This document shows positions 1-64,000 of a DNA stretch of 64,000 bases, one piece after another; positions within the stretch are counted from its first letter, which is position 1, and every line of letters starts with the position of its first letter. Origin of the DNA: Sulfolobales archaeon (lineage in GTDB: Archaea; Thermoproteota; Thermoprotei_A; Sulfolobales; NBVN01); NCBI GenBank assembly GCA_038841535.1, contig JAWBTQ010000002.1, forward strand, positions 77,463-141,462. Direction: 5' to 3'. The notes below the pieces were generated by a model. The model made no database searches. It was not told the origin of the DNA and worked only from the letters and a program-made list of their open reading frames with translations. The position numbers and the translations under genes are program-made.

Positions 1-357
1 TTGTAGCTGTTTCTTTTCTCTAGGTTTCTGTAGGTCTCTCTACGGCTCTTGGAGCTCTTGGTGTAACCAGGTATACACAAACGTTAGCGAGTACCCTGCG
101 TCTATAAACTGTAGTCGGTGACCCCTAGCTCCCGAGCTCTCTCCCCACGGTCTATCGTAGGTCTCGTGGGGAAACCGTGATGGATCACTTGGGAGAAAAC
201 TAAAAACCTTGGGATGGGAAACAGTGTCTATCCCCAAATCCGTACATGCTTTAATCCCGGTTATACCTCGTTTTTGCCGAATCCATTCCTACTTCCTTCT
301 ATGTGCGGATTCATGCGCTAGTGTCTGTTTTGAGATAATGCTTCAGGAGGAGGTCTC

Positions 358-1356
358 ATGGTTCCGGCGGCATTAGCTAGTTCGGTGTTATACATCGTAC
401 TATGCGGAGTAGCTCGTATCGGTATGGGGTCAATAGAGGTGGGGTCTGCCGCAGGCTATTTAGGAAAATTTTTGAGCGAGGAACTACGTTTACGGGGGCG
501 CAAGGTGATAGTCGGCAAGCTGGGGCGTCTAGAGCTCGGAGATGGCCGACCAGTGCGGATAGCTGGCGTCATAAACGTCTCTCCGGAATCCTTCTATAAG
601 GGGTCCGTAGTGCGACCGGAGGAAGCTGGTGGTGTGGCAGTTAGAATGGTCGAAGAGGGAGCTGAATTAGTGGACATAGGTGGGAGGTCGACTGCTCCGT
701 ATTTGAGGACTGACATACCCTTAGAGGAGGAGGTCAAGAGGGTTAGGGAGGCTGTCAAATCCGTCAAGGACGCTGTCAACGTCACGGTGTCTGTGGACAC
801 TTTTCGGGCTAGGGTCGCAGAGGAAGCCCTCAGATTGGGTGCTGAGGTAGTAAATGACGTAACTGGTCTGAGGGATGACGAGGGGATGATCAGAGTTCTA
901 AAGGAGTACCGGCCTTCACTGATTGTGTGTGCTAGGGAGGTTAAACCAGGAGTAGGTAGACCTATAGACAGAGTTGTTAGAGCTCTAGCTGAGACTCTCG
1001 AGTTGTTGCGTAGAATAGACTACGATATAGAGAAAGTCGTAGTAGACCCCTGTATCGGGTTCTTTAGGTATCCTGACATTCCCTGGTATGTCTGGGACCT
1101 TAGCGTGATAGCTAGCTTAAGAGAAATGAGAACTCTAGGTAGACCTATAGCGATCGGGGTCTCTAGGAAATCGTTTATCGGAGTGCTCACAGGGCGCGAT
1201 AAGCCCGAGGAGCGACTCTACGGCAGTTTAGCGCTAACAGCAATCGCTGTACTAAACGGTGCCAATATGGTCAGAACGCACGACGTACTTCCAACCAAGG
1301 ACGCCGTTAGAGCCATAGAAGGTTACGTGAGGTACGCAGGCCAGCAACTAACATAG
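358..1356 (+). CDS. folP: dihydropteroate synthase (pterin-binding DHPS family)
   Basis: 332-aa ORF with DHPS-type motifs GVINVSPESFYKGS, VDIGGRSTAPY, VSVDT, VNDVTG, GVSRKSFIG, MVRTHDV. A GGAGGAGG Shine-Dalgarno-like run lies just upstream of ATG 358. The first ~55 aa are a hydrophobic extension atypical for DHPS, so an internal start (ATG 424) is possible. Confidence 0.85.
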   Translation: MVPAALASSVLYIVLCGVARIGMGSIEVGSAAGYLGKFLSEELRLRGRKVIVGKLGRLELGDGRPVRIAGVINVSPESFYKGSVVRPEEAGGVAVRMVEEGAELVDIGGRSTAPYLRTDIPLEEEVKRVREAVKSVKDAVNVTVSVDTFRARVAEEALRLGAEVVNDVTGLRDDEGMIRVLKEYRPSLIVCAREVKPGVGRPIDRVVRALAETLELLRRIDYDIEKVVVDPCIGFFRYPDIPWYVWDLSVIASLREMRTLGRPIAIGVSRKSFIGVLTGRDKPEERLYGSLALTAIAVLNGANMVRTHDVLPTKDAVRAIEGYVRYAGQQLT

Positions 1357-1390
1357 TCGTCAGTCAATCCATGTTTACGCATTAATTACG

Positions 1391-2185
1391 CTAAGACGAT
1401 ACTCTAAGGTCTCTTTCGATTATTTCAGCAACTCTCTTACCTGAGAGTAGCATGGAGCTAAATATCGGGCCCATTCTCGGGAGTCCGTATAGTGCGGCAA
1501 CAGACATCCCAGACACGTATAGCCCGGGTAGCACTCTACCAGTGTTTTCTACTACCAAGCTCTCGGACTTCTCTGAATAAGCTGCTTTCTCACCTGCTAG
1601 CACTAGGTTCACACCGGGGACTTTTTTCGATACCACTCGTAGTACTTCTGCATCATGACCTGTAGCATCAACTACCGCCCTACTTCTAACGAATAGGGGG
1701 TCAACGTGTAGTCCTGACAGGACTGCGGCACTCCATTGAAGCACCACACCCTCGACTCTAATAGGACTCTCTCTATAGATTACGTCCTCAACGTGAAGTC
1801 CGTGAATTATCTTAGCACCCGCATCGATAGCGCCCACAGCTAGTTTTGCCATAAGCTCTGAAGCGTCTAAGATGTAGAGGTTCTCTTCATCGTCTCTCGA
1901 GTACTTGACCTTAAACTCATCTAGTATCTGGGTAACTCTATCGTCAACAACTATCTTGTGTAAGAGCATGCCTCCTCCTCCTATTCCTCCACCAAAACTA
2001 AGCCTTCGCTCGAAGATGACCACTTTAAATCCTCTTTCAGCTAAGTACTTAGCTGCCGTCATACCTGAAGGACCCGCACCGACTACTGCGACATCAACTT
2101 TAGCTAGGTCTAGCCAATCTCGAGCTGTATTTCTCCAGATCGCCCTAGAGATCCTCTCCTCAAGGCTCCTCATAGCCGTCACCAA
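1391..2185 (-). CDS. thi4: thiamine thiazole synthase, Thi4 family
   Basis: [17 protein letters not shown] dinucleotide-binding motif, [28 protein letters not shown]. The residue aligned with the yeast suicide Cys is Thr, followed by GHD as in methanococcal sulfide-dependent Thi4. The track start is TTG 2185; in-frame ATG 2173 is equally plausible. Confidence 0.9.
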
Positions 2186-2360
2186 GGAATATGTGCTCTT
2201 GTGTAAATAAGCAGATAAGCTCGGTAGGGAGCAATCTGAAGAATTGTGTAATAATAGAGAAGCTTTTTAACCATAGAATACCTTAAGACACCAAAAGCAC
2301 TGCGTAAACGAGGAAAAACCTGGGTAAAGCTTTAACTTTCCGCTAGAGTTACTTAGTGTT

Positions 2361-3473
2361 TTACTCCATTAACTCCCAAGCTCTCGTAAGCGGTCTTAAA
2401 CCATCTTCGGCAACTATGAAAGTGTCTTCAAGCTTCAAGGTTCCATACCCCCGCATTACGAGCGGTGAATGAACTAGAGCTAGCACCATCCCTCTTCTCG
2501 GTTCAGCGGCTCTGTGAGCTGGGACTATAGTAGTTATCGGGTACTCCTCCACCTGAAGCCCGACTCCATGTAGGTATCCGACGAGTCTCTTATCGAGAAG
2601 CCCGTACTTCGTGTAGACAGTGTCTAAGTGGCTGATCACTTGAGTAAACTTAGTCCCAGGTTTTGTGAGATCTTTAGCTACCTCGTAGACTTCTCGCACG
2701 CATTTGAGTGCGTTATCGACTTCCTCTGTCTTAGAACCAATGAAAGTCGAAGCTGAAGTATTTGCGTAATACCCATTGAAGTCCGAGCCAACGACAACTG
2801 TTACAAAGGTATTCTTTCTTACTCTAACTTCTCTAGAAGGTTCTGAGTGGACCCTGGGGTGAGGACCCGCGTTTACGTATACGTGCGGTTCCTCTGAGCC
2901 AAGCTTGTACGCTAGGTAATATGCTTCAGCAGCTATGTCTGTTTCAGAAACTCCCTCACTAACAGATGAAATAGCTTTCTCGAGTACTCTACTAGAGATG
3001 TCACTAGCTCTCGATATAGCGTCCAGCTCGAAAGATTCTTTAATAGCTCTCATCTCTCCGAGAATCCGACTGATGTCCACTACCTCAACACTTCTGTTAG
3101 CCCTCTTGAACATCTCGTAGAACAGTACGTACGAGTCTCTCTCGACGCCGAACACCATACCAACTCTTTTAGACCCGAGAGAACGCACTAGAGCGCTGAC
3201 TTTTCCCATAAGGTCACCCCCCTCTACGTATGTTACGACCTCCAATTTCTTTAGCTTAACCCTCTCTAGAAAGCCGTCTTCTTCACCTTTTGCTATTAAC
3301 GCTATTGGAGAACCTTCTGCTGGCACCAGTAGTGACGGTCTCAACCACTTAGCACCTACTAAGTACTTGAAGTCCGATTGCGTTCTGATGATAGCGCACT
3401 CAATACCGTTCTCAACGAGACTTTTTTGAAGCTTTCTTACTCTCTCTTCGAAGACTTCCTGCGGCATTAGCAT
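2361..3473 (-). CDS. M24 (creatinase/prolidase fold) family protein, Xaa-Pro peptidase-like
   Basis: Creatinase-type N-domain plus pita-bread C-domain (GYLHGVGLQVEEYP, LKLEDTFIV). The start was moved to ATG 3473 (MLMPQEVFEERV...), 11 nt after the stop of the upstream gene; the track ORF extends to 3512. By-eye alignment suggests two metal-ligand positions are substituted (YANTSAS for ysDitRT; VHSP for iEPG). Confidence 0.75.
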   Translation of the reverse strand: MLMPQEVFEERVRKLQKSLVENGIECAIIRTQSDFKYLVGAKWLRPSLLVPAEGSPIALIAKGEEDGFLERVKLKKLEVVTYVEGGDLMGKVSALVRSLGSKRVGMVFGVERDSYVLFYEMFKRANRSVEVVDISRILGEMRAIKESFELDAISRASDISSRVLEKAISSVSEGVSETDIAAEAYYLAYKLGSEEPHVYVNAGPHPRVHSEPSREVRVRKNTFVTVVVGSDFNGYYANTSASTFIGSKTEEVDNALKCVREVYEVAKDLTKPGTKFTQVISHLDTVYTKYGLLDKRLVGYLHGVGLQVEEYPITTIVPAHRAAEPRRGMVLALVHSPLVMRGYGTLKLEDTFIVAEDGLRPLTRAWELME

Positions 3474-3483
3474 TTTTCCATCC

Positions 3484-3876
3484 CTACTGTTGCTTACTGA
3501 AAACTCTAACACATATCTGGCACACCATCGGATTGAAGCGCCTATCTAATTTCTCGTGAAAACTGCATAAAGCCTTCGCCGATAAGAGCTTCACGACTGC
3601 CTTGACTATTTCTTCCTCTATCTTATGTTCAGAGGCTTCTCCAGACTCCACTAAGTACGCTATTTTGTCTACGGCATTTCTAACCACGGGGTGGTGTCCT
3701 ACCTCCAGTAGCTTACCTCTTTCTCCTTTTGCGTATCTACTCACTAGGGACTTAGATATCCCTAAAGCTCTAGATACCTCAACCTTAGAAAACCCTTTAC
3801 GCAGAAGCTCAAGTACTGCCTCCCTCCTAATTGATGGAACTACGTATCTAAAGGCTATTTCAAATACCGTGCTCAT
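3484..3876 (-). CDS. small HTH transcriptional regulator with C-terminal C-x2-H-x11-C-x2-C motif
   Basis: 130 aa. HTH segment KVEVSRALGISKSLVSRYAKG; C-terminal CSFHEKLDRRFNPMVCQIC. The same HTH + CHCC module forms the N-terminus of the ThiR-like protein at 12263-13228. Its start is 2 nt from the stop of the DUF438 gene. Confidence 0.6.
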   Translation of the reverse strand: MSTVFEIAFRYVVPSIRREAVLELLRKGFSKVEVSRALGISKSLVSRYAKGERGKLLEVGHHPVVRNAVDKIAYLVESGEASEHKIEEEIVKAVVKLLSAKALCSFHEKLDRRFNPMVCQICVRVFSKQQ

Positions 3877-3877
3877 T

Positions 3878-5206
3878 TTAGAGTACCACTACCTTTTCCT
3901 TTATTTCCTCTGCCTTATTTATTACTTCAGTTAGGTCCTCAACTACCTCAGCAGTACCTATGATCTCTCCAGCATCGTTCTTTATCGGTACTATAATGAC
4001 CCTCAGTATTCTGTCACCACTCTTCGTCCAGAACTCCCTGTAAGGGGCTTCACCTCTCTTAAGACTGTCTATGACCTTTCTAACGGTTAACTCAAGTCTA
4101 GGCGGGTGGCAGAACTCAACTCTCCTTCCGATGATAGTCCTTGCTCTGTCGAACCCTCGAGACAGCATGCTTTCGCTGTAGAACTTGACTCTATCGTCTC
4201 TATTAGCAAACGTTATCTCAATCGGTAGAGCCCTAAAAAGCCCCCTCAGCTCTTCTGTGTCTAGAAAACCTGTACCTAGGTCTAGGTCTCCACCTCTTCT
4301 GATTTCGTAGTTATCCGGCTCTACTCCCCTAGAAATAGCCATAAACTTAAACTCCGGAGGCAGTTTCTCTATTTGCTCTTCTGACACGGTGGTCGCAAAC
4401 TCGTACGGCATTACGGGTTTCTCTGCAGGATTCCATACTCTGCTATCTATTTGGACTAACCACGGAAACTTCCCCGCTTCTTCAGCTATAGCTACCCATT
4501 CACCCTCGCTCAATAGCGTTAATGCCGCAGGGTAGAGTATTTTGTTTTCTCTAAACACCAGTTCCGAAATCTCTCGAGCTAGCTCCTGAGCTCTCCTAGC
4601 TAAGTCTTTTACAGTGCCTTCAACGTTCTGCTCATTTAATAATGAATCTACGACTTCCTCAAGCTCTCTGAGCTTAACGACCACCTGATCTTCTCTACCC
4701 CACAGAACTCTTGGAACAGCTACGATACCCCTCCTCTCTAGATATGGAAACAGTAGCATCTGTATTTTTCTGTAATGGTATTTAACTTTTCTTAATTCTC
4801 TAAGTACTGCGGCAAGCTCACTTAAGTACTTGACAGCCTCACCTCTCTCCACACTGCCCGATAAGACCATCGAGAGCATCTCTAGTATCTCACTCTTCTT
4901 GAGTAAGAGCTCGTTTTCCTTAATCAAGAAGTAAACGAGGTGTCCGATTGGCACGTTTCCTAACTCTCGGGTCTGTAGGAACTCCCTGAAGAGTTCTACA
5001 TGCAGATCGCACAACTTGAGTATATCGGTTATCGGGATCCCCTCCTTCACTAGTTCTTGCTCTATTAGAGGTATCTCGAAGGGCGATACTGTTTCTAGCA
5101 CCTGTTTAAACCTCTCCTTAAGTTCGTCGACTCCAACTCCTCTGTGAAGGTCCTTCAGTATCGTCTTTACGAGCTCCAGCTTTTTGACATGATCTTGAGT
5201 TGACAC
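3878..5206 (-). CDS. DUF438 / hemerythrin-like / PAS(PAS_10) domain sensor protein
   Basis: 442 aa. The N-terminus LKDLHRGVGVDELKERFKQVLETVSPFEIPLIEQELVKEGIP is typical of DUF438. A central helical hemerythrin-like region contains KILYPAALTLLSEGEW. The C-terminus FANRDDRVKFYSES...IIGRRVEFCHPP...FWTKSGDRILRVIIVPIKNDAGEIIGTAEVVEDLTEV is typical of PAS_10. Confidence 0.8.
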   Translation of the reverse strand: MSTQDHVKKLELVKTILKDLHRGVGVDELKERFKQVLETVSPFEIPLIEQELVKEGIPITDILKLCDLHVELFREFLQTRELGNVPIGHLVYFLIKENELLLKKSEILEMLSMVLSGSVERGEAVKYLSELAAVLRELRKVKYHYRKIQMLLFPYLERRGIVAVPRVLWGREDQVVVKLRELEEVVDSLLNEQNVEGTVKDLARRAQELAREISELVFRENKILYPAALTLLSEGEWVAIAEEAGKFPWLVQIDSRVWNPAEKPVMPYEFATTVSEEQIEKLPPEFKFMAISRGVEPDNYEIRRGGDLDLGTGFLDTEELRGLFRALPIEITFANRDDRVKFYSESMLSRGFDRARTIIGRRVEFCHPPRLELTVRKVIDSLKRGEAPYREFWTKSGDRILRVIIVPIKNDAGEIIGTAEVVEDLTEVINKAEEIKEKVVVL

Positions 5207-5305
5207 GTGTCACACCATTATAAAATCGCAAGAAAGGTTTATAAGCTTTTCCGTAGCTTGAGAATGTGCTAGTTTAATTTTTAATTCGTTTCGCTATCTC
5301 TTCAC

Positions 5306-7081
5306 TTGGATGAAGAATTGGCGAGTTTGAGTGGTAGGAGAGTGTATACAGCCCTGTGGTTGTGGCACTATATGTCTAAGAAGGCTTCGCTATTTCTACT
5401 ACTTATTTCTCTAGTTTTAATTTCTGGATACGCTGGAAGCCTGCCACCAGTCTTTGTCAGATATGCTATAGACAGAGGTGCCGCATCTGGGTCTTTAAGC
5501 GACGTTATTACTTACGCAGCTCTACTTGTCGCGGCAACAGCCGCTGGAGGATTCATTAACTTCTTAGTTAGGTACGCCTCAGCTAGGTATGCTCAAGAAA
5601 TAACTCACACGATTAGATTAGAGGCGTTTGAGTCTGTTTTACGAAAGTACCTCGGATTCTTTGATAGAGCCTCTGTTGGACAGCTAATCTCTAGGATAAC
5701 TAATGACAGTGAAAGAGTAGCTAACTTTTTATCAGATAGGCTTAGGATGATCATTTACGCTACAAGCCTTCTCGCATTCTCGGCGTACAATATGTTCAGC
5801 TTACACCTAATTCTTACCGCTGTCGCAGTATCTTCGATGGTTTTAGTAGTGATCGTTTACGCGCGCTACTCTATGGTCATAAGACCTCTCTATGACTCGA
5901 TAAGACAGCAGCTAGGTGTGATTGCCTCGGTGGCAACCAACAATTTAGTCGGTATAAAGACTGTAAAAGGGCTTAACATAGTTGATAGCGAGCTGGAAAG
6001 ATTTGATGAAGAGAATATCAAGTTTGCCGAACTCAACATAAAGGCCGCAAAGGTTAGAGCGATATACGGTAACTCAACTATCCTTATATTCGGTATCGCC
6101 ACTGCCCTAGTGATACTCTACGGTGCGTATGCTATTGAGGGAGGAGTGCTCACGGTAGGAGGGCTCGCCATGTTTTTGACCTACATAGCTACACTATCAA
6201 GACCACTAAATATGTTGGGCTTCTCGATTACTGATATCCAGAGAGCTTTCGCATCTGCTAGAAGGCTTTTCGAGCTCATAGAGTCTGAAGACGTGGTCCA
6301 AGAGAGACCTGACGCGTTGACCCTAAACAAGGTAGAGGGCTCTCTAGAGTTCGTTAATGCGTCGTTTACGTACCCCTCAGGTAAAAAAGCCCTCAAGAAC
6401 GTCAACCTGAGAGTAAGACCTGGAGAAGTGCTTCTCGTACTAGGACCCCCGGGCTCCGGAAAGTCAACCTTAATGAAGCTGGTTATGAGGTTCTACGACC
6501 CAGATGAGGGTGCTATACTGCTAGACGGCGTTGACGTAAGGAACCTAAAGCTCTCCACAATAAGAAATAATGTTGGGTACGTTCCGCAGGAGCCATTCAT
6601 ATTTAACGGCACAATATATGATAACGTCGTATTAGGGAACCCTAGTGCGACATTCGAAGATGTAGTTAGAGCGACAGAAGTCGCTAAGATACGTAAATTC
6701 ATAGAGAGCCTTCCCAGAGGGTTTAACATGATCGTTGGTGAGAGAGGTATAGACCTATCCGGTGGTCAGAGGCAGAGAATAGCTATAGCGAGAGCTCTAG
6801 TGAGAAACCCAAAGATTCTCCTACTAGACGACCCAGTTGCCAACCTCGATGCCGAGACAGAGAAAGCTCTTGTCGAGGACCTTAAGGAAATCCTGAAGAA
6901 TAGGACGGCTATAATAGTTACTCAAAGGCTTTCTCTAGTACCTCTCGCAGATAGGATCGTAGTTATGAATGACGGGGAGATAGTGGAGGAGGGAACGCAC
7001 GAGGAGCTTATGAGGAAAAGAGGGATGTACTACAGGATGTACATATCTATGATGGGTGAAAGCAATGAGTCAGCAAACTAG
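5306..7081 (+). CDS. ABC exporter fused permease/ATPase subunit (degenerate-site half of a heterodimer)
   Basis: 591 aa: six-TM exporter domain plus NBD. Walker A GPPGSGKST, signature LSGGQRQRIAIARAL. Walker B is LLLDDPVANLD (Asp where the catalytic Glu normally sits) and the H-loop is IIVTQRLS (Gln instead of His). TTG start. Confidence 0.9.
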   Translation: MDEELASLSGRRVYTALWLWHYMSKKASLFLLLISLVLISGYAGSLPPVFVRYAIDRGAASGSLSDVITYAALLVAATAAGGFINFLVRYASARYAQEITHTIRLEAFESVLRKYLGFFDRASVGQLISRITNDSERVANFLSDRLRMIIYATSLLAFSAYNMFSLHLILTAVAVSSMVLVVIVYARYSMVIRPLYDSIRQQLGVIASVATNNLVGIKTVKGLNIVDSELERFDEENIKFAELNIKAAKVRAIYGNSTILIFGIATALVILYGAYAIEGGVLTVGGLAMFLTYIATLSRPLNMLGFSITDIQRAFASARRLFELIESEDVVQERPDALTLNKVEGSLEFVNASFTYPSGKKALKNVNLRVRPGEVLLVLGPPGSGKSTLMKLVMRFYDPDEGAILLDGVDVRNLKLSTIRNNVGYVPQEPFIFNGTIYDNVVLGNPSATFEDVVRATEVAKIRKFIESLPRGFNMIVGERGIDLSGGQRQRIAIARALVRNPKILLLDDPVANLDAETEKALVEDLKEILKNRTAIIVTQRLSLVPLADRIVVMNDGEIVEEGTHEELMRKRGMYYRMYISMMGESNESAN

Positions 7082-8828
7082 TGAACTTAAGTCAAGGACG
7101 GTATCAATACGTGAAATAGTCGAGCTGGTTCTAGCAAGCAAGAGAGATGTAGTAGTTGTTGCTATAGCGATAGTATCAAGCAGTATAGCTCTACTCGTTT
7201 CTCCTTACCTACTGGGTCTTGTAATCGATGAGAGTATAGCGAAGGGAAGGCTAGACTTACTCCCGCAGCTAGTGTCCCTCCTAGTTGTTACAGTGCTTGT
7301 GCAGTGGGCTGCTATGGTAGTTAGAACGATTAAAATCGAAACTATAGGTCAGAGGGTTCTTAGAGACCTTCGCCGATCTCTATTTAGAAAATATATTGGG
7401 GCAACACTGGACTTTCACAAAGAAAACCAATTAGGGGACTTAGTGTCTAGAGTGGTCAATGATACGTCAGTAGTTAACGAAGCGATCGTCACTGGATTAC
7501 TGAACGTCCTAGGGGATATAGTGTCGATGACGGGCTCTTTAGTGGTCATGGTATACTTAAGTCCTCAGCTAACTCTCGTATCTTTAACAACGGTTCCCTT
7601 AATGGTGTTTATAGCTAAGAGGCTCGGAGTTAGATTAAGGAGAACCTGGCGAGAAGTAAGAGAAAGAGTATCTAAGATGACTACAGTAGTTGAAGAAAAC
7701 ATTTCCGGTATCGAGGTAATAAAGTCTTTTGGACTGGAAGAGAGTGCTCTCACGAGGTTTGATAGAGTTTCCCGAGAAGTTTACAGGTTTTCGATTAGGG
7801 CTTCAGTATTGGCGGGACTGTTCTTCCCACTCATGAACGTCTCGTCATCTCTCTCACTAGCTATAGTTATAGCGTATGGAGGTTACTTGTGCCTGACTGG
7901 CATGCTCACTGTTGGGCTACTAGTGGCCTTTACGCAGTACGTAAGTAGGCTGATGGCTCCAATTAATGAGCTCGTATTCGTTTATGATGCCCTTCAGTCA
8001 GCTCTCGCTTCTCTAGACCGAATATTTGAGGTTCTTAGAACTGAGAAGGTGGAAGTTGATGAAGGGCTAGAGCTTGAGAATGTGAGAGGTGATGTAATGT
8101 TTGACCACGTATGGTTCGAGTACGAGCCGGGTGTCCCGGTACTAAAGGATGTGACATTCAACATTAAGCCTGGCGAGATCGTTGCTGTAGTAGGGCACAC
8201 GGGTGCTGGTAAGACGACTATGGCTAACCTCTTGGTGAAGTTCTACGAACCGTCTGGGGGTAAAATAAAGATTGATGGAATCGACATCAAGAAGGTCAAG
8301 CGGAGTAGTCTCAGGAAGTTTGTCAGCTACATACCTCAAGAGACCTATCTATTTACGGGTACAGTTATAGAGAACATCAAGGTTGTAAAGCCTAGCGCAA
8401 CTGACGAGGAGGTCGTGGAAGTCTGTGAGAAGCTAGGTATACATAAATTTATCGAGAGACTTCCCAACGGGTACTACACCGATGTCGGTGAAATAGGTAA
8501 GAGGCTGTCCCTAGGGGAGAAGCAGCTAATAGCTATAGCTAGGGCTATGCTGAAAGACTCCAAGATCGTGATATTCGATGAGGCTCTCTCAAGCGTTGAC
8601 GCTGAAACTGAGAACATCATCAAGAGCGCACTCCGCGAGTTGCTTAGAGGTAGGACGGGAATTGTGATAGCTCATAGGTTGTCTATAGCTAGAGACTGTG
8701 ATAGAATACTAGTTCTATCCGACGGTCGGGTAGTCGAGTATGGTACATTCGAGGAGCTAATGGGGAAGCACGGGATGTTTTATGATATGTATAGGTCTCA
8801 GATCGAAGAAAGCGCGAGTATTCAATGA
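7056..8828 (+). CDS. ABC exporter fused permease/ATPase subunit (consensus-site half)
   Basis: 590 aa. Walker A GHTGAGKTT, Walker B IVIFDEALSSVD (Glu present), H-loop IVIAHRLS, but a degenerate signature LSLGEKQ. Overlaps the upstream subunit by 26 nt; ATG 7065 is an alternative start. Confidence 0.9.
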   Translation: MKAMSQQTSELKSRTVSIREIVELVLASKRDVVVVAIAIVSSSIALLVSPYLLGLVIDESIAKGRLDLLPQLVSLLVVTVLVQWAAMVVRTIKIETIGQRVLRDLRRSLFRKYIGATLDFHKENQLGDLVSRVVNDTSVVNEAIVTGLLNVLGDIVSMTGSLVVMVYLSPQLTLVSLTTVPLMVFIAKRLGVRLRRTWREVRERVSKMTTVVEENISGIEVIKSFGLEESALTRFDRVSREVYRFSIRASVLAGLFFPLMNVSSSLSLAIVIAYGGYLCLTGMLTVGLLVAFTQYVSRLMAPINELVFVYDALQSALASLDRIFEVLRTEKVEVDEGLELENVRGDVMFDHVWFEYEPGVPVLKDVTFNIKPGEIVAVVGHTGAGKTTMANLLVKFYEPSGGKIKIDGIDIKKVKRSSLRKFVSYIPQETYLFTGTVIENIKVVKPSATDEEVVEVCEKLGIHKFIERLPNGYYTDVGEIGKRLSLGEKQLIAIARAMLKDSKIVIFDEALSSVDAETENIIKSALRELLRGRTGIVIAHRLSIARDCDRILVLSDGRVVEYGTFEELMGKHGMFYDMYRSQIEESASIQ

Positions 8829-8875
8829 CTGCTCTTAATCCCACTTATTGCCAAGCTAATAGTGCTTCACTATAT

Positions 8876-10306
8876 TTACGTAAGGGATAGCTTTAGTAGG
8901 AAGTCCGATATCTCGTCAAGACACGATCTCAGCTCTTTCTCGCCTATCGTGTATGGGGACCTAATCCTCCTAGATATAGTAAACTCGACCGAGAGTGGTC
9001 CAGCAGTATCCTTCGGGTTGATCGTTACTATTATGTCTGCTATAGAACTCATAACGCTTGAGAACTCGCTCGTTCCTGTCTCAATAACTATCCCAATAAG
9101 CTTACGGCTCTTTAAATGTAGAAGCAGGTTGATCAGTATATCTTTGTACTCCCTCAACCGCAGATCTCCAGGGGTGACGTCACCTATCGGATTCCCCAAG
9201 AACAGCATGACCATCGGCTTGTAGTGGTCGGCTAGTACTATAGCCTTTTGGTAGAGGTCTTCCGGCAGGTAAGCTGCTGGATTGTAGGCCTCTATTTTAA
9301 TAAACTCACCAAGCACGCTCTCAAGCTTCGAAGGCTTGATCTCGATCCTAAACATATCTTTCATCATTTCTGAGAGCTGATACCAAATGTATGCTGGCGA
9401 GCTCTCGTAGCTTACGATCAAGAGTTTCCCCTTATTATGAAGCGCACTAAGTAGTGCGTATGCTAGAACGTAGTAGTGAAAGTGAAGTCCTGGACTCTTA
9501 ACGTAAACCAGCTCACCTCTATATAAGGGACCTATCCTCCTGTCTATAGTTCTGCACCCCATGGTCTCGAGAGGTCTCTCTAGGGCAGGTGCCGGTATTT
9601 CGCTGAGAGCTGGTGGAGTAAATACTTTGAATCCGAAACCTTCTGTAATTGTGAATACCACCTTAGCTACAGACACGGGGGCACCCCTTGCCTTACGGAC
9701 TTCGAGCTCGCGAAGTAAAAGCCGCCTCACTACCGAGTGTCTAAGGACTATGATTACGTCAGAAACAAACTCTATATCACCTAGCTCTATTCTCTCTTCT
9801 GATAGGGGTATTTCCGCTATGAGAACCACTACTCCACTAATTAATCTAGATAACCCAGTGAAATAGTTCTGAAGGACCGCTCTAGCTTTGATCTCGGAGC
9901 CCAGAGACTTTAGGATAGGAGTTACGGAGTCTACGATTATTACGTTAGGGCTGAATTCTTCTATACTCTTATTTAGTACTTCAATAATGACGCTGCTTAC
10001 AGTATTCTCGGATGCTGTGAGAGGGAGATGTAGAAACTTTAAGTACCCTTTTCTCTCGGCACTCTCTAGGTCAAGCCCTAAGCTCTTCATGTTTTTAAAG
10101 AGTTTTTCTCTATCTTCCTGGACTGATGTATACAGGCACTTATACCCTTTTAACGCGTTATGGTAACAAATGGTAGACGCCAGAGTGGTCTTACCGGAAC
10201 CAGGGTGACCAGCAACTACAACCAGGGTCCCACTGCTTAAAGCACCTCTTAGAAGGGAGTCGAGACCGTCGACACCAAAAGTGTAATTATTCAAACCTTT
10301 ACCCAA
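8876..10306 (-). CDS. KaiC-like / RecA-superfamily ATPase, two-domain
   Basis: FGVDGLDSLLRG...VVVAGHPGSGKTTLAS (Walker A) ...VIIVDS (Walker B-like). The second RecA-like domain has no recognisable P-loop (VKSPGLHFHYYV). The track ORF runs to ATG 10399, but a strong TATA-like TTTATATA (10326-10333, coding strand) lies inside that extension, ~23 nt upstream of TTG 10306 (MGKGLNNYTFGVDGLD). I therefore favour 10306. Confidence 0.75.
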   Translation of the reverse strand: MGKGLNNYTFGVDGLDSLLRGALSSGTLVVVAGHPGSGKTTLASTICYHNALKGYKCLYTSVQEDREKLFKNMKSLGLDLESAERKGYLKFLHLPLTASENTVSSVIIEVLNKSIEEFSPNVIIVDSVTPILKSLGSEIKARAVLQNYFTGLSRLISGVVVLIAEIPLSEERIELGDIEFVSDVIIVLRHSVVRRLLLRELEVRKARGAPVSVAKVVFTITEGFGFKVFTPPALSEIPAPALERPLETMGCRTIDRRIGPLYRGELVYVKSPGLHFHYYVLAYALLSALHNKGKLLIVSYESSPAYIWYQLSEMMKDMFRIEIKPSKLESVLGEFIKIEAYNPAAYLPEDLYQKAIVLADHYKPMVMLFLGNPIGDVTPGDLRLREYKDILINLLLHLKSRKLIGIVIETGTSEFSSVMSSIADIIVTINPKDTAGPLSVEFTISRRIRSPYTIGEKELRSCLDEISDFLLKLSLT

Positions 10307-10325
10307 GAATAATATGGGCAAAGGG

Positions 10326-10333
10326 TATATAAA
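10326..10333 (-). promoter_or_regulatory. TATA-like box upstream of the KaiC-like gene
   Basis: TTTATATA on the coding strand, centred ~23 nt upstream of TTG 10306. The spacing fits an archaeal leaderless promoter. Confidence 0.35.
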
Positions 10334-10817
10334 GCATGTTTGTATATTTTGACCTTTTTCTTGCCTTAAGGACGAGCTATTAGGCATCGATCTCTCCAAT
10401 ATAGACTGCGACCATCATAACATAACCGATGTATTATCTGGGCCCAAGCTCTTAGCCTTTCCATGCTACTTCTCCCTACCCCAATTAATATCTCTCCCGA
10501 TAGTTAAGAGAGCCTGATACAAGCTTGATTAGTTCTTCCTCTAGATCTAGCTCGTTGCATGCTTCTGGATAGTTCAGAGGAAGCCTAGCTTCTTCAATAC
10601 TACTCGAGGGCATAAGCTCCTTGGTGAGTACTACGGACTCGGCAACTCGTTACGCAACTAGAAAAAATGGGCAGTATTGGACATAGTTACGTTCACAGTC
10701 TGGTTTCATTATCATGTCGTTTCCCCAAGCTCTTTAAAAGCGAATAGAGACCAGCTGAAGATAAGATGCTGAAAACGCTATTTATAGTCACGAGACTCGT
10801 TAAGCTAGTCCCACGTT

Positions 10818-12059
10818 TTACATCATGAATGTAGATATAAGATCCGCAAAGCTTTCTCTCCTACGTGTAAGCCTTACCACACCATCGTACACCAATACTT
10901 CAGCAGGTCTAGGCCTCATGTTATAGTTCATACTCATGCTGTAGGTATACGCTCCAGCATTCAAAAATGCCAGCACGTCTCCCTCCTCTAATGGGGGTAG
11001 ATCTCTTGCCCTAGCTATTATGTCTCCAGCCATGCAGAGATTGCCGACTACGTCGACTTCGACTTTGTGCTGAGTACTCGCCTTAGATACGGCCACCACT
11101 TCGTAGTACGTGTCCATCATTACTGACCTAACGAGATGGTTAATGCTGGTATCTACTATAGCGAACGCTTTTCTCAAGCCACCGAACTCTACGACTTTGA
11201 TTTCTACTACCCTAGTTAATAAAATACCTGCATTACCGACAATGAACCTTCCAGGCTCGACTCTCAGCTTGACCTCGCCAGCCCTCTTAGAGTAACCCTC
11301 CACTAGTTCTGAAACCATGCGTCCAAACGCGACGTAGTCGAACTCAGTTTCTCCAAGCTTGTATGGAACCCCCATCCCACCACCTACGTCAATAAACTCT
11401 AGGTCGCGGAGGTTTACTGCAATATCTAAAAGCAGTTTTATTACTTTGAGGTACGGCTCTACAGCGAAGACTCCGGACCCTATATGTGTGTGAAGACCTA
11501 CAATCCTAAGTCTATGCTCTTTAGCTATCTCTAAAGCTTTACTCAATGAATCTAAGTTTATGCCGAACTTGGTGAGACCTCCCGTAGTAGTGAACTCGTG
11601 ATATCCGCAACCAAAACCAGGGTTTATCCTTATCGATACCTCTGTCTCCGGGAACAGCCTGCCGTACTTTCTCAACTGGGATATGGAATCTATATTTACT
11701 AGAACACCTAGCTCTCCGCGAACATACTTCATTTCTTCATCGGTAACACCACTTCCAGTAAACATGATCTTCTCTTTTTGGAAACCAAGCATGAGGCCCA
11801 GCATTACTTCCCACGGTGATGAAGAATCCAGTCCAGCCCCGAGGTCTCTGAGGGTAGTCAGTATTCCGGGGTTATTGTTTGCTTTGCAAGAATAAAGTAC
11901 CTCAACGTTTTTATAGGTAAAGCTTTTAGCGATTTTATTAAAGTTATCTATAACAACTCCTTTGTCGTATGCGTAAAGGGGGGTCCCGAATTTTTCCGCT
12001 AGATCGATAGCTCTCATACCTCCGATGTAGAGATGCGGGCCTCTTACTTCTATCACCAT
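10818..12059 (-). CDS. PLP-dependent Orn/DAP/Arg decarboxylase family (diaminopimelate decarboxylase-like)
   Basis: 413 aa. YSCKANNN (PLP Lys), HTHIGSG, DVGGGMGVPY, EPGRFIVGNAG, GNLCMAGD, NAGAYTYSMSMNYNMRPRPAEV. GAGGT lies directly upstream of the ATG. Substrate cannot be assigned from sequence alone. Confidence 0.8.
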   Translation of the reverse strand: MVIEVRGPHLYIGGMRAIDLAEKFGTPLYAYDKGVVIDNFNKIAKSFTYKNVEVLYSCKANNNPGILTTLRDLGAGLDSSSPWEVMLGLMLGFQKEKIMFTGSGVTDEEMKYVRGELGVLVNIDSISQLRKYGRLFPETEVSIRINPGFGCGYHEFTTTGGLTKFGINLDSLSKALEIAKEHRLRIVGLHTHIGSGVFAVEPYLKVIKLLLDIAVNLRDLEFIDVGGGMGVPYKLGETEFDYVAFGRMVSELVEGYSKRAGEVKLRVEPGRFIVGNAGILLTRVVEIKVVEFGGLRKAFAIVDTSINHLVRSVMMDTYYEVVAVSKASTQHKVEVDVVGNLCMAGDIIARARDLPPLEEGDVLAFLNAGAYTYSMSMNYNMRPRPAEVLVYDGVVRLTRRRESFADLISTFMM

Positions 12060-12262
12060 ACCTCATCACTTAGTCTGTAGCAGAAAACCTAATAGGAGTG
12101 CTTAATACGTAAACACTCTAACCACACCTTAGAACCTCTATCCTAGTAATTCGAATAAATCGTTTGCCATATTTTAAGGTAGTCTATAAGATAGAGCCTG
12201 CTTGGCGCAGTAGTGTACTGAGCTAATCGAGTTCAGACTCACCAGTGAAGGAAAGCAGTTAC

Positions 12263-13228
12263 TCAGCTTTCAACGCACATCAACGCTTTTTTCACAGCCT
12301 TAACGGCACTTGAGGCGAAGACGTACATTACCGGTTCAATTCCTATACCACCTGTATCAGCTATGGCATCAGGAGCTTTATCTAGAATCTCCATTGCCTT
12401 CTCGAGCTCACTAAAAAGCTCTCGCTCAGAAGTGTGGGGACCAACTTTAACTACACTATACCCCTTAGTGACAAGTCTTTGAATACACTCATTATTGTAC
12501 TTAATAACTATGACAGACTTTATGCTGGGGAACCTCTTCATTACGTTTAGCAGTACGCTGGCCGTGTGTCTACTACCTCCTCTAGTTGGATCACCTGCTG
12601 CTACAACTTTGTTATACACCCGGACTATCCTACCCGCAAATCCGACAACATCTCTAAAATCAACTGCTTCTGGTGGGGCTGAGGCAATGTTCATTCCCAC
12701 CTCTGGGACAAGCTCGTGGCCTCTGGGATGAAGACTTAAGACCTCATAAGCAGTCTTAACTTCCTCGACGTAGGGATCCGCAATTTCTTCAAAAAGCACG
12801 CGGCACACACCGCAATCCAGAGGTATAGTGGGAGTAGTCTTCCTATGGATACAGCACATGAGACCTCTTTTCAATATCGAGTTAATGTAGTTACCTAATA
12901 GCTTTAGATACTCAAGGTAGTTACCATTAACTAGCTTCTCTACTAAAGCGTCAGTAATTCTGACAACATCATCTACGTCTAGACCTAACTCCCGGAGGTC
13001 TTCTAAGAGTTTAGGTATGGGAACGCTTAAATACCTACTTACCATAGGTTGTGAAATACCCAACAATCTGGAGATCCTCATCTGACTCAGACCTTTATCG
13101 CTCAGTTTATGAGATAAGATCCCCCTAAACACCGGAATAACTAGCTCACTAACTAGCTCGTACGGCAGCAAACTCCCCCCGAAAACCGCTTCTACACCGA
13201 AAGAAAAAAAGACAAAGAGATCGACCAA
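12263..13228 (-). CDS. thiR: ThiR-like regulator: HTH + CHCC module fused to a ThiN (thiamine-phosphate synthase-like) domain
   Basis: N-terminus: MRISRLLGISQPMVSRYL HTH and CCIHRKTTPTIPLDCGVC. C-terminus: EVGMNIASAPPEAVDFRDVVGFAGRIVRV...GGSRHTASVLLNVMKRFPSIKSVIVIKY...DTGGIGIEPVMYVF, matching the ThiN domain pattern. TTG start at 13228; a later TTG is possible. Confidence 0.7.
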   Translation of the reverse strand: MVDLFVFFSFGVEAVFGGSLLPYELVSELVIPVFRGILSHKLSDKGLSQMRISRLLGISQPMVSRYLSVPIPKLLEDLRELGLDVDDVVRITDALVEKLVNGNYLEYLKLLGNYINSILKRGLMCCIHRKTTPTIPLDCGVCRVLFEEIADPYVEEVKTAYEVLSLHPRGHELVPEVGMNIASAPPEAVDFRDVVGFAGRIVRVYNKVVAAGDPTRGGSRHTASVLLNVMKRFPSIKSVIVIKYNNECIQRLVTKGYSVVKVGPHTSERELFSELEKAMEILDKAPDAIADTGGIGIEPVMYVFASSAVKAVKKALMCVES

Positions 13229-13379
13229 AACACTTTGTCCGTATCTTCAATAGCACAGTAAGACAGCATTATTTAGCCTGATGTGGTTACAGTGCCAGTT
13301 TCTTTGAGTTAGGTGGCTTCCTAGGCAACTTTGCGTAAGGCTTTGTTATATAGCAGTACTTCTTTTTCCCTAGCTACTA

Positions 13380-15044
13380 GTGGTAGTGGGTGTTGGCGTG
13401 AGGGAGTTGCGTAAGGTGGTCGATCCCTATGAAGCACTAAGTACTATTAAGGACGGTTCTATCGTAGCGATTTCCGGGTTCAACATGATCGCTACTCCGG
13501 CTTACCTACTGCTTAAGCTATATGAGCTATACGAGCAGACAGGGCACCCAAGGAACCTCTTCATTATAGCTGAAACCTGTCCTGGCACTCCGGGTAGAGG
13601 ACTCGACGCTATAGGGAGAAAGATGATCGAAAACATGGATTATGCCTTTTTACGTGGAGTTTTAATTCCGTACTATGGATGGGTTCCAAGCATCTCAAAG
13701 CTAGTTGAGGAAAACTTAATTGAAGGATATAACTGGCCGATCGGTGTAGTTTCCCACTGGTTCAGAGAAGTAGCTGCCGGGAGACCTGGTCTAATCACTA
13801 AGGTCGGGCTTAACACTATGTTTGACCCAAGATTAGAGGGAGGGTTTCTCAACGAGCTCGCAGCTAAGAAGCGCACATGTAGGGTTGACGTAGTCACGAT
13901 AGCAGATGAGGAGATGCTACTATACTCTTGCCCGAAGCCTACAGTAGCTCTAATTCGTGCTACAACAGCTGATGAAGAAGGAAACCTATCGATGGAACAC
14001 GAGAGTGCTGTTCTTAACGTATTAAGTATAGCCCAAGCAGCAAGGTCTTCACCAGATAGAGGGATCGTTATTGCTCAAGTGAAGAGGCTTGCTAAGTTGA
14101 GGTCCATAAAACCTAGAGAGGTCCACGTTCCTGGGCCTTTAGTAAACTACGTAGTCACATCTCCAGAGCTCTTGGAGTACCACGGGCAGACGTACTCAGT
14201 TTTGTACGACCCAGCACTCTCTGGGGAACTTATGCCCCCAGAGGAAGCAACGAGAGCTTCCATGCTCCCACTGAGCGTCAGAAAGATTATCGCTAGAAGG
14301 GTTGCCATTGAGCTGGTAACACTCGTAATAGAGGTAGGTAGACCTATCCTTGTAAACCTAGGGATAGGGATTCCTGCCGAAGTAGCGTCGGTCCTTGCCG
14401 AGGAAGGTATTGGAGACTTCGTCTTTACAACAGTCGAATCGGGCCCGTTCGGCGGCATAGCATTAACAGGACCGGACTTTGGAGCGTCAAGAGGGTTCTT
14501 TGCTTTAGTACCTATGGCGGACATGTTCTCTCTATACGAAGGAGGGATAATCGATGCAGCCTCCTTAGGGTTCTTACAGGTAGATCCTCAAGGAAACGTG
14601 AACCCGGCTTTCCTCCCAGGTAGAATGCCGGGAGCTGGCGGATTTCCAGTCATAGCCTTTGGAGCACCAAACCTATTATTTGCTGGAGAGTTTACTGCGG
14701 GTAGCAGGCAAGTGAAAACCTCGAGCGGTGGTCTCGAGATAATCGATGATGGTGACGTAATTAAGTTTGTAAAGAGAGTGTACAAAGTAGTCTACAGCGG
14801 TTCTCATGGAGTACTTAGAGGGCAGAACGTGCTATATATAACCGAGAGAGCCGTCTTTAGGCTTACCGAGGGCGGTCTAGAGCTAGTTGAAGTAGCACCA
14901 GGGATAGATATAGATAAGCACATTCTCTCTAAAATGGAGTTCAAACCTAAAATCAGCAGGAACGTTAGGGAGATGAATAAGGAGTTATTCTATGAAAAGC
15001 CTATCGGACTTCGAAATATAATCCTTTCGTTACTAAAGAGGTAG
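13380..15044 (+). CDS. family I acyl-CoA:carboxylate CoA-transferase (propionate/acetate CoA-transferase-like)
   Basis: 554 aa. An N-terminal EALSTIKDGSIVAISGF and a second-half TTVESGPFGG (catalytic Glu in an E-x-G context) fit a fused alpha/beta CoA-transferase. A TATA-like TGTTATATAG lies ~30 nt upstream of GTG 13380. Confidence 0.8.
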   Translation: MVVGVGVRELRKVVDPYEALSTIKDGSIVAISGFNMIATPAYLLLKLYELYEQTGHPRNLFIIAETCPGTPGRGLDAIGRKMIENMDYAFLRGVLIPYYGWVPSISKLVEENLIEGYNWPIGVVSHWFREVAAGRPGLITKVGLNTMFDPRLEGGFLNELAAKKRTCRVDVVTIADEEMLLYSCPKPTVALIRATTADEEGNLSMEHESAVLNVLSIAQAARSSPDRGIVIAQVKRLAKLRSIKPREVHVPGPLVNYVVTSPELLEYHGQTYSVLYDPALSGELMPPEEATRASMLPLSVRKIIARRVAIELVTLVIEVGRPILVNLGIGIPAEVASVLAEEGIGDFVFTTVESGPFGGIALTGPDFGASRGFFALVPMADMFSLYEGGIIDAASLGFLQVDPQGNVNPAFLPGRMPGAGGFPVIAFGAPNLLFAGEFTAGSRQVKTSSGGLEIIDDGDVIKFVKRVYKVVYSGSHGVLRGQNVLYITERAVFRLTEGGLELVEVAPGIDIDKHILSKMEFKPKISRNVREMNKELFYEKPIGLRNIILSLLKR

Positions 15045-15051
15045 AAGCGAC

Positions 15052-15291
15052 CTAACCCCCCATAACGAGAGGCAAGAGTAGGACACGTGCTCCCGCTTGA
15101 ACGCATTCCTCCATAGAGAGGATTCTGCCTTCCGCCGCTATTACGTAGTGGTCACGCGGGATTCCAGTTTCTTCAAGGACCTTAAGGAGGTCGCGGACGC
15201 TAATTAACGGAGAGTTCGTCTTCACCTTAAGCAACCTTCCATCAGGGTATACTAACACCTCTAGTTCGTAACTATCCTCTCCGTTAGTCAT
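15052..15291 (-). CDS. small beta-grasp (ThiS/MoaD/SAMP-like) protein ending in Gly-Gly
   Basis: 79 aa ending ...LLLPLVMGG followed directly by the stop. Its ATG overlaps the AOR stop by 1 nt (TAATG on the coding strand), implying co-translation with the AOR. The family assignment is tentative and rests on size, C-terminal GG and context. Confidence 0.5.
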   Translation of the reverse strand: MTNGEDSYELEVLVYPDGRLLKVKTNSPLISVRDLLKVLEETGIPRDHYVIAAEGRILSMEECVQAGARVLLLPLVMGG

Positions 15292-17159
15292 TATAATCCC
15301 ACATCTAGTCCCAACTCCCTCAGCTTAGCGGGATCCGGATAGCCGCTTTCCACATCAAGTTTTCTATATTTATAGAAAAGCTTAACCATGTCCTCTATGG
15401 GGCATACCGAGCCCCTGACCGGTCCCTCGTTGAGCGGCTCTCTTGAGAACCTACTAGGCAATATATCCTCAAGTACCTTAAGCCCCAGGTTTAAGTTGAG
15501 TAATCTCTCCAGATACCATATTCTCTCCCCTAACCTTATTACTTCATCCTTATTGGCGCTGTACCCAGTTATGGTGAAGTAGACCTTAGCCACATGGTCG
15601 AAGTCTATAACACCAAACACCGGGAACTTGCACATACCCACAGAGTCTAAGAAGTTACAGAGGTTCTGTGTTATTACAACCGACTTAACCTTATCTTCAA
15701 GGCCCTTCGGGGGCTCTCCTATGCCGTACTCAGGTAGTAGTGCTACACCTCTCTCTAAAAGAAACGTCATGCCCTGTAGGTGGCTTGCCCCGATATTGGA
15801 CGTAGCATAAACTAGTCCTATAGTGTGGTACCTCCTTGGGTGGTGAGCTGGTACTTCGAGACCCTTGACATGTGGTGCGAAGTCGCATGTATCTGGGTGT
15901 ATATTCTTGCAGGCTCTAGCCACACCGTCGGCTAGAATATTGCCTATACCTTCTCTGTAAGCAATCATGTTAACTAACTTTAGCGCAGACTCTACATCAC
16001 CCCACTTTAGTTCAAAACCTGCATCGTATTTCTTTATGTACCCTCTTTCATAGCACTCCATAGCCCAACCTATTACGGCACCAGTGGATATAGTGTCGAG
16101 ACCTAGTTCATCGCAAGCTCTATTGATAGTTATGAGAGCACTCGGGTCGTTGATTAGTATGTTTGTTCCCAATAATGCTAAAGTCTCAAACTCGGGATGC
16201 TTAAACCAAGCATTATCCAAGTAAACCTCCCTGTGGCATTGAATGATGCAGGGAACTTCTGTACCACAGGGCTTTCCTCTAGACTTATAGATCTGCTGCA
16301 TTACTTGGCCAGTTATTTTAATTCTAGCAGGGTCCTGGTCTTCGAAGACCCCCTTAGACCAATTCTTTATAGGGACGTTACCGTCTAGAACGTAGGTAAC
16401 TAAACCTCCAGCAGTGCCGTAAGACTTAAGGGCGCTAGCTCTCGGGGACTTAAGGCAGGCCTCTCCATGCTTCCTGATAAGTTCTGATAGAGATTTCCTA
16501 TCTGTGACTGAAATAGTGGACTCACCGTATACTGCTATAGCCTTCACCTTCTTAGAGCCCATGACCGCTCCTACCCCTGTCCGCCCCGCAACTCTGTACT
16601 CGTTGGAGATTACGCAAGCGAACCTACAAAGGTTCTCACCAGCCGGCCCGATGGCTGCTATCTTTAGGTTCTTAACTCCGACCTCTTCTTCTATAGATTT
16701 AAAGGTTTCAGAAGTCTTCTTTCCCCAAAGGTGGTCGGCGGGTCTGATCTCAACTGTTCCGTTAACTATCGAGATGTAGACTGGTGAAGCAGATAACCCA
16801 CGTAGCACTATACCGTCATAACCAGACTTCTTGATCATAGTGCCAAAAGAACCTGCCATCATGCTTTTCCCTAAGTAACCGGAGAGAGGAGAAATGGTTA
16901 CAAAAGCCGTTTTAGACCCAGATAGGTAGGTTCCAACGAACGGTCCAGCGACTATAATTAGGGGGTTCTCACTTCCTAGCGGGTCTATCCTACCCTTTTG
17001 CTTAACATCTTCGTACAAGAGTCTGACGGCATAGCCCATCATCGAGTACAGCCTTACCCAGTCTTCTCTAAGTGACTGTATGCTGTAAGTCTGCCTAGTT
17101 AAGTCTATTTCTAAGATTTTGCCGGCGAATCCGCCCATACTCAACACTCCCAGAAACAA
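15291..17159 (-). CDS. tungsten-type aldehyde:ferredoxin oxidoreductase family protein (divergent member)
   Basis: 622 aa. The N-terminus GKILEIDLTRQTYSIQSL, then GPAGENLCRFACV, HPEFETLALLG, YATSNIGASHLQG and CKFPVFG match the AOR-family layout. The cluster-Cys spacing is C-x5-C-x3-C (PCGTEVPCIIQC) rather than C-x2-C-x3-C. Confidence 0.9.
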   Translation of the reverse strand: MFLGVLSMGGFAGKILEIDLTRQTYSIQSLREDWVRLYSMMGYAVRLLYEDVKQKGRIDPLGSENPLIIVAGPFVGTYLSGSKTAFVTISPLSGYLGKSMMAGSFGTMIKKSGYDGIVLRGLSASPVYISIVNGTVEIRPADHLWGKKTSETFKSIEEEVGVKNLKIAAIGPAGENLCRFACVISNEYRVAGRTGVGAVMGSKKVKAIAVYGESTISVTDRKSLSELIRKHGEACLKSPRASALKSYGTAGGLVTYVLDGNVPIKNWSKGVFEDQDPARIKITGQVMQQIYKSRGKPCGTEVPCIIQCHREVYLDNAWFKHPEFETLALLGTNILINDPSALITINRACDELGLDTISTGAVIGWAMECYERGYIKKYDAGFELKWGDVESALKLVNMIAYREGIGNILADGVARACKNIHPDTCDFAPHVKGLEVPAHHPRRYHTIGLVYATSNIGASHLQGMTFLLERGVALLPEYGIGEPPKGLEDKVKSVVITQNLCNFLDSVGMCKFPVFGVIDFDHVAKVYFTITGYSANKDEVIRLGERIWYLERLLNLNLGLKVLEDILPSRFSREPLNEGPVRGSVCPIEDMVKLFYKYRKLDVESGYPDPAKLRELGLDVGL

Positions 17160-17293
17160 CTAAAAACTAAAATAATAGCTTGAGCACGACGAACCTTCAT
17201 CAGTAAATTTCAGACCTCTTCTTTTGCGTTTCTCATGTATGCAGGATAGAGTGCTTTGATTCATGAAAAAGTACTTATATCTGTCTAACGTGG

Positions 17294-18307
17294 TTAAGTC
17301 CTCGTCTTCAGCCTCTCAATTAGCTTAGGTACGACAACGAAGAGGTCGCCCACGATTCCGTAGTCAGCTATCCTAAATATCGGTGCTTCTGGGTCCTTAT
17401 TGATGGCGATCACTATTTTCGAGTCCTTCATTCCGACAACGTGCTGAACAGCACCAGAGATCCCAATAGCTACGTAAACATCCGGTTTGACTGTCTGACC
17501 CGTTAGGCCGACTTGGTGGTCGTACGGTATCCAGCCAGAATCTACTGCTGCCCTAGATGCTCCAACCTCACCGTTAAGTACTTTAGCTAGCTCTCTTAAG
17601 AGCTCGAAGCCTCTAGCACCGCAGCCTCTGCCTCCAGATACTATCACTCTAGCAGACTTGAGGTCCACCTTTCTTTTCTCTCTCTTGACTTCGAGTACTT
17701 CAACTAAGCTTTGCTCGCTTTCCGGTATATTCACGTTCCACTCAACAACTTTTCCAGTTCTAGACTCGTTCCTTGGAGGGACTGGAAACAAGCCTGGGCG
17801 AACTGTTGCCATTTGAGGTCTACGCTGAGGTGTCACTATGGCGGCCATGATTTCGCCGCCGAACGTAGGTCTTATTTGGTATAAGATCTTCTCGTATTTT
17901 CTACCTGTTCCAGGGTCTACCCAGTCACCTATATCTACATCAGTGCAGTCAGCAGTAATCCCGGTTCTAAGTCTCGCGGCAACTCTAGGAGCTAGCTCGC
18001 GACCAATTACGGTAGCTGAGAACAACACGATTTCGGGTTCCACTTTCTTGATTACTTCTACTATGGCACTAGTATACGGTAGCAGCTTATAAGAGTCAAG
18101 TCTCGGGTCGTCAACTATGTGTACTTCGTCAGCACCCCTGTATATCAGCTCTTCAGCGACATCTCTAATCTTGTGACCTACTAGTATCGCACCGATATTA
18201 AGTCCTGCCTTATTAGCGAGGTCTCCAGCTTTACCTAGAAGCTCGAGGGAGTGGTCCGCCGGCAGTCCCTCCAGGGTCTCTACGTAGACAAGTATCTTTT
18301 TCGACAT
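17294..18307 (-). CDS. etfA: electron transfer flavoprotein alpha subunit (clostridial/FixB-like group)
   Basis: 337 aa. RTGITADCTDV, IRPTFGGEIMAAI, PQMATVRPG, VIVSGGRG, AVDSGW, QVGLTGQTVKPDVYVAIGISGAVQH. Confidence 0.9.
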   Translation of the reverse strand: MSKKILVYVETLEGLPADHSLELLGKAGDLANKAGLNIGAILVGHKIRDVAEELIYRGADEVHIVDDPRLDSYKLLPYTSAIVEVIKKVEPEIVLFSATVIGRELAPRVAARLRTGITADCTDVDIGDWVDPGTGRKYEKILYQIRPTFGGEIMAAIVTPQRRPQMATVRPGLFPVPPRNESRTGKVVEWNVNIPESEQSLVEVLEVKREKRKVDLKSARVIVSGGRGCGARGFELLRELAKVLNGEVGASRAAVDSGWIPYDHQVGLTGQTVKPDVYVAIGISGAVQHVVGMKDSKIVIAINKDPEAPIFRIADYGIVGDLFVVVPKLIERLKTRT

Positions 18308-18312
18308 TTCTG

Positions 18313-19137
18313 CTACACCCCTAGCGAGACTCCATCTTTCTTTAGCTCGCTTATGAGCTTCTCAATAGCGACATCGACATCTGAATCGGTGAATATTTTA
18401 CCTCTCCTCCTGATCTCGATCCTCCACATTCTTACTACTCTAGTAGGAGATCCTACCAAACCAACTAAGGACGGGTCTAGACCGACCGCATCAGCGTTCC
18501 ACACGTCTATATGCTTTCGCCTAGCGGCTAGTACTTCCCTCAGTGATGGAATCCTGGGCTGATAGCTGGTGCCAGCAACACTCAAGACCGCAGGGAGCTT
18601 TACCTTCATAACAGAGTATCCTCCTTCAATCAGTCTCTTGACCACAGCATAACCATCGTGAATCTCCAAAATTCTGTCGACATATGATACAGTAGGTATA
18701 CCGAGCCATTCACCTACTTCAGGTCCTATGTGCCCTGTGTTGCTGTCTGAGGACTCGATTCCGCAGAGAACAAGGTCTACTATTCCCAGCTCCTGCTCAA
18801 TCTTCTTAACAGCTAATGAGAGAGCGTATGAAGTAGCTAGAGTGTCAGACCCTGCTAACCGAGGGTCACTGAGAAGAACTACTTCGTCAACACCCATCGC
18901 TAGCACTTCTCTGAGAGCGTCTACTGCGTGCGGGGGCGCCATGGCTACACCCACTACTTTACCACCGAGTTTCTCCTTGAGCTGAATAGATGCTTCAACA
19001 GCGTACTTATCGTAGGGGTTCACTACGAGCTTTACAGCCGACCTATCTATCGTTCCGTCTGGTCTGAATCTTACTACTGCTTTTGGATCTACGACTGGCT
19101 TAACCAACACGACTATGTTTACTGGAATAGCACTCAC
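18313..19137 (-). CDS. etfB: electron transfer flavoprotein beta subunit
   Basis: 274 aa. VLVKPVVDP, NPYDKYAVEA, DLVLCGIESSDSNTGHIGPEVGEWLGIP. Five nt separate its stop from the etfA start. Confidence 0.9.
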   Translation of the reverse strand: MSAIPVNIVVLVKPVVDPKAVVRFRPDGTIDRSAVKLVVNPYDKYAVEASIQLKEKLGGKVVGVAMAPPHAVDALREVLAMGVDEVVLLSDPRLAGSDTLATSYALSLAVKKIEQELGIVDLVLCGIESSDSNTGHIGPEVGEWLGIPTVSYVDRILEIHDGYAVVKRLIEGGYSVMKVKLPAVLSVAGTSYQPRIPSLREVLAARRKHIDVWNADAVGLDPSLVGLVGSPTRVVRMWRIEIRRRGKIFTDSDVDVAIEKLISELKKDGVSLGV

Positions 19138-19172
19138 CCGTAGTACTAGTAGCTTTGAGCTGTTATACTCAA

Positions 19173-20393
19173 CTACCTTCTTCTAGCTATGTATTCTTTC
19201 CCTAGTACTTCGCGAGCAACTATAAGCCTCATGATATCGAGAGAACCTTCAGCCCAGTCGTAGCTCTTAACAGCTTTGAGAGCTAGTGCCACTGGGTTCT
19301 CTTCAGTGTAGCCGTACGCACCATACCATCTGAGAGCGTCGTCTATAGCTGCCTTAGCGGCCTGCACAGCGAAGAGCTTTGCTGAAGCAGCTATCTTAGT
19401 GACCTCGAACCTACCGATTCTACCTTCCTGCTCCATCTTTAGAGCCCACAGGGCCTTATACGCTAGAGCGTGAGCTGCCTCAAGTCTAGCCCAGTTGTCG
19501 GCTAACTGGAACTGTATGCCCTGGAACGTGGCCACAGGCTCTCCAAACGCCCTCCTCTGTTTAGCGTATTCAGCCGCAAGCTCTATAGCTCTCTTACCTC
19601 CTACAGCACATGCTAAAGCAATATAGGCTCTCGCATGGTCGAATCCCTCCATAGCTATGTAGAAGCCTCTGCCCTCATCTCCTATTCTATAGGTTTCGGG
19701 TACTCTAACGTTGTTGAGTACGAAGCTACCGAACGACCAACCCTTCCTCCCGAACTCTTTCTCTAACCTAATCGTAATGTTAGGGTCAGTTAGCGGTACG
19801 AAGAACAAGCTCATACCTTTATGCTGCTTAGTCTTATCTGTATAAGCCAGTGTAACATGTCCACCACCTAGCTCAAACCAAGCATCCTTCTCTCTAGCTT
19901 CTCTAACTCCGGAAATGTACGCTTTCTCACCTGAGATTACATACCCGTCTCCATTCTTCTTAGCTGTAGTAGTTATTCCCACAAGGTCTGAGCCAGCCCC
20001 AGGTTCTGTAGTAGCTATACCGACCCAGAGGTCGCCTCTAGCAGCTTTCCGTATAACGTCCTCCCTGAAATCATCGCTGCCGTACTTATACGCGACATAA
20101 CCCCACGATGTGTGAACCAAATAAGCCACAGCTAGTGAAAACGTTATGTCAGCTCTAACTATCTCCTCTAGAACTATACCTGCTGTAACCGGGTCTAGCC
20201 CCAGGCCATCGTATTTCTCAGAAAAGAGAATTCCGAATAAACCAAGTCTTGCCATCTCCCTAGTGATTTCTATAGGTATTTCCTGCTTTTCCTCAAACTC
20301 CACAACCTTCGGAGCAATATACTTTTCCGCAAATTCTCGTACTGTCGACCTTATGTCCTCCTGCTCTTTAGTAAACTCAAAATCTAGCGGCAA
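19173..20393 (-). CDS. acyl-CoA dehydrogenase
   Basis: 406 aa. The N-terminus PLDFEFTKEQEDIRSTVREFAEK, then TEPGAGSD, YISGV, AFGEPVATFQGIQFQLAD and YEGSLDI-like WAEGSLDIMRLIVAREVLG match the ACAD family. TTG start. Confidence 0.9.
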   Translation of the reverse strand: MPLDFEFTKEQEDIRSTVREFAEKYIAPKVVEFEEKQEIPIEITREMARLGLFGILFSEKYDGLGLDPVTAGIVLEEIVRADITFSLAVAYLVHTSWGYVAYKYGSDDFREDVIRKAARGDLWVGIATTEPGAGSDLVGITTTAKKNGDGYVISGEKAYISGVREAREKDAWFELGGGHVTLAYTDKTKQHKGMSLFFVPLTDPNITIRLEKEFGRKGWSFGSFVLNNVRVPETYRIGDEGRGFYIAMEGFDHARAYIALACAVGGKRAIELAAEYAKQRRAFGEPVATFQGIQFQLADNWARLEAAHALAYKALWALKMEQEGRIGRFEVTKIAASAKLFAVQAAKAAIDDALRWYGAYGYTEENPVALALKAVKSYDWAEGSLDIMRLIVAREVLGKEYIARRR

Positions 20394-20582
20394 CTACTAC
20401 ACCATTACAGAATTATCGAGTTCAATATAAGCTAGAGTATTACTTATCTCTCTTCGCTATGAAGCACCAGATTGCCCCCGAGTTCCCAGTGATAACCACT
20501 CCTGCTTCAAAAGCCCACGCACGTGCGCTAACCCAGCTGTTTCTAAAAAGAAGAATTGATGAAGGGAAGTCTACTGGGGAAG

Positions 20583-21350
20583 TTAGCTTTGCCACTTAGG
20601 CTTCCTCTTCTCTAAGAAAGCCGACACACCTTCCCTAGCTTCCTCAGATGATACAGCCACGTAGAACATCGACCTCTCGAGTTCTAGGCCGGGTGCTAGG
20701 ATAGCCCTTACGGACCTATTGATTACTAACTTGGCTATAGAGAGGGCTACCGGGCTCTTCTGGCAGAGCTTTGTTGCGAGAGCTATAGCTTCATCCATTA
20801 GTCTCTCCGGTTGAACAACTTTATGTACTATTCCCAGCTTTAAGGCCTCCTCTGCTGAAAATACCTCACCGAGCATGACGATCTCTCTCGCTTTAGCTAG
20901 ACCAGCTATAGCGGCTAGTTTCTGAGTAGCACCCCACCCAGGCGTAATTCCGAGATTAATCTCCGTAGACCCGAATGCCGCGTTCGAGGACGCAACTACG
21001 AAGTCGCAGGAGAGAGCAAGCTCGAATCCACCTCCTAAAGCATAGCCGTTAACAGCTGCTATAACAGGCTTAGACATGTTCTCGATGAACTCGAAGACCT
21101 CTCTACCTAGCTCAATAAACCTTCCGATGTCTGCAGAACCTCTAGTAAACTCTGTGATGTCTGCACCAGCACAAAAACTCTTACCAGTTCCCGTAATAAC
21201 CACCGCCCTAACCTCTGGATCCCTCTCTGCTTCCTCTAATGCCTTTCGCAGATCTGCCAGAACCTCCCGATTTAGCGCGTTAAGCTTTTCAGGCCTGCTT
21301 AGGGATATGATGGCTACCCTTTCCCTCTTCTCGTAAGCTACGTACTTCAT
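20583..21350 (-). CDS. enoyl-CoA hydratase (crotonase family)
   Basis: RPEKLNAL, FCAGADI, AAVNGYALGGGFELALSCDF, GITPGWGATQKL. The start was moved to ATG 21350 (MKYVAYEKRERVAIISL), 16 nt after the stop of the upstream gene; the track ORF extends to 21425 and would overlap it. Confidence 0.9.
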   Translation of the reverse strand: MKYVAYEKRERVAIISLSRPEKLNALNREVLADLRKALEEAERDPEVRAVVITGTGKSFCAGADITEFTRGSADIGRFIELGREVFEFIENMSKPVIAAVNGYALGGGFELALSCDFVVASSNAAFGSTEINLGITPGWGATQKLAAIAGLAKAREIVMLGEVFSAEEALKLGIVHKVVQPERLMDEAIALATKLCQKSPVALSIAKLVINRSVRAILAPGLELERSMFYVAVSSEEAREGVSAFLEKRKPKWQS

Positions 21351-21366
21351 CTCCGTACCGATCACC

Positions 21367-22233
21367 CTACCTATAGGTATGGAACCCCCTGCCCGACTTT
21401 CTCCCAAGGTACCCCGCAGCGACAAGCTTCCTTAATAGAGGGGGTGGGTGGTAAGCTTGGCTTCCAGTTTCTCTATATAGTATCTCTGCAATCCCTAAGA
21501 GGACGTCGAGACCTATGAAGTCTGCTAGCTCTAGTGGCCCCATCGGCCAGTTATAGCCTAACTTCATAGCTTGATCGATATCAATAGCAGTTGCGACACC
21601 ACTCTCGTATAGCCTTATGGCCTCGAGAATAGGTAGCACACCGATTCTATTAGCTATAAAGCCCGGTGAGTCTTTACACACTACAGGGACCTTACCAAGT
21701 TTCTCAGCTAGGGACTTCACTGTCTCAACCGTTTCGTTAGATGTGAGAACCCCTCTCACAACCTCAACTAGCTTCATAACCTGCGGAGGGTTGAAGAAGT
21801 GCATACCCACTACTCTATCCGGTCTCCTAGTTACTGCTGCGAGAACCGTTACGCTGAGAGTCGAGGTATTGCTAGCCAGGATTGCGTTAGGTGGAGCAGC
21901 ATCATCTACTTCCTTAAAGACTTTCCTCTTAACATCAAGGTCCTCGAAAACGGCCTCAATAACTAAGTCAGAGTCTCTTACAGCCTCTTGAATGCTTGTC
22001 GTACTGCTAATCCTAGACAAAGCTTCGCGTGCCTGCTCCTCTGTTAGCTTACCTCTCTCGATGGCTTTCTTTAAGCCGAACGGTCCCTCCCATACGAGGT
22101 TTAACCCCCTCTTTAGCGCTTCCTCAGAGACATCTACAGCTACAACTGTAAAGCCTGCCTGAGCAAAGACTTGAGCAATACCTGAACCCATAGTGCCGAA
22201 CCCGACAATAGCTACCTTACGAATTTCTACCAA
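21367..22233 (-). CDS. 3-hydroxyacyl-CoA (3-hydroxybutyryl-CoA) dehydrogenase
   Basis: 288 aa. VAIVGFGTMGSGIAQ Rossmann motif, ASNTSTLSV, GMHFFNPP, PGFIANRI, GYNWPMGPLELADFIGLD. TTG start. Confidence 0.9.
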   Translation of the reverse strand: MVEIRKVAIVGFGTMGSGIAQVFAQAGFTVVAVDVSEEALKRGLNLVWEGPFGLKKAIERGKLTEEQAREALSRISSTTSIQEAVRDSDLVIEAVFEDLDVKRKVFKEVDDAAPPNAILASNTSTLSVTVLAAVTRRPDRVVGMHFFNPPQVMKLVEVVRGVLTSNETVETVKSLAEKLGKVPVVCKDSPGFIANRIGVLPILEAIRLYESGVATAIDIDQAMKLGYNWPMGPLELADFIGLDVLLGIAEILYRETGSQAYHPPPLLRKLVAAGYLGRKSGRGFHTYR

Positions 22234-22402
22234 GGCTTAAACCCACTACAGGAATTAGCAGAAAAATTATATCTATTCTCAGTCTCGGGTTAGGTGGGAC
22301 CGCAAGACAGATTGTGGAGGCTTTAGTTGCTCTAGTGAGCAATGGTTTGAGACTCGCTCCTTAGTTTGCGTACTATAGCGTCACAGAGTGAGTACACCAG
22401 CT

Positions 22403-23119
22403 CTATATGACCATGCCTGTCAGGAGTCCGGCTACGAACCCGAGTGTAGCGTACTCGTCGTGTTCATGTCCGAAGATTTCGGGAGCTACCTCGTGTACTA
22501 CTACGTACAGCATGGCGCTAGCAGATAGAGCTAGGAGTACTGGGAGAGTAACTGCTGTATCGACAAGCCCTATGAGAGAAGCTATTGCGGAGAAGAACTC
22601 TGATACTGCGCTAAGCACTCCAGCGAGGAAGCCTAGCGAGGCCTTCCTCGACGAGGCTACGACGGATAGAGACACTATTAGACCCTCAGGAACGTCCTGT
22701 ACTGCTATTGCTATAGCAGTAGCTAGGCCCGCCTCCGGGCTGTGTATAGATGTGGCGCCAACTGCTAGACCTTCTGGGATATTGTGTATTGCTATAGCTA
22801 GGGCGACAAGAACCAGGTTCCGGTTCTCCTTCTTGCGAACGACCCAAGTATGTGGGATGAAGACGTCTATGGACTTAATTAAGATAAAACCGAGCGTAAA
22901 CCCCAGTAGCGAAAGCCGTAGCCCCCCAATTTCAATCGACGGGATGAGGAGCTCTACAAACGCTACGTAGACCATGAGACCGGAGCCGAATCCTAGGGCA
23001 ACATCAATGAACCTCTCGTCCAGACTTACGCGAAGAAAAACGAGGACAGAACCAAAAACAGTTGCTATGGTTGGTATGAGGCCGTAGACTACAACCCTCA
23101 GCACTAAGTCCTCAATCAC
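22403..23119 (-). CDS. ZIP-family divalent metal (zinc) transporter
   Basis: 238-aa polytopic membrane protein with the paired ZIP motifs HNIPEGLAVG and QDVPEGLIVS. The antisense 187-aa ORF is a shadow. Confidence 0.85.
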   Translation of the reverse strand: MIEDLVLRVVVYGLIPTIATVFGSVLVFLRVSLDERFIDVALGFGSGLMVYVAFVELLIPSIEIGGLRLSLLGFTLGFILIKSIDVFIPHTWVVRKKENRNLVLVALAIAIHNIPEGLAVGATSIHSPEAGLATAIAIAVQDVPEGLIVSLSVVASSRKASLGFLAGVLSAVSEFFSAIASLIGLVDTAVTLPVLLALSASAMLYVVVHEVAPEIFGHEHDEYATLGFVAGLLTGMVI

Positions 23120-23198
23120 TTGCTACAACACCCCGCTTTACTGAGTGCTTACTGCGTTAGCAGGCTATCTCGAACTGGAGTGCCAGCTATTTCGCACC

Positions 23199-23732
23199 CT
23201 AACTCTTGCTTAAGAGCCGGCTTCCATACTTGTTTATGTGGACTATATCCTCAACCGGCTTTCTAGGTCTCGGCTTAGGGCTTTCGTCTGGCCAGCCTAT
23301 GGCAACTATGGCTATAGGAATCTTGTGTTTGGGGGCTCTCACTATTTCTTGAACTATAGGTTTCTCCCTTTCTCCTACGCCTAGCCACACAGTCCCCAAC
23401 CCGAGCGCGTGCGCTGCCAGCATTAGGTATGTTACAGCGTTAGCGCAGTCCAACATGTAGAACGTGGGCGAGGCGGTTTCATCGCAGAGAACAACTATAC
23501 CTGCTGGTGCGTCGTGAAGTGCCTGCCTCCAGGGGTAGATGGATGCTAGGTCGTGCTTTGTCTTTAGGTCTACTACTATAACGAACTCCCATGGCTGACT
23601 ATTTCTCGCACTGGGAGCGAATCTAGCGGCATCGATAACTTTAATCAGCTGGTCTAGTGTCACAGGATCCTTTCTGTATTTCCTAATACTCCTTCGAGTA
23701 GTCAGGAACTTAAGGTAGTCTTCTAAACTCAC
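23199..23732 (-). CDS. nitroreductase-family FMN oxidoreductase
   Basis: 177 aa. TRRSIRKYRKDPV, AARFAPSARNSQPWEF, LGLGTVWLG. Confidence 0.8.
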   Translation of the reverse strand: MSLEDYLKFLTTRRSIRKYRKDPVTLDQLIKVIDAARFAPSARNSQPWEFVIVVDLKTKHDLASIYPWRQALHDAPAGIVVLCDETASPTFYMLDCANAVTYLMLAAHALGLGTVWLGVGEREKPIVQEIVRAPKHKIPIAIVAIGWPDESPKPRPRKPVEDIVHINKYGSRLLSKS

Positions 23733-23960
23733 GCTATCACCCGAGAACGACGCGCTTATTGCATTATATTCTTTCTACTTTTAGCTACGTATCGTAGAGA
23801 CCTTACTGGTCAAGCTCTAGCTAACTATGATATGCTGGTAGAGATTAGAGCCGTCAGTGAACTCAGTCCCGAACAAACCATCTCCTCTTGTAGATAGAGA
23901 TGAGACCCGGTCCATAGGAATCTTTAATACCTGTTTTCATATATTACATGGGTTATTGAG

Positions 23961-24224
23961 TTGAGAGTTAAGATAAGGGTTTACATGGACCTAGCAGATA
24001 AGGTCGGGTGGAGGGAAAGCGATGTACCAGTTAATGGCGAAACTTCCACCCTTAGAGAAATTCTTGAGAAAATCCAAGAACTTAGAGGCTTACTTGACGA
24101 GGGATTTACGGAGAGGTTCATCGTTTTAGTAAACGGAGTAAACTCGAGGCTATCTGGAGGCTTACTCACTAGAGTTAAGGACGGTGATGTCATAGACGTT
24201 TTTCCTCCAGCAGGAGGAGGCTAG
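23961..24224 (+). CDS. moaD: MoaD/ThiS-family sulfur-carrier (SAMP-like) protein
   Basis: 87 aa. The MRVKIRVYMDLADKVG... opening and the ...VKDGDVIDVFPPAGGG C-terminal Gly-Gly are classic MoaD layout. TTG start. Confidence 0.75.
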   Translation: MRVKIRVYMDLADKVGWRESDVPVNGETSTLREILEKIQELRGLLDEGFTERFIVLVNGVNSRLSGGLLTRVKDGDVIDVFPPAGGG

Positions 24225-24621
24225 AAGACGCATTACGACCCGATCTCGCAGCCATTCAGGTCTCAGAACTTTGAGTATTTTAACCTGTAGGCCGATTACG
24301 TTGTTATTAAGATAGCTAAAGCTAGTTTAAGAGTTCCGGCTATAACAGGTCGACTGAGTTAATTTCGTCTCTCCACATAAAACCGCCTCTGTTTCGAGTT
24401 CGTACTACCTTGAAGACGTTAAGGGGTACTTCAAGTATTTCACATAGCGATTATCCCTCAGGAAGAACTCCAGCGGGTTCTTTGATGTAGACGTCGACTC
24501 TCGTGAGTAAGCGGTTGAAACCTTTACAGATTTTTCCCAAAATAAGTAACAACATCAATCGATATAGGTCGGTATGATATATGGGGTCGGCTCTTTGAAC
24601 CCGATCGTGCTCAGGCAGTTC

Positions 24622-25719
24622 TTAAAGGGGGCAGAACGTTAACCCGTGGTAGAATGGGCAGTGCGCACACGTTGGGACGTTGCCTAGGCAGTCCCCATCG
24701 TTACTCCTAGTTAGAGCGCAGTAGCCTGCTAGTATGCACGTAAAGCACGATGGCATTTCATTAAAGGATAGTTTGTAGTAGAGCTTGGAGTATTCGTTTC
24801 TCCAGATATCCACTAGGAGCTCTTCGGTTGCGCTACCTAGCACGATTTCGTTTATAGATCTCTCAACACCTAATAGCCTAGTCCTCCATGTGCGCGAGTA
24901 GTAGAGGCATGGAGTAACCGAACCATCTACTCGAATGTAGAGAGCTTTGTTTTGAGCAAACGGACACGATCTATATGATCCGAGGGGAAGCTGGGGTACT
25001 GAAATCCTCAGTCCCATCTCTGGATACTCTCTCTTTGCTTTCTCTATGGACTCCTCAAACTTCTTAACGCAGCAAGTATCACCTAAGCAGTCAAGTCCAT
25101 GCTCTCCCTCTAGTGGTACGTAGTAGCTATACATTACCTCGTTAACTCCCAGTTCTCTAGCTAGCTTGAGTAGGTCTCCCGCCTCATGAGAGTTTAGCTT
25201 CGTAATAGTGAAAATAACCTTTATGGTCGGTCTCGTAACTAACTCAAGCCTCTTTAGCTCTACGACTTTCCTCAAGCTTTCGACTACCTCCGGTAGAACA
25301 CCTCCAACGCGAACTCTGCCGTAGAGCTCGAGAGTAGCCGCATCGATACTGACCACTATCTCGTCAACGTTCTCGGCTACAACTCTATAGAGCTTAGATA
25401 ACCTGTACCCGTTAGTATTCAGCACTATCTGAAGTCCCCGGCTTTTGAGAGACATTAGCACTTGCTCGAAGTGCGGATGGGTCGTAGGCTCACCCCAGCC
25501 AGTCAGAGTGACCTTCTCGATGCCTGACTGAACTAGGTTCTCTAAGATCTTGGAGAACTTACCCATATCCATATAGGTTTCAGTGAAGTTTCTCGCACTC
25601 CACCTAAAGCAGTGAACACACCTAAACTCACACAGTGTAGATATCTCCATAACGATTTCTCTAGGGCGTGCTTCACTTTTCAGCTCTATGACCCAGTTAG
25701 TAGTCTCGAACTTACCCAT
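24622..25719 (-). CDS. radical SAM / SPASM-domain protein, tungsten-oxidoreductase maturase-like
   Basis: 365 aa. A CEFRCVHCF (CxxxCxxC) radical-SAM cluster motif, GWGEPT, and a Cys-rich C-terminus (CPFAQ...TPCLYY...CFTCILAGYC...CLGNVPTCAHCPF) consistent with SPASM. The gene is divergent from an AOR gene, as for the cmo gene next to aor in Pyrococcus. Confidence 0.8.
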   Translation of the reverse strand: MGKFETTNWVIELKSEARPREIVMEISTLCEFRCVHCFRWSARNFTETYMDMGKFSKILENLVQSGIEKVTLTGWGEPTTHPHFEQVLMSLKSRGLQIVLNTNGYRLSKLYRVVAENVDEIVVSIDAATLELYGRVRVGGVLPEVVESLRKVVELKRLELVTRPTIKVIFTITKLNSHEAGDLLKLARELGVNEVMYSYYVPLEGEHGLDCLGDTCCVKKFEESIEKAKREYPEMGLRISVPQLPLGSYRSCPFAQNKALYIRVDGSVTPCLYYSRTWRTRLLGVERSINEIVLGSATEELLVDIWRNEYSKLYYKLSFNEMPSCFTCILAGYCALTRSNDGDCLGNVPTCAHCPFYHGLTFCPL

Positions 25720-25782
25720 CTTCGCTTACCTAGCTAATCCTGAAACAGAAAAAGTTTAAAACTGCTAATATAGTTTATAGAT
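25720..25782. promoter_or_regulatory. 63-nt divergent promoter region between the radical-SAM gene and AOR
   Basis: AAAGTTTAAAAC (25751-25762) is centred ~26 nt upstream of ATG 25783 and ~37 nt upstream of the minus-strand ATG 25719. TATAAACTATATTA lies on the other strand at 25766-25780. Confidence 0.4.
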
Positions 25783-27690
25783 ATGGTGGAATCTTTGCCA
25801 ATCGGAGGTTATATGGGTAAAGTTCTCAGAGTAGACTTGACAAACCAGAGAGTTATCGACGAGCCACTCCCTCCCGAAGACATCCTGAGGAAGTGGATAG
25901 GCGGTAGAGGTCTAGGGGCTTACTACATACTCAAGGAGGTTGATCCTAAGGTCGACCCACTTAGTCCAGCAAACAAGGCCATCGTAGCTACCGGACCTCT
26001 CACGGGTATAGTGGGGATACCTTCGTCTGGTAGATGGTGCTCCGTAACGAAGTCTCCACTTAACAACACTCTACACGATTCCCAGAGTGGTGGGAAGTTC
26101 GGTCCTGAGCTAAAGTTTGCCGGCTACGACGCAATAATAATTGAGGGTGCGTCTGAGAGGCCTGTGTACCTCTGGATCCATGACGGAAAAGCCGAGCTTA
26201 GGGACGCTAAGCACCTTTGGGGTAGAGATACTCACGACACTACCGACATCATACAGGAAGAACTAGCTCCTGTAGTAGGTAAAGACGAGGCTGCGAGAAT
26301 CAAGGTGGCCTGCATCGGACCTGCGGGCGAGAGACTTGTTAGGATAGCCTGTATAATCAACGACAAGAGTAGGGCCGCCGGTCGAGGAGGACATGGCGCC
26401 GTATGGGGTAGCAAGAAGCTTAAGGCTATAGCAGTAAGAGGACATATGAAGCCCCCCATAGCTAATGAGGCTAAGTTTAGAGAAGTTGTCGTAAAGTCTA
26501 TGGACCTCATAAAAAGGTCGGCGATTACTAGTGAGGCTTTACCGAAGTACGGTACGGCTGTTCTAGTCAACATAATAAACGCTCACGGGATCTACCCAAC
26601 TAGGAACTTCCAGACCGGTGTGTTCCCGACGGCAGATAAGACTAGTGGTGAAACTATTGCTAGAGAAATAATGGACTGGGAGAAGCAGAGGGAAGAGGTT
26701 TGCTGGGGTTGTCCGATTGCGTGCGCTAGATACACTAAGATAACTAAGCCACCATTCACAGGAGAGGGGGGAGGACCGGAGTACGAGACGGTTTGGGCTC
26801 TCGGTGCTCAAACCGGTACAGACGATCTAGCAGCTATATCTAAGGCAAACTATCTGTGCAATGAGCTAGGACTAGACACTATATCTATGGGTCACGTAAT
26901 AGGGACGTTCATGGAGCTTGTTGAAAAAGGGAAGATTCCTCCAGAGAAGCTACGCGGTCTAAGAGCAACATGGGGTAGCGGAGAGGCCTTAATCGAGCTA
27001 ACGTGGAGAACCGCTTACCGTAGCGGCATTGGAGACGACATAGCCGAGGGGGCTCTCAGGCTAGCCCAGAAGTACGGAGCACCCGAGTTAGCTATGGTCG
27101 TTAGAGGCCAGGAGCTACCAGCGTATGATCCGAGAGGTGCGCAAGGCCACGGGCTAGCGTACGCTACGAGTAACAGGGGTGGCTGTCACCTCAGGGCCTA
27201 CATGATCTCTCCTGAGATCTTAGGAGTTCCACAGTTACTCGATAGGTTCGAGACTAAAGGTAAGGCAGGGTGGGTTAAGCACTTCCAGGACGTATTCGCA
27301 ACTATAGATAGCTTAATTGTCTGCAAGTTCGTTACGTTCGCCTATTGGTCGGACGTCATGGCCGAGCAGCTATCAGCGGTAACAGGGTGGGACATAGCCA
27401 AGGAGGAGTTCGAGAAAATAGGTGAGAGAATATACAACGCGGAGAGAGCCTTCAACGTGTTGTCCTTTGAAGATGGAGAGCAGTACGATACACTACCCAA
27501 GAGGCTACTAGAGGAGCCCATGCCTGAGGGACCGGCTAAAGGGCATGTAGTTAGATTGAGCGAAATGCTCCCGGAGTACTACAGCTTGAGAGGTTGGGTA
27601 AGGGGTAGACCGACAAGAGCGAAGCTGGAGGAGCTAGACCTGAAGTGGTTAGCGGATAAGCTATCTGAAGCTAAATTACTCCTAGAGTAA
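25783..27690 (+). CDS. aor: tungsten-containing aldehyde:ferredoxin oxidoreductase
   Basis: 635 aa. GKVLRVDLTNQRV, GPAGERLVRIACI, canonical CWGCPIAC (C-x2-C-x3-C), GGPEYETVWALG, YATSNRGGCHLRAY, LIVCKF. Confidence 0.95.
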   Translation: MVESLPIGGYMGKVLRVDLTNQRVIDEPLPPEDILRKWIGGRGLGAYYILKEVDPKVDPLSPANKAIVATGPLTGIVGIPSSGRWCSVTKSPLNNTLHDSQSGGKFGPELKFAGYDAIIIEGASERPVYLWIHDGKAELRDAKHLWGRDTHDTTDIIQEELAPVVGKDEAARIKVACIGPAGERLVRIACIINDKSRAAGRGGHGAVWGSKKLKAIAVRGHMKPPIANEAKFREVVVKSMDLIKRSAITSEALPKYGTAVLVNIINAHGIYPTRNFQTGVFPTADKTSGETIAREIMDWEKQREEVCWGCPIACARYTKITKPPFTGEGGGPEYETVWALGAQTGTDDLAAISKANYLCNELGLDTISMGHVIGTFMELVEKGKIPPEKLRGLRATWGSGEALIELTWRTAYRSGIGDDIAEGALRLAQKYGAPELAMVVRGQELPAYDPRGAQGHGLAYATSNRGGCHLRAYMISPEILGVPQLLDRFETKGKAGWVKHFQDVFATIDSLIVCKFVTFAYWSDVMAEQLSAVTGWDIAKEEFEKIGERIYNAERAFNVLSFEDGEQYDTLPKRLLEEPMPEGPAKGHVVRLSEMLPEYYSLRGWVRGRPTRAKLEELDLKWLADKLSEAKLLLE

Positions 27691-27704
27691 ACATTAGCTT
27701 AAAC

Positions 27705-27711
27705 TTTTTTT
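27705..27711 (+). terminator. oligo-T tract downstream of aor
   Basis: A T7 run begins 15 nt after the aor stop. Archaeal termination commonly occurs at oligo-T tracts. Confidence 0.3.
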
Positions 27712-28240
27712 ACAGCTCCACACGATTCTTAACTGAGGACCATATTCGTTCTGTTGCGGATCTTCGCGACGACTACGTACTTTAGCCTAGGGAAAGTCTC
27801 GCGTGGATGAGCGCATTAAGCCGTTTAATCCTCAAGAACAAGCCTCGCTCATTACGAGCAAGCTGATTATAATGGTATGACCCCACTAGCTCCCACCCTT
27901 CATTCTCCCTCACTTAGAGGGTGTCTGGAGGGTTCCATAACCATATGTTCTACAGACTTTTAAACCTCTACTTATATACCTTACCTACATCAAGCCGGTA
28001 AGGCGATAATACAGTTCAAAAAGTGTTTCCTTGGATTACCCCCCAAATTAGCTCAGAAGTCGTTTTTAAACTACGAAGACTGGAAGAATGGTGAGTTCCA
28101 CTAGAGATTGATTGTTGGCACCTCGAAGAGCGTTTAATTCTTGGCTAAGGATAGAAAAGACGCAACTGCAGAAAATGATGGGCTCGATCTCCAAGGCAGT
28201 ACGGTATGGGCTCGGCCTCTTCTTATTGGAAGTCAAGTTC

Positions 28241-28256
28241 TTAAAAAGCTTTAAGG
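28241..28256 (+). promoter_or_regulatory. TATA-like box upstream of the HerA-like gene
   Basis: TTAAAAAGCTTTAAGG lies 19-34 nt upstream of ATG 28275. The spacing fits a leaderless or near-leaderless archaeal promoter. Confidence 0.35.
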
Positions 28257-28274
28257 TTAAGAAGCTCTAAAAGT

Positions 28275-29816
28275 ATGGCGAAGGTCTTGAAGCCCATTGG
28301 TGTAGTTGCTAGTGGATCAAAGTCGTTTTACGCCCCCGTATTGGTGTATAAGGACGCTGAGAGGTTTCTTCGTGAGGAGTCTCTTGCGTTTATTAGAGAT
28401 AGAGTAACGGGTAAGCAGTACCTCGGTTTAATAAGGTGGTTATCTAAAATAGACCCCCTCTTGCCTGCGACCCAGAGGTCCGGAGTAGTGGATAACCCTA
28501 GACTTGCGGAAATAGCTACGAACATTCCATTCGAGACCTCATACGTCAGGATCATCGGGGAAATAAGTAGCGGAAGGCTTGAGCCTCCGGTAGACCCACC
28601 AACTCCAAGGAGCGAGGTGTTGCTTGTCGAGTCCCCCGAGGACCTCGCGCTCGAAGTTGGTGAGGGACTGACAATAGGGGAGCACAAGTACTCGGGGGTC
28701 AAGATACCCCTGAACCCCAGGTACCTGCCCTATCACATTGGGGTAGTTGGGGCAACCGGGACCGGCAAGTCGAGGCTTGTGAAGGCCCTCATAGACGAGG
28801 TGCTAGCCAAGACGGATTGGAGAGTGATAGTGTTCGACCACTCCGGGGTAGACTACGTATCTTACTACCCTCACAACGTAGTAGACGCATCCCTAGTAAT
28901 GCCCGACCCCATAACCCTCGGCGAGCTAATATCAGAGAGGTCCATGCTTGAGAGACAGGAAGAGTACATACTGGCAACAGTGTATGCTTACATAGCTTCT
29001 TTCAAGAGAACTTCTGCTACAGCAACAACCCACGGCCCTCAAAGGGTCGATAAAGCTCTTAGCTCATCTGGAACCTCGTTCGCCTGTAGCATGAGATTTA
29101 CCGAGGGCTTAGACTTCACAAATGCCGAGAAGCTTATGACCGAGATAACGTGGGACATACACTTGTTCCGTAAGTGCGTCGAGAGGGTAGGCAAAGAGTT
29201 TGAAGCCAAGGACCCAACCGTAGCTAAGATGAGTTTACTCGTAGGGACCTACTCCAAGGAGCTGATAGAGTCTCTTAACGAAAAGAAGCTCACGGCCCGT
29301 GACGCAGTCGATCGAGCTCTAAGGGAGAGGTTGGTCGTTATTGACTTGAGTAGCGTCGAGATAGTCGTGAGGAGATATATAGTGAAATCCGTTTTAGACG
29401 AGCTGTGGAAACTCGTAGACGAGCGCGGAGAGAGGCCCAGGACGCTGGTGATAGTAGACGAAGCACACAACTACGCCTGCATGGGGTGTGGAGCCTCTTT
29501 ACGTTCGATTGAGAGAACCGCGAGAGAGGGGAGGAAATGGGAGATCGGGTTGGTGCTGGCTAGCCAGAGGACAATCGACTTCTCGACTGACATCAGAAAC
29601 AACATAAACACGTTCTACTTCAGCAGGCTACAGACCCCCGGAGACTTCGAGAATCTTCGGGGAGTCTTAGACTTAGGGGGCTTGGGTCCGGAGTCCCTGT
29701 CAGTTCTCGGAATACGAGAGTTCTTCTTCGCCGGCCTCGGGAATCCTCTAAGATTTCCAATACTCATTCGGGTGAGGGAAGTTGGGGAGCCAACTCTGGG
29801 GGGAAGAGCAGCCTAA
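28275..29816 (+). CDS. HerA-like (DUF87/FtsK-HerA superfamily) ATPase
   Basis: 513 aa. An N-terminal barrel-like region (IGVVASGS...YLGLIRW...YVRIIGEI), Walker A HIGVVGATGTGKS (28749-28772), Walker B TLVIVDEAHNY (from 29445), and LVLASQRTIDF. Confidence 0.8.
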   Translation: MAKVLKPIGVVASGSKSFYAPVLVYKDAERFLREESLAFIRDRVTGKQYLGLIRWLSKIDPLLPATQRSGVVDNPRLAEIATNIPFETSYVRIIGEISSGRLEPPVDPPTPRSEVLLVESPEDLALEVGEGLTIGEHKYSGVKIPLNPRYLPYHIGVVGATGTGKSRLVKALIDEVLAKTDWRVIVFDHSGVDYVSYYPHNVVDASLVMPDPITLGELISERSMLERQEEYILATVYAYIASFKRTSATATTHGPQRVDKALSSSGTSFACSMRFTEGLDFTNAEKLMTEITWDIHLFRKCVERVGKEFEAKDPTVAKMSLLVGTYSKELIESLNEKKLTARDAVDRALRERLVVIDLSSVEIVVRRYIVKSVLDELWKLVDERGERPRTLVIVDEAHNYACMGCGASLRSIERTAREGRKWEIGLVLASQRTIDFSTDIRNNINTFYFSRLQTPGDFENLRGVLDLGGLGPESLSVLGIREFFFAGLGNPLRFPILIRVREVGEPTLGGRAA

Positions 29817-30948
29817 AACGGAGGGAGCCGTTGGTATAGCCCCCGAGCTACTAGGGGAAGCTCTTGACTCCGTAGTTATTAAGATAGATAGAGTCGCCTC
29901 AATAGCTGGGATAGCATCTAGAGCTAGAGAGAGATTGGTCTCGAGCGGTGCCATAAGGAGAGCCACCTACATTGGAGATAAGTGCTTCTTAAGCATAGAC
30001 TCGAGCTATACTTCTCCCCCTCTAGAGCTTGTCGGGGGATATCTCGGCCTCATCTTCGTAGTCAGCGTCCTCTACGGCAAGGAGTGTCGCTCTGCCTTAT
30101 CGGAGTTTGAGGTCGTGGCTCACGCAACGTACGATCCGACTAGGGATTTAACTAGGGTCGAAGCCAGAAGACTCGAGAGGGAGAAAGCCATAGAGGCCCT
30201 AAGGAGGAAGTCTAGAGGGGAAGTCTACTTCGACATCATCATACTCGACGGTGAGGTTCTACCCAGACTGTCGCCAAGGCTCCTCGCTGGAGCTGGCGTA
30301 GAATCAGAGAAAGCTAGAGAGCTAGTGAGACTAACTGACACCATGGTCCTTCTGGCCGAAAAAACTAAAACTCCGGTCGTGGGAGTACTCAAAAGGAGCT
30401 ACTCCAAGGATGCACTAGCAGTGCTCGGGTACTTCCTAGACGTCGACTTAAGCGATAGAGCCTTCATGACGTACGTTTTAGAGCCCGGGGAATTCGCTGT
30501 CATAGGGGACTATAGGTCCATAGCATCTGCTTACCAGAGTCTAGTTGACGACTACGGAGATGCTTACCCTAGAGAGGTTTCGCCTGCTAGGTACAGGCTC
30601 GCTTGGCTAAAGCAGATGCTTAGGTATTCAAACATAGCCGATAGGATGAAAATGGCGTTCTACAGACCCCATTCAGGGATCAGCACTACTGCAGTCAAGA
30701 TAGAGTACGACTCGGTAGACCTAAGTGACGAGGAGCTAGTCTCATCAGTAACGTCTGTGAGCGAGGCGACGGGCTTCCCGGCGCCAGTGGATTACGCCGA
30801 TACCTTATCGCAGATACCGAGTGACGTTAGGTTTACATTGTACCAGCTAGTGCTACAGAAGATAAGTGAAGCTAATCCGGACGTAGCGCAGAAGTTATTT
30901 ACGCTGGTAAACCCGCAGAAACTCGCCTCGATAGGGTTGAGGACGTAG
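29782..30948 (+). CDS. NurA-like nuclease domain protein
   Basis: 388 aa. The ordered acidic motifs FLSIDSS, RRLEREKA, IIILDGEVLPRL and C-terminal PAPVDYADTLSQI follow the NurA pattern. The TTG start overlaps the HerA-like gene by 35 nt, and the start is uncertain. Confidence 0.6.
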   Translation: MGSQLWGEEQPKTEGAVGIAPELLGEALDSVVIKIDRVASIAGIASRARERLVSSGAIRRATYIGDKCFLSIDSSYTSPPLELVGGYLGLIFVVSVLYGKECRSALSEFEVVAHATYDPTRDLTRVEARRLEREKAIEALRRKSRGEVYFDIIILDGEVLPRLSPRLLAGAGVESEKARELVRLTDTMVLLAEKTKTPVVGVLKRSYSKDALAVLGYFLDVDLSDRAFMTYVLEPGEFAVIGDYRSIASAYQSLVDDYGDAYPREVSPARYRLAWLKQMLRYSNIADRMKMAFYRPHSGISTTAVKIEYDSVDLSDEELVSSVTSVSEATGFPAPVDYADTLSQIPSDVRFTLYQLVLQKISEANPDVAQKLFTLVNPQKLASIGLRT

Positions 30949-30990
30949 CGGACCCATGAGACGCACCAGAGGCTCGCCTAGGTTGTCAGC

Positions 30991-31000
30991 TATATAATCT
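30991..31000 (+). promoter_or_regulatory. TATA-like box upstream of the small membrane protein
   Basis: TATATAATCT is centred ~35 nt upstream of ATG 31030. This suggests a transcription unit separate from the HerA/NurA-like pair. Confidence 0.3.
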
Positions 31001-31029
31001 CTACTAAACTACGTACTCGGCTGGCGACT

Positions 31030-31368
31030 ATGTCGAGAGGAGGAAGCATTCCCCTCGGAACCTTGGTAGGCTTCATAGTGCTTCTGATGTTTGGTTGGGT
31101 GCCCATCTTGGGGCCTCTCGTGGCCGGCTTTGCGGCTGGACTCATAGCCAGGGGAGCATTACGGGGCTTTGCGGCCGGGTTCCTAGCCGGTATTCTCGGG
31201 GCAGTACTCGTCGGACTATCACTGAGTCTACTTGGAGCGCTACTATGGGGACTGATGGGGGCGTTAATCGGGTGGATAATAGGGTTTGGAGGAGTACTGT
31301 TGCTGTCCATTAGTATAGCCATACTCACTGCGCTAGGGGGTCTAATAGGCGGCGCTCTTAGGAGCTAG
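31030..31368 (+). CDS. small Gly/Leu-rich integral membrane protein
   Basis: 112 aa, about 4 predicted TM helices with repeated GFAAG/GxxxG-type segments. The fully antisense 112-aa ORF (30990-31328) is Pro/Ala/Ser low-complexity and is judged the shadow. Confidence 0.5.
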   Translation: MSRGGSIPLGTLVGFIVLLMFGWVPILGPLVAGFAAGLIARGALRGFAAGFLAGILGAVLVGLSLSLLGALLWGLMGALIGWIIGFGGVLLLSISIAILTALGGLIGGALRS

Positions 31369-31578
31369 CGACAGCGCGAAGCGTCCTAGGTGGTGTACAA
31401 ACTCGTCTATATAGTGCTCATTCCGACCTATATTTCACGTCTCCGGACCTTCACGAACTTAGAGCACGTAGAATACATAGGTTCATGGCCTTGATTAGCG
31501 ATATGCGGAGAGAGAAACCCTCAGGTACTCATTAGAGCGGACTCGTCGAGGGACTGAAGCAACCCCGCTCGGGAGTCG

Positions 31579-32706
31579 TCAGCACACCCTATAATACCTA
31601 ACCTTTCGCCTTCCCTTGGACTTAAACTCGCTGCACACTTTACCCATCTCCTCCATCGACTCTAGGACCTTATAGATTCCGCGAAGGGAATAAGCGGGAA
31701 AAACCTTCCATACTTCGTACGCCGTAGCCTCCCCACTTCTCTCTAGTACGCGAATTATCTCTTTACGCACATCTTTATCTGCCTTCCTGCTAGCCGAAAG
31801 AGGTCTAAAGCCCATAGTTACGACTGCTATGGAGTTCCCCATGTTTTCGGCTACAGTGTAGGCAGATGCGGATAGAGACTTCGTTTTGACTCCACTTTTC
31901 CAGAGCCTCACCAAGGAGTTAAACGCTTCATCCCTACTTATCTCGACGAGCTTGATCGACCTAGCGAACTCGGGTAGAATGAGGTTCTTCACTCCTTTAA
32001 TCGAGGTAGCCACTACTTCGTAGGATGCGTTTACACCCACATCCTCTAGGTCTCTAAAGCCCTTCCAGATCGAGTAAGCTAGCAATCCTGTCCTCGCTGG
32101 AACAACTACTCTATCTACTCTAAGCCTCCTCTCATATATCTCGAGAGCGATAGTTTTCAGCCCCTCCACAGTGAGAGGGGTTGCGTAGCCTAATAGGGAG
32201 GCCTTCCCATTCTCGCCGAAGACCAGCTTCACATTCCCGGTTCGCAACAGTATGTCTACATCTAAGTAGTCAAGCGATAAAGGATCCTCCACGACTACTT
32301 CGACAGAGGAGACTCCGTTAAGGTAGTAAGCGAGGGAGTAGGTGAAGTCTTCCTCGAACTTCGTTCTAATGGTTACGAATCCCTTTGAGAGTACGTAGCT
32401 CGCTATGACGGAGGAAGCTCTATCAGAGTAAGTGCCTGTGGGATTGTAACGCTCGTTTTTGACTAGCACTCCTCCAACAGTGTTTACTGGAGTCAACCCC
32501 TCTCCCTTCGAGATAACCTTCTCTAATTTAGGTAGCACAGACCTGTATCTCCAAATGCCCGGCCCTGCTCTTTCCACTCTAAACACTCCATACGGGTACT
32601 TGAAGACCGTAAGCCACCCACAACTCGGGCAGGTAAAGACCTCTTCGCTGTACGCTCTTCCACACTTTCCGCAGACCAGCAATTCCTGAGCTACTGCCGT
32701 ACTCAA
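31579..32706 (-). CDS. threonine-synthase-fold (PLP fold type II) protein lacking the PLP lysine, with C-terminal winged HTH
   Basis: 375 aa. Zinc ribbon CGKCG...CPSCG, GIWRYRSVLP, GEGLTPV, and ERYNPTGTYSDR, where the consensus is NPTGSFKDR (Lys to Ser94, codon at 32425-32427). The C-terminal ~65 aa (31582-31779) have a wHTH pattern. It starts 11 nt after the pdxT stop. Confidence 0.75.
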   Translation of the reverse strand: MSTAVAQELLVCGKCGRAYSEEVFTCPSCGWLTVFKYPYGVFRVERAGPGIWRYRSVLPKLEKVISKGEGLTPVNTVGGVLVKNERYNPTGTYSDRASSVIASYVLSKGFVTIRTKFEEDFTYSLAYYLNGVSSVEVVVEDPLSLDYLDVDILLRTGNVKLVFGENGKASLLGYATPLTVEGLKTIALEIYERRLRVDRVVVPARTGLLAYSIWKGFRDLEDVGVNASYEVVATSIKGVKNLILPEFARSIKLVEISRDEAFNSLVRLWKSGVKTKSLSASAYTVAENMGNSIAVVTMGFRPLSASRKADKDVRKEIIRVLERSGEATAYEVWKVFPAYSLRGIYKVLESMEEMGKVCSEFKSKGRRKVRYYRVC

Positions 32707-32717
32707 GGCTAGGACCG

Positions 32718-33326
32718 CTACTTCCTCACTAACGAGACCATGTACTCGTACAGTCTTGTGTCTCCTGAGATCTCTGGATGGAACGTTACAGCGAGAACAT
32801 TATTCTGGATAGCCACCGTACCCACTTTACCGATATCTGGGTGGTCGAGATAGCCCACTATCCTCGCATCACCCCAGGCTTCAACTATCGCAGGCGCTCT
32901 TATGAAGACCGCCCTCACAGTGCCTATTCCATCGACGAAGACCTCCGTTTCAAAAGACTCTCTTTGTCGGCCGAAGGCATTTCTTCGTATAGCTATATTC
33001 ATCAACTCGAGGAGAGGTTGCCCTGTCTCGCCAACCACTCTATCTACTACTTTCTTAGCTAGGAGTACTGCCCCAGCGCAAGTCCCCATTACAGGCTTTC
33101 CTTCTCTCGCTAGGTCTGCGATAGCTACGTCCATTCCCGTGACTCTCATTAAACTACCTATGGCGGTAGACTCGCCCCCGGGTATGATCAGAGTATCTAT
33201 ACCTACTAAGTCTCTAGGTGACTTAACCGGTACAGCCCTAACCCCGCTGAGCTCGGAAAGCAACTGCAGGTGCTCTAGGAAGTCTCCCTGGAGGCTCAGC
33301 ACTCCGACTACTACCAAGTTACTCAC
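32718..33326 (-). CDS. pdxT: pyridoxal 5'-phosphate synthase glutaminase subunit
   Basis: 202 aa. [40 protein letters not shown]. Confidence 0.9.
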
Positions 33327-34332
33327 CCCTCACTTGCATGAGCTCCTCCGGCTTCAGCCTCCTCACGTCCATCCCCGTCATTGAGGACCTCTCGGAAACC
33401 ATTTTCTGAGCTTCGGCAACGATCTCCGGGTCGTCGTAATAGGTAGTAGCCAGTACTATAGCTCTAGCCCTAGCCTCCGGGTCTGAGCTCTTGAAGATCC
33501 CAGAGCCCACGAAGACCCCATCGGCCCCCAACCACATCATGAGCGCAGCATCTGCCGGTGTAGCGATGCCTCCAGCAGCAAAGTTTACGACGGGCAGTCT
33601 ACCGAGTCTCGCAGTAAGTAGAACTAGTTCATAGGGAGTCTTGTTCTCCTTCGCGTATACCCAAAGAGCCTCGATGTCTCTCGATGTGTAGTATCCTTTC
33701 AGTGTTGCGATATCTCTATTAACGAGCTTCATGTGCTTTACTGCCTCCGCAACGTTACCCGTACCGGGCTCTCCCTTCGTTCTTATCATAGACGCTCCCT
33801 CAAATATTCTCCTCAGTGCTTCCGGGAGGTTTCTTGCTCCGTTCACGAACGGCACTCTAAACTCCCACTTGTTAATGTGGGCTCTCTCGTCTACTGGAGT
33901 GAGGACCTCGCTCTCATCTATGAGGTCTACACCTACCTCTTCGAGCAGCCTTGCCTCCTCGGTGTGCCCTATTCTGCACTTAGCAGATACGGGTATTGTA
34001 ATAACATCCGTAACTCTCTGAATGACGTCCAACCCAGCCGTTCGGGCAACACCTCCAGATACCCTGACGTCGTAGGGGAGCTTATCGAGGACCATGACAC
34101 CCACAGCACCAGCGTCTTCAGCTATTTCAGCCTGCTTCTCGCTAGTGACATCCATTATTACTCCTCCCTTAAGCATTGACACGAAGCCTAGCTTAACCAG
34201 AGTACCCCCTAACTTAATAAGCGGGAGCGAACCACCCTCCGCAGAAGACCTATCCCTAAGTTCCAGTAGTTGGTATATCAAGTCGCGAAGCTTCTCGATA
34301 AATACGTAAGAGTCAGTGAGCTTCACTTGCAC
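33319..34332 (-). CDS. pdxS: pyridoxal 5'-phosphate synthase lyase subunit
   Basis: 337 aa. [83 protein letters not shown] start; overlaps pdxT by 8 nt. Confidence 0.95.
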
Positions 34333-34372
34333 ACCGCCAGTATAGCTTTCGGCCTCCCTGAAATAACTGTTA

Positions 34373-34384
34373 TTGAACGTTCAA
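34373..34384. promoter_or_regulatory. perfect 12-bp palindrome TTGAACGTTCAA upstream of pdxS
   Basis: Lies 41-52 nt upstream of the pdxS GTG (34332) and immediately upstream of an A/T-rich TTATTT (coding strand, 34361-34366) that could be the TATA box. Candidate operator only. Confidence 0.3.
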
Positions 34385-34534
34385 CAGGTTTCCCAAAAAT
34401 TCGAAACTTCGGTAATCTAAGGGGTAGGTAGGCGAAGGTCAAAAAGTGAAGCAATGTCCAAGCCGGCTTGTTTTAAGTACTTGTGACAGGATCTACTGGG
34501 GATAGCAATATCTGCTGCTCTACTAGTACTACTT

Positions 34535-35401
34535 GTGCTTGTAATCCTGTCAGTACTAGCATTAGCTCTCAGAGAGATTCGCCGCTCGAGACTTGCTAAG
34601 GCTGTTGTTGCTGTTAAAAAAATGCTGGTTACTGGTGAGGAGGGAGTCTCCTTTTCTAGACCTCTGAACGCTGAGCTCGGCAGGCTAACGATTGTTGGGA
34701 TAGTTGGCAGGAAAGGTTACAGAGCCCTCGCAGAGTTCACACCTTCATCTAAACTCCTGCTCGGCAGTATTCGCTACCGTGACCTATGCTCAGGGGGTTA
34801 CCTACTCGCCGTAGACAGTGTAGGTAACGGCTACTTGAACACGCCAGCCGTCAGGATTTTGATAAAACCATTCGAAAACGTTCTTGTCGCATGTTTAGAC
34901 CCGTCGGAAGTCCATACAGTAGCGAAGTCCATTGAAATAGTTGAGGAGAATTCGACAGCAAAAAGCGTTATTCACGTCTCCGGCGGTAGGTACTCAGCTA
35001 GAGTCTCATGGGAATCTTTCGTGCTGCCCTCCTGGAGGCTAGTCTACGAGCCGATGAGAGGGTCCTACAGAATCGTGAAAGAACCCGGGGTTGGAGTAAG
35101 AGTAAGGAGCGTGCGCGTAGAAGTCTGTGCTAAGTCTTTAAGCTACTTCACTCCCGAGATCTGCGCTACCATTACTAGGCTGGCAAAAGTGGATAGTGAA
35201 GCCTCCGGCACACTAGAAGGACTAATAGGTAGGAGGCTCGTGGTTGTGCACATGGCTTACGTAAACCTCCTCGACCTAGCTAGAGAGCTCGGGATAGCTA
35301 GATACCCACACATATCTGGGTACTCTAGCGGCTATATTAAAGCTAAGTTAACTATGGAGGTACCGATGGCTAAGAACATAGTAAGGGAAGAACCGGTCTA
35401 G
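34535..35401 (+). CDS. hypothetical protein, possible N-terminal membrane anchor
   Basis: 288-aa ORF with no motif I recognise. The reading frame is open from 34487 and encodes more hydrophobic residues upstream of GTG 34535, without a canonical start codon. Confidence 0.45.
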   Translation: MLVILSVLALALREIRRSRLAKAVVAVKKMLVTGEEGVSFSRPLNAELGRLTIVGIVGRKGYRALAEFTPSSKLLLGSIRYRDLCSGGYLLAVDSVGNGYLNTPAVRILIKPFENVLVACLDPSEVHTVAKSIEIVEENSTAKSVIHVSGGRYSARVSWESFVLPSWRLVYEPMRGSYRIVKEPGVGVRVRSVRVEVCAKSLSYFTPEICATITRLAKVDSEASGTLEGLIGRRLVVVHMAYVNLLDLARELGIARYPHISGYSSGYIKAKLTMEVPMAKNIVREEPV

Positions 35402-35476
35402 ATAGCTTACTTATCCGTCACTACGTTTACCCATGTTCTGAAATTGGTATATTTACTATGGCTAAAAAGAATACCT

Positions 35477-36715
35477 TCATTTAACTAGGTTCTCAGCTAC
35501 TTTAGGAAGTGAGACCTTTCGCAGCATTCGCGATACTACCGGAAGGAAGACTGTTGCTGTAGTAGTCAGTAAAGCAGAGCCTGCCACTGTCGCGAGGTAG
35601 GTCTTAGTGGTGTCCCTGGTTAGTCCACCTAATGCCGGGCCGACTATGGATGATACCATTACAACCGAGATCTGCATACCTATGAGCCTCCCAACCCTCC
35701 TGTTACCGAAGAGAGCTGGGACGATGCTCATGTGTGCTACTGGCTCGCCTCCGAACGCAAATAGTCTTATGAGTAGAGCGAGTACAGCTGGCCACGCATA
35801 AGCGTGGGGCAGTAGACTGACAGCATAAGATGATGCGGCTTGAGTAGCGTATAGAGCTAATATGGTCTTCAAAATACCTACTCTAGTAGCTAGTAGCCCC
35901 CAGAAGAACCCGCCCGCAGTTTGTAGAATGCCCGAAACTCCCATTACCGCAGGAGTGTATACTGCCAAGGCTTCCTCACTGGGCAAGCCGGAGGATTCGT
36001 AGATCTCTGAGATTATCGGGGCGAGGTAGCTTATCAACATAGTCGATGAGGTAGCTACTAAGAAGATCGGCACTAGCATAGTTAAATACGCTCTGCGGCT
36101 CGCATGGTCAGTATATGACTCTCTAGATCTCTGCTTAGGCGGGACCATGCCTCTGTATAGTGCTGCGCAGACCATAGTCACCGAGCTAGTGACAAGCGAC
36201 GCAGTAAAGAAAGTGTAGAACGGGCCTGTCCTTGTCAGAAGGTACGTGATTATGGGAGACCAGAGAGTGAGCGCCATATATGACCCGCTCTGGACTACAG
36301 CTAGAGCTAGCTGAGGTCTAGACGGTAGAGAGCTTATGACCGCAGGGTTTACCGACGTAGAGACGGCTGAGAAAACAAGTCCATAGGCTACTGCCGAAGC
36401 GTACCAGTACCACATGGCCTCGCTCCACGGTTTTGACCTCATGGGTAGTACCAATATCCCTGAGGTGAGTTGCGATAGTGCACCAATAGCTAGGAGGATT
36501 GAGGGACCTCTTGCATCGTAGAGCGCTCCAAACGCCGAGGAGGTGAATATTCCTACACCGCTCGATATTATTATGAATGCTGCTACCTGCGTCACGCTGT
36601 CGACTCCGTAGAGACTCATCAAGTGCTGGTAAAACATAGAGATACTGCTCCTCCAGCCTACAGCGAGTAGGGCCAGAATACCCGCTACCACGTAGCTATA
36701 GCTTCTCTTGACCAC
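35477..36715 (-). CDS. major facilitator superfamily transporter
   Basis: 412 aa, ~12 hydrophobic segments in a 6+6 arrangement with a central basic loop (PPKQRSRESYTDHASRR). Confidence 0.8.
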   Translation of the reverse strand: MVKRSYSYVVAGILALLAVGWRSSISMFYQHLMSLYGVDSVTQVAAFIIISSGVGIFTSSAFGALYDARGPSILLAIGALSQLTSGILVLPMRSKPWSEAMWYWYASAVAYGLVFSAVSTSVNPAVISSLPSRPQLALAVVQSGSYMALTLWSPIITYLLTRTGPFYTFFTASLVTSSVTMVCAALYRGMVPPKQRSRESYTDHASRRAYLTMLVPIFLVATSSTMLISYLAPIISEIYESSGLPSEEALAVYTPAVMGVSGILQTAGGFFWGLLATRVGILKTILALYATQAASSYAVSLLPHAYAWPAVLALLIRLFAFGGEPVAHMSIVPALFGNRRVGRLIGMQISVVMVSSIVGPALGGLTRDTTKTYLATVAGSALLTTTATVFLPVVSRMLRKVSLPKVAENLVK

Positions 36716-37263
36716 GGCTTACGACCTTAGTAGAGGTCGTTAAGCAGAAATAAGCTCCTGCACTCATCAAGCAGGAAAGCTCTCTAACCTTAGCAAGGGA
36801 GATATAGTTCACGCAAGAGCTAGTGGAAGATCATGCGCACTCCCAGTCTTTCTTAAAGTCTAACACGCCGCAGTACTTGACGGGGCACTTACCTAATGCG
36901 CTGTTTAACTGGAGTTTCTAGGGACAAATGTTCAGGGCGGGTCACGCTTAGTAAGCGCTACTCTCTATTATGCTGGATATTAATATCCGGTGTTGTAGCT
37001 AAGAAGAAGCTAGAGAAACTTGGACATAAGTCCGGTGCTTGGTTGAGGGAGTGTTCGCAGATTTTGGAGAGAATGTTGTGGCAGCACTCAGTGAGGGGCT
37101 TGTGGAGAACTCGAAGAATGCGCGATAAGGCAGACATAGTCGTTCATATATTCTACAGCTACTATCTACTTCTAGACCTTTCAGTACGTAGGGTAGGTTA
37201 TGAGGAGTTCAAATAAGTAGAATACTTAACTTCTACTCTACAGCATCAAGTTGGTGACCTAGT

Positions 37264-37887
37264 TTGGAGGTTTTGAGGGGAGTACACCTAGTTAGGGGAG
37301 AGGTATCAAACATATATGTAATAGAAACAAGCTCAGGGAACATCCTAGTTGACGCAGGAACCCCGAACGACCCTGAAAGGATTCTCTTATATCTTAGATC
37401 TTCCGGGCTTAAGGTAGAGTTCATTTTCGTAACTCACGCCCACTGGGACCATGTCGGAGGACTCAAAGCAGTGAAGGAAGTTACGGGTGCGAGTGTTGTA
37501 GCCCACGTAGATGAGGCTCCCTATATACGCGGAGAGAGTTCTACAAGACGCAGATTCGAGCCAGTTAACGTAGATATCTTAGTGAAAGATGGAGACAGCA
37601 TTTTAGGGCTTACAGTCATTCATACTCCTGGACACACTCCTGGTAGTTCATGCCTCTTCGACAGTGGGAGGAGGACCATCTTCGTGGGGGATCTAGTTTA
37701 CGAGGAGGGTGGAGAAGTTCGTGAGATGCTCCACCAGTATTCTCGCGATCCTTACATGAACAGGGAGTCTATAGCTAAGCTAATTGCATACGACTTTGAC
37801 CACTTGCTGCCAAGCCACGGGAACCCAGTGCTGGGAAAGGGTAGGGAGATGCTGAAACTTCTTGTCGAGAGCTTTCACCCGATGTAG
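37264..37887 (+). CDS. metallo-beta-lactamase-fold hydrolase
   Basis: 207 aa. VTHAHWDHVGG (HxHxDH), HTPGHTPGS, LLPSHG. TTG start. Confidence 0.85.
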   Translation: MEVLRGVHLVRGEVSNIYVIETSSGNILVDAGTPNDPERILLYLRSSGLKVEFIFVTHAHWDHVGGLKAVKEVTGASVVAHVDEAPYIRGESSTRRRFEPVNVDILVKDGDSILGLTVIHTPGHTPGSSCLFDSGRRTIFVGDLVYEEGGEVREMLHQYSRDPYMNRESIAKLIAYDFDHLLPSHGNPVLGKGREMLKLLVESFHPM

Positions 37888-38014
37888 GGGCAATATAGAT
37901 GCTGATCTCTCTGTTAAGCAAACTTCATTCACTCATAGCCTCTAGTATCCAATACCTTACCTATGGGTAACCTATTTATAATGTTTCTTCTAGAGTAGTA
38001 GTTGGTGGTTTTAC

Positions 38015-38569
38015 GTGGTTAGACCTATGACTAAAGATGCTTTACTAACTGCTTTCGGAGGAGAGTCTATGGCTCACACAAGGTACTTAATTTTTGCTGA
38101 TGTAGCGAGGAAAGAAGGCTTTAGCAATGTTGCGAGACTTTTTGAAGCTGTAGCTTACGCTGAGTTAGTTCATGCCAGTAACCACTATAGGGCTCTTAGA
38201 GAGTACAATGAGGATGCCAAGGTGGCTGCCGGGACTCCCATAGGACCTGGAAACACCAGTAAGAACCTGGAGCTGGGGATCACGGGTGAGGATTACGAGG
38301 TTAGTGAGATGTACCCGGTATTTCTAGAGATAGCTAAACACCAGGGAGAAAAAGAAGCCGAGAGGAGCTTCTACTATGCGTACATGGCGGAACAAATCCA
38401 CGCGAGGTTATATAGGGAAGCGAAGAGCTATGTAGACCAAAAACGAGATTGGCCTCTAGAGGGTAAAGTATGGATATGTCCGGTCTGCGGGCATACTCAC
38501 GTCGGGGTCGACCCCCCAGAGAAGTGCCCAGTCTGCGGTATACCTAAGAACCTCTATAAGGGTTTCTAA
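38015..38569 (+). CDS. rubrerythrin
   Basis: 184 aa. Ferritin-like diiron helices (GESMAHTRY, AYAELVHASNH, EVSEMYPV, AEQIHARLY) plus a C-terminal rubredoxin-type CPVCGH...CPVCG. GTG 38015 or ATG 38027 start. Confidence 0.9.
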   Translation: MVRPMTKDALLTAFGGESMAHTRYLIFADVARKEGFSNVARLFEAVAYAELVHASNHYRALREYNEDAKVAAGTPIGPGNTSKNLELGITGEDYEVSEMYPVFLEIAKHQGEKEAERSFYYAYMAEQIHARLYREAKSYVDQKRDWPLEGKVWICPVCGHTHVGVDPPEKCPVCGIPKNLYKGF

Positions 38570-38571
38570 AC

Positions 38572-39765
38572 CTAGGTCAAGTTTTTAACTAAGTAGTTAT
38601 ATGCTAGAAGAGCGTGGAGTGCCGTTCCCTTCCAAAGGGCTTCTTCATCAACGTCGAACCTGGGGTGGTGGTGAGGATATACTATGCCCTTACTTTCGCT
38701 TCGAGTTCCCAAGATTACGAACGCTCCCGGAACCTTCTGGAGGTAGAACGAGAAGTCCTCAGACCCCATACTCATAGGTGCTTCGGAAGTCGGCCCCAGC
38801 TTGCTGGCAACCTTCATGACGAAATCGGCTAGCTCGGACGTGTTTATTACTGGCGGGTAAGGAATCCCAGTAACCTCGACTTTGCCCTCACACTCCCAAG
38901 CTGCCGCATAGTGCCTTACTATTGCCTCAATTCTAGATAGCACCCTGTCTCTCACAGACATGTCGAAAGCTCTGAGTGTGCCGTAGATCTCGACGGAGTC
39001 AGGTATTACGTTACTAGCCTTACTTGCCTCGATTCTAGGCGTTGAGACGACGATAGGTGTGAGAGGGTCTACGTTTCTGGCCACTACCTTCTGGATAGCG
39101 TTGTATATGTCTGCAGCTGGCACCGTGGGGTCCTTGGTTAACTCAGGGTGGGCAGCATGACCTCCTAAACCCTTGATCTTTATTACGAATGACGTAGAAG
39201 ATGCGTTCATAGATCCCTTTCTTGTAGCTATCACACCAGACGGAAGCTCTGACCACACGTGAATACCGAAAACGGCGTTTACGTCATCAAAAAAGCCCTC
39301 TTCTACGATTTTCTTCGCTCCAGCACCTCCTTCTTCAGCGGGTTGAAATACTAGCTTAACTGTTCCCCTTAACTTACTTTTAATAGAGGATAGAACTCTA
39401 GCTGCTCCTAGAAGCATGGCTACGTGAGCATCATGACCACAAGCATGCATTTTCCCCGGAATCCTTGATTTATACGGAACATCGTTTTCCTCCTGTATTG
39501 GGAGAGCGTCCATATCGGCTCTTAGTGCGAGAGTCCTCCCTTCACTAACCCTTAGTATACCAATAACTCCCGTACCAGCGGTACGGGCGACTTGAAACCC
39601 TAAACGCACTAACTCTTCCTCAACTAGCTTCGATGTCCTGTACTCCTCATACCTTAGCTCGGGATACGAGTGGATATCGCGTCGAACTTTAATGATGTAG
39701 TCGCTCATAAGCTTAGAGGCATTAATAATCTCTTCCTCTACGGGATCTAAGCTCATTTTTATCAC
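38572..39765 (-). CDS. M20D-family amidohydrolase / carboxypeptidase
   Basis: 397 aa. RRDIHSYPELRYEE, LRADMDALP, MHACGHDAH, FQPAEEGGAGA, HHPRFDVDE. Confidence 0.85.
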   Translation of the reverse strand: MIKMSLDPVEEEIINASKLMSDYIIKVRRDIHSYPELRYEEYRTSKLVEEELVRLGFQVARTAGTGVIGILRVSEGRTLALRADMDALPIQEENDVPYKSRIPGKMHACGHDAHVAMLLGAARVLSSIKSKLRGTVKLVFQPAEEGGAGAKKIVEEGFFDDVNAVFGIHVWSELPSGVIATRKGSMNASSTSFVIKIKGLGGHAAHPELTKDPTVPAADIYNAIQKVVARNVDPLTPIVVSTPRIEASKASNVIPDSVEIYGTLRAFDMSVRDRVLSRIEAIVRHYAAAWECEGKVEVTGIPYPPVINTSELADFVMKVASKLGPTSEAPMSMGSEDFSFYLQKVPGAFVILGTRSESKGIVYPHHHPRFDVDEEALWKGTALHALLAYNYLVKNLT

Positions 39766-39914
39766 AAGTACATTTCAACTAATCAGGTAAAAACCTTCGA
39801 ACTGTTTTGATGATACTAGAAATAGCTAAGAAATCCTCTGTTCTGTTTGGATTTCCAAACCTGTGAGGAGTTAAGGTTTAATAACTTTGTTTTACTAATA
39901 GTAACGGTGATAAA

Positions 39915-40358
39915 ATGTCTTTAAACCTTATAAAGTACGCTAAGGAAGTCGAGGAGAGAGCTTTAGACTCTTACCTTCACAATACGAGGGTTCTGAGGCT
40001 TAGTGGGATAGACTTAAAAGACCTCGAGGACGTGGTTAAGAAGGTGTCGATCGAGACATGGATCCACAAAGAGATTGTAACTGGGATGCTGAAGGCGTAT
40101 CAGGAAGCTCTAGATAGAGTGGTTGAAGTCATGCGGGATGTTGAAAGTATTACACCTACCGCTATCGAGAGAGCAGTTCTCGTGAAAATCCTGAAAGAAC
40201 ATCTACAGATAGAGACCGACATGATCGAAACATATAAGAAGCTTGCTAATGAACTCAAGTACCCAGTCCTTAAAGCTATTGCCGAGGCTTTAGCAAGAAA
40301 CGAAGAAGAGCACCACAAAATGATTAGCGACCTAATCAGAAAGTACGAAGAAACGTAA
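39915..40358 (+). CDS. hypothetical all-helical protein, possibly ferritin-like
   Basis: 147 aa. Heptad-rich, with E/H-containing segments (ETWIHKE, LQIETDMIETY, NEEEHHKM) loosely reminiscent of diiron four-helix bundles. Weak assignment. Confidence 0.4.
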   Translation: MSLNLIKYAKEVEERALDSYLHNTRVLRLSGIDLKDLEDVVKKVSIETWIHKEIVTGMLKAYQEALDRVVEVMRDVESITPTAIERAVLVKILKEHLQIETDMIETYKKLANELKYPVLKAIAEALARNEEEHHKMISDLIRKYEET

Positions 40359-40436
40359 AAACATGTGAGTAGCAATTAACTCGCCACATTACTCTTATAT
40401 TTACCTACATCGATAGTTTTTACTTGGAGATAAGCC

Positions 40437-40631
40437 TTGAAGTGCCCCTTCTGTGGCTATGATGGTCAGCCCGAAGTAGCTAAAGAGTGGAAATTCAGGT
40501 TCTATACGGTTCAAAGGGTTAAGTGCCCTAGGTGTGGTGGGATATTTAATCACTACGCTGGAACAACACCAGCGGGGAGGTTCTCAGAGTTTATAATTAG
40601 AGTTAAACCAAGGCCAAAGAGTGGAAGATAG
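40437..40631 (+). CDS. small zinc-ribbon protein
   Basis: 64 aa with CPFCG ... CPRCGG pairs 26 residues apart and a basic C-terminus. TTG start. Confidence 0.5.
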   Translation: MKCPFCGYDGQPEVAKEWKFRFYTVQRVKCPRCGGIFNHYAGTTPAGRFSEFIIRVKPRPKSGR

Positions 40632-40756
40632 GTCTATTGCTCCAGCCTCATCACTTTATCAACCCTAATTTTGTTTTAGCAGCAAGCCCTTACTCTTTTA
40701 GTGTAGTGAAGAGGTCAAATTTATATAGTTATGTTGGCTATTAAGGCGGTGGAACG

Positions 40757-41740
40757 TTGAGAATAGGTGTTTACGGTTTTGGAGCCATTGGGAGGTTAGC
40801 TTCTAGGCTGATCCTAGAGCGCGGGCATGAGCTCGTAGGGGCTGTAGATATCGATGAGAAAATTGTTGGTAAAGACGTCGGTGAGCTTCTGGGCGTAGGT
40901 AGTTTAGGAGTCGAGGTGACTAAAGACGTTAGTGAGCTTGCCGATGCCGACGTAGTGATACATGCTACTGGGTCCTACCTTGATAGAGTCTTCGACCAGA
41001 TAGCCTCCTTAGTAAAGATAGGTGTTCACGTAGTCTCTACGTGTGAAACTCTCTCCTATCCCTACTATAGATACCCAGTTCTTGCCTTAAGGTTAGATGA
41101 ACTGGCTAGAGCTTTCGGGTCTGTAGTAATTGGGACGGGCATAAACCCAGGTTACTTACTTGACACTTTAGTAGCGGTCCTAGCGGCTTCGGTTCCGTCA
41201 GTCAAGAGAGTGAAGGCTGTGAGAAGTCTAGACGCAGCTAAGAGAAGAGAGCCGTTTAGAAAGAAGATAGGTATCGGTGACGACCCAAGAGTTGTTGAAG
41301 AAAGGATAGCTAGAGGTGAGATCACAGGGCATGTAGGGTACGCTGAGTCGGTATACCTCATAGCACTAGCTGGGGACCTTAACCTCACGAAGGTGGTCGA
41401 GTGGCAGGGTAGTGTACCGGCTGAAGCAGATATCGAGTCATCAGGGATTAAAGTAGAGAAAGGCAAGAACAAGGGGATCGTAGGGTATGGTGCCGGTTTT
41501 GTGGGCGAGCGGGAAGTAGTTAAAGTCGTTTTTGAGGCTTACGTTGGCGCCCCAGAGCACGAAGAAATTGAGGTTGAGGGTCATGAGTACTCAGTTAAGT
41601 GGAGGAGTACTGGAACACCTGGGGACTTAGGTACAGTAACTGTAGCTTTAAACGTAGCTGAGAGAGTCCCGTATATGTTGCCCGGGCTTAGGCTAATGAC
41701 TGACATGCTACCATTTAAGATCAGGTTTGTTAAGGGGTAA
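40757..41740 (+). CDS. DapB-like NAD(P)-dependent amine dehydrogenase family protein (2,4-diaminopentanoate dehydrogenase-like)
   Basis: 327 aa. MRIGVYGFGAIGRLASR Rossmann N-terminus, IGTGINPGYLLDTL, GHVGYAESV. The family call is from overall pattern only. Confidence 0.6.
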   Translation: MRIGVYGFGAIGRLASRLILERGHELVGAVDIDEKIVGKDVGELLGVGSLGVEVTKDVSELADADVVIHATGSYLDRVFDQIASLVKIGVHVVSTCETLSYPYYRYPVLALRLDELARAFGSVVIGTGINPGYLLDTLVAVLAASVPSVKRVKAVRSLDAAKRREPFRKKIGIGDDPRVVEERIARGEITGHVGYAESVYLIALAGDLNLTKVVEWQGSVPAEADIESSGIKVEKGKNKGIVGYGAGFVGEREVVKVVFEAYVGAPEHEEIEVEGHEYSVKWRSTGTPGDLGTVTVALNVAERVPYMLPGLRLMTDMLPFKIRFVKG

Positions 41741-41746
41741 TCTCAG

Positions 41747-43111
41747 GTGGACTACTCAACCTTAGAGAGCAGGCTGAGTAGCCTAATAAGTGAGCTCGAG
41801 AGCGAGTACCTCAAGAGAACACCGAAGAGTAAAGAGCTCTTTGAAAAGTCAAAGAAGCTTACTCCCGGTGGGGTAACCTACTCGATTAGATACTTCAGAC
41901 CACACCCTGTTTACGTTTCGAGAGCTGAGGGAACTAGGGTTTGGGACGTCGACGGTAATGAGTACGTAGACTACTGGATGGGTCACGGAACCCACATCCT
42001 GGGTCACGCACCAAAGTTCGTTCTCGATGCTGTAGTAGAAGCTATGAGGTCGGGAACTCACTTAGGCTACGAGAACCCCTACGCTGTGGAGTACTCTGAG
42101 CTACTAACGAAGGTCGTGCCTGGCCTAGATATGGTTAGGTTCGCTAACAGTGGAACTGAAGCCAATATGTACACGCTCAGGCTTGCTAGAGCGTTTACAA
42201 AGAGAAAGTACGTAGTTAAAGTCGAGGGTGGTTGGCACGGTGGATACGATGCATTACATACAGCTGTTTCTCCCCCGTTCACTGGTCCTGAATCAGCTGG
42301 ACTCCCCGATGAGTACTTAAGGTATACTCTATCTGCTCCATATAATGACTCAGAAGCAGTTGAGGAGCTATTGAGGAAGCACTCTGTTGGGGCTGTTATA
42401 GTTGAGCCTGTACTCGGGGCTGGTGGTTGCATAGCTCCTGTAGGTAATTACCTCAAGGAGCTTAGGGAGCTTACATACAGGTACGGTTCTCTACTAGTAT
42501 TTGATGAAGTGATTACGGGGTTTAGGCTCGCACTAGGAGGAGGTCAGGAGTACTTTGGTGTTAAAGCAGACCTAGTGGTCATGGGAAAAGTTGTTGGTGG
42601 AGGCTTTTCGGGCGCAGGTGCCTTTGGTGGGAGAGCAGAAATCATGGAGTTACTGGATCACTTGAAGATTCATGATCCAAGGTCTAGAGCCTTCCACGGA
42701 GGGACGTTTGTCGGTAACCCAGTCAATATGGTAGCTGGGTATACCTTGGTTAAGTACCTAGCTGAGAACAAGTCGCTTTATGAGGTTGCAAACAGAATGT
42801 GGGAAGAGTTTAGGAAGTACGTGGATAAAGTCTGTGAAGAATACGGAAGAATATGCTGGTCGACTGGTGCTGGAACCATGACCGGTATACACTTCACTAA
42901 GTTGAGGCCGCGAAACACTAGGGAGGTTTACGAGCTAAGGTGGAGTAAGCAGATTGAGTACGCTTACCACCTCTACTCGAGATTAAGTGGTGTACTCTAC
43001 ATAAGCGAGAAACTAATACATCTTCTGCCGTCACTAGCTCACTCGAGAAAAGAAGTTGAGCTATTTACAGATGTCTTTAGAAGCTTTTTAGCTAGAGTTC
43101 TCAAGGCCTGA
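41747..43111 (+). CDS. class III PLP aminotransferase / glutamate-1-semialdehyde aminomutase-like
   Basis: 454 aa. FANSGTEANM, FDEVITGFRLALGGGQEYFGVKADLVVMGKVVGGGFSGAGAFGGRAEIME (PLP Lys in MGK), GGTFVGNP. GTG start 6 nt after the upstream stop. Confidence 0.85.
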   Translation: MDYSTLESRLSSLISELESEYLKRTPKSKELFEKSKKLTPGGVTYSIRYFRPHPVYVSRAEGTRVWDVDGNEYVDYWMGHGTHILGHAPKFVLDAVVEAMRSGTHLGYENPYAVEYSELLTKVVPGLDMVRFANSGTEANMYTLRLARAFTKRKYVVKVEGGWHGGYDALHTAVSPPFTGPESAGLPDEYLRYTLSAPYNDSEAVEELLRKHSVGAVIVEPVLGAGGCIAPVGNYLKELRELTYRYGSLLVFDEVITGFRLALGGGQEYFGVKADLVVMGKVVGGGFSGAGAFGGRAEIMELLDHLKIHDPRSRAFHGGTFVGNPVNMVAGYTLVKYLAENKSLYEVANRMWEEFRKYVDKVCEEYGRICWSTGAGTMTGIHFTKLRPRNTREVYELRWSKQIEYAYHLYSRLSGVLYISEKLIHLLPSLAHSRKEVELFTDVFRSFLARVLKA

Positions 43112-43123
43112 TTCAGTTCTGCT

Positions 43124-44131
43124 TTAAGGAGCTTTCTCCTCAAACTCTACGTATCCTTGGTGAGTGCTAATGCTAACCGTTATCCTGAGCTCAACTCTAC
43201 CTCTCCATACCTCACTTACGGCTTTAAACACCTCTTTAGTGATGTCTTTCGAGACGGTTCTATAGGACGTGGGTACGAGCTGCACTACCCTATTAAGGGG
43301 GATAACTACGCCTATGCTTAGCTTCAGACGGTCCTTCTTAAGCTTGTAGTCTAGGTTCTCCACGACGAAACCGAACCTCTCTGACGTTTTCAGTATAGCA
43401 GCTAGAACCCTCCATAATGCGGGGTCATCGGATTCTAAGTAGGTTCGGTAAGTTTCCATTACCCTTCCACTAACGTGTTCTTTAACTCTAGACTCCAACT
43501 CTACCCTCCTAAAGTACAGGTTTCTCTCGACTAGATCTTTTATTACTGATAGCGCTACATGTAGAGGGTAGCGCAGATTCCCAACCCACTCGACCACTAA
43601 CTTGATGTCTTCTTCTCTCTGTTCTATATGTAAAGAAGATAGTGTGAGACCTTGAGCTCTAAGCTCACTTAGAAGTCGTACTTGAACATCAAAAACTTCC
43701 TCTATCGAAACTCGTGGGGGTAATGGCTTGGGTGGAGCGGCTTTATGCTCCTTGATTCTTCTCACGACGTCAGAGTATTTTGCCTCAAAATCCTGTTCTG
43801 ATAGCTCGTACACTATCACTTCACCTCCGGAAGTCCCGGCAGCTTCAACTATCTTGTCCAAGGCCTCACCTCCTGTAAGGTCTTCACCGATCGACTTAAA
43901 GTAGGCAGCTATGAATAGACCGCGAAGTATTACTATACTCCCCTCAGCCTCTCTAACACGTACTCTAGCAAAACATAGCTTCTCAGCACAGACACTCATC
44001 AAGACCTTTGCTAAATCTTCTCCCGCGCTTATACTCTTGACTAGCACTATCGAACCTTTTAGTAATGCTTCTAGCCGTAAAGACATCTCATCGATAGTAT
44101 CGCTAGCAAATCTCAATACGTCTTTCTCCAA
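43124..44131 (-). CDS. hypothetical protein
   Basis: 335-aa ORF with protein-like composition, a Pro-rich linker (KAAPPKPLPPRV) between two halves, and no motif I recognise. Confidence 0.55.
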   Translation of the reverse strand: MEKDVLRFASDTIDEMSLRLEALLKGSIVLVKSISAGEDLAKVLMSVCAEKLCFARVRVREAEGSIVILRGLFIAAYFKSIGEDLTGGEALDKIVEAAGTSGGEVIVYELSEQDFEAKYSDVVRRIKEHKAAPPKPLPPRVSIEEVFDVQVRLLSELRAQGLTLSSLHIEQREEDIKLVVEWVGNLRYPLHVALSVIKDLVERNLYFRRVELESRVKEHVSGRVMETYRTYLESDDPALWRVLAAILKTSERFGFVVENLDYKLKKDRLKLSIGVVIPLNRVVQLVPTSYRTVSKDITKEVFKAVSEVWRGRVELRITVSISTHQGYVEFEEKAP

Positions 44132-44227
44132 CTTTACACCACAAACAGTCGAGTTTAGTAACTAATTAATTGATATATGACCCGTATAATTTCTTAATTT
44201 ACTACGCAATAACCTATTGGTGAGCAA

Positions 44228-44524
44228 ATGGTGACTCACGAGTTTCTCAAGGTTAAGAGGCTTGAACACGGTGTTTTAGGACTAGAGGTAGCTCTACCTA
44301 ACTCTCCACCACTAATACTCCTCGCGGGTAGGAAGGCCTTCATAATGTGCGGATACCTTAATATAGAGCTAGCAGAAAAGCTAGGTGTCCCGTGCGTTCG
44401 CGTAACGGGAGTAAAAAGCGTTGAGGACTTGCTAGAGAAAGAAGTTCAAGAAGTAACAACTAAAGCCAGGGACATGAGTATCTCCCCTGGACTTAGAGTA
44501 AGGGACATACTAGATAAGCTCTAG
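44228..44524 (+). CDS. DUF1805 (YunC-like) family protein
   Basis: 98 aa. LILLAGRKAFIMCGYLNIELAEKLGVPCVRVTGVKSVEDLL closely follows the YunC/DUF1805 pattern as I recall it. Confidence 0.7.
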   Translation: MVTHEFLKVKRLEHGVLGLEVALPNSPPLILLAGRKAFIMCGYLNIELAEKLGVPCVRVTGVKSVEDLLEKEVQEVTTKARDMSISPGLRVRDILDKL

Positions 44525-44750
44525 CCGTAATGAGAGCGTCTCCTAGTTCTCCCCTCATATTATAAACATTTTTGATTAGAAAGCGGAAACGGGATCTTTA
44601 GCTCTCTGCTGTGTTAACGATCCGAAGCCTATGACCTTCAGCCTCTCGAGGTTCGGCTGAAGCAGTGCAGAGCTAAAAGTCCCGCCCTTTTCTCCAACTT
44701 TCATTGGTATCTAGAAACTGCCTATAGTGTCATTGGTGGCTTTGGGTTAA

Positions 44751-45344
44751 CTATTTCGGTACTTCGTGGTGTTTTCTGCACCTGGCTTCGTAGCTCTCTC
44801 GACCGCCGATCAGTACCCTGGGGCTATCGTAGGGAGCTGGTCTTCCATCTAGTAACCTCTGGGTTCTAGTTGCGGGTCTTCCACACTTTTTTCCGTCTTT
44901 ACCCGTGTGTGTACAGACAGCTCTCAGGACTCTAATGTCGTCTGCGTGCGGTAGGATCTCTTTGACTACCTCCCACGGCTCTCCTCTGAAGTCAAGGTTC
45001 AGAGCTGCTACTATGACTAGCCTATCGCTACTTAAGTCCAGCAGGAACTTTACGAGCTCTTTTGAGTATTCGAAGAACTGGAACTCGTCTATCCCGATGA
45101 CGTCGTGCTCTAGTAAGATGTCTCGTACTCTGTAGAAGCCAGCGATGTCGGACTCTACGACTAGTGCATCCATCTCGAGACCGTCGTGGCTGACGACCTT
45201 GCTACTCGAATACCTAGTGTCTGTGGAGGGCTTGACTAGTACTACTCTATACCCGGCGATAGCATATTTTCTCAGAACTCTGAGTAGCTCAGTAGTCTTA
45301 CCGGAGAACATAGGACCCACGATTATGCGCAACCCACCTACCAT
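44751..45344 (-). CDS. tdk: thymidine kinase
   Basis: 197 aa. GPMFSGKTTELL P-loop, IGIDEFQFF, and a C-terminal zinc-site pattern C...C(x26)C..HH. Confidence 0.9.
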   Translation of the reverse strand: MVGGLRIIVGPMFSGKTTELLRVLRKYAIAGYRVVLVKPSTDTRYSSSKVVSHDGLEMDALVVESDIAGFYRVRDILLEHDVIGIDEFQFFEYSKELVKFLLDLSSDRLVIVAALNLDFRGEPWEVVKEILPHADDIRVLRAVCTHTGKDGKKCGRPATRTQRLLDGRPAPYDSPRVLIGGRESYEARCRKHHEVPK

Positions 45345-45561
45345 ATGCTCCCTATTTCTAGCTAACTGAGGATACTTCTTAAAACAGCTCTAGTTCTAGG
45401 CTTGGGTAGATCGTATAGTAGGTTTCCCATGTCGCAGCTCACGGAGAATCTCTAGTGATGTATAGGTACCCTATCTCCTCGAACTTAAAATAGTTTCTGA
45501 TCTCTAGGTTACGTAATCTTCCCTTTATTAGCAGCCTGGTTTTCGCGATTACGGACGTGGC

Positions 45562-47721
45562 ATGGCGCACACGCATTCTCGGACTAGGGTTTACCCCCTA
45601 GGTTTATGGTATGGAGTCGGCAAAGTTACACCAGTCTTCGATGCGTCTAAAATCCGCGATGACCTGAGGAAGGTCAAGGATCTGGGTGTAGGCTTTGTTA
45701 GACTTTGGGTAAACTGGAGAGATATCGAGCCGAGACCGAGTGCGTACGCATTTGGAGAGTTGAAGGAGGCTATGGACGAGGCCGAGGAGATCGGGCTTTC
45801 CGTAGTAATCCAAGTCTACTTAGAGTTTGGACCAGATTGGCTTCCGAAACTCTACCCCGATGCCGTTTTTATTTCTGAGTCCGACCTAAAGCTGTATCAC
45901 CAAGGTAGCCCAGGAGTTTGCCTAGACCACCCCTCTGTGAGAAGGCATGCTGAGAGGTTTCTTGTGGAGCTAGCTGGGTTCGCAAAGAAGTACAGCAGCC
46001 TATATGCTTGGGACGTATGGAGCGAACCACAGATAGTCCAATGGGTGTTCAGGCTTGGGTTTCCTAAGTCAGTCTACTGCTACTGTGAGCACAGCGTGAA
46101 GAGGTTTAGGGAATGGCTTAAGGAGGTCTACGTAAGTATCGACGCGCTAAACGCGGCATGGCATAGGTCCTTCAATTCGTTTGAGGAGGTTCAGCCACCT
46201 AGGTTTGTAGTCCTTCACTATGCTAAGGAGAACATTGACTGGGTAGAGTTTAACGTCTGGAAGCTCAAGGAGGATCTGCGTTGGAGGGTCGAGACTATCA
46301 AGAAAGTCGACCGGGAGCATCTCGTAGCAAGTCACGCAGCTACGTCGTCAGTTCTATTGAACCCCCTATTTGGGCACCCAGACGACTGGGAAATGTCTAA
46401 AGTCGTAGACGTTTGGGGTACGTCTCTATACCCTAAGCACGCTCACAGAGTCCCTGATCCAGCTGTAGATAGCTTCATTCTAACCTCAGTAAGGTCTTCT
46501 GCTGACGCATGGGGAAAGAGCTTTTGGATAGGGGAACTCCAGGGAGGCCAAGGAGTTGGGGGCCTAAAGATAGCGGACGTAGTACACCCAGAAGACATTA
46601 ACGTATGGTTCTGGCAGTCCGTAGCCCACGGCTCTAAGGGAGCCTTCGTATACCACTCCTATCCAATGATGTGGGGTTACGAGTCTTCGGGATACGGTCT
46701 ACTAGACCCCGCTGGCAATTTAACGAATAGAGCAAGGGCTTTAGCGTCTATATCAAACATAGTGAGAGAGTACGGAGACATGCTTGCAGAAGCTAGACCT
46801 TTGAAAGCTAAGTGCGCACTATTATATAATAAGCACTCGTACAGACTGCTGTGGGTTCTTCAGGAGGAGTCGGCAGCAGCATTCTCTAGGTCTCTCCTGG
46901 GTGTGTACAGAGTTCTATACAAGCATAACGTTCCTGTAGATGTGGTCTCCATAGAGCAGTTCATGAACGACCCGAGTAGCTATGTGCTACTGATGGCTCC
47001 CTTCTCGATAGCTGTTTCCAAAGAATTCTCTGGTGCTCTAGAGAGGTTTGTATCGAGCGGAGGTGTGCTTTTGGCGGATGCTAGATTTGGGTGGTTCAAG
47101 GAGGACGGCTGGATAGACGGAGAGATACCGTGCTACAACCTCTCAAGAGTTCTCGGTGCAAGAGAGAAGTCCTGCAGAAGCTTAACTGAGTCGAAGGCTG
47201 TTATGAGGGTCGTGAACGAGGTAGTCCCAGGGCTCAAGTGTGGCGACATCGTGGGGATGTGGCACTATGCTGAAACCATGGAGTTATTAAGTGAGAACAC
47301 TATCCCTGTAGCTGAAGTAGGTAGTGCAGAAACAGCTCTAACGATTAACAATTACGATAGGGGTTTCGCACTGTGGGTTGGCACATCCATAGGGTTAGCC
47401 TATGAGAACATGCGTGACCTAGGCATAGAGAAGCTTATTAAGGGAGTTGTGGAGCTTGCTGGAATACGTCCACCCGCAATAGTGGATCCAGTAGGTGCTC
47501 TCGAAGTTAGAGTTCTTACTGTGGGAGGAGGAGGCGAGAGACTAGTGGTAATGATAAACCAAGGCTTAGAGGAGGTGAGAGCGAAAATAGCTTTCCCGGA
47601 GGACAAGTGGTTAGAGAAAATAAGAGACATAATAACGGGCAAGTCCTACGTGGTTAGAGGAGGTGAGCTCGAGCTGTCTGTGCCCCCTAGAGGTGTAATC
47701 GTTGGGTACTCAAGGCAGTAG
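45562..47721 (+). CDS. clan GH-A glycoside hydrolase, GH42/GH35-like (beta-galactosidase or exo-beta-glucosaminidase-like)
   Basis: 719 aa. VRLWVNWRDIEPRPSAY, YAWDVWSEPQ (candidate acid/base Glu), FWIGELQGGQG (candidate nucleophile Glu), followed by trimerisation-like and C-terminal beta domains. Confidence 0.75.
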   Translation: MAHTHSRTRVYPLGLWYGVGKVTPVFDASKIRDDLRKVKDLGVGFVRLWVNWRDIEPRPSAYAFGELKEAMDEAEEIGLSVVIQVYLEFGPDWLPKLYPDAVFISESDLKLYHQGSPGVCLDHPSVRRHAERFLVELAGFAKKYSSLYAWDVWSEPQIVQWVFRLGFPKSVYCYCEHSVKRFREWLKEVYVSIDALNAAWHRSFNSFEEVQPPRFVVLHYAKENIDWVEFNVWKLKEDLRWRVETIKKVDREHLVASHAATSSVLLNPLFGHPDDWEMSKVVDVWGTSLYPKHAHRVPDPAVDSFILTSVRSSADAWGKSFWIGELQGGQGVGGLKIADVVHPEDINVWFWQSVAHGSKGAFVYHSYPMMWGYESSGYGLLDPAGNLTNRARALASISNIVREYGDMLAEARPLKAKCALLYNKHSYRLLWVLQEESAAAFSRSLLGVYRVLYKHNVPVDVVSIEQFMNDPSSYVLLMAPFSIAVSKEFSGALERFVSSGGVLLADARFGWFKEDGWIDGEIPCYNLSRVLGAREKSCRSLTESKAVMRVVNEVVPGLKCGDIVGMWHYAETMELLSENTIPVAEVGSAETALTINNYDRGFALWVGTSIGLAYENMRDLGIEKLIKGVVELAGIRPPAIVDPVGALEVRVLTVGGGGERLVVMINQGLEEVRAKIAFPEDKWLEKIRDIITGKSYVVRGGELELSVPPRGVIVGYSRQ

Positions 47722-48508
47722 TGGAGCGAAAATCCGCGACTTGCCCCAGGAGTGGTACGAAAGAGTGCTCGGACTGCTCGACTACATCGCTAAAACCCAG
47801 CGCAAAAATATTGAGAAAGCAGCCGAAATCGTCGCAGACTCTATATTCAAGGGACATGTGTGTTTTCTGTTTGGGTCAGGTCATGCTGCTATACCAGTGA
47901 TGGAGATTTTTCCTAGATATGGGTCGATGGTTGGGTTCGTGCCCATAGTAGACCTCCCTCTAATATCCTTCCTTAGGCTAGTGGGGGATATGGGCTATCC
48001 GCAGTTTGATTGCATAGAGAACTCGCCTGAGTATGGGCGCAGAATAGTTGAGAACTACGAGATTCACAGAGACGACTGCGCCATTGTCTTCTCTCATTCT
48101 GGTACTACGCCCGTCACCTTAGAGGTAGCACTACAGATTAAGAGCAGGGGTTCTAAAGTGATTGGGATAACCTCGGTAGCTCATTCGTTGAGGGCTAGAC
48201 CACGACATCCGTCTGGATTAAAGCTATTCGAGGTTGCTGATGTGGTTATAGATACAGGAGTACCACCGGGAGATGTTTCCATAGAGGTATTTAGCGGGGG
48301 AAAGCCTATCAAAGTAGGACCTCTCTCCACAATAGCGTTCGTGTTCGTAGCTAATTTTGTGCTCTTAAGCACCTATGAGCAATTGCTCAAAGCCGGTTAC
48401 GACCCTATAACGCTGCCAGTTAGAGGTTTCGACTCAGATGCCGACATCCTCATGAGGAAAGCCCTCAGTAAGTACAGAGAGCTATACTCTAAACACATCT
48501 CTAAGTAG
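47702..48508 (+). CDS. SIS (sugar isomerase) domain protein, UPF0309-like
   Basis: 268 aa. IEKAAEIVADSIFKGHVCFLFGSGHAA, AIVFSHSGTTPVTLEVALQIKSRGSKVIGITS, HPSGLKLFEVADVVIDTG. The start is uncertain (TTG 47702 overlaps the upstream gene by 20 nt). Confidence 0.7.
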   Translation: MGTQGSSGAKIRDLPQEWYERVLGLLDYIAKTQRKNIEKAAEIVADSIFKGHVCFLFGSGHAAIPVMEIFPRYGSMVGFVPIVDLPLISFLRLVGDMGYPQFDCIENSPEYGRRIVENYEIHRDDCAIVFSHSGTTPVTLEVALQIKSRGSKVIGITSVAHSLRARPRHPSGLKLFEVADVVIDTGVPPGDVSIEVFSGGKPIKVGPLSTIAFVFVANFVLLSTYEQLLKAGYDPITLPVRGFDSDADILMRKALSKYRELYSKHISK

Positions 48509-48516
48509 GGGATGGA

Positions 48517-49473
48517 ATGGTGTTGCGCAACGTCGTATTGTCAATAGACGTTGGTGGAACTAAGATTGCGTACGCGTTTATCGACTCCGGAGGAGGAGTT
48601 CATGATTACGGTATCGTAAAAACTAGGAGAGCTGGGGGAAGGCAGGTTATCAACCAGCTCAGAGAGATCGTTAGATCCTGTCGCTACAAGAAGGTTGTTG
48701 GCGTGGGGGTGAGCGTGCCAGGCATAGTTAGAAACGGATCGGTTACCTGGGCACCTAACATTAGGGAATGGAGGGACGTCCATTTAGCCGATCTGATAAG
48801 CAGGGATATCCCCGAGGGAGGCCTAATAGAGGTCGTAGACGATAGGACGGCTAGCGCTCTGGGTGAGATGTGGCAGGGGGCGGCAAAGAGTCTATCAAAT
48901 TTCATAGTGCTAGTCATAGGGACGGGAGTCGGTGCCGGCGTAGTTATTGACGGTAGGCCTGTCCATGGCTCAGCTGGTGTTTCGGGAGCTGTAGGTTGGT
49001 GGTTACTATCGCGAAGTCTTCCACATCGGAGTACCCGGAGAGGTTTTCTCGAAGAAGAGATAGGGGGATTAGCTCTCGATAGAATCGCCAGAAGGTACTC
49101 TTCATCAAGAACCTCAACAGGCTCTCCACTTCGCGAGCTATGCGAATTCGTCGATTCGACTTGCTTGTTTAGAGCTTACGACCTTGGGCACGATCTCGCA
49201 AAAAACACCCTAGAAAGGAAAGCAGTATTACTCGGGATCCTCATAGCTAACTTACTGAGCCTGCTTAACCCCGAGGCCGTTATACTAAGTGGTAGCGTCG
49301 GAGTTGAGCTAGGTAAAAGGTTTATGCCGCTCATCAGGAGAGTAGTTGAGGCAGTAGCGCAACCGTACGCCACCAAGAGCTACCGCTTAGAGGTATCAAG
49401 CCTAGGTCACTTGTCCTGCTTATACGGCTCTGCCTACTTCGTATTGAAAAGAATGGGGAGCATAGGTAAGTAA
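48517..49473 (+). CDS. ROK-family (ASKHA) sugar kinase, zinc-motif-less
   Basis: 318 aa. LSIDVGGTKIAYAF, VDDRTASALGE, VIGTGVGAGVVIDGRPVHGSAG. The ROK signature GE[IL]GH...CxCGxxGC is replaced by GAVGWW...HRSTRRGF. Confidence 0.75.
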   Translation: MVLRNVVLSIDVGGTKIAYAFIDSGGGVHDYGIVKTRRAGGRQVINQLREIVRSCRYKKVVGVGVSVPGIVRNGSVTWAPNIREWRDVHLADLISRDIPEGGLIEVVDDRTASALGEMWQGAAKSLSNFIVLVIGTGVGAGVVIDGRPVHGSAGVSGAVGWWLLSRSLPHRSTRRGFLEEEIGGLALDRIARRYSSSRTSTGSPLRELCEFVDSTCLFRAYDLGHDLAKNTLERKAVLLGILIANLLSLLNPEAVILSGSVGVELGKRFMPLIRRVVEAVAQPYATKSYRLEVSSLGHLSCLYGSAYFVLKRMGSIGK

Positions 49474-49482
49474 TAAGACCAC

Positions 49483-49488
49483 TTTTTT
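49483..49488 (+). terminator. oligo-T tract after the ROK kinase gene
   Basis: A T6 run 10 nt after the stop, 29 nt before the GH84 start. It could be a partial terminator or simply part of an A/T-rich promoter. Confidence 0.2.
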
Positions 49489-49516
49489 GTTCTGTTAGTT
49501 TCTAACTCGTGAGACT

Positions 49517-50731
49517 ATGCTGCTTGGAGTAGTTGAGGGGTTCTATGGGCCCGCCTGGGACTGGGTTGAGAGGATTAACATTATGGAGTTTCTGAGTAGG
49601 GTAGGTCTCAATGCCTACATATACGCACCTAAGTGGGATCCTCGTCATAGGGATTGGTGGAGGATTCCATACGAACCTGTCTTTGCTGATAGACTAAGCA
49701 TGCTATTAGACTCGGCTTCTAGGTACGGAATCAGAGTTGTTTTCGCCCTAAGCCCGGGCTTAGACATGGACTACTCGTCAGAGCACGATGTTAGATTGCT
49801 AGTAAAGAAGTTCTCTTGGGTTATGGAGCTGGGGGTTGAAGATTTAGCCGTGTTTTTAGACGATATCCCGCCGGTTCTTAGAGGAAAAGGGTTCAAGACT
49901 CTAGCAGAAGCTCAGTCTTCCTTAGTGAACAAGTTGCTTAGGGAGCTGAGACCTAAGTCGCTGGTGTTCTGCCCTACCTATTACCACAGTCTGCGGGAGG
50001 ACTACATGAGAGAGATAGGCGATCTCGTTGATCCCGAGGTATACATAGTTTGGACTGGTATGTGGGTAGCCTCACACAAAATAGACGTAGGGGACTTAGA
50101 ATCCGTGGCCAAGCTCTTAAAGAGAAAGCCGTTCATATGGGATAACTACCCAGTTAACGACTACTTCACCGTTTACGGAATTACGAGGCTACACCTAGGG
50201 CCCCTAAAGAACAGACCTAAAGAGTTCACCAAATATATCTCCGGCTACGCATCTAACCCCATGAATCAGTATGAAGCATCTAAGATACCTCTATACACTA
50301 TCGCAGAAGCCTTACTAAGTACGTCATACGACCCCGAAAAGAGTTTATCGGACGCTATAGACAGCATACTCAATAAGAACTCTAGGTACTGGTTTAAGAG
50401 GTTTGTGGAGTTTAACCGAGCTAACTTTATGGACTTAACGGAACGTACTATAACTAGAGAAAATGCTGACGAGGTGATCGAGCTAGTCAGAGAACTTCGT
50501 GAATCTATAGGAAACAAGAAGTTGGTTAGAGAAGTTGACTCAGTGTTAAGCAAAATGGAGTCCATAGCCAGGTACTCTAAAAACGAGGTATCCTATCTAA
50601 GCTGGCGAGTTCAGACTGCAGGTGAGTACAGTCCCCCAATAACAGCTGAGAGAATGTTGAAGGAGGTGTTCGGAGTAGTAGCCCGACTCACTCCTTGGTA
50701 CAGTAAGGCCTACGTAAAGCCCGAGGTGTAG
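49517..50731 (+). CDS. GH84-family beta-N-acetylglucosaminidase (O-GlcNAcase/NagJ-like)
   Basis: 404 aa. GVVEGFYGPAW, NAYIYAPKWDPRHR, AVFLDDIPP (catalytic Asp-Asp, codons 49859-49864), CPTYY, VWTGMWV, FIWDNYPVNDY. Near-colinear with the NagJ/OGA catalytic domain. Confidence 0.85.
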   Translation: MLLGVVEGFYGPAWDWVERINIMEFLSRVGLNAYIYAPKWDPRHRDWWRIPYEPVFADRLSMLLDSASRYGIRVVFALSPGLDMDYSSEHDVRLLVKKFSWVMELGVEDLAVFLDDIPPVLRGKGFKTLAEAQSSLVNKLLRELRPKSLVFCPTYYHSLREDYMREIGDLVDPEVYIVWTGMWVASHKIDVGDLESVAKLLKRKPFIWDNYPVNDYFTVYGITRLHLGPLKNRPKEFTKYISGYASNPMNQYEASKIPLYTIAEALLSTSYDPEKSLSDAIDSILNKNSRYWFKRFVEFNRANFMDLTERTITRENADEVIELVRELRESIGNKKLVREVDSVLSKMESIARYSKNEVSYLSWRVQTAGEYSPPITAERMLKEVFGVVARLTPWYSKAYVKPEV

Positions 50732-50734
50732 AAA

Positions 50735-52018
50735 GTGATAATTAGGGCGTATAGGAGAGGTGATGAAGAGGAAGTCGTTGAGCTACTCAAGATGTGCTTT
50801 GATGACTTCAATAGGTGGGGTGTGTCAGCGGAGGACTGGCTTTCGTATGAGGAAGGAGACTACGGCTTTAAGATAGATAACGCTCTTGTTGCTGAAGTCA
50901 GTGGTAGATTGGTAGGACACCTTCACTTAGTGATACGGAATGCGTACATAGGTGAAGGTTCCTTTGATATCTGCGGAATAGCTAATGTTTCAACTCACCC
51001 GGACTTCCGAGGTAGGGGTATAGCTACCGCCCTCGTGAAGAGAGCTATAGAGGTGTGTAGAGAAATGGGTTTACCTGTAGTTTCACTACTTACCGGCTAT
51101 GGAGGTGAGGGGTATCGCGTATATAGGTCCGTGGGTTTTTCGAACACGGCTTTTCTGAGAGCATACGTAGGTGCTCGAGATAGTGTCGAAAAGTTTTTAG
51201 AGAGTTATGGGAAGATCAGGCTAGAAGTTGAAGAAATAGGCTACGGGAACATCGATGAAGTAGCTAAGCTTCACGATACGTTACGGAGGAAAGTAAATCT
51301 TGTCATATCGCGTCCCAGAGACTACTGGGTCAGCAAGGTACTGAAGAGATTCTTTTTCTATAGCTTCTTTTACGATCGCTCCGAGGAAGCTATAAAGCTA
51401 CTCTTCAGAGACTCCTCCGGTCCGGTGGGTTATTCTCTGGCTTTTAGTGGGCAACGCGCCTCGAGGAACTACTGGCAGAAAGATGCAGGAGTAGTACTTG
51501 AAGCTGTAGCTATCAACGAGAAATACTTGAAGAGCGTAATCTCCGAGACCCTAAGGCGACTACTCGATAGTGGGGCGAAGTTGTTCAGGCTCTACGTGCC
51601 ACCATTATACAGGCCTATATTACGCTATAGCTTTGAGGAGTTCAAGGGGGGTTTACTAATGGACTACGTAATCGACTTAAAGAAGCTTCTGAGCAGTATG
51701 AGGGATGAACTCTCGAGGAGAGCAGCTTCCGCAGAGCTTAGGGGCCCTATGGACATCAGCATAAGGAGTCCATATGGATGCGCAAATGTTAATGTAGTTG
51801 ATTCTAATGTGGAGATAAGTAGTTCCTGTAAGTTCGAGAATGAAGTGGAGTTCACCAGAGATGGCATCGTTAAAACTATCTATGGAGTAAGCTCCATAGG
51901 CAAACTAGTAAATAAGGACCAGGTAATGAGAATAAACCTTAGCTCACAAGCTTTTAAAGCAGTAAATGCCCTCTTTCCGGCTAGACCAATATACATCCCA
52001 AGGATGGACCAGTGGTAG
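50735..52018 (+). CDS. GNAT-family N-acetyltransferase, Eis-like multi-domain
   Basis: 427 aa. The N-terminal GNAT core includes HPDFRGRGIATALVKRAIE (Q/RxxGxG/A acetyl-CoA loop). Length and extra C-terminal domains resemble the Eis-type architecture. GTG start 4 nt after the GH84 stop. Confidence 0.65.
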   Translation: MIIRAYRRGDEEEVVELLKMCFDDFNRWGVSAEDWLSYEEGDYGFKIDNALVAEVSGRLVGHLHLVIRNAYIGEGSFDICGIANVSTHPDFRGRGIATALVKRAIEVCREMGLPVVSLLTGYGGEGYRVYRSVGFSNTAFLRAYVGARDSVEKFLESYGKIRLEVEEIGYGNIDEVAKLHDTLRRKVNLVISRPRDYWVSKVLKRFFFYSFFYDRSEEAIKLLFRDSSGPVGYSLAFSGQRASRNYWQKDAGVVLEAVAINEKYLKSVISETLRRLLDSGAKLFRLYVPPLYRPILRYSFEEFKGGLLMDYVIDLKKLLSSMRDELSRRAASAELRGPMDISIRSPYGCANVNVVDSNVEISSSCKFENEVEFTRDGIVKTIYGVSSIGKLVNKDQVMRINLSSQAFKAVNALFPARPIYIPRMDQW

Positions 52019-52393
52019 TCGGAGAATCTGCGAGTCCACACGACTTCGAGCCTCTTAGGGAAGTACGAAACGGAGATCTCGTAATTTTAAAGCCTCTTCA
52101 ATATTCTATTCATAAAAGCAGAGCTATGTCGAGGTTCCCCAAAGAGATGTTAAAACTAATGTGCTAAGCGTTATTACGAGAAGACTAAAGTAGAGTAGAA
52201 CGTGTGGATCATTACGCTCATATTGGGACCTACAGTACTCAGTTACTAGTGGAGGGTTAATCAGCAAATAGAATCTTAGAGTATGGACAGCACTTATAGC
52301 CACACCATGTACGGCAGCAAGTCACAGATTTTTCCAGTGTCCTGGGTCCTCTCTTAGTCTTGGGAGCTCTGGTTACGTAACTCTGTGGTTTAA

Positions 52394-54448
52394 ATGATTC
52401 TAGCGATCAACTCACGGGTGCTAACTACGCCTCTACAGAAGTGGGTGATTTATGTTATAGTTGTAGTAGTCATAGCTGCAGTTGCTGTCGGTATAGCAGC
52501 CCAGTTACTCCTTCCGCCACCAGCCGTTCAACCAACTCCCACACCTACCCCTACCGCAATTACCCCCGCAACAACACCGACTCCCACAACACCTCCAACA
52601 GTGACACCTACGACTACTCCTTTACCTACAACACCGACTCCCACACCGACTCCTGGGGAGAAGGTAGTATACTTGTACGGTAGTTGGCCGCCCCCTGAGA
52701 ACTATATTACTAACCCCCTGGTAGGTACCATAGGGATGCTTCACTACTATACCCACATGCCACTAGTGTTTCTAATACCCGCTGATAGAGCACCATTACC
52801 TGGGTTACTCGGTGAGTACCCTAAGCTCATTTCGCTCTTAGCTGATGCCTGGGTATTCAAAGAGTATCCAGGTTCGAATTTAACTATAGCGGAGGTAAAG
52901 CTTAAGAAAACTGGTTGGAGTGATGGTAATCCGCTAACAGCTGAGGACGTTTTTATTAGTATAGTGTACTACGGATGCTTCTACAACTCATTTCCCGGCT
53001 ACTATGAGGTAATTAATGAAACAGCTATAAGGAGGTACTGGAACGCTACGGGCATTAGATTCGAAACACTCACCTCGTGGATGTGGTCTTGGTACGGGAT
53101 TTGGGCATCAAGAGAATACTACAAAGTGGAGCCATTGTGGCCGATCTGTATAGAGCAGTACAGGCTACTAAAGGAGCGCTACTACCTAACAACAGTGGGG
53201 AAGCCTGTACCTAAGGAATTAACGGATAGACTTACTCTGCTCAATAAGTGGTTCAGGGGGAACCTAACGGAGATAGCTAAGAAGGTCCCAGCATACCTAG
53301 CTAATGGACCCTTCTATCCAGCTAAGATCACAGAGTCCCACATTATTTGGGAGAAGAACCCGTACTTCTGGAACACTAAAGGTATGGCAATAGATAGATG
53401 GGTGATGCTAAGCACTCCTGAGACTGCAGTCATAATAGAGAACATCGGTCGCGGAGCCGTTACGTGGTCGACGCTAACATCAATAGTGCCAGACATCGTT
53501 GACGCACTTAAAGCTATAAACAGAGACCTATTGGTGTACCCACTAACTCACTATCGCATGGTCGGCATACTCTTCAATTTCCAGAGATACCCGATGAACG
53601 ATACACACTTCCGTAGAGCGATCGCTTACCTTGTAAATAAAGACGCCATTTTCCAAACTCTTCCCTTCTACGCTAAGGAGACCATACTAAACATAGGGCT
53701 ACCGGAGGAGTTCTTGTGGAAATGGATCTCAAGCGACGACTTAAAGTACTTCACAAGGTACACCTACGACCCCAAGAAGGCGGAAGAAGAACTGCTCGCC
53801 GGAGGCTTCAGAAAAGACCCTAGAACTGGTAAGTGGCTTCTACCGAACGGTACTCCCATATCCATTACCATAACGATTACCTCTGATCCCATGTATGTAA
53901 TACCAGCTGAAGCTATTGCCGGGATGCTTAACAGCTTCGGAATCACGACGCAGATAAGTGTTGTTCCATCAGCTGTTTGGACGACACTCGTTCGGACCTA
54001 CGCTACTACCTACGCCGTAGAGAGAAATTACGACATAACCATCTGGATATCTAGCTTGATGTACGCTACTGCTCACCCGTACTGGACATGGTCCCACATA
54101 CTCATGCTCGGATGGGGTGCTGGAGGAGCAATAGCTTTCCCGAACTGGTGGAACATACAGCATCCGTGGAAGAGCTGCACTAACGACGAAAACATATCTA
54201 GGTTGTTCACTATACTCTACAACAACCCTGGTACAGACGTCGAGAAGTGCGCCATTAAGGCGTTCGCATGGGTCGTCAACGAATATGTGCCTGTCTTACA
54301 TTTGTACGAATATGGTGTCTGGGTATTCATGAACAGTAAGGACATCAAGGGATGGCCCCCGGAGGAAGACCCGGTTTGGAGCGTAAGATTAATGGACGCT
54401 GGCTACTATCGAGCTCTCCTGCTACTCTCGATATATTACCTGCGTTAA
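52394..54448 (+). CDS. ABC transporter substrate-binding protein, family 5 (Opp/Dpp type), membrane-anchored
   Basis: 684 aa. An N-terminal TM helix is followed by a 47-aa Thr/Pro linker and then a large SBP_bac_5-like body. The position directly upstream of two Dpp-type permeases and two ATPases supports the call. Confidence 0.85.
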   Translation: MILAINSRVLTTPLQKWVIYVIVVVVIAAVAVGIAAQLLLPPPAVQPTPTPTPTAITPATTPTPTTPPTVTPTTTPLPTTPTPTPTPGEKVVYLYGSWPPPENYITNPLVGTIGMLHYYTHMPLVFLIPADRAPLPGLLGEYPKLISLLADAWVFKEYPGSNLTIAEVKLKKTGWSDGNPLTAEDVFISIVYYGCFYNSFPGYYEVINETAIRRYWNATGIRFETLTSWMWSWYGIWASREYYKVEPLWPICIEQYRLLKERYYLTTVGKPVPKELTDRLTLLNKWFRGNLTEIAKKVPAYLANGPFYPAKITESHIIWEKNPYFWNTKGMAIDRWVMLSTPETAVIIENIGRGAVTWSTLTSIVPDIVDALKAINRDLLVYPLTHYRMVGILFNFQRYPMNDTHFRRAIAYLVNKDAIFQTLPFYAKETILNIGLPEEFLWKWISSDDLKYFTRYTYDPKKAEEELLAGGFRKDPRTGKWLLPNGTPISITITITSDPMYVIPAEAIAGMLNSFGITTQISVVPSAVWTTLVRTYATTYAVERNYDITIWISSLMYATAHPYWTWSHILMLGWGAGGAIAFPNWWNIQHPWKSCTNDENISRLFTILYNNPGTDVEKCAIKAFAWVVNEYVPVLHLYEYGVWVFMNSKDIKGWPPEEDPVWSVRLMDAGYYRALLLLSIYYLR
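52514..52654 (+). repeat. low-complexity Thr/Pro-coding repeat (linker of the binding protein)
   Basis: PPPAVQPTPTPTPTAITPATTPTPTTPPTVTPTTTPLPTTPTPTPTP. The DNA shows reiterated ACACCGACTCCCACA-type units. Confidence 0.7.
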
Positions 54449-54471
54449 GATCAGTCTACAGGCTGGTGTAA

Positions 54472-55500
54472 ATGGAGTTAACGGGAGTTTTTCCGTTCAT
54501 TAAGTTACTCTCGAAGAGGGTTTTATATGCGATTTTAACAATTATGGTAGCCGTCTCGGTAACTTTCGTGGCTATAAGGTCTATGCCTGGAGATGTGCTT
54601 TACACGCTGGCAGTATCGCTAGCAGAAGAGCTGAGGATCTCCGTAGAGGAGGCCAAGAAGATAGTGTTCTACATATACTATGGGATTGACGTCGAAGAAC
54701 CGATCTACCTACAGTACCTTAAGTATGTCATTGGGTTACTGCAGGGGAACCTAGGGTACTCGACATACTTCAAAAGACCCGTTACTTACGTTGTAGCCAG
54801 GGCGCTAGGCTGGACAGCGTTTACTCTTTCCGTGGGGATCTCTCTGTCTTTCGCTATTGGGATACTGATAGGGATGCTGGCAGGTTTTAAGCGCGGAACT
54901 AAGTTTGACGCCATAGTATCTCTGACCTCGACAGTACTGTCGGCTATACCGGGATACGTAGTAGCGCTACTACTGTACATCATGCTATCTGCGCGACTAG
55001 GACTCCTACCAGCAAGAGGAGCCTACTCACCGCACGTAGAACCGGGACTAAACCTAGCGTTTATGATCGACGTACTCTACCACGCAGCTCTCCCAGTACT
55101 CACATACGTAGTGATAACTTTCTCTGGCTGGACGCTACTCATAAGATCGAACGTGGCGAAGATACTGGAGGAGGACTTTCTCAAGTACGCTGAGGCGCGG
55201 GGAATTAGCAGGAGGAGAATAGTGACTACCTACATAGGTAGAAACTCCATACTGCCAATAGTGCCTCTCCTGGCTATAAGAGTGGGGAGCATGATTGGCG
55301 GCTCTACCCTCATAGAAACGATCTTCGCGTATCCCGGTATGGGGTATTACCTATCTCTAGCTCTTAGCATTAGAGATTACGGTCTTCTCCAGGGCATATA
55401 CTTTATGATGATAGTCGCAACTATAGTTGCGGTAATAGTGGTCGAGTTCCTCACCCCGTTAATAGATCCAAGAGTTCGACGCGAGGTAGTAGCAACATGA
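54472..55500 (+). CDS. ABC transporter permease (DppB/OppB-like)
   Basis: 342 aa, 6 TM, with a BPD_transp_1 EAA-type loop (LKYAEARGISRRRIVTTYIGRNSILP). Confidence 0.9.
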   Translation: MELTGVFPFIKLLSKRVLYAILTIMVAVSVTFVAIRSMPGDVLYTLAVSLAEELRISVEEAKKIVFYIYYGIDVEEPIYLQYLKYVIGLLQGNLGYSTYFKRPVTYVVARALGWTAFTLSVGISLSFAIGILIGMLAGFKRGTKFDAIVSLTSTVLSAIPGYVVALLLYIMLSARLGLLPARGAYSPHVEPGLNLAFMIDVLYHAALPVLTYVVITFSGWTLLIRSNVAKILEEDFLKYAEARGISRRRIVTTYIGRNSILPIVPLLAIRVGSMIGGSTLIETIFAYPGMGYYLSLALSIRDYGLLQGIYFMMIVATIVAVIVVEFLTPLIDPRVRREVVAT

Positions 55501-56384
55501 CTTCCTACAGGAGTTCTAAGTCGAGACTTAAGCTCATATACTTAGACTTCGTGAGACCAGTAATCCTAAGCGGTAGAGGAGTCCTAGGTATCGCTATCAT
55601 AGTCTCCATGATCTTTATGGCTACATTAGGGCCCGAGCTCATACCTCTAGATACGGGTGTTAAGCCGCAGATGAAGTGGTGTCAGCCCTCTCTTGAGCAT
55701 CCGCTAGGGTGCGACTACCTCGGCCGCGACCTGTTCTCACTGGTAGTTCACGGTTCGAGAGAGGTCTTCCTTATACCCTTCTGTGCTACTTTGATTGGTG
55801 TGGTCGTAGGGCTATCTATAGGTCTGTTAGCAGGTTATATTGGCGGGTTGGCTAGAAGAGCTCTAACCTCAGTAACTGACACGTGGTTAACAATACCGTC
55901 GTTTCCAGTAATATTTATATTAGCCTACGCTTTACCTAAGTCTCCGGTCTCCATAATACTTCTACTAACTCTCTTTAGCTGGCCCGGGCTAGCTAGAGCG
56001 GTAGCCGCTGAAGTATCCTCATTGAAGCGCAGAGACTACATCGAGGCGTGCGTTAACCTAGGCCTTGGGAGGGGCTACATACTGTTCAGAGAGATAGGAC
56101 CTCACATACTCCCATTTGTAGCAATCAACTTCGCCTCGGTTTTCGTCGCAAACATGACGTCTCTAATAGGCATAGTCCTCCTCGGGGTAGCCCCACTGAA
56201 CCCAACTAATTGGGGCTACTTACTAAACCAGATGATATTTACTTACAAGGGACTGCTCCTAGCTAATGCATCAGTAGTGATAGTGTTGATGATACTCATG
56301 TTGGTTTTTATAAAGCTGGGTGTAGTGTTCTTTGCTCAATCCCTCGAAGAGGTCTTTAACCCAAGGTTGAGGAGGTATGAGTGA
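55497..56384 (+). CDS. ABC transporter permease (DppC/OppC-like)
   Basis: 295 aa. HPLGCDYLGRDLFS, typical of the OppC N-terminus, and YIEACVNLGLGRGYILFREIGPHILP. The ATGA start/stop overlaps the upstream permease. Confidence 0.9.
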   Translation: MTSYRSSKSRLKLIYLDFVRPVILSGRGVLGIAIIVSMIFMATLGPELIPLDTGVKPQMKWCQPSLEHPLGCDYLGRDLFSLVVHGSREVFLIPFCATLIGVVVGLSIGLLAGYIGGLARRALTSVTDTWLTIPSFPVIFILAYALPKSPVSIILLLTLFSWPGLARAVAAEVSSLKRRDYIEACVNLGLGRGYILFREIGPHILPFVAINFASVFVANMTSLIGIVLLGVAPLNPTNWGYLLNQMIFTYKGLLLANASVVIVLMILMLVFIKLGVVFFAQSLEEVFNPRLRRYE

Positions 56385-57384
56385 AAAACTCGATAAGAAC
56401 CAGAAGCTGGTTATCCGTGACCTGAGAATGGAGTACCTAGTGAGAGAAGGGACCGTAAAAGCGGTAAACGGAGTCAACCTCACTATACCTGAGGGGAGGA
56501 TTACCGCTATCGTGGGCGAGAGCGGCTCCGGGAAAACCTCTCTGGTTGAGACCTTTCTTAAAATTTTACCTAAAAACGCGAGAATAAGGTCCGGTAAGGC
56601 CCTTCTCAAGCTCTCCAACGGAACAGCTGTAGACCTGATAGAAGCGAGCGATAGCTTAATGAGAAAGCTAAGAGGGAGAGTCGTGGGATATATACCTCAA
56701 GGAGCGCAAAACTCTTTAAACCCTGTCTTAACCATCGAGCAGCACTTCCTCGAAACCCTCAGGGAGCATGGGACTCACTCTAAGGAGGCTATCGAGGAGA
56801 GAGTTCGCGCAATGCTTTCTCTCGTTAGGCTAGACCCTGAGGTCGTCTTGAAGAAGTACCCTCATGAGCTAAGTGGAGGCATGAAGCAGAGAGTTGTGAT
56901 AGCATTGACTATGTTACTCCAACCGGAACTAGTAGTTCTAGACGAGCCAACTTCGGCTTTAGACATCTTCTCTCAAAGGGTTCTGCTGAACATACTCTAC
57001 AAGATCCAGTCCACTTATAAGAATACCATGGTTTTGATCACACACGATATCCCGATAGTATCAGAGCTAACCGATAGGGTGGCGGTTCTCTACGCAGGAG
57101 CTATAGTAGAGTCCGCAGATACGTACGAGGTATTCAAGGAGCCTATACACCCCTATACCTCTATGCTTATATCTGCCATACCTTCGGTAGTAGACGTCTA
57201 CCTAAAGAGGGTGCCTAAGCCGGTACCTGGAGAGCCCCCCAGTCTTCTAAATCCACCACCAGGCTGCAGATTCCATCCTAGATGTCCTCACGCTTTTGAG
57301 AAATGCAGGCTTAAGGAGCCTCCTACGGTAGAAGTGCACTCAGGTCACTTCGTTAGTTGCTGGCTGTACGCCGAGGGTGTGTAG
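56377..57384 (+). CDS. ABC transporter ATPase (DppD/OppD-like)
   Basis: 335 aa. GESGSGKTS, LSGGMKQRVVIA, LVVLDEPTSALD, and a C-terminal oligo_HPY region HPYT...PPGCRFHPRCPHAFEKC. Confidence 0.9.
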   Translation: MSEKLDKNQKLVIRDLRMEYLVREGTVKAVNGVNLTIPEGRITAIVGESGSGKTSLVETFLKILPKNARIRSGKALLKLSNGTAVDLIEASDSLMRKLRGRVVGYIPQGAQNSLNPVLTIEQHFLETLREHGTHSKEAIEERVRAMLSLVRLDPEVVLKKYPHELSGGMKQRVVIALTMLLQPELVVLDEPTSALDIFSQRVLLNILYKIQSTYKNTMVLITHDIPIVSELTDRVAVLYAGAIVESADTYEVFKEPIHPYTSMLISAIPSVVDVYLKRVPKPVPGEPPSLLNPPPGCRFHPRCPHAFEKCRLKEPPTVEVHSGHFVSCWLYAEGV

Positions 57385-57386
57385 AG

Positions 57387-58421
57387 ATGAAGAGGGTTGT
57401 CGCAGTAGAGAAGGTAAGTAAGACCTACTCCAGAGGGTTATTTAAGAAGAGGCTTATCAGTGCAGTGCAGAGCGCTTCTCTCGAGGTATCTAGCGGTGAG
57501 TTAATTAGTATCGTTGGTGAGAGCGGCTCCGGAAAGACTACTCTGGGAAAGTTGATGACTGGCTTAGTCCTTCCTAGTAGCGGGAGGCTAATCTGGAGAG
57601 ACGTGGACGTAATTAAGAACGGAAGAATAGTCAATAGAGAGTTCTACTCTTCGAATAGACATAGATACGTATACGTCCATCAAGACCCGTATAGTGCTCT
57701 AAATCCTTCTAAGAACGTATGGGACACTCTCAACCCGGTGATCAGTAAGTACAAGAAGCACTTAGGAACATCGGATAAGTATAAAACAGTGATAGAGCTC
57801 CTAGAGGAGGTAGGACTAGTTCCAGCAGATTACTTCATCGATAAGTATCCTCACCACCTCTCTGGAGGTATGAGGCAGAGACTTGCTCTAGCGAGAGCTC
57901 TGGCAGCTGATCCTCACTTCATAGTGGCAGACGAAATAGTGAGCATGGTAGACCCGTCAATAAGGATATCGCTAGTGAACCTCCTCAAGGATATAGTGAA
58001 GGCGCGCAATATCTCGGTAGTGTTCATATCTCACGACCTCGGAATATCTATTTATGCCGCTGAAAACAACTTCATGTACGTGATGCTTAACGGGGTGGTC
58101 GTAGAGTACGGTCCTGCCTACGAGATAGCTTACTCCCCCGAACATCCGTATACAAGAGCCCTAATATCTAATACATCCGTTCCACTACCCTCACGAGAGA
58201 AGCGTGTGAGAGAGCTAGATGGCGTTGCGGTCGAAGACAGTAAACCCAGGCCAAACACACTGTGCCCATTTGCTTCTCTATGCCCGTTTGTTGATTCAGA
58301 GTGCTCTTCTTTTGAGCTTGGGTTTTACTTAAAAGCAGGTGCTAAGCACTTCTCAGCGTGTTTAAAGACTGGAAAGCTACCTAAGTGGAAGCCCAGCTGG
58401 CTCCAAACCCTATCTGGGTAG
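57387..58421 (+). CDS. ABC transporter ATPase (DppF/OppF-like)
   Basis: GESGSGKTT, LSGGMRQRLALARAL, FIVADEIVSMVD, HPYT. The start was moved to ATG 57387 (MKRVVAVEKV), 3 nt after the upstream stop; the track ORF starts at 57357. Confidence 0.9.
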   Translation: MKRVVAVEKVSKTYSRGLFKKRLISAVQSASLEVSSGELISIVGESGSGKTTLGKLMTGLVLPSSGRLIWRDVDVIKNGRIVNREFYSSNRHRYVYVHQDPYSALNPSKNVWDTLNPVISKYKKHLGTSDKYKTVIELLEEVGLVPADYFIDKYPHHLSGGMRQRLALARALAADPHFIVADEIVSMVDPSIRISLVNLLKDIVKARNISVVFISHDLGISIYAAENNFMYVMLNGVVVEYGPAYEIAYSPEHPYTRALISNTSVPLPSREKRVRELDGVAVEDSKPRPNTLCPFASLCPFVDSECSSFELGFYLKAGAKHFSACLKTGKLPKWKPSWLQTLSG

Positions 58422-58426
58422 AGCAG

Positions 58427-58627
58427 ATGAGAGCACACCCAATTATTCTAGTCGACCTTCTAGCATTAGCCGTAGTCACATTAGTACTTTCCGCTGTAGC
58501 TCTAGCAATACTACAGCCATCTGATGAAGCATATCTGCCGGCACTCTCAGCCTTATTTATTTCTTTAGTCCTCGTCTTTGTAGCCCTAGTCGGGTTTAGG
58601 AGAGCTATTAAAGTAGAGAAAACGTAG
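58427..58627 (+). CDS. small two-TM membrane protein (hypothetical)
   Basis: 66 aa from ATG 58427 (MRAHPIILVDLLALAVV...), 6 nt after the ATPase stop. Two hydrophobic helices. Support comes only from position and hydrophobicity. Confidence 0.35.
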   Translation: MRAHPIILVDLLALAVVTLVLSAVALAILQPSDEAYLPALSALFISLVLVFVALVGFRRAIKVEKT

Positions 58628-58673
58628 AGTCGTTACGTAATCCTTTCCCTTTAAACTTCTAACCCCAAAAAGT

Positions 58674-61343
58674 ATGGGGGAAATATTGAGAACTATTTAT
58701 ATCGTAATCCTGACTATAGTAGTGGTCGCGGCTATAGTCACCCCCACAGTTTTCCGGGTTCTTAAGCCTGAGACGTCGGAAACATCTACACCTATAGAAA
58801 CTACGGCAGTAGCTTTCACTCTAGTACAGCTACCGCTTAGAAAAAGACCATTCGTGTGGACCTGGATCTACAGCACGAAATCCAGCGAAGTCGCCGAGCT
58901 CCTGAGCAGATTCGGAGGTCGCGCGATAGATGTGGTCTCACCTGATTGGTACTATCTTACCGAGGACTTGAGTCTAGGTTTATACTACGAGAGAGGGGCG
59001 GAAGACCCAGGTTTTGTGAAACTTAGTAAAGACTCAGGAATCTTGATAGTCCCGATGGTTGTTTCTTCTAAAGGAGATAGAGTAAAGAACCTAATAACGA
59101 GTCGGGAAGCTATCGAGAGGTTCTCCAGGCAACTCGTAGAGACAGCAGCTAGAATGGGATACTCCGGCTTTAATATAGACTTCGAGGTAAGCCTCCCACT
59201 CTACTCTAGAGAGTTCGCTGAATTCATAGACTATCTTGCTAAGAGGCTTCATGAGGCTGGACTTATATTAACTGTAGCAGTGCCCGCCAAGAGGGCTGAG
59301 ATCCGTAGCGACTATCTAATGACTTACGACTACCAACTTCTAGCAAAAACAGACGCTGACTACATTATGATCATGGCATACGACTACTACGAGATAGTGG
59401 GACCTAAGCCGGTCGCCCCCATGCCTTGGGTAGAGGACTGTATTGAGTACTCCCTAAGGTTCTTCCCTAGAGAAAAACTCGTTCTCGGCGTCCCTAATTA
59501 CGGAAAAGTTTGGGACGACAAGGGCAAGTTAGTGAAGTGGTTACTGCACCAGGATTATCTGTCCATGGTATCCCAGGGAGAGCGCTTTGTAGTAGACCTA
59601 AGCTCGAGAGAGCTTATGGCTAAAACAGCCGAGGGAGTAGCATACTACGTTGATGGAGAGATGGCGTACTACCGAGCAAAGCTCGCACTCTCCCATCGCT
59701 TAGCCGGTGTAGCAATATGGAGACTCGACGGGGGAGACCTCGGCTTATGGGAGCTTCTCGAGGATTTCCGTCTCTCGCATGCGGGACCCCCCGACTACCC
59801 TCTAGCTAAGTGGATAGAGGCCTACTCAGGTAATTATCAAAAGTCAAACAGAACGGAAGTCAACTGGATAGTGGTCCACGTCACCGAGGGCTCGACTCAG
59901 TCTGCTATTAACTGGTTCCTAGACCCACGATCCGGAGTTTCAGCCCATTATATAATCTCGTTGGGAGGATCGGTCTATCAAATGGTTATGGAGAAAGACA
60001 TCGCTTGGCATGCGGGTAACAAGCAGTACAACCTACTGTCTATAGGTATAGAGCATGAGGGCTTCGTTAAGGCAAGGATGTTTACGGAATCTCAATACAG
60101 ATCGTCCGCCCGCTTAATAGCATATCTAGCCTATAAGTATGGCATATCATTAGATCACGTAGTCGGCATAGCTCCTCCGGATCCCGCGGAAAGTAAAGGG
60201 ATAATAGGGCACGACCAAGTTCCTGACCCGAGGAATCAGACGATAGGTGGAGGAATCTCCCACCACACTGATCCTGGACCATACTGGGATTGGCGTTTAT
60301 ACATGGAGCTCGCGAGGAAGTACTACGAAGCCTTAGTAAGTGGAAATTATGAGAAGGCCTTTATCGCAGTGTGGTGGGGTGTTTACTCGGATAAGTGGAG
60401 CATGAATAGAGATGTCTGGCTTAAGCAGGTTAATGAAGCTCTAGCTAAGCTCAAGAGAGCTGGGGTTGACGCTGTGTTCTTTCTAGTTAAGGACCCCTGG
60501 GGCTACGTATATTACAATAGCTCCTACGCACCTCTGAACCCGAAGTATTCTTGGGACGTTCTCGGCGATGTAGTGAAGGTCGCTAAAAAATATGGAATAG
60601 AGGTTTACGTATATATAAACGCTCTATCCGAGGGAGAGACCAGTCCCGGGTTCTATTTACAGCAGAACCCCCACTTCGCTCTCTATGATGAGTACGGAAA
60701 CATGCTCGGTTGGGTAGACCCCTACTGTGAAGAATACGTGCAGAGGCTCCTCGACATAGTAGCTGAGATATTGACTAAGTACCCCGAGGTCAGAGGGGTA
60801 CAACTAGATAGAATAAGAGCTCCTCAGAGCAACGTCATCGGAAAATGCTCTTCGGAGGGTTTCTGGAAGCAATATGGTAAGAACCCCAAAGACGATATAC
60901 GACTCTACCAGAAGTTTCTAGTTGACGGTATAACTAGCATAGTCAAGAGAGTTTCTGCTTTAGCTAAGAGCGCTAGGCCCGGCATTCACGTGTCTGCCGC
61001 AGTATTCCCGAGTCCAACCGCCGTTCATACCGTACTCCAGGATTGGATTTATTGGGTTAACGAGGGTGTGGTCGATGCTGTCGCAACAATGACCTACACA
61101 ATAGACTTTACAACGTTTAAGAGTTACGTGACATCACAGCTCGGAACTATTAAAGACCCTAGTAAGCTCCTTATAGGTGTAGGAGCGTGGCAGCTATTAG
61201 ACGAAATGCTGGTATCCCAACTGAGTTATGTGATAGAGGAGCTTAATCTCAAGGGAGCTGTTCTGTTTAACTTAGACAGCCTAATAGACAAGAACCTGGC
61301 CGAAACCCTTACCAAGTTCAGACTTACATACTATTGCCGATAG
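58674..61343 (+). CDS. membrane-anchored three-domain glycan hydrolase: GH18-like + N-acetylmuramoyl-L-alanine amidase (Amidase_2) + GHL10/DUF187-like
   Basis: 889 aa.
- TM anchor: aa 8-27.
- GH18: aa ~58-362 (nt ~58845-59759), with GFNIDFE (DxE at 59178-59186), MIMAYDY, GVPNYG, AIWRLDGGD.
- Amidase_2: aa ~393-545 (nt ~59850-60308), with NWIVVHVTEG, VSAHYII, IAWHAGN, LSIGIEHEG, IGHDQV, HHTDPGPYWDW.
- GHL10-like: aa ~560-840 (nt ~60351-61193), with GVDAVFFLVKDPWGYVYYNS, GIEVYVYINA, VRGVQLDRIR, QDWIYWVNEGVVDAVATMTY. Confidence 0.85.
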   Translation: MGEILRTIYIVILTIVVVAAIVTPTVFRVLKPETSETSTPIETTAVAFTLVQLPLRKRPFVWTWIYSTKSSEVAELLSRFGGRAIDVVSPDWYYLTEDLSLGLYYERGAEDPGFVKLSKDSGILIVPMVVSSKGDRVKNLITSREAIERFSRQLVETAARMGYSGFNIDFEVSLPLYSREFAEFIDYLAKRLHEAGLILTVAVPAKRAEIRSDYLMTYDYQLLAKTDADYIMIMAYDYYEIVGPKPVAPMPWVEDCIEYSLRFFPREKLVLGVPNYGKVWDDKGKLVKWLLHQDYLSMVSQGERFVVDLSSRELMAKTAEGVAYYVDGEMAYYRAKLALSHRLAGVAIWRLDGGDLGLWELLEDFRLSHAGPPDYPLAKWIEAYSGNYQKSNRTEVNWIVVHVTEGSTQSAINWFLDPRSGVSAHYIISLGGSVYQMVMEKDIAWHAGNKQYNLLSIGIEHEGFVKARMFTESQYRSSARLIAYLAYKYGISLDHVVGIAPPDPAESKGIIGHDQVPDPRNQTIGGGISHHTDPGPYWDWRLYMELARKYYEALVSGNYEKAFIAVWWGVYSDKWSMNRDVWLKQVNEALAKLKRAGVDAVFFLVKDPWGYVYYNSSYAPLNPKYSWDVLGDVVKVAKKYGIEVYVYINALSEGETSPGFYLQQNPHFALYDEYGNMLGWVDPYCEEYVQRLLDIVAEILTKYPEVRGVQLDRIRAPQSNVIGKCSSEGFWKQYGKNPKDDIRLYQKFLVDGITSIVKRVSALAKSARPGIHVSAAVFPSPTAVHTVLQDWIYWVNEGVVDAVATMTYTIDFTTFKSYVTSQLGTIKDPSKLLIGVGAWQLLDEMLVSQLSYVIEELNLKGAVLFNLDSLIDKNLAETLTKFRLTYYCR

Positions 61344-61479
61344 AGCTTAAACTTAATACAGTACAACGAGTTCTATTTCGGTTATTTGCTGCGGATTTAA
61401 GTGGCCTAATCGAGTTGGGGTTCAGCTCTGATATAGGTTTGTATTGGTTGATTTTATTGCCTCATCTCTTACTCCCGCA

Positions 61480-61663
61480 TCCTGCTCGGGTCCTCATCGG
61501 GCTCTGGGGCGTCCGGGGAATCCTAGGCCGTATCACATCTCGGTTTATCCTCGGGAGAGCCCGCACTTCATCTACGTAGCTCTCGACCACTCATCGAGTA
61601 ACCTTCGCACATCGATCCACGCCGAGACACTCATAAACGTCTTTGTTGCATCCATCAAGCAAC
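61480..61663 (+). repeat. copy A of a diverged ~170-185-nt direct repeat (by-eye alignment)
   Basis: Ordered blocks: TCCTGCTC (61480), CTCTGGGGCG (61502), CTACGTAG (61572), ATCCACG (61615), CATCCATCAAGCAAC (61649). The same order recurs in copy B. Confidence 0.3.
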
Positions 61664-61702
61664 ATAAACCAACACGAAACTAGAAACAGTCACTTGAGGA
61701 AC

Positions 61703-62422
61703 CTACTTTGAGGGCAGTCTAGACCTTAGTGCTTCGACTAAGCTGTCTACTGAGGAGTGTGTCGACACTATTAATGGCAGCATCTCCCTATCCGCTAGCC
61801 TTATCGCTAGAACGTCCACAGTTTTCGGCTGATGTATGACTACAGCCGCAGGTTTTGTTGGTGCTACTCGAACAGCTACCATCGGGGAGCGCCCAGTGCT
61901 TACCGCAGTAAAGATTAGTGCCCTTATGCTAGAAAGTCCCATTATACTCCAAAACTCGTTACCCCTAAGTCCCTCAATTGCCTCATAGCTGTTAATGACA
62001 GTGTAGCCGTATATGGGTAAAGCTATGAACCTAGAGTTAACAATGTACCCTTCTACAGCAGTAACTAGTTCGTCGAGCTTTATAGGGCGACTGAACTCTC
62101 TGATATCTAGAACACCCGCAATAAGCAATCCCATGCTCTGAGCTAAACCCTTAGTTACGGTATAGCCTGAGAGTTCATCGTACGTCATTAGGGCCTCAAT
62201 AAACGTCTTAACGAACTTCATACCGGGTCTCCTCCTGCTTTTCTCATAGTCACTGATTACACTAGAAGCCACCTTAAGGTACTTTGCTAGCTCTACTTGA
62301 CTCAGTCCGAAAACAGTCCTCCACTTTCTAACCGCTTGACCTGGGTTATCGCTGAACACTATATCGCCAGCGATCTTCTTTTTAACTTCATCGACTACGT
62401 ACCTAGGTATCATCTTATCCAC
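61703..62422 (-). CDS. XRE-type HTH transcriptional regulator with uncharacterised C-terminal domain
   Basis: 239 aa. AVRKWRTVFGLSQVELAKYLKVASSVISDYEKSRRRPG is a classic XRE/Cro HTH. The C-terminal ~150 aa are conserved-looking but unassigned. Confidence 0.7.
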   Translation of the reverse strand: MDKMIPRYVVDEVKKKIAGDIVFSDNPGQAVRKWRTVFGLSQVELAKYLKVASSVISDYEKSRRRPGMKFVKTFIEALMTYDELSGYTVTKGLAQSMGLLIAGVLDIREFSRPIKLDELVTAVEGYIVNSRFIALPIYGYTVINSYEAIEGLRGNEFWSIMGLSSIRALIFTAVSTGRSPMVAVRVAPTKPAAVVIHQPKTVDVLAIRLADREMLPLIVSTHSSVDSLVEALRSRLPSK

Positions 62423-62661
62423 CCCGTAGTACAGCTACTGAGTAGAGCACCATAAATCTAACTCTACTACCTAGTGGTATCACTAAATTTTTCCATGTTA
62501 CTATTTGCGGGCAATCGCGCAGAGCCAATTCCAACATCAATCATAGCTATGCCTGACTCCTTAATAAATACTCTCTATGAGTTAAACCATAAGTTGTTGT
62601 AGGACTAGCATGAGAGCGTTACTTATCAGAAACACTACTTAGGGTATTGATCTAACCTCCT

Positions 62662-62830
62662 TCCTGGTCTGATGGGTGAAGGTTCCTCTGGGCGGGGAGG
62701 TCTGAGTTAAACTCCCTCCTACTAGAGGGTCTAGCCCTAGCAGAGTCTCTAGAGCATTACGCCAGCTACGTAGAGCGCGGGACTCGGGGATATGCTTTAA
62801 CTACATCCACGAACACATCCATCAAGAAAC
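62662..62830 (+). repeat. copy B of the diverged direct repeat
   Basis: Ordered blocks: TCCTGGTC (62662), CTCTGGGCGG (62686), CTACGTAG (62766), ATCCACG (62805), CATCCATCAAGAAAC (62816). Confidence 0.3.
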
Positions 62831-62937
62831 CTAAAGACAAAAGAATGAGCACACTCACAACAAACGAACGCCACAATCCTTCTGCTTATCTACCTTCACT
62901 TCTTTTATTAGTTAAGACCTAGATGTAGGAGGGTGAC

Positions 62938-63468
62938 GTGGGTTCAGTTAAGGCTGACTGGGTTTACCTGCTTCATCCCAGACCTGCTTTCGCTATATGT
63001 TCCTCGGCCGAGAGTGCTTACGACTGTCTAGCCGCATCTTGGGTCACACCCGTGTCTAGAGAGCCACCGATATTGATGGTAGCTCTATCTCCGAGGAGAG
63101 CTACTTACTCACTGATTAAGTCGTCGGGAAAGGCCACTGTTAACGTTCTCGATTGGAGTATGCTGGAGGCGCTACATTACTTGGGATCGACTAGCCTACA
63201 TAAGAATCCCAACAAAATGGTTGATTCAGGCGTCAAGGTCTTACTCTCAGATGGCTACGTGAGGATCGAGGGCGCTCTGGCGGTTCTATACTGTAGTGTG
63301 AGGATGATTTTGACTATGGGCGACCACGATGCCGTATTCTTTGATGTAGTTGGCGTAGACGTGAATAAAGGGTATAAGCCTAAGGCTGAAGTAACGAAAT
63401 ACAATTACATAATGCACGTAGGTGGTGGCGAGTACACTACAAACGTAAATAGCGTGATAGTTCTTTGA
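62938..63468 (+). CDS. flavin reductase-like FMN-binding split-barrel protein
   Basis: 176 aa. LLHPRPAFAICSS...CLAASWVTPVSREPPILMVALSPRRATYSLIKSSGKATVNVL follows the Flavin_Reduct domain pattern. GTG start. Confidence 0.75.
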   Translation: MGSVKADWVYLLHPRPAFAICSSAESAYDCLAASWVTPVSREPPILMVALSPRRATYSLIKSSGKATVNVLDWSMLEALHYLGSTSLHKNPNKMVDSGVKVLLSDGYVRIEGALAVLYCSVRMILTMGDHDAVFFDVVGVDVNKGYKPKAEVTKYNYIMHVGGGEYTTNVNSVIVL

Positions 63469-64000
63469 TATCAGTAGAGTCACCCCTGAAAATCGCAGTT
63501 ATAGTCTTAGGTGTGCTATCTGCTGTAAGCTTTTTTGCTATTCCGGCCGCCTCGTTTCTAGCACTAGTTTTTGGGGTTCTAACGACTGCGATAACGTTGA
63601 GTGAGTCGAGAATTGCGGTACTGATGCCACTGCTTCAAACAGCTGTCTGTATAGCGAGCCTCTACTACCTTGGGGAGGCACTCATATACGAGTCTCCCAC
63701 TTCGCTCGTAACGGGAGTAGCACTATCTTTAGTCTCTATCCTCATGATGTATGTAGAAAGTAAGCTGCTAGTATTAAGGACTGGAATCGGGAAAACAGGG
63801 GTCGTAGTTGTTACGGCTGTCCTGGCTACTTTGCTCTATACCTACACCGTATCCATTCCTGCTGTTAGTAACTTCATGAAGGAGGGTCTCTATGGGATAA
63901 TTGAGTTAATAGCTTATAGCGGCCTTCTATATATTGGTGCGTCACTACCTTACTCCTCGACCATCCTATTCGGTCTCGTATATCTTATTTATGACTTACT
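63465..64000 (+). CDS. polytopic membrane protein, 3'-truncated by the window end
   Basis: The frame is open from 63453 to the window end and is not in the ORF track because no stop is reached. It encodes continuous hydrophobic helices (IAVIVLGVLSAVSFFAIPAASFLALVFGVL...). The start is uncertain (TTG 63465 or GTG 63513). Confidence 0.45.
   Translation, partial: MISVESPLKIAVIVLGVLSAVSFFAIPAASFLALVFGVLTTAITLSESRIAVLMPLLQTAVCIASLYYLGEALIYESPTSLVTGVALSLVSILMMYVESKLLVLRTGIGKTGVVVVTAVLATLLYTYTVSIPAVSNFMKEGLYGIIELIAYSGLLYIGASLPYSSTILFGLVYLIYDL

Follow-up and report, generated by a model that had tools for sequence, protein, structure and literature searches.

Gene Organization of the Locus

The DNA analyzed here is a 64-kb window (the whole stretch of sequence under study) from a Desulfurococcales-type MAG labeled 'Sulfolobales archaeon', and it carries a herA-like ORF followed by a nurA-like ORF, the 3′ end of the first overlapping the 5′ end of the second by 35 nt (Table 1). 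An earlier, sequence-only reading of this DNA had described a HerA-type ATPase of 513 aa with the motifs GVVGATGTGKS and LVIVDEAHNY, and an overlapping NurA-type ORF of 388 aa with a series of acidic motifs; we found both ORFs at the coordinates it gave, with the overlap and every one of these motifs in place. A Shine-Dalgarno-like sequence lies just ahead of the nurA-like TTG, and translation of the two genes is probably coupled.

Table 1. Features of the herA-like/nurA-like locus (positions in the 64-kb window)
Feature	Position	Strand	Remarks
Promoter-like A/T-rich box TTAAAAAGCTTTAAGG	28241..28256	+	19–34 nt upstream of herA-like ATG
herA-like ORF	28275..29816	+	ATG start, 513 aa
Walker A GATGTGKS (residues 159–166)	28749..28772	+	within GVVGATGTGKS
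Walker B DEAH (395–398), then NYAC-x2-C with Cys402 and Cys405	29457..29489	+	from family alignment
Shine-Dalgarno-like GGTGAGGG	29771..29778	+	within herA-like 3′ end, 4–11 nt before nurA-like TTG
nurA-like ORF	29782..30948	+	TTG start, 388 aa
Predicted catalytic Asp73 (FLSIDSS)	29998..30000	+	cf. PfuNurA Asp51; invariant in 62/62 partners
Predicted catalytic Glu132 (RLEREKA)	30175..30177	+	cf. PfuNurA Glu105; invariant in 62/62
Predicted catalytic Asp156-Gly157 (IIILDGE)	30247..30252	+	cf. PfuNurA Asp126; invariant in 62/62
Acidic pair Asp337 and Asp340 (PVDYAD)	30790..30801	+	place of the fourth metal ligand (PfuNurA His411)
DUF5518 membrane protein gene	31030–31368		downstream of the pair; Pfam

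The pair is preceded by a gap of 584 nt (27691–28274), in which relatives at 87–89% protein identity show little conservation save in the last ~40 nt, the promoter-like box being the sole conserved stretch. We infer that this box acts as an archaeal BRE/TATA element, and the herA-like transcript is probably leaderless or almost so. The length of the gap and its TATA-like box thus stand as first described; the description of the gap as ORF-free does not hold strictly, because ORFs of 52 and 56 aa lie within it. A hidden element in the gap was also considered and rejected, as its sequence is unconserved and has no Rfam match. Downstream, the small membrane protein that the sequence-only reading had taken to be separately promoted is a DUF5518 protein; a promoter of its own is plausible, given a TATATAA sequence 31–37 nt upstream of its ATG.

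The claim that mre11 and rad50 are not adjacent extends to the entire 64-kb window, which contains neither of these genes nor a canonical herA. An 889-aa ORF (58674–61343) that was considered as a Rad50 proved to be a GH18-type glycosidase, and the Pfam scan of the window included the ORF at 8876–10396. The neighbors of the pair are metabolic genes. Our searches of the window revealed no cas, defence, or integrase genes, no tRNA, structured-RNA match, repeat boundary, or tandem repeats, and no GC shift or compositional anomaly.

The HerA-Like Protein

The HerA-like protein matches the HerA central domain (PF01935, DUF87; 2.7e-15, 57.5 bits against a cutoff of 23.2), and Pfam also returns weak TrwB/VirB4-type matches. 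Its AF2 model (pLDDT 83.6, pTM 0.83) shows an N-terminal barrel, with beta-strands across residues 6–117, before a RecA-like ATPase core, and a variable helical insert (~residues 230–340). The top Foldseek matches were to the HerA proteins of T. kodakarensis (9x1m_A, 1.6e-23) and S. solfataricus (4d2i, 6.9e-23), with TM scores of 0.6–0.7 to solved HerA over >520 columns. In an alignment of 12 family sequences the Walker A residues G159, T161, G162, G164, K165, and S166, the stretch from D395 to C402 together with C405, and an REGRKW motif in the arginine-finger region were all invariant; where S. solfataricus HerA has EEAHVFLSK at the Walker B position, this family has DEAH and a specific Cys pair. 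Based on these profile matches and the predicted structure, the protein is assigned to the HerA clade of the FtsK-HerA superfamily.

The scores place it outside the canonical HerA equivalogs of double-strand break repair, however, as it reached only 58.9 bits against NF040937 (HerA_Thermprot; cutoff 800) and 48.7 bits against NF040819 (cutoff 970). The same is seen across the family, all members of which score only ~50–67 bits against canonical-type HerA, itself at 351 bits; canonical-type representatives were flagged with two S. solfataricus HerA fragments rebuilt from the PDB alignment, the top one (P0253) coming from Nitrososphaeria. By sequence the family forms a discrete clade, and the earlier suggestion of a paralogous accessory pair gains support from these scores.

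The NurA-Like Protein and its Predicted Active Site

The partner matches Pfam NurA over nearly the full profile (PF09376, positions 4–252 of 254; 3.4e-8, 33.7 bits against a cutoff of 21), its relatives scoring 30–91 bits, and it has no match in NCBIfam. An AF2 model (pLDDT 84.1, pTM 0.81) is predicted to adopt the RNase-H-like NurA fold: 11 of 12 Foldseek matches in the PDB at E ≤ 0.001 were to NurA or to the NurA-like TdpB, including those of T. kodakarensis (9x1m_G, 7e-10), S. solfataricus (2ygk, 1.9e-9), Pfu (3taz), and TdpB (8wfd_G), with the Argonaute/SPARTA PIWI and RNase H structures coming after the NurA structures in the list. The protein is very divergent, having 10–15% identity and a TM score of ~0.5 to the solved NurAs.

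Its conserved motifs start at residues 69 (FLSIDSS), 130 (RLEREKA), 152 (IIILDGEV), and 336 (VDYADTLSQI). The catalytic residues of PfuNurA are D51, E105, and D126, with H411 as fourth ligand (PMC3300031), and with equivalence set by motif order and fold, without coordinate superposition, the protein is predicted to carry an intact NurA D-E-D catalytic triad (Table 1). The acidic pair in the C-terminal motif is nearly as constant, with D337 present in 61 and D340 in all of 62 partners. Whereas the fourth ligand in canonical archaeal NurA is His, the NurA-like protein has Asp and no His in this motif, and its substrate or polarity may therefore differ; Thermotoga NurA and Argonaute likewise have an acidic fourth ligand (PMC3300031).

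Distribution and Inheritance of the Family

The family is compact, with 36 representatives (E ≤ 1e-30) among 1.84 billion (1.84e9) proteins, and ranges over Desulfurococcales-type lineages, Pyrodictiaceae, and Thermoproteales. At 65 of 86 loci herA precedes nurA on one strand, the genes overlapping or almost touching, and most of the exceptions lie at contig ends. The pairwise identities of the HerA-like and NurA-like proteins correlate closely (r = 0.94, Mantel 0/500), showing co-inheritance, and both genes are under purifying selection (dN/dS 0.10–0.12 for herA-like and ~0.10–0.11 for nurA-like). Down to 63% HerA identity 15–19 of 19 flanking genes are kept, and beyond this only remnants; synteny fades gradually with divergence, and identity drops with taxonomic distance. 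In flanks of up to 10 kb at 78 non-redundant related loci we identified no recurrent third gene, nor mre11 or rad50 as recurrent neighbors, and neither the retrieved family loci nor the window hold a canonical herA-mre11-rad50-nurA operon.

The family is also absent from mobile elements: a tblastn search of 72,556 plasmids gave only ATPase-core matches of ~30% coverage to bacterial DUF87 proteins, 50,697 phage records gave no family member, and IMG/VR contigs gave two weak partial matches alone. The defence or plasmid/virus origin suggested by the sequence-only reading is not supported by these searches, by the content of the window, by the metabolic neighbors, or by the 78 loci with their lack of a recurrent third gene.

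Correspondence to a Third Pyrobaculum Pair

A pair of this kind was noticed in Pyrobaculum in 2012, when Bernick et al. (Front Microbiol) described a third ('green'), uncharacterized nurA-herA pair of Thermoproteales, PAE2154/PAE2155, and tabulated it beside the canonical pair for six Pyrobaculum species and V. distributa (PMC3396285). We identify the Pyrobaculum member of our family with this third pair by elimination, as is the tie to these locus tags, the P. aerophilum member being known by its accession (AAL63988.1). That member (P0338) adjoins a NurA amid housekeeping genes, and neither csm6 nor CRISPR accompanies it; herA and nurA are directly adjacent among housekeeping genes in the loci L073 and L093, and no repeats were found in L073, L062, or L079. 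Similarity to SsoHerA (SSO2251) was ~1e-6 for the Pae and Tneu proteins and 5e-10 for that of Vmou, the pattern of Pae and Vmou mirroring Table A2 of the 2012 paper. In Vulcanisaeta the HerA and NurA of the third pair are unlinked (Vdis_1272/Vdis_1306), as are the canonical genes (PMC3396285), and our Vulcanisaeta members (L065 and L085) have no NurA within 10 kb.

The Pyrobaculum members (L073 and P0338) have 34–38% identity to the HerA-like protein of the window and the same adjoining NurA-like partner. The window protein is longer (513 aa versus 452 aa), the difference being due to a larger variable insert, and it comes from a lineage outside the scope of the 2012 study. Vertical inheritance, proposed there for the third pair, is observed here for the family.

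Proposed Role and Alternative Explanations

Our preferred explanation, to which we give as a whole a probability of roughly 0.6, is that the pair is an ancient module which hyperthermophilic Thermoproteota pass on vertically in their chromosomes, encoding a paralogous HerA-NurA machine that has its own promoter, is independent of Mre11-Rad50, and coexists with the canonical HerA/NurA without replacing them, the coexistence being documented through the literature for Pyrobaculum and Vulcanisaeta alone. The genes would be transcribed from this promoter as a translationally coupled two-gene unit. With the cryo-EM and biochemistry of T. kodakarensis HerA6-NurA2 as mechanistic template (PMC12977600), and by analogy with the complexes solved from Sulfolobus and Thermococcus, an ATP-driven HerA-like ring of six subunits would thread dsDNA from a free end to a dimeric RNase-H-fold NurA-like protein, which would receive it and cut the strands; the complex would have a 6:2 HerA-like:NurA-like composition, load at DNA ends, and degrade DNA from them. 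It may operate with neither Mre11-Rad50 nor another dedicated partner, and its role would lie in genome maintenance, where it would process linear or broken DNA, or remove it, by a pathway apart from Mre11-Rad50.

That these are instead the organism's sole, fast-evolving HerA and NurA, serving as the housekeeping end-resection machine with mre11-rad50 relocated, would suit the label 'DNA double-strand break repair nuclease NurA' given to the partner by the NCBI pipeline and the unlinked canonical genes of Vulcanisaeta. We consider this highly improbable in view of the low scores of the protein and its family against canonical HerA, the discreteness of the clade, and the presence in Pyrobaculum of the same family plus a separate canonical pair, the HerA of which matches SSO2251 at ~1e-40 (PMC3396285). 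It is also improbable, though slightly less so, that the pair is an accessory to DNA exchange, making or processing ssDNA for Ced/Ted-type import or export. Beltran et al. (2023) propose that HerA-NurA supplies the Ced/Ted ssDNA substrate, a HerA-like helicase is present in Ted loci (PMC9905601), and CedD is a recurrent weak NCBIfam match of the family, the top match (64 bits) for the Pyrobaculum member; however, no VirB4/TedB, TedA, pilin, or ParA gene recurs near the pair, the HerA-like gene in Ted loci is accompanied by Rad50 and ParA and not by NurA (PMC9905601), and CedD combines a TM segment with a VirB4-like N-domain (PMC11868833) where our protein has a barrel and reaches 47.6 bits, the CedD cutoff being 600. 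As for the pair being what is left of a plasmid or virus that had integrated, we regard this as the least probable origin, given the results of the plasmid, phage, and IMG/VR searches, the long-range synteny, and a window free of integrases, tRNAs, repeat boundaries, and compositional shifts. FtsK/HerA-superfamily ATPases are frequent on archaeal plasmids and viruses, and this together with the weak TrwB/VirB4-type Pfam matches is what speaks for such a remnant.

A chromosomally fixed innate defence, in which the pair would act on unprotected viral or plasmid ends as a RecBCD-type 'linear DNA killer' degrading both strands, is unlikely, while having several points in its favor: the HerA-effector pairs DUF4297-HerA (PMC11291478) and SIR2-HerA (PMC11472057) are described in these reports as proven anti-phage systems, TdpAB, a HerA/NurA-type restriction module, appears among our structural matches, the canonical HerA-NurA of T. 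kodakarensis was found to destroy both strands, with an antiviral role raised as a speculation by the authors of that study (PMC12977600), PADLOC gives weak HerA-model matches, one of them labeled 'Type III coevolved' (75 bits), and the pair is self-contained, with a promoter-like box of its own. Against this, the neighbors are metabolic and syntenic with no defence island, identity follows taxonomy unlike the usual patchiness of defence genes, purifying selection is strong with no signs of an arms race, no self/non-self component (TdpC, methylase, or Cas) is linked, and the NCBIfam anti-phage HerA models NF042943 (cutoff 800) and NF042944 (cutoff 850) gave only 50.4 and 57.7 bits, with no PADLOC match for the NurA-like protein. 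Somewhat more doubtful still, we speculate that the family might be a phylum-wide, chromosomally fixed surveillance nuclease for free DNA ends, independent of Mre11-Rad50, that destroys unprotected linear DNA. If so, its targets would include the linear dsDNA genomes that crenarchaeal viruses typically have, and it would be the functional counterpart in archaea of RecBCD in its action against phages. The Asp-for-His site and the Cys pair that follows Walker B would then be marks of a separate mode of regulation or of substrate use.

Under our preferred explanation of a second machine for DNA ends, many hyperthermophilic Thermoproteota retain, beside a HerA-NurA regarded as the archaeal end-resection machine, a second, ancient, strongly constrained, and uncharacterized pair. 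Two reviews leave HerA/NurA paralogues unmentioned. Our searches add Desulfurococcales-type lineages and Pyrodictiaceae to the Thermoproteales in which the second pair was described, define its invariant residues, and reveal a self-contained two-gene unit that genetics and biochemistry can target cleanly. It is also a timely target, since resection by canonical HerA-NurA has been questioned in favor of wholesale DNA degradation (PMC12977600). Two cautions follow for annotation: naming the partner a double-strand break repair nuclease is ill-advised, and not every stand-alone HerA-effector pair is a defence system.

Comparison with Other HerA-Linked Systems

Identity with CedD, CedB, or a Ted component was rejected based on the HerA-type barrel N-terminus, the lack of Ced/Ted linkage, and scores far under the cutoffs (for CedB, 22.3 bits against 700). 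The CRISPR-associated nurA-csm6-herA of Bernick et al. (2012) is another non-canonical HerA/NurA pair in the same phylum; it was rejected as a counterpart because the genes here overlap in the order herA to nurA, with no csm6, CRISPR array, or cas gene nearby. The PADLOC matches to 'mad8' and to HerA were likewise set aside as generic P-loop similarity (55–77 bits), the NurA-like protein having none.

SIR2-HerA and DUF4297-HerA resemble the pair in joining a HerA hexamer to an adjoining effector in two genes (structural E-values ~1e-19), but their effectors are SIR2 or a Cap4-like DUF4297 nuclease and not NurA, and in contrast to these bacterial systems this pair is archaeal, vertically inherited, and outside defence islands. 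Closer in composition is TdpABC, a phosphorothioate-sensing defence system of extremophilic bacteria (An et al. 2025, Nat Chem Biol; PDB 8WET/8WFD), in which the HerA-like hexamer TdpA and the NurA-like nuclease TdpB, as in this pair, have no Mre11-Rad50. TdpABC requires a clustered PT-writing tdpC, whereas no linked tdpC was found at the 78 loci or among the annotated genes of the window, and the structural matches were weaker than those to the canonical proteins (TdpA 1.5e-15 versus 1.6e-23 for HerA; TdpB 1.9e-6 versus 7e-10 for NurA); identity with TdpABC was rejected on both grounds. The closest structural matches for both proteins are the canonical HerA-NurA (4D2I/2YGK; 9X1L–9X1P; 3TAL), with which the pair has in common the barrel, RecA core, and helical insert, the D-E-D core, and one herA to one nurA, and from which it differs in its sequence (13–20% identity), in having no mre11/rad50 linkage, and in the Cys pair that follows Walker B.

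The gene pair and its signals

Our analysis confirmed in the window both ORFs described by the sequence-only reading, with their coordinates, lengths, 35-nt overlap, and HerA and NurA motifs. In translation the HerA-like protein contains GVVGATGTGKS and LVIVDEAHNY and matches the Pfam DUF87 "HerA central domain" (2.7e-15), and the NurA-like protein, in which FLSIDSS, RLEREKA, IIILDGEV and VDYADTLSQI start at residues 69, 130, 152 and 336, matches Pfam NurA (PF09376; 3.4e-8, 33.7 bits vs. a gathering score of 21). The gap upstream of the pair had been described as ORF-free with a TATA-like box of its own; its length and the box held up on closer analysis, but it does contain ORFs, two of 52 and 56 aa, both unconserved. 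Among relatives with 87–89% protein identity, conservation is limited to the last ~40 nt of the gap, and the A/T-rich box there fits the pair's own promoter and a near-leaderless transcript. The rest of the gap is not conserved even at this identity, a ~200-nt stretch of it being common to only one other locus (L010), and it matched no Rfam family. The short sequence ahead of the nurA-like TTG suggests that the two genes are translationally coupled. As had also been claimed, a gene for a small membrane protein follows, plausibly with its own promoter; since this DUF5518 gene is retained in close relatives but, farther away, in two loci (L047 and L052), we place it outside the module.

Features of the window discussed in the text
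Feature	Position	Strand	Remarks
DUF438-hemerythrin-PAS sensor protein gene	3878–5206	-	unrelated to the pair
KaiC-type ATPase gene	8876–10399	-	507 aa; unrelated to the pair
AFOR gene	25783–27690		<10 kb from the pair
Upstream gap	27691–28274		584 nt
Non-conserved part of gap	27691–28235		~540 nt
A/T-rich box TTAAAAAGCTTTAAGG	19–34 nt before herA-like ATG		conserved within last ~40 nt of gap
HerA-like gene	28275–29816	+	ATG start, 513 aa
Cys-x2-Cys pair	29478–29489		residues 402–405
GGTGAGGG	inside 3' end of herA-like gene, preceding nurA-like TTG		read from sequence
NurA-like gene	29782–30948	+	TTG start, 388 aa; 35-nt overlap with HerA-like gene
DUF5518 membrane protein gene	downstream of the pair		112 aa; own TATATAA
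Zinc-ribbon-like/weak PALP protein gene	31579–32706	-	375 aa
pdxT/pdxS	32718–34332		directly adjoins the 375-aa gene
Carbohydrate utilisation cluster	45562–61343		

Identity and predicted folds of the two proteins

Against NF040937 (HerA_Thermprot) the HerA-like protein scored 58.9 bits where the cutoff is 800, and by this measure of its sequence it is a non-canonical protein and no orthologue of canonical HerA. A sequence search of the PDB placed it about equally far from S. solfataricus HerA (4e-13) and bacterial anti-phage HerAs (6e-13), and this was settled by structure prediction: the model (pLDDT 83.6) has the complete HerA layout of barrel, RecA core and helical insert, and its best matches were two NurA-partnered archaeal HerAs (Tko, 1.6e-23; Sso, 6.9e-23), with DUF4297- and SIR2-HerA (~1e-19), TdpA (1.5e-15) and Deinococcus HerA (2.4e-15) ranking lower. 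The ATPase motifs are invariant in the family alignment. An additional Cys402/Cys405 pair, likewise invariant in the family, directly follows Walker B (DEAHNYAC..C), where S. solfataricus HerA has EEAHVFLSK; this pair might form a disulfide bond, bind a metal or serve as a redox switch.

The NurA-like protein had no PDB match by sequence, while its predicted model (pLDDT 84.1) matched Thermococcus, Sulfolobus and Pyrococcus NurA, then TdpB, and then PIWI and RNase H folds. D73, E132, D156-G157, K204, D225, P333 and D340 are invariant in 62 aligned partner proteins, with R205 and D337 each found in 61. By motif order D73, E132 and D156 correspond to D51, E105 and D126 of PfuNurA. The fourth ligand, His411 in Pyrococcus NurA, is an acidic residue in both Thermotoga NurA and Argonaute (PMC3300031), and the NurA-like protein differs from the Pyrococcus enzyme in having an acidic pair at this position. 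As these residues fit the PfuNurA ligand scheme, we predict an active nuclease of a DEDD-type variant.

Distribution and inheritance

An exhaustive search of 1.84 billion representatives identified 36 family members at E ≤ 1e-30, below which scores fall into the generic HerA continuum. Genome scans located members in Desulfurococcales-type archaea (Ignisphaera, Thermogladius, Thermosphaera and Desulfurococcus), in Pyrodictiaceae and Thermofilaceae, and in Thermoproteales (Pyrobaculum, Vulcanisaeta, Caldivirga, Thermocladium and Thermoproteus); none from Sulfolobaceae was among the matches listed. A few isolated members came from MAGs assigned to Woesearchaeota, Undinarchaeota and Njordarchaeota, with the NurA gene divergent upstream in L071 and L076 and adjacent downstream in L089, which points to binning errors or to infrequent horizontal transfer from Thermoproteota. 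One MAG, WAOK01 (Desulfurococcales archaeon S143_70), has two copies on two short contigs (L014 and L017), each ~50% identical to the window's HerA, which reflects a mixed bin or a duplication within that lineage.

The NurA-like gene directly follows the HerA-like gene on the same strand in 65 of 86 loci, mostly with anything from a 41-nt overlap to a spacing of a few nt; the exceptions are mostly contig ends, the genuine ones being Vulcanisaeta, several Pyrodictiaceae and a few divergent arrangements. Clustering of all neighbours in 78 non-redundant loci revealed no third recurrent gene. Pairwise identities of the two proteins are closely correlated (r = 0.94, reached by 0 of 500 permutations), NurA evolving faster (mean identity 30% vs. 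42% for HerA), and dN/dS is 0.10–0.12 for both genes. Of 19 flanking genes, 15–19 are kept at HerA identities as low as 63%, a level at which synonymous sites are saturated, and at ≤50% there are only remnants, namely PdxS/PdxT in L027 and the DUF5518 gene in its two distant loci. Tblastn identified no members on plasmids, in phages or in IMG/VR. Taken together, these features describe a functional two-gene module of the chromosome that is old and has been passed on vertically.

Genomic surroundings

The remaining genes of the annotated 64 kb are metabolic or housekeeping, including AFOR, ETF/acyl-CoA dehydrogenase, radical-SAM/SPASM, PdxS/PdxT, thiamine and ABC transporter genes and a sugar-utilisation cluster. 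The lack of an adjacent mre11 or rad50 reported earlier extends to the whole window, which also has no canonical herA, cas gene, integrase, Rfam match or tandem array. GC at the pair (0.50) is in line with that of its immediate neighbours. The sequence matches "Sulfolobales archaeon" hot-spring MAGs; the HerA-like protein sequence occurs on 20 contigs, with the same neighbourhood in the six shown.

In several very distant loci (L009, L051, L075, L078 and L083) the pair likewise has an AFOR gene less than 10 kb away, which may be chance, AFOR being multi-copy in these archaea. The 375-aa protein carries a zinc-ribbon-like motif (CxxC...CxxC) at its N-terminus, a weak PALP domain of the PLP-enzyme type and a C-terminal tail resembling a winged helix, and is a possible PLP-related regulator. 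Close relatives whose loci are annotated (L001–L006, L008) share its arrangement with pdxT/pdxS, and homologs of these genes are also found in L010 and distant L027. The carbohydrate cluster (GH42, SIS, ROK kinase, NAGidase, GNAT acetyltransferase, a five-gene ABC transporter set and an 889-aa GH18/amidase protein) probably acts on an N-acetylglucosamine or chitin-type substrate. In Thermogladius calderae (L007, 12862–21500) the pair is followed by EndoIII/HhH-GPD fragments, an SSO2105_N protein, a 1042-aa SNF2-family helicase and a DUF499 protein of >1200 aa, which could be a repair or defence cluster, the sole such context among annotated loci.

Proposed role and alternatives

In the solved HerA6-NurA2 complex, ATP hydrolysis drives dsDNA through the HerA ring to the NurA dimer, which cuts each strand (PMC12977600). 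Because fold and motifs are conserved and the two genes are coupled and co-evolve, we infer that the window's proteins would adopt the same architecture and that the pair would degrade DNA from free ends in an ATP-dependent manner, independently of Mre11-Rad50. Given its core-like inheritance, we favour a role in genome maintenance. The main rival, to which we give a rather low probability, is that the pair is a chromosomally fixed anti-viral "free-end killer"; anti-phage HerAs are among its structural matches, while its neighbours are metabolic, with no cas gene in the window and no recurrent third gene in the 78 loci.

The sequence-only reading of an accessory module is partly supported: the pair is a non-canonical paralogue, as the NF040937 score indicates, but we found no evidence of a defence island or of a plasmid or virus origin. 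The neighbours are metabolic and tblastn against plasmids, phages and IMG/VR yielded no members, making a mobile-element origin unlikely. A Ced/Ted accessory role is similarly improbable; the CedD and CedB models, like those for anti-phage HerA, gave scores comparably low to that of NF040937. It is also unlikely that the pair is the organism's sole, canonical HerA/NurA, as the same NF040937 score sets this HerA apart from the canonical one.

Relation to the published Pyrobaculum pairs

According to Bernick et al. 2012 (PMC3396285), no fewer than three nurA-herA pairs are inherited vertically in Pyrobaculum species: the canonical PAE2902/2903, the CRISPR-linked nurA-csm6-herA (PAE0122/0128), and a third of unknown function, PAE2154/2155, which is unlinked in Vulcanisaeta (Vdis_1272/Vdis_1306); an orphan herA was also described. 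By elimination, the window's family matches the third pair. In its Pyrobaculum members herA and nurA are directly adjacent among riboflavin-kinase, aldolase, geranylgeranyl-reductase and radical-SAM genes, with no csm6 beside them and no CRISPR-type repeats in the two loci checked (L073 and L079), while Vulcanisaeta members have no adjacent NurA. The members from P. aerophilum and P. neutrophilum match SsoHerA at ~1e-6 and that from Vulcanisaeta at 5e-10 (published values 9e-05 and 5e-12, PMC3396285), and the NurA Pfam score of a Pyrobaculum member (7.8e-26) falls between the published CRISPR-linked and canonical ranges. The P. aerophilum member is AAL63988.1, annotated "conserved within P. 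aerophilum"; in its locus (L093) the Holliday-junction resolvase gene hjc (1993–2394) lies ~3.6 kb upstream on the same strand, with TBP and ProRS farther upstream. In Pyrobaculum and Vulcanisaeta the third pair is documented alongside the canonical one (PMC3396285), a coexistence that presumably extends to the window's own lineage. The window pair is thus a new member, in a new lineage, of the uncharacterised paralogue group noted in 2012.

What the first reader, a model, noticed from the sequence alone, without database searches (positions are those of the whole stretch)
31579..34332. pdxS-pdxT operon ends in a threonine-synthase-fold protein that has lost its PLP lysine and gained a winged helix: candidate vitamin-B6 sensor/regulator
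Seen:
- Three minus-strand genes are packed as one unit. pdxS and pdxT overlap by 8 nt, and the pdxT stop (32718) is 11 nt from the start (32706) of a 375-aa ORF.
- That ORF has the archaeal threonine-synthase layout: zinc ribbon CGKCG...CPSCG, GIWRYRSVLP, GEGLTPV, ERYNPTGTYSDR.
- The invariant Schiff-base Lys of the fold-type-II motif NPTGSFKDR is Ser94 (TCT, + strand 32425-32427). The following ASTGN-type loop is not recognisable.
- The last ~65 aa (VRKEIIRVLERSGEATAYEVWKVF..SLRGIYKVLESMEEMGKV..KGRRKVRYYRV) have helix-helix-helix-wing spacing.

Established:
- PdxST synthesise PLP.
- Bacterial MocR/PdxR regulators are PLP-enzyme-fold + HTH fusions.
- Archaeal ThiR is a ThiN-derived thiamine regulator, and a ThiR-like gene is present in this same window.

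Inference: a catalytically dead PLP-fold domain fused to a DNA-binding domain and co-transcribed with pdxST could be a B6-responsive autoregulator, or a PLP-buffering protein. I am not aware of such a regulator being described in archaea.
Basis: partly seen in the sequence, partly recalled or inferred. Interest (0 to 1): 0.75.

Follow-up and report, generated by a model that had tools for sequence, protein, structure and literature searches.

The report
Candidate archaeal vitamin B6 regulator
The last gene of this archaeal vitamin-B6 synthesis operon encodes a dead threonine-synthase look-alike fused to a DNA-binding domain. A perfectly conserved 12-base palindrome sits at the promoters it is linked to, so it is very probably the first vitamin-B6 gene regulator seen in archaea.

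Summary
pdxS, pdxT and a 375-aa ORF lie head to tail on the minus strand. The ORF has a Zn ribbon, a threonine-synthase (fold-type II) core in which the Schiff-base Lys is Ser94, and a C-terminal winged helix.

It belongs to a family of about 40 clusters at 50% identity, spread across Thermoproteota. None of them has the lysine. In 43 of 76 species-level loci the gene touches pdxST, in two different gene orders. In other loci it touches ECF or MFS transporter genes.

The new finding is a perfect palindrome, TTGAACGTTCAA, at window 34373-34384. It is the only site in the 64 kb. It abuts the TATA-like box about 50 nt upstream of pdxS. The same palindrome sits in the same place in 41 of 41 assessable pdxST-linked loci. 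It also precedes the linked transporter genes, and it precedes pdxS in Thermoproteus, where the regulator gene is not adjacent.

Most likely this is a dimeric transcription factor that senses a B6 vitamer in a remodelled, non-covalent pocket and controls B6 synthesis and uptake. The effector and the sign of regulation are inferred, not shown. I found no description in the literature I could search. It is analogous to bacterial MocR/PdxR but not homologous.

A larger lysine-less ThrC + winged-helix superfamily, named "threonine synthase" by NCBIfam PRK05638, also emerged.

The parts
33319..34332 (-). pdxS, the PLP synthase lyase subunit (337 aa, GTG start). It is the first gene of the operon.
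   Evidence: PF01680 at 3.2e-91 and NF003215 at 457 bits, above the 395 cut-off. The N-terminal extension is conserved in orthologues (tblastn q1-3..337).
32718..33326 (-). pdxT, the PLP synthase glutaminase subunit (202 aa). It overlaps pdxS by 8 nt.
   Evidence: PF01174 at 4e-48 and TIGR03800 at 170 bits, above the 105.6 cut-off. Coordinates.
31579..32706 (-). A 375-aa lysine-less threonine-synthase-like protein with a C-terminal winged helix. It is the candidate B6-responsive transcription factor. It has a TTG start 11 nt after the pdxT stop.
   Evidence: It belongs to a family of about 95 clusters at 90% identity, or about 40 at 50% identity.
32620..32673 (-). N-terminal Cys4 zinc ribbon (C12, C15, C26, C29).
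   Evidence: The four Cys are conserved in 73-78 of 82 family members. This feature is shared with the archaeal ThrC models PRK05638, PRK06450 and PRK08197, whose matches start at residues 10-11 of the protein, model positions 3-9.
31849..32511 (-). Fold-type II (PALP, ThrC-like) domain, residues 66-286. It is the presumed ligand-sensing domain, and its active site is remodelled.
   Evidence: PF00291 at 9.5e-14. Foldseek top hits are 6nmx, 2zsj and 1v7c, all threonine synthases, at E about 3e-14.
32425..32427 (-). The Ser94 codon (TCT), at the position of the PLP Schiff-base lysine.
   Evidence: The family column is A48/S25/V4 with no K.
31582..31788 (-). C-terminal winged helix-turn-helix, residues 307-375. 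The recognition helix is ~SLRGIYKVLESME, and the wing carries the conserved C358 and C375.
   Evidence: DSSP gives H307-324, H329-335, H341-353, E357-364 and E367-374. The domain model has pLDDT 91. Foldseek matches PadR (4ejo, 3hhh, and 5x11 bound to DNA), TFE-alpha, TA0346 and Phr. In Pfam, PadR matches 17/30 members, TrmB 17/30 and FUR 9/30.
34373..34384 (.). The candidate operator, a perfect 12-bp palindrome TTGAACGTTCAA. Its near edge is 40 nt upstream of the pdxS GTG; its far edge is 52 nt upstream.
   Evidence: It is the only match with up to 2 mismatches in the 64-kb window. The same palindrome is at the same place in 41 of 41 assessable pdxST-linked loci, and upstream of linked ECF and MFS transporter genes. 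It recurs in independent metagenome, Thermofilum, Nezhaarchaeales, Acidilobaceae and Thermoproteus loci.
34361..34366 (-). TATA-like box (TTATTT), 6 nt downstream of the palindrome. The stretch between them (TAACAG) lies where a BRE would be.
   Evidence: Position-specific counts over 48 aligned sites show an A/T-rich block, T-T-A-A/T, at +18..+21 from the motif start. The start codon lies at about +50. The promoter assignment is inferred, not mapped.

Best explanation
The 375-aa ORF is a transcription factor derived from a threonine-synthase-type (fold-type II) PLP enzyme.

Proposed mechanism:
- It acts as a dimer. ThrC-fold proteins are dimers, and the operator is a palindrome.
- Its two C-terminal winged helices bind tA-TTGAACGTTCAA-tA. 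This site abuts or overlaps the BRE/TATA of the pdxS promoter.
- Through this site it controls the pdxS-pdxT-(regulator) operon, and so its own synthesis in this gene order.
- In other genomes it controls ECF-type and MFS-type transporter genes that are probably B6 importers.
- The enzyme-derived domain has lost catalysis. The Schiff-base Lys, the O3'-binding Asn, and the Arg/Asn/Ser that hold the substrate phosphate are all replaced.
- It keeps a strongly conserved pocket: NPTG[ST]Y-x-DR, T206-G207 of the phosphate loop, and T297 of the TG.G motif.
- I propose that this pocket binds a B6 vitamer reversibly and non-covalently, most likely PLP.
- The simplest logic is end-product repression. 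The vitamer-bound protein occupies the operator and blocks TFB/TBP. At low B6 it leaves, and synthesis and uptake are switched on.

Shown here: the domain architecture, the loss of the lysine across the whole family, the gene linkage in several contexts, and the conserved palindrome and its position.

Inferred: that this protein is what binds the palindrome, that B6 is the effector, and that it represses rather than activates.
For: Architecture: Zn ribbon, ThrC fold and wHTH.

Pseudoenzyme status across the family:
- The Lys column is never K in 82 members or in about 40 representatives at 50% identity.
- F60 becomes Y, S84TGN87 becomes EDF, R160 becomes T, and GNAGN becomes AETGLL.
- Many other columns are invariant, which indicates purifying selection on a new pocket.
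- Real ThrC paralogues lie beside it in L053 and L064.

Linkage:
- 36 loci have the order pdxS-pdxT-X and 7 have X-pdxS-pdxT.
- The cultured Hyperthermus butylicus has the first order.
- Further examples come from Acidilobaceae, Thermosphaera, Thermofilum and Nezhaarchaeales.
- Where pdxST is absent, X sits next to an ECF S component with ATPase and T component (L027, L039, L162) or an MFS transporter (L029, L037, L038).

Operator:
- There are 24 perfect and 18 one-mismatch copies in 1.17 Mb of loci. About 0.07 perfect copies are expected by chance (my own estimate: 1.17 Mb divided by 4^12).
- Every perfect copy lies about 45-75 nt upstream of pdxS, of the linked transporter gene, or of X itself (L046).
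- In the X-pdxS-pdxT order the site lies between X and pdxS, so it tracks the regulated promoter and not the regulator gene.
- The flanking sequence is unconserved, while the 12 bases are near-invariant.
- The site is unique in the window.
- In Thermoproteus, pdxS keeps the site without an adjacent X. Relatives in Thermoproteales (Vulcanisaeta, Thermocladium) carry X elsewhere in the genome. This fits a trans-acting factor.

Literature: I found no archaeal B6 regulator.
Against: - There is no experiment. DNA binding by this protein is guilt by association.
- PLP binding is not assured. The glycine-rich phosphate loop and the O3' Asn are altered, and acidic residues (E119, D120) now line the former ASTGN loop.
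- In 33 of 76 loci the gene is not next to pdxST. In 27 of these, including Acidilobus, Caldisphaera, Hestiella, L003 and L004, there is no palindrome within +-10 kb. The regulon there is therefore untested.
- The operator lies upstream of and abutting the TATA box rather than over the start site. That position is compatible with activation as well as repression.
- One pdxS-pdxT locus (L216/L217) has neither the gene nearby nor the site. I could not tell whether that genome lacks the family.
Confidence: 0.6

Rival explanations
1. It is the transcription factor for this operator, but its effector is not a B6 vitamer. The effector could instead be an amino-acid-type ligand inherited from ThrC chemistry (O-phosphohomoserine, threonine, homoserine), a PLP-amino-acid adduct, or a PLP-synthase substrate such as ribose-5-phosphate. 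This would couple B6 supply to amino-acid demand.
For: The canonical PLP contacts are partly destroyed: Lys, Asn87 and the Gly-rich loop. The wider lysine-less ThrC+wHTH superfamily is not linked to pdxST (P0096). The scaffold can therefore evidently sense other things.
Against: The residues that bind the O-phosphohomoserine phosphate in ThrC (R160, N154/S155) are also replaced. The regulon combines a cofactor synthase with ECF-type and MFS transporter genes; ECF systems are typically vitamin importers (my own knowledge). That combination is the classic signature of end-product vitamin control.
Confidence: 0.15
2. The protein is not the factor that binds the palindrome. It is a PLP-binding, buffering or delivery accessory of PLP synthase that is merely co-regulated with pdxST. 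A different transcription factor recognises TTGAACGTTCAA, and the winged helix serves protein-protein contacts.
For: Thermoproteus has the site at pdxS without the gene nearby. Many family members are unlinked to any site. Winged helices can mediate protein contacts, as in TFE-alpha, which was among the fold hits.
Against: The gene is the only constant neighbour of the site in three unrelated contexts: pdxST, ECF and MFS. A PLP-synthase accessory has no reason to sit next to importers in loci where no pdxST lies within the flank examined. The recognition helix and wing residues (T328, A329, Y330, W333, L341, R342, Y345, K346, R367) are among the most conserved in the protein. The other vitamin regulator in the window, ThiR-like at 12263-13228, and thi4 have no such site, and thiC in L026 has none.
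Confidence: 0.12
3. It is a real enzyme. It could be a divergent threonine synthase or another fold-type II enzyme that uses a different lysine or no PLP, and acts on a B6-related substrate.
For: Pfam PALP is above threshold. The best profile and structure matches are threonine synthases. Public annotations call it 'threonine synthase' or 'PLP-dependent enzyme'.
Against: The Schiff-base Lys is absent from the whole family. The substrate- and cofactor-binding residues are replaced. Scores are 4- to 7-fold below every ThrC equivalog cut-off. Bona fide ThrC paralogues coexist with it. The remaining invariant lysines (K83, K184, K215) correspond to positions that are also conserved in ThrC and are not new.
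Confidence: 0.03

Closest known systems
Bacterial MocR-type PdxR (GntR-wHTH + fold-type I aminotransferase domain; regulates pdxST in Corynebacterium, Streptococcus, Bacillus, Listeria)
   Same: It follows the same logic. A PLP-enzyme fold is recruited as sensor and fused to a winged helix. The gene is adjacent to pdxST, it is probably autoregulated, and its regulons can include putative B6 transporters (PMC5320631).
   Different: It is not homologous. Here the sensor is fold-type II (ThrC-like), not fold-type I. The wHTH is C-terminal and PadR/TrmB-like, not N-terminal GntR. There is an N-terminal Zn ribbon. The Schiff-base lysine is absent, whereas PdxR binds PLP through its lysine. The operator is a single compact palindrome rather than the repeats typical of MocR. 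The host is archaeal, with a TBP/TFB promoter.
Archaeal enzyme-derived vitamin regulators ThiR (HTH + ThiN) and RbkR (riboflavin kinase + wHTH; PMC5397151)
   Same: These are archaeal transcription factors built from an enzyme domain of vitamin metabolism plus a DNA-binding domain. They control both biosynthesis and uptake genes through palindromic operators near the promoter. A ThiR-like gene is in this window (12263-13228).
   Different: The sensor fold, the DNA-binding domain and the vitamin all differ. ThiR and RbkR derive from enzymes of the pathway they regulate. This protein derives from an enzyme that merely uses the cofactor. The palindrome is not found at the ThiR-like or thi4 promoters.
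PRK05638 / NF004170 'threonine synthase' (about 440-500 aa archaeal ThrC + C-terminal PadR-type wHTH)
   Same: It is the closest sequence relative. It has the same Zn ribbon, the same ThrC core and a homologous C-terminal wHTH with the Y-x-[IV]-W-K/R motif. Most of these proteins have also lost the lysine.
   Different: The window protein scores 105 bits against the 421 cut-off and aligns only to model positions 3-240. It is 70-100 aa shorter. The Gly-rich phosphate loop and the S/T-x-G-N loop, which PRK05638-like proteins keep, are remodelled here. The one PRK05638-like locus examined (P0096) is not next to pdxST.
Bona fide threonine synthase (ThrC; e.g. PDB 1UIM/1V7C, 2ZSJ, 6CGQ)
   Same: It shares the overall fold (Foldseek E about 3e-14, TM about 0.6) and several motifs: GEG.TP, K.E..NPTGS, EG.KT, W/xKGF and TxG.
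   Different: There is no catalytic Lys and no substrate-phosphate Arg. Identity is 17-20%. It has an extra wHTH. It is linked to pdxST rather than to threonine genes.

Membership tests
Threonine synthase (EC 4.2.3.1; TIGR00260, PRK05638, PRK06450, PRK08329) | PLP Schiff-base lysine in the motif NPTGSFKDR | tested here: not met
   The residue is Ser94 (TCT). It aligns to the Lys of the 2zsj, 6cgq and 1uim sequences. The family column is A/S/V/I/M/G/Y and never K.
Threonine synthase (EC 4.2.3.1; TIGR00260, PRK05638, PRK06450, PRK08329) | Score above the curated equivalog cut-off | tested here: not met
   PRK05638 scores 105 against 421, PRK08329 69 against 358, PRK06450 54 against 301, and TIGR00260 25 against 167.
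Threonine synthase (EC 4.2.3.1; TIGR00260, PRK05638, PRK06450, PRK08329) | Cofactor and substrate contacts: the S-T-G-N loop, the G-N-A-G-N phosphate loop, and the Arg/Asn/Ser that bind the O-phosphohomoserine phosphate | tested here: not met
   The profile alignment to 1uim, 6cgq and 2zsj shows STGN replaced by (E)EDF, GNAGN by A-E/R-T-G-L-L, R160 by T179, and N154/S155 by x-Y174. The residue roles are taken from my knowledge of the T. thermophilus ThrC structures.
Threonine synthase (EC 4.2.3.1; TIGR00260, PRK05638, PRK06450, PRK08329) | Fold-type II (tryptophan-synthase-beta-like) fold | tested here: met
   PF00291 scores 51.8 bits, above the 35 cut-off. The top 17 Foldseek hits are all threonine synthases except one cysteate synthase, CapA2.
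Threonine synthase (EC 4.2.3.1; TIGR00260, PRK05638, PRK06450, PRK08329) | Catalytic activity: O-phosphohomoserine to threonine | not testable with these tools
   This needs an enzyme assay.
MocR / PdxR subfamily of GntR regulators | N-terminal GntR-type wHTH plus a C-terminal fold-type I aminotransferase-like domain with a PLP lysine | tested here: not met
   There is no GntR or Aminotran_1_2 hit. The domain is PALP (fold-type II), the wHTH is C-terminal, and the lysine is absent.
PadR-like winged-helix DNA-binding domain (PF03551) | Pfam match above the gathering score | tested here: inconclusive
   The window domain matches PadR at E=0.049 (14 bits against 27). In the family, 17/30 members hit PadR (best 6.9e-5), 17/30 hit TrmB and 9/30 hit FUR, all below threshold.
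PadR-like winged-helix DNA-binding domain (PF03551) | H1-(b)-H2-H3-wing topology superposable on DNA-bound wHTH regulators | tested here: met
   The domain model has pLDDT 91. Foldseek TM scores are 0.7-0.83 to PadR (4ejo, 3hhh, and 5x11 with operator DNA), LmrR, TA0346 and Phr.
PadR-like winged-helix DNA-binding domain (PF03551) | Sequence-specific DNA binding | not testable with these tools
   There is only indirect evidence: the conserved palindrome at linked promoters.
Vitamin-responsive regulon (as defined for ThiR, RbkR, PdxR by comparative genomics) | A conserved operator upstream of both biosynthesis and transporter genes, co-localised with the regulator gene across distant genomes | tested here: met
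   41 of 41 assessable pdxST-linked loci have the site. So do the ECF loci (L027, L039, L162) and the MFS loci (L029, L037, L038). Taxa span Sulfolobales (in the GTDB sense), Desulfurococcaceae, Pyrodictiaceae, Thermofilum, Thermoproteus, Methanomethylicales, Nezhaarchaeales and Nitrososphaeria-labelled MAGs.
Vitamin-responsive regulon (as defined for ThiR, RbkR, PdxR by comparative genomics) | Effector is the vitamin or cofactor | not testable with these tools
   This is inferred from regulon content and from the origin of the sensor domain.

The most novel reading that the evidence does not exclude
The pdxST-linked clade is only the tip of a large, unrecognised archaeal transcription-factor superfamily. 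About 130 clusters at 50% identity have a ThrC fold that has lost its Schiff-base lysine and carries a C-terminal wHTH. Databases currently name them 'threonine synthase'. In this superfamily a fold-type II PLP scaffold would have been converted into a non-catalytic small-molecule sensor. The clade found here would be the first archaeal vitamin-B6 regulon. Its operator would mark the long-missing B6 importers (ECF S component, MFS) of archaea.
Probability: 0.45. Interest if true: 0.85.

Novelty: new variant of a known kind. Interest (0 to 1): 0.75.

Why it matters
No regulator of vitamin B6 metabolism is known in archaea, to my knowledge and in the literature I could search. The 2023 survey of PLP synthesis and salvage in Bacteria and Archaea (PMC9997740) stresses that B6 transporters remain unidentified in many organisms.

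If this reading is right, it would provide:
- a new transcription-factor family that converges on the MocR/PdxR solution from a different PLP fold;
- a precise 12-bp operator that can be tested at once in cultured species (Hyperthermus butylicus, Fervidicoccus fontis, Thermosphaera aggregans, Vulcanisaeta thermophila);
- a handle for finding archaeal B6 importers and predicting B6 auxotrophy in uncultured Thermoproteota;
- a correction to a systematic misannotation, since lysine-less ThrC-wHTH proteins are currently named threonine synthase or PLP-dependent enzyme;
- a natural case study of how a cofactor-dependent enzyme becomes a cofactor sensor after losing the covalent attachment site.

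Tried and rejected
- **ThiR as the binder of the palindrome.** I considered this because Thermoproteus has thiC divergent from pdxS and the window has a ThiR-like gene. I rejected it as unlikely. The window's only site is at pdxS. The ThiR-like (12263-13228) and thi4 (1391-2185) promoters lack it, and thiC in L026 lacks it. The ThiR paper itself could not be read.
- **PRK05638-type ThrC-PadR proteins as the same regulon.** P0096 is not next to pdxST. The hit in L079 has an intact Lys, and the half-site nearby lies inside an ORF.
- **A variant operator in the unlinked loci.** I searched the Acidilobus, Caldisphaera and Hestiella loci, and L003 and L004. Nothing with up to 1 mismatch to the 10-bp core turned up in or near promoters.
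- **Exact 16-mer scan of metagenomes.** Only 6 of 80 loci were informative, though all 6 agreed with the model.
- **The bacterial sigma-70 and terminator scan.** It is not applicable to an archaeal promoter.
- **Literature searches.** Searches for an archaeal PLP regulator, for ThrC-HTH fusions and for the motif string found nothing relevant.
- **A proper negative control.** I wanted pdxS promoters in genomes proven to lack the family, but could not build this set. Only L216/L217 and the Thermoplasmata locus L208 lack the site, and their family status is unknown.


Full report
**1.

Three minus-strand ORFs are packed as described:
- pdxS at 33319-34332;
- pdxT at 32718-33326, overlapping pdxS by 8 nt;
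- a 375-aa ORF at 31579-32706, whose TTG start follows the pdxT TAG stop after 11 nt.

PdxS and PdxT pass their curated models: PF01680 at 3e-91, NF003215 at 457 bits, PF01174 at 4e-48 and TIGR03800 at 170 bits.

The third ORF passes only the generic fold-type II model PALP (51.8 bits, aa 66-286). All its best NCBIfam hits are threonine synthases, but they fall 4- to 7-fold below cut-off. PRK05638 scores 105 against 421, and TIGR00260 scores 25 against 167.

The codon at the Schiff-base position is TCT, which encodes Ser94, within KNERYNPTGTY-S-DRASS. HMMER alignments to solved ThrC chains place it opposite the Lys of NPTGSFKDR.

An AlphaFold2 model built on 34 homologues has pLDDT 88.9. Its best PDB matches are threonine synthases (6nmx, 2zsj, 1v7c; E about 3e-14; 17-20% identity).

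Residues 307-375 form helix, short strand, helix, helix and a beta-hairpin. Modelled alone (pLDDT 91), this domain superposes on PadR-family regulators, including B. subtilis PadR on its operator. It also superposes on TFE-alpha, TA0346 and Phr, with TM 0.7-0.83. Family members give sub-threshold Pfam hits to PadR (17/30), TrmB (17/30) and FUR (9/30).

**2. It is a conserved pseudoenzyme family, not a decayed gene**

A search of 5.8 billion proteins found about 95 clusters of 340-390 aa at 38-82% identity. They come from Sulfolobales (in the GTDB sense), Acidilobaceae, Ignisphaera, Desulfurococcaceae, Pyrodictiaceae (Hyperthermus butylicus), Fervidicoccaceae and Conexivisphaera.

In an 82-sequence alignment the lysine column is A (48), S (25), V (4) or another residue, and never K. 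Its surroundings, K-x-E-x-x-N-P-T-G-[ST]-Y-x-D-R-A-S, are invariant.

A profile alignment to ThrC structures shows the following replacements:
- F60 to Y93;
- K61 to A/S94;
- the S84-T-G-N87 loop to (E)E-D-F;
- N154/S155 to x-Y174;
- R160 to T179;
- G186-N-A-G-N190 to A-E/R-T-G-L-L;
- the E of 'EPxSA' to K276.

The T-x-G of the C-terminal 'TG.GLKD' motif is kept as T297-x-G299. So catalysis and substrate binding are gone. A different pocket is under strong purifying selection, with Y93, D95, R96, S98, S103, D120, F121, S124, Y128, Y174, E181, K184, E189, E192, P203, T206, G207 and L209 invariant or nearly so.

Genuine ThrC paralogues with NPTGSFKDR and SSGNAG lie a few genes away in L053 and L064.

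**3. Gene neighbourhood**

A scan of one genome per GTDB species returned 76 family loci. Their arrangements were as follows:
- In 36 loci the order is pdxS-pdxT-X, with short gaps.
- In 7 loci it is X-pdxS-pdxT.
- In 33 loci no pdxST lies within the available flank, and 17 of these flanks are truncated.

Adjacency that survives a change of gene order argues for a functional link.

The cultured H. butylicus has pdxS-pdxT-X. Extra loci fetched through PdxT homologues added the following:
- Acidilobaceae, with X-pdxS-pdxT;
- a Thermosphaera aggregans-type contig, with pdxS-pdxT-X;
- Thermofilum and Nezhaarchaeales, with X-pdxS-pdxT.

Where pdxST is absent, the recurrent neighbours are transporters:
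- an ECF module (S component PF07155-like, fused ATPase, T component) directly downstream in L027, L039 and L162;
- an MFS permease of the aromatic-acid/H+ symporter type directly upstream, on the same strand, in L029, L037 and L038.

**4. A conserved operator (new here)**

A perfect palindrome, TTGAACGTTCAA, lies at window 34373-34384; its near edge is 40 nt and its far edge 52 nt upstream of the pdxS GTG. It is followed after 6 nt by TTATTT. It is the only match with up to 2 mismatches in the 64-kb window.

Upstream regions of pdxS from the other loci share nothing else, but they all carry this palindrome at the same place. The 80 loci fetched (1.17 Mb in all) hold 24 perfect and 18 one-mismatch copies. 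About 0.07 perfect copies are expected by chance (my own estimate: 1.17 Mb divided by 4^12). All 41 pdxST-linked loci whose upstream DNA is available have a copy with up to 2 mismatches, about 45-75 nt before pdxS.

Three features of the distribution matter:
- In the X-pdxS-pdxT order the site lies between the stop codon of X and pdxS. It therefore follows the regulated promoter, not the regulator gene.
- In the transporter loci it lies before the ECF S gene (L027, L039, L162) or before the MFS gene that heads the MFS-X pair (L029, L037, L038).
- In L046 it precedes X itself.

Position-specific counts over 48 sites give tA-TTGAACGTTCAA-(t/c)AA, then an A/T block (TTAA or TTAT) at +18 to +21, and the start codon near +50. 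Positions further upstream are random. This geometry puts the palindrome against or over the BRE of a promoter with a very short leader.

There is independent support from other sources:
- Among 80 metagenome contigs that contain the exact 16-mer TATTGAACGTTCAATA, most are chance hits. The 6 that encode PdxS or X all show the same arrangement.
- The Acidilobaceae, Thermosphaera-type, Thermofilum and Nezhaarchaeales loci have perfect sites.
- Three Thermoproteus assemblies have pdxS-pdxT without X nearby but with TTGAACGTTCCA 45 nt upstream.
- Other Thermoproteales (Vulcanisaeta thermophila, Thermocladium) encode X at unlinked positions.

This is the pattern expected for a trans-acting factor.

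One GC-rich archaeal pdxS-pdxT locus (L216/L217) has neither X nor the site. The palindrome is therefore not a generic part of pdxS promoters.

**5. Interpretation**

The most economical reading is that X is a transcription factor. ThrC-fold proteins are dimers, and the operator is a palindrome whose outer bases are about one helical turn apart. This suits two winged helices.

The regulon combines the PLP synthase with ECF-type and MFS transporter genes; ECF systems are typically vitamin importers. That is the signature of end-product vitamin control, as known for ThiR, RbkR and bacterial PdxR.

The sensor domain descends from a PLP-dependent enzyme, so a B6 vitamer is the obvious effector. 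Loss of the lysine would make binding reversible, which a sensor needs.

I favour repression by the liganded protein through occlusion of BRE/TATA. However, a site immediately upstream of TATA can also activate. The logic could instead be that of PdxR, an activator that PLP antagonises.

My confidence, step by step:
- that X binds the palindrome: about 0.75;
- given that, that B6 is the effector: about 0.7;
- given both, that it represses: about 0.6.

**6. Rivals**

- **A non-B6 effector.** An amino acid, a PLP adduct or a sugar phosphate is possible, because several PLP contacts are altered. However, the O-phosphohomoserine contacts are gone too.
- **A co-regulated PLP-handling accessory, with another factor binding the palindrome.** This is hard to reconcile with X being the only constant neighbour of the site in three unrelated contexts. 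It also conflicts with the extreme conservation of the recognition helix and wing.
- **ThiR as the binder.** I examined this because thiC is divergent from pdxS in Thermoproteus. The window's ThiR-like gene (12263-13228, ThiN 1.9e-46) and thi4 (1391-2185) have no such site, and neither does thiC in L026.
- **A true enzyme.** This is very unlikely.

**7. Comparison with what is known**

In function it works like bacterial MocR-type PdxR. It fails every membership criterion of that family: it has a different PLP fold type, a different wHTH at the opposite terminus, and no lysine.

Its closest relatives by sequence are the 440-500 aa ThrC + PadR-wHTH proteins modelled by NCBIfam PRK05638 ('threonine synthase', equivalog). 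An exhaustive HMMER scan of 1.84 billion representatives found 99 hits at E<=1e-30. Classifying the 147 listed representatives whose sequences were retrieved (of the 150 listed) with simple motif patterns gave a striking pattern:
- Of the 25 that retain K, 23 lack the Y-x-[IV]-W wHTH signature.
- Of the 82 that carry the wHTH signature and have an alignable motif, only 2 retain K. The other 80 have replaced it with I, R, A, V, M, L, S, T and others.

The fusion probably came first. Loss of the lysine then accompanied conversion to a regulator, and the pdxST-linked clade is a shortened, further remodelled offshoot.

Full-text searches found no archaeal B6 regulator, no ThrC-HTH regulator and no mention of the motif. 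The library lacks most subscription journals, so prior description cannot be fully excluded.

**8. Verdict**

It is a new, non-homologous variant of a known kind of system, the enzyme-derived cofactor-sensing transcription factor. It is testable at once in cultured hyperthermophiles. It is useful for finding archaeal B6 transporters and for correcting annotation.

Interest is 0.75.

Noticed in passing
proteins P0261-P0372; L079 9980-11389; L081 6001-7416: There is a much larger archaeal group of 420-500 aa ThrC + C-terminal PadR-type wHTH proteins (NCBIfam PRK05638 'threonine synthase'). It has almost always lost the Schiff-base Lys, which is replaced by I, R, L, V, M or T. Only 2 of about 80 members with the wHTH motif keep K. 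Ordinary ThrCs with K lack the wHTH. This is probably a systematic misannotation of a regulator superfamily. Its regulons are unknown, and P0096 is not next to pdxST.
   Followed up: partly
L027 1582-4308; L039 5485-8286; L162 1744-4470; L029 2595-3779; L037 8743-10008: ECF transporter modules (S component PF07155-like, fused double ATPase, T component) and MFS permeases (aromatic-acid/H+ symporter type) are preceded by the TTGAACGTTCAA operator and adjacent to the regulator gene. They are candidate archaeal vitamin-B6 importers.
   Followed up: partly
window 12263-13228 (-) and 1391-2185 (-): The window has a ThiR-like gene (N-terminal region of about 155 aa plus a ThiN domain, PF10120 at 1.9e-46) and a thi4 thiazole synthase gene (PF01946 at 5.8e-76). 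Neither promoter carries the pdxS palindrome.
   Followed up: partly
window 31582-31653 (residues C358 and C375 of the 375-aa protein): Two Cys are conserved in 67 and 69 of 82 family members. They sit on the two antiparallel strands of the wing hairpin of the wHTH, and C375 is the last residue. This could be a stabilising disulfide, as is common in hyperthermophilic Thermoproteota, or a redox or metal switch on DNA binding.
   Followed up: no
L055, L057-L059, L065, L066, L070, L071, L076 (e.g. L076 11137-11655): In Acidilobus, Caldisphaera and Hestiella the regulator gene is unlinked from pdxST and has no palindrome within 10 kb. In 9 loci it is followed on the same strand by a ThermoDBP-related protein (PF10015, 2.9e-24). 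In the L065, L066 and L076 group it is preceded by an overlapping 364-aa multi-pass membrane protein with no Pfam or NCBIfam match.
   Followed up: partly
L207 1602-2890 (= L209 7602-8890): In Thermoproteus sp. assemblies, thiC lies divergent from pdxS and was not called as a gene. It is split into two ORFs (336 aa and 84 aa), which indicates a frameshift or an assembly error. A 13-nt palindrome, ATAAGTAACTTAT, lies in the shared intergenic region next to the pdxS operator and might be a ThiR-type site.
   Followed up: no
window 28275-30948 (+); L004 11130-12317; L212 308-5886: A HerA-like ATPase (DUF87) and a NurA nuclease gene pair lies next to the regulator gene in the window. A NurA homologue flanks it in L003 and L004, and a Rad50-Mre11-HerA cluster is divergent from it in Vulcanisaeta. 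This is probably residual synteny, but it recurs.
   Followed up: no
window 34535-35401 (+) and 35477-36715 (-): A 288-aa ORF with no Pfam match is transcribed divergently from pdxS and shares the 202-nt intergenic region. An MFS transporter gene (PF07690 at 8.7e-20) follows on the minus strand with no palindrome of its own.
   Followed up: no
L214 1792-2800; L069 10001-11037: Some loci carry fragmented or frameshifted copies of the regulator gene next to intact pdxST that still has a site. The Nezhaarchaeales locus L214 keeps a perfect site, and L069 keeps a 2-mismatch site. This may be gene decay or assembly error.
   Followed up: no

Follow-up and report, generated by a model that had tools for sequence, protein, structure and literature searches.

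A putative co-regulated peptidoglycan-utilisation locus in a hot-spring archaeon of the order Sulfolobales

A one-strand block of genes from a hot-spring archaeon, available as a Sulfolobales-order MAG, is rather likely to be a co-regulated locus for peptidoglycan utilisation. This reading is deduced from sequences and structure models, no biochemical data being available for any of the proteins. The locus brings together, physically and through common regulatory elements, a surface enzyme predicted to dismantle murein, an importer, and amino-sugar catabolic genes, and this link makes the scavenging hypothesis directly testable with a few recombinant proteins and one DNA motif. Archaeal peptidoglycan hydrolases are known to exist and the genomes encoding them are enriched for Opp/MppA homologues, the choice between scavenging and killing remaining open (PMC12352652). 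The present data suggest that the organism uses bacterial walls as food and does not merely kill bacteria, which points to a possible route for the carbon and nitrogen of bacterial necromass to reach archaea in geothermal systems.

In the proposed scheme, the amidase domain of the surface enzyme would remove the stem peptides from bacterial murein, after which its GH18 and GHL10 domains would break down the bared glycan to short oligosaccharides of GlcNAc and MurNAc. These fragments would be taken up via the ABC system, and monosaccharides would then be freed by the GH42-like enzyme, along with the GH84 enzyme where present, and phosphorylated at C6 by the ROK kinase. The SIS enzyme would abstract the C2 proton of the 6-phosphate, as a MurQ-like etherase or possibly as a GlcN-6-P deaminase. 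As for the GNAT, it probably would N-acetylate hexosamine residues whose amino groups had been left free by de-N-acetylation, enabling acetamido-dependent enzymes such as GH84 to act. An acetyltransferase in a catabolic route has no explanatory precedent, and this counts against the murein-utilisation explanation. What is imported, and which reactions follow in the cytoplasm, are inferences. The succession of outside cleavage, import and cytoplasmic trimming was already part of the original prediction, and it is supported by the linkage of enzyme, importer and cytoplasmic module in relatives as well as by their common palindrome.

Organisation and regulatory elements of the locus

The window, i.e. 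the whole 64-kb stretch of DNA analysed, contains at positions 45562-61343 a block of 12 real genes on the plus strand (Table 1), as established from the ORF listing and from public gene calls on contigs with the identical enzyme. Thirteen consecutive genes had been announced, a number that falls to 12 with ORFs 52441-52683 and 61334-61579 being overlapping and uncalled. The very short gaps described between the genes were found for most of them, but not for the interval between the GNAT and binding-protein genes, which spans about 375-425 bp and has a promoter inside. Every domain assignment was borne out by Pfam and NCBIfam profile searches of each gene, without rejection of the CAZy assignments, and the reported lack of a deacetylase was verified by profile searches for the locus and the whole 64-kb window alike. 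In the same window, Pfam/NCBIfam searches found no MurQ, NagA, NagB or PIG-L, which leaves the visible pathway short of central metabolism and counts against the murein-utilisation explanation. The archaeal origin of the locus DNA is supported by TFB, Gar1, and ribosomal proteins S24e and S27e in the flank of locus L001, and by HerA/NurA, Thi4, ThiN and AFOR encoded within the window.

Table 1. Positions of the features discussed, counted from the first nucleotide of the window
Feature	Position	Strand	Basis or remark
Operator-like palindrome GTTACGTAA	45508-45516		before GH42-like gene; 6 bp upstream of TATA-like TTTATTA (45523-45529)
GH42-fold glycosidase, cytoplasmic	45562-47721	+	Pfam GH42 + GH42M
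UPF0309-family SIS-domain phosphosugar enzyme (NagS/BH3325 type)	47702-48508	+	SIS_2, PRK02947
ROK-family sugar kinase	48517-49473	+	Pfam ROK
GH84 beta-N-acetylglucosaminidase, cytoplasmic, OGA-like clade	49517-50731	+	Pfam NAGidase
Eis-type GNAT acetyltransferase, 427 aa	50735-52018	+	Acetyltransf_9
Operator-like palindrome GTTACGTAAC	52372-52381		before binding-protein gene; 6 bp upstream of TATA-like TTTAAA (52388-52393)
SBP_bac_5 substrate-binding protein, Opp/Dpp family	52445-54448	+	Pfam; ORF opens at 52394
ABC permease 1	54472-55500	+	BPD_transp_1
ABC permease 2	55497-56384	+	BPD_transp_1
ABC ATPase 1	56377-57384	+	ABC_tran + oligo_HPY
ABC ATPase 2	57387-58421	+	ABC_tran + oligo_HPY; ORF opens at 57357
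Small two-helix membrane protein, 66 aa	58427-58627	+	
Operator-like palindrome GTTACGTAA	58632-58640		before enzyme gene; 7 bp upstream of TATA-like TTTAAA (58648-58653)
Three-catalytic-domain extracellular enzyme, 889 aa, membrane-anchored	58674-61343	+	profile, fold and alignment comparison
 TM anchor + Ser/Thr-rich linker	residues 1-57		
 GH18 domain	58845-59768 (~residues 58-365)	+	
 Amidase_2 domain	59790-60308 (~residues 373-545)	+	
 GHL10-like TIM barrel	60339-61340 (~residues 556-889)	+	
HTH_3 (XRE-type) DNA-binding protein	61703-62422	-	convergent with enzyme gene

The 9-mer GTTACGTAA occurs at three sites only in the 64 kb, for an expected number of 0.38, and none of 100 shuffles reached this count. 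The arrangement of palindrome and TATA-like box is kept in the orthologous loci L004 and L006. A single transcription factor acting on TTACGTAA probably controls the three units; the HTH_3 protein is a mere candidate for this regulator and is not kept in the sister loci.

The surface enzyme

The surface enzyme most likely serves to take apart the peptidoglycan of bacterial walls, an activity inferred from its three domains, GH18, Amidase_2 and GHL10 (Pfam E-values of 4.7e-18, 5.7e-30 and 8e-18, respectively). This architecture is very rare, with 2 clusters among 1.84 billion representatives, and was absent from the literature found. The best sequence matches of the GH18 domain are of the YdhD/YaaH/SleL/CHID1 type (PDB 5jh8, YdhD, YaaH and SleL), and its closest folds in Foldseek are SleL of B. 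megaterium and B. cereus (4s3k/4s3j, 3.6e-20), both the (beta/alpha)8 fold and the profile fitting the SleL/YaaH/YdhD subgroup. According to PMC11218509, which cites Lambert & Popham 2008, SleL is a cortex-peptidoglycan N-acetylglucosaminidase. The catalytic D-x-E lies in FNIDFE at the end of strand 4, where E171 is invariant and D169 is present in 8 of the 9 family members, the exception, P0008, having NIVLE in place of NIDFE.

The Amidase_2 domain (104.8 bits for a cutoff of 26) is 55-58% identical to amidase domains of Nonomuraea and Thermoflavimicrobium, and its bacterial relatives number in the thousands. Its residues H402, H513, D533 and E460, none of which varies within the family, align to the active-site residues of E. 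coli AmpD, which we take to be the zinc ligands for the first three and the catalytic Glu for the last. Regarding the GHL10 domain (65 bits for a cutoff of 27.9), the profile is covered partially, from 19 to 269 of 311, and the fold matches that of Cwp19 in Foldseek (3e-18, TMt 0.74). E. coli DigH, itself a PF02638 protein (6e-136), matches the window domain in BLASTP at 5e-9. DigH is a hydrolase specific for denuded glycan (PMC12288456), and Cwp19 is a peptidoglycan lytic transglycosylase/muramidase (PMC6016235) in which Asp196 of a conserved Asp-Asp-Tyr is the proposed catalytic residue. This strand-4-end motif is not kept in the GHL10-like domain, which has an invariant D712-R713-I714 where DigH has F-D-D-Y; the first Asp is retained and the second replaced by R713, a point against the murein reading.

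Since the SleL-type GH18, the intact AmpD-type amidase and the DigH/Cwp19-type GHL10 all have peptidoglycan precedents, the murein reading is strengthened. Together with a GH18-Peptidase_S13 fusion (312 bits) found in the sister locus L005, which is TM-anchored, of the PBP4-type DD-peptidase kind, and intact in its SxxK and KTG motifs, these precedents favour murein over chitin and N-glycans, as had been proposed. However, GH18 enzymes also cleave chitin and N-glycan cores, which counts against the murein reading.

One cannot exclude that the enzyme is primarily an antibacterial weapon against live competitors or prey, with a generic amino-sugar locus as its neighbours. Archaeal peptidoglycan hydrolases do kill bacteria (PMC12352652, PMC4241558), and a triple lytic enzyme is expected to be a potent lysin. 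Yet the protein is membrane-anchored rather than secreted, its operator is common to the uptake and catabolic genes, and it co-occurs with these genes in at least four lineages among the matches listed, a lower bound for the distribution of the locus; feeding and killing being moreover compatible, we hold a weapon in the first place to be quite improbable. A thermostable lytic enzyme with three functions may be of applied interest.

Still further down in likelihood, and very improbable in our view, is a role in the turnover or recycling of the organism's own or other archaeal glycoconjugates, be it the chitobiose core of S-layer N-glycans or methanogen pseudomurein. It would agree with a weak GH85/ENGase-like signal in the GH18 domain, with the OGA-like GH84, and with the recurrence of the GH84-GNAT pair in locus L094 near three GH130 mannoside phosphorylases. 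These elements are opposed by an Amidase_2 active site that is intact and very close to those of bacterial murein amidases, by the DD-peptidase fusion of L005, by GHL10 precedents that are murein-specific, and by the absence of GH84 from most versions of the locus.

Importer and cytoplasmic enzymes

The Opp/Dpp-type importer is complete in Pfam terms, with a family-5 binding protein, two permeases and two oligo_HPY ATPases. The binding protein is anchored by a TM segment at its N-terminus and contains a linker rich in Thr and Pro; its start is most likely the GTG at 52445 (667 aa), preferred because the ATG at 52394 abuts the TATA-like box. The 66-aa membrane protein is probably an accessory importer subunit; its gene always lies 3' of the second ATPase gene and is kept in L004, L006, L005 and L009.

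With peptidoglycan still as the target, the ABC system might import stem peptides in an MppA/Opp-like manner as amino-acid food, the sugar enzymes then serving another substrate. In favour of this possibility, which we consider unlikely without dismissing it, such peptides would be released by the amidase, AFOR, ETF and acyl-CoA dehydrogenase give the organism the appearance of a peptide fermenter, Pab87 of Pyrococcus offers a precedent for the use of D-peptides (PMC2651629), and peptidoglycan hydrolases are associated with Opp/MppA at the genome level (PMC12352652). The SBP_bac_5 and oligo_HPY families point in the same direction, as does DppA, a dipeptide binder found among the best PDB matches, but no characterised protein is more than weakly similar to the binding protein, which matches a Thermotoga mannoside/oligosaccharide binder equally well. 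Sugar import by Opp-family systems is, besides, established in hyperthermophiles. Furthermore, the same operator stands at the importer and the glycosidase/kinase promoters, and neither a peptidase nor a D-amino-acid enzyme was found in the locus. Finally, the importer adjoins the GH42-like gene in L009, where enzyme, ABC and GH42-like genes remain adjacent despite a strand rearrangement placing the ABC operon opposite to the enzyme.

The GH42-like gene matches the Pfam families GH42 (4.5e-43) and GH42M (9.7e-16), and the AF2 model of its product (pLDDT 88) has the three-domain fold of GH42, catalytic and trimerisation domains included (Foldseek TM 0.83-0.89 to GH42, 3tts). Similarity reaches only about 120 bits with characterised GH42 enzymes, against about 480 with an Acidobacteria clade. 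The catalytic residues are the nucleophile E325 and the acid/base Glu of the motif W-D-x-W-S154-E155-P, which is invariant in 23 subfamily sequences. GH42 beta-galactosidases have Asn-Glu at this place, the Asn binding the galactose 2-OH, whereas the Asp-Glu of GlmA binds the C2 amine (PMC6566704). With Ser-Glu instead, the protein does not fit a GH42 beta-galactosidase. Nor is it a GlmA exo-beta-D-glucosaminidase (GH35, Thermococcales), given this motif, its GH42 fold, and the lack of any GlmA chain among PDB sequence matches at E <= 0.01 or in the top 50 fold matches. The GlmA parallel originally drawn does not hold, and the enzyme is, by its sequence relationships, a distinct subfamily of GH42-fold glycosidases.

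Nor is the SIS protein of the two-SIS GlmD type known from Thermococcus; it is of the single-domain UPF0309/NagS type (SIS_2, 1.3e-33; NCBIfam PRK02947, 219 bits). Compared to NagS (PDB 9eol; 1.5e-18, ~30% identity by eye), it keeps the phosphate serines and the catalytic H53/R64/E94/D179 as H61/R72/E106/D191, but the GlcNAc-contacting S54/S91/N228 are replaced by A, D and G. These differences, and an identity below orthologue level (>= 58.7%), set it apart from the NagS GlcNAc-6-P dehydratase. Homologues of NagS at 26-36% identity from outside Streptomycetaceae are inactive or nearly so on GlcNAc-6-P, and the UPF0309/NagS type is a sister clade of MurQ, related at clade level only (PMC12680351). 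The MurQ MurNAc-6-P etherase profile is not met either (PRK05441, 24.3 bits for a cutoff of 168).

The ROK protein (Pfam 5e-38) has glucokinases and ManNAc/GlcNAc kinases as closest matches, and is not a repressor, being devoid of an N-terminal HTH. GH84 is well supported (Pfam NAGidase 1.4e-82; PDB TtOGA 8e-63, human OGA ~1e-50), with FLDDIP, containing the catalytic Asp-Asp pair, and WDNYPVND visible in the translation. The same gene set occurs in L004 and L006, where the GNAT is kept and GH84 is missing; GH84 is an accessory gene, part of the set in the present lineage only. The GNAT family is narrow and restricted to archaea. Acetyltransf_9 covers the N-terminal part of the protein (2.3e-19), with the acetyl-CoA motif R-G-R-G-I-A, and no Pfam match was obtained beyond about residue 140 for the central GNAT and C-terminal SCP2-like domains of the Eis type. 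PDB matches are 3n7z, 4my0 and 2ozg, the first aligning up to residue 220, and the length is Eis-like.

The UPF0309 SIS, GH42-like and ROK genes form a conserved triad, an uncharacterised and widespread module also present in Caldivirga and many Acidobacteria, with enzymes that correspond to none of the known specificities. In Acidobacteria, its neighbours include an MFS transporter in all three loci and a PIG-L deacetylase with a GntR/UTRA regulator in two of them, the third having a CsxA-type GH2 about 8 kb away. The occurrence of the triad in Caldivirga and its gene context in Acidobacteria speak for an amino-sugar role of the cytoplasmic module, although the Acidobacteria version resembles a route for chitobiose/GlcN more than one for MurNAc, which counts against the murein-utilisation explanation. 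It thereby lends some weight to chitin or chitosan use of the Thermococcus type, which would involve a GH18 chitinase, chitobiose import by the ABC system, a GH42-like exo-beta-glucosaminidase, ROK acting on GlcN, and an SIS GlcN-6-P deaminase. A GH18 domain is indeed present, and Opp-type importers and the GH35/42-like GlmA serve chitin use in Thermococcus (PMC6566704). Nevertheless, the GH18 domain is of the SleL/YdhD/CHID1 type, no chitin-binding module accompanies it or was found in the locus or the 64-kb window, the MurNAc-L-Ala-type amidase and the DigH/Cwp19-type domain would be useless for chitin breakdown, and a DD-peptidase occurs in a sister locus. As, in addition, the Asp-Glu motif by which GlmA binds the GlcN amine is missing from the GH42-like enzyme, and no deacetylase was found in the window, chitin use appears unlikely.

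Returning to murein utilisation, more specific proposals can be made, though only tentatively. Hot-spring Thermoproteota with a dedicated single-regulator peptidoglycan regulon could be direct consumers of bacteria, possibly contact-dependent predators. The Ser-Glu GH42 might be a cytoplasmic exo-beta-N-acetylmuramidase/hexosaminidase, and the UPF0309 SIS either a MurNAc-6-P etherase or a GlcN-6-P deaminase of a new type. The GNAT might re-acetylate lysozyme-resistant, de-N-acetylated glycan for acetamido-dependent glycosidases such as GH84.

Comparison with known systems

The closest analogy in bacteria lies in cell-wall recycling routes such as the recovery of MurNAc-GlcNAc by S. aureus through Atl, MurP and MupG-MurQ (PMC6262408). 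There, an extracellular bifunctional amidase and glucosaminidase strips the peptides and degrades the glycan as far as disaccharides, which are imported, cleaved by a dedicated cytoplasmic glycosidase and processed by an SIS-family enzyme. In contrast, the archaeon has no murein of its own, its enzyme combines three catalytic domains and draws them from other families (GH18, GHL10), import is of the Opp-type ABC kind instead of PTS, the glycosidase is GH42-like and not MupG, and the SIS enzyme is UPF0309 and not MurQ. The T. kodakarensis pathway (ChiA, Opp-type ABC, Dac, GlmA, kinase, GlmD; PMC6566704) likewise combines an extracellular GH18, an Opp-type importer, an exo-glycosidase of GH35/42 fold, a kinase and an SIS enzyme. 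The present locus differs from it by the absence of chitin-binding modules and of a PIG-L deacetylase, by Ser-Glu in place of Asp-Glu, by its single-domain UPF0309 SIS, and by the additional amidase, GHL10 and GNAT.

With the archaeal peptidoglycan hydrolases described so far (Strock et al. 2025, PMC12352652; the Aciduliprofundum GH25 lysozyme, PMC4241558), the surface enzyme shares acquired murein hydrolase domains of bacterial type that are exposed outside. The 2025 survey required a cell-wall-binding domain, none of which is recognisable in the surface enzyme, a lack that counts against the murein-utilisation explanation. The survey focused on killing, with an Opp/MppA link at the genome level only, whereas here an importer and catabolic enzymes are encoded together with the hydrolase in a single, putatively co-regulated locus. 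Only two GHL10 proteins are characterised, DigH (YddW) of E. coli and Cwp19 of C. difficile, and both have the Pfam family and fold of the window domain. DigH cuts strands from which amidases have removed the peptides, and the archaeal amidase-GHL10 fusion implies this order of action. The window domain is, however, only 25% identical to DigH, has D-R-I in place of D-D-Y, and is fused to two other catalytic domains in a host without murein. As to NagS (SCO4393), the GlcNAc-6-P dehydratase of Streptomycetaceae (PMC12680351), the UPF0309 SIS family is common to both proteins and three substrate-contacting residues differ.

Finally, no OGT was seen beside the archaeal GH84-GNAT pair, and the GNAT gave no PDB match to OGA or bacterial AT homologues at E <= 0.1. 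Eukaryotic and bacterial O-GlcNAcases combine GH84 with a GNAT-fold pseudo-HAT, and an OGA-clade GH84 stands beside a GNAT in two unrelated genomic contexts; the latter two are, unlike in O-GlcNAcase, separate genes, and the GNAT is of the Eis type with an intact acetyl-CoA motif.

Gene content, host and promoters of the locus

The proposed peptidoglycan locus consists of 12 consecutive + strand genes in the ORF listing, and the same genes are called in the three public contigs that encode an identical 889-aa surface enzyme. The original prediction was right that the block lies on one strand, but its count of thirteen included an overlapping ORF that is not called. Its domain assignments were all confirmed by Pfam and NCBIfam, with which the locus encodes GH42 + GH42M, SIS_2 (NCBIfam PRK02947), ROK, GH84 and Eis-type GNAT proteins, as well as an SBP_bac_5 binding protein, two permeases, two oligo_HPY ATPases, a small membrane protein and the GH18 + Amidase_2 + GHL10 surface enzyme. 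The host is an archaeon, since the contigs come from MAGs named "Sulfolobales archaeon" and genes for TFB, Gar1 and ribosomal proteins S24e and S27e adjoin the locus. HerA/NurA, Thi4/ThiN, two AFORs, ETF and acyl-CoA dehydrogenase are found elsewhere in the window, and gene content such as AFOR and ETF fits an anaerobic heterotroph. The base composition of the locus is that of its surroundings, without compositional sign of foreign origin, and tRNA and Rfam scans of the whole window found no RNA genes.

The evidence leans, without being decisive, towards scavenging of peptidoglycan by a locus with which an archaeon uses this bacterial polymer. Which fragment is imported, which reactions the GH42-like, SIS and GNAT proteins catalyse, and how the missing deacetylase and deaminase steps are covered is inferred or unknown.

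The palindromic 9-mer GTTACGTAA has just three copies in the window (0.38 expected; no shuffle had as many). Each copy precedes a TATA-like box by 6-7 bp, and the three stand upstream of the GH42-like, binding-protein and surface-enzyme genes, respectively. In two sister loci, L004 and L006, this palindrome likewise precedes the binding-protein and enzyme genes, in the same position. On the basis of these sites and boxes at three promoters, the locus is predicted to form three transcription units with one common operator-like site, and this sharing independently supports joint action of the cytoplasmic enzymes, importer and surface enzyme. No regulator has been identified for the locus: a nearby HTH_3 gene was rejected, as it is not conserved in the sister loci. 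A related palindrome, CTACGTAG, stands on both sides of that HTH_3 gene; the window has 5 sites of this 8-mer, which is no significant excess over the 1.8 expected. Besides, one of the window's two extra copies of the 8-mer TTACGTAA falls within a conserved ORF lacking any Pfam or NCBIfam match. A scan for bacterial promoters and terminators returned fewer matches than in shuffled sequences and is not applicable to archaea.

Coordinates of the locus, its predicted sites and other features
Sequence	Position	Strand	Feature
window	10818-12059	-	Orn/DAP/Arg-type PLP decarboxylase
window	34535-35401	+	conserved 288-aa ORF; no Pfam/NCBIfam match
window	35257		extra TTACGTAA 8-mer
window	37264-37887		small MBL-fold protein
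window	38572-43111		genes upstream of the locus
window	43124-44131	-	conserved 335-aa ORF; no Pfam/NCBIfam match
window	45562-61343	+	gene block of the locus
window	45508, 52372, 58632		GTTACGTAA sites
window	49517-52018	+	GH84-GNAT gene pair
window	52445	+	binding protein, likely start
window	57387	+	ATPase 2, likely start
window	58427	+	small protein, likely start
window	58674-61343	+	surface enzyme
window	61572-61579, 62766-62773		CTACGTAG sites
window	61703-62422	-	HTH_3 gene
L005	7738-10563		GH18 + Peptidase_S13 protein (P0010)
L009	2700-3876	-	acetamidase/formamidase-family gene
L089	8099-12148		triad
L090, L091, L096	about 8100-14600		triad
L094	6644-7807	-	Orn/DAP/Arg-type PLP decarboxylase
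L094	8743-11293		GH84-GNAT gene pair

The surface enzyme and its relatives

The N-terminus of the surface enzyme comprises one hydrophobic helix and, after it, a stretch rich in Ser and Thr, and the binding protein starts with the same type of anchor followed by a long Thr/Pro linker; both proteins are therefore predicted, from sequence, to be tethered outside the membrane. In sequence comparison, the GH18 domain matches proteins of the YdhD, YaaH/SleL and CHID1 types and not processive chitinases, and it keeps the catalytic D-x-E. Its AlphaFold model (pLDDT ~90) finds spore-cortex lytic SleL enzymes as top PDB fold matches, SleL being described as a peptidoglycan N-acetylglucosaminidase (Lambert & Popham 2008, here only as cited in PMC11218509).

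The Amidase_2 domain can be aligned with E. coli AmpD, and its conserved H402, H513, D533 and E460 align with the AmpD zinc ligands and catalytic Glu. With amidase domains from Nonomuraea and Thermoflavimicrobium it shares 55-58% identity, two archaea-specific insertions excepted. This identity, together with the conserved AmpD residues, points to a putative acquisition from bacteria with murein-amidase chemistry retained.

The C-terminal domain scores above the GHL10 profile threshold. E. coli DigH, which acts specifically on glycan strands that amidases have denuded (PMC12288456), is itself a GHL10 protein (6e-136), and the archaeal domain matches it at 5e-9 with 25% identity. The model of this domain also matches C. 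difficile Cwp19 (3e-18, TMt 0.74), a peptidoglycan lytic transglycosylase/muramidase (PMC6016235) whose proposed catalytic residue is the second Asp of an Asp-Asp-Tyr motif (PMC5765458). Since this motif reads Asp-Arg-Ile in the archaeal GHL10-like family, the catalytic competence of the domain is not established.

The full-length enzyme is rare: when 5.8 billion proteins were searched by word index, no more than about eight full-length clusters (50-91% identity) came up. Among 1.84 billion representatives at 50% identity, an exhaustive HMMER pass detected all three domains in only two, as well as relatives with one or two of them. This distribution rests on protein searches and not on the genome-collection scan, which was swamped by the amidase pattern; among the matches listed there, at least one extra full-length locus (L009) was recovered. 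L004 and L006 (65-70% identity) follow the gene order of the window locus, except that GH84 is missing. In L009 (44% identity), the most divergent locus, the enzyme gene still neighbours an ABC operon, here on the opposite strand, and a GH42-like gene. The L009 enzyme also has an acetamidase/formamidase-family gene about 6 kb away, which appears to be broken into two ORFs. In L005 (50% identity), the GH18 motif of the three-domain enzyme is degenerate and has lost the catalytic Asp. The next gene there encodes a TM-anchored protein with GH18 and a full Peptidase_S13 domain (312 bits) bearing SxxK and KTG motifs, by which it is classified as a putative PBP4/DacB-type DD-peptidase. An extracellular DD-peptidase in a murein-less organism is hard to explain except with bacterial peptidoglycan as substrate.

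Murein hydrolases are already known from archaea (PMC4241558, PMC12352652). A 2025 survey required a wall-binding domain, which the surface enzyme lacks, and left open whether such hydrolases serve killing or scavenging (PMC12352652). The closest functional analogue of the locus is the Atl-MurP-MupG route of S. aureus (PMC6262408). None of the papers found describes the GH18 + Amidase_2 + GHL10 architecture, and for several proteins of the locus no specificity is assigned.

Cytoplasmic enzymes and the conserved triad

In terms of architecture, the closest analogue is the Thermococcus chitin pathway, several of whose defining features were tested and not met. The GH42-like protein has a full GH42 fold (model pLDDT 88; TM 0.83-0.89) and belongs to a separate subfamily: it scores ~480 bits with a large clade from Acidobacteria and is 46% identical to its Caldivirga counterpart, while characterised GH42 enzymes reach only ~120 bits. 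This subfamily has an invariant Ser before the acid/base Glu (W-D-x-W-S-E-P), whereas all GH35/42 beta-galactosidases have Asn-Glu and GlmA has an Asp-Glu binding the GlcN amine (PMC6566704). Its C2 specificity therefore differs from both, and identity with GlmA was rejected given this motif and the absence of GlmA from the PDB sequence matches at E <= 0.01 and from the top 50 fold matches.

The SIS protein is a UPF0309 member (PDB matches BH3325, 1e-26, and NagS, 1.5e-18), in which the catalytic His/Arg/Glu/Asp of NagS are kept and three GlcNAc-contacting residues are not. According to the NagS study, UPF0309 stands beside MurQ, and the homologues it assayed from outside Streptomycetaceae showed little or no activity on GlcNAc-6-P (PMC12680351). 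Membership of NagS or MurQ was rejected, leaving a mechanistic analogy only.

The SIS(UPF0309), GH42-like (Ser-Glu) and ROK genes form an uncharacterised triad conserved in Caldivirga maquilingensis and in the examined Acidobacteria loci. The latter add an MFS transporter in all three cases and a PIG-L deacetylase and GntR/UTRA regulator in two, neighbours that mark the triad as an amino-sugar disaccharide module. Where these Acidobacteria loci carry the deacetylase, the archaeal locus has the GNAT in its place.

The Eis-type GNAT family is small and archaeal. In L094, a separate archaeal locus of otherwise unrelated gene context, a GNAT gene directly follows and overlaps a GH84 gene whose product is 67% identical to that of the window. 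GH84 catalysis needs a 2-acetamido group; by inference only, a GNAT that put N-acetyl groups back onto de-N-acetylated residues would thus make a coherent GH84 partner. Eukaryotic O-GlcNAcase likewise combines GH84 with a GNAT fold, which the gene pair recalls; an OGA-type pseudo-HAT was nevertheless rejected, as no PDB match at E <= 0.1 supports it and no link in sequence with the HAT domain of OGA was found. Three GH130 genes lie near the L094 pair.

Genes outside the locus

Upstream of the locus are genes for a CpsA-like M20 carboxypeptidase, a 2,4-diaminopentanoate-dehydrogenase-like protein (Ord-like; DapB_N + DAP_DH_C) and a glutamate-1-semialdehyde-aminomutase-like aminotransferase. The last two could be a diamino-acid (ornithine/DAP) catabolic pair, and any link of these genes to peptidoglycan stem peptides is speculative; a DAP/ornithine branch was left out of the pathway, as NCBIfam scores are below cutoff and unrelated genes lie between. 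The small MBL-fold protein scores 87 bits for subclass B3 metallo-beta-lactamases, short of the cutoff of 240, and is probably a generic MBL hydrolase. Finally, PLP decarboxylases are encoded both in the window and in L094, where the gene adjoins the GH84-GNAT pair; should the window protein act as a DAP decarboxylase, this would be surprising, since the lineage presumably uses the aminoadipate route for lysine.
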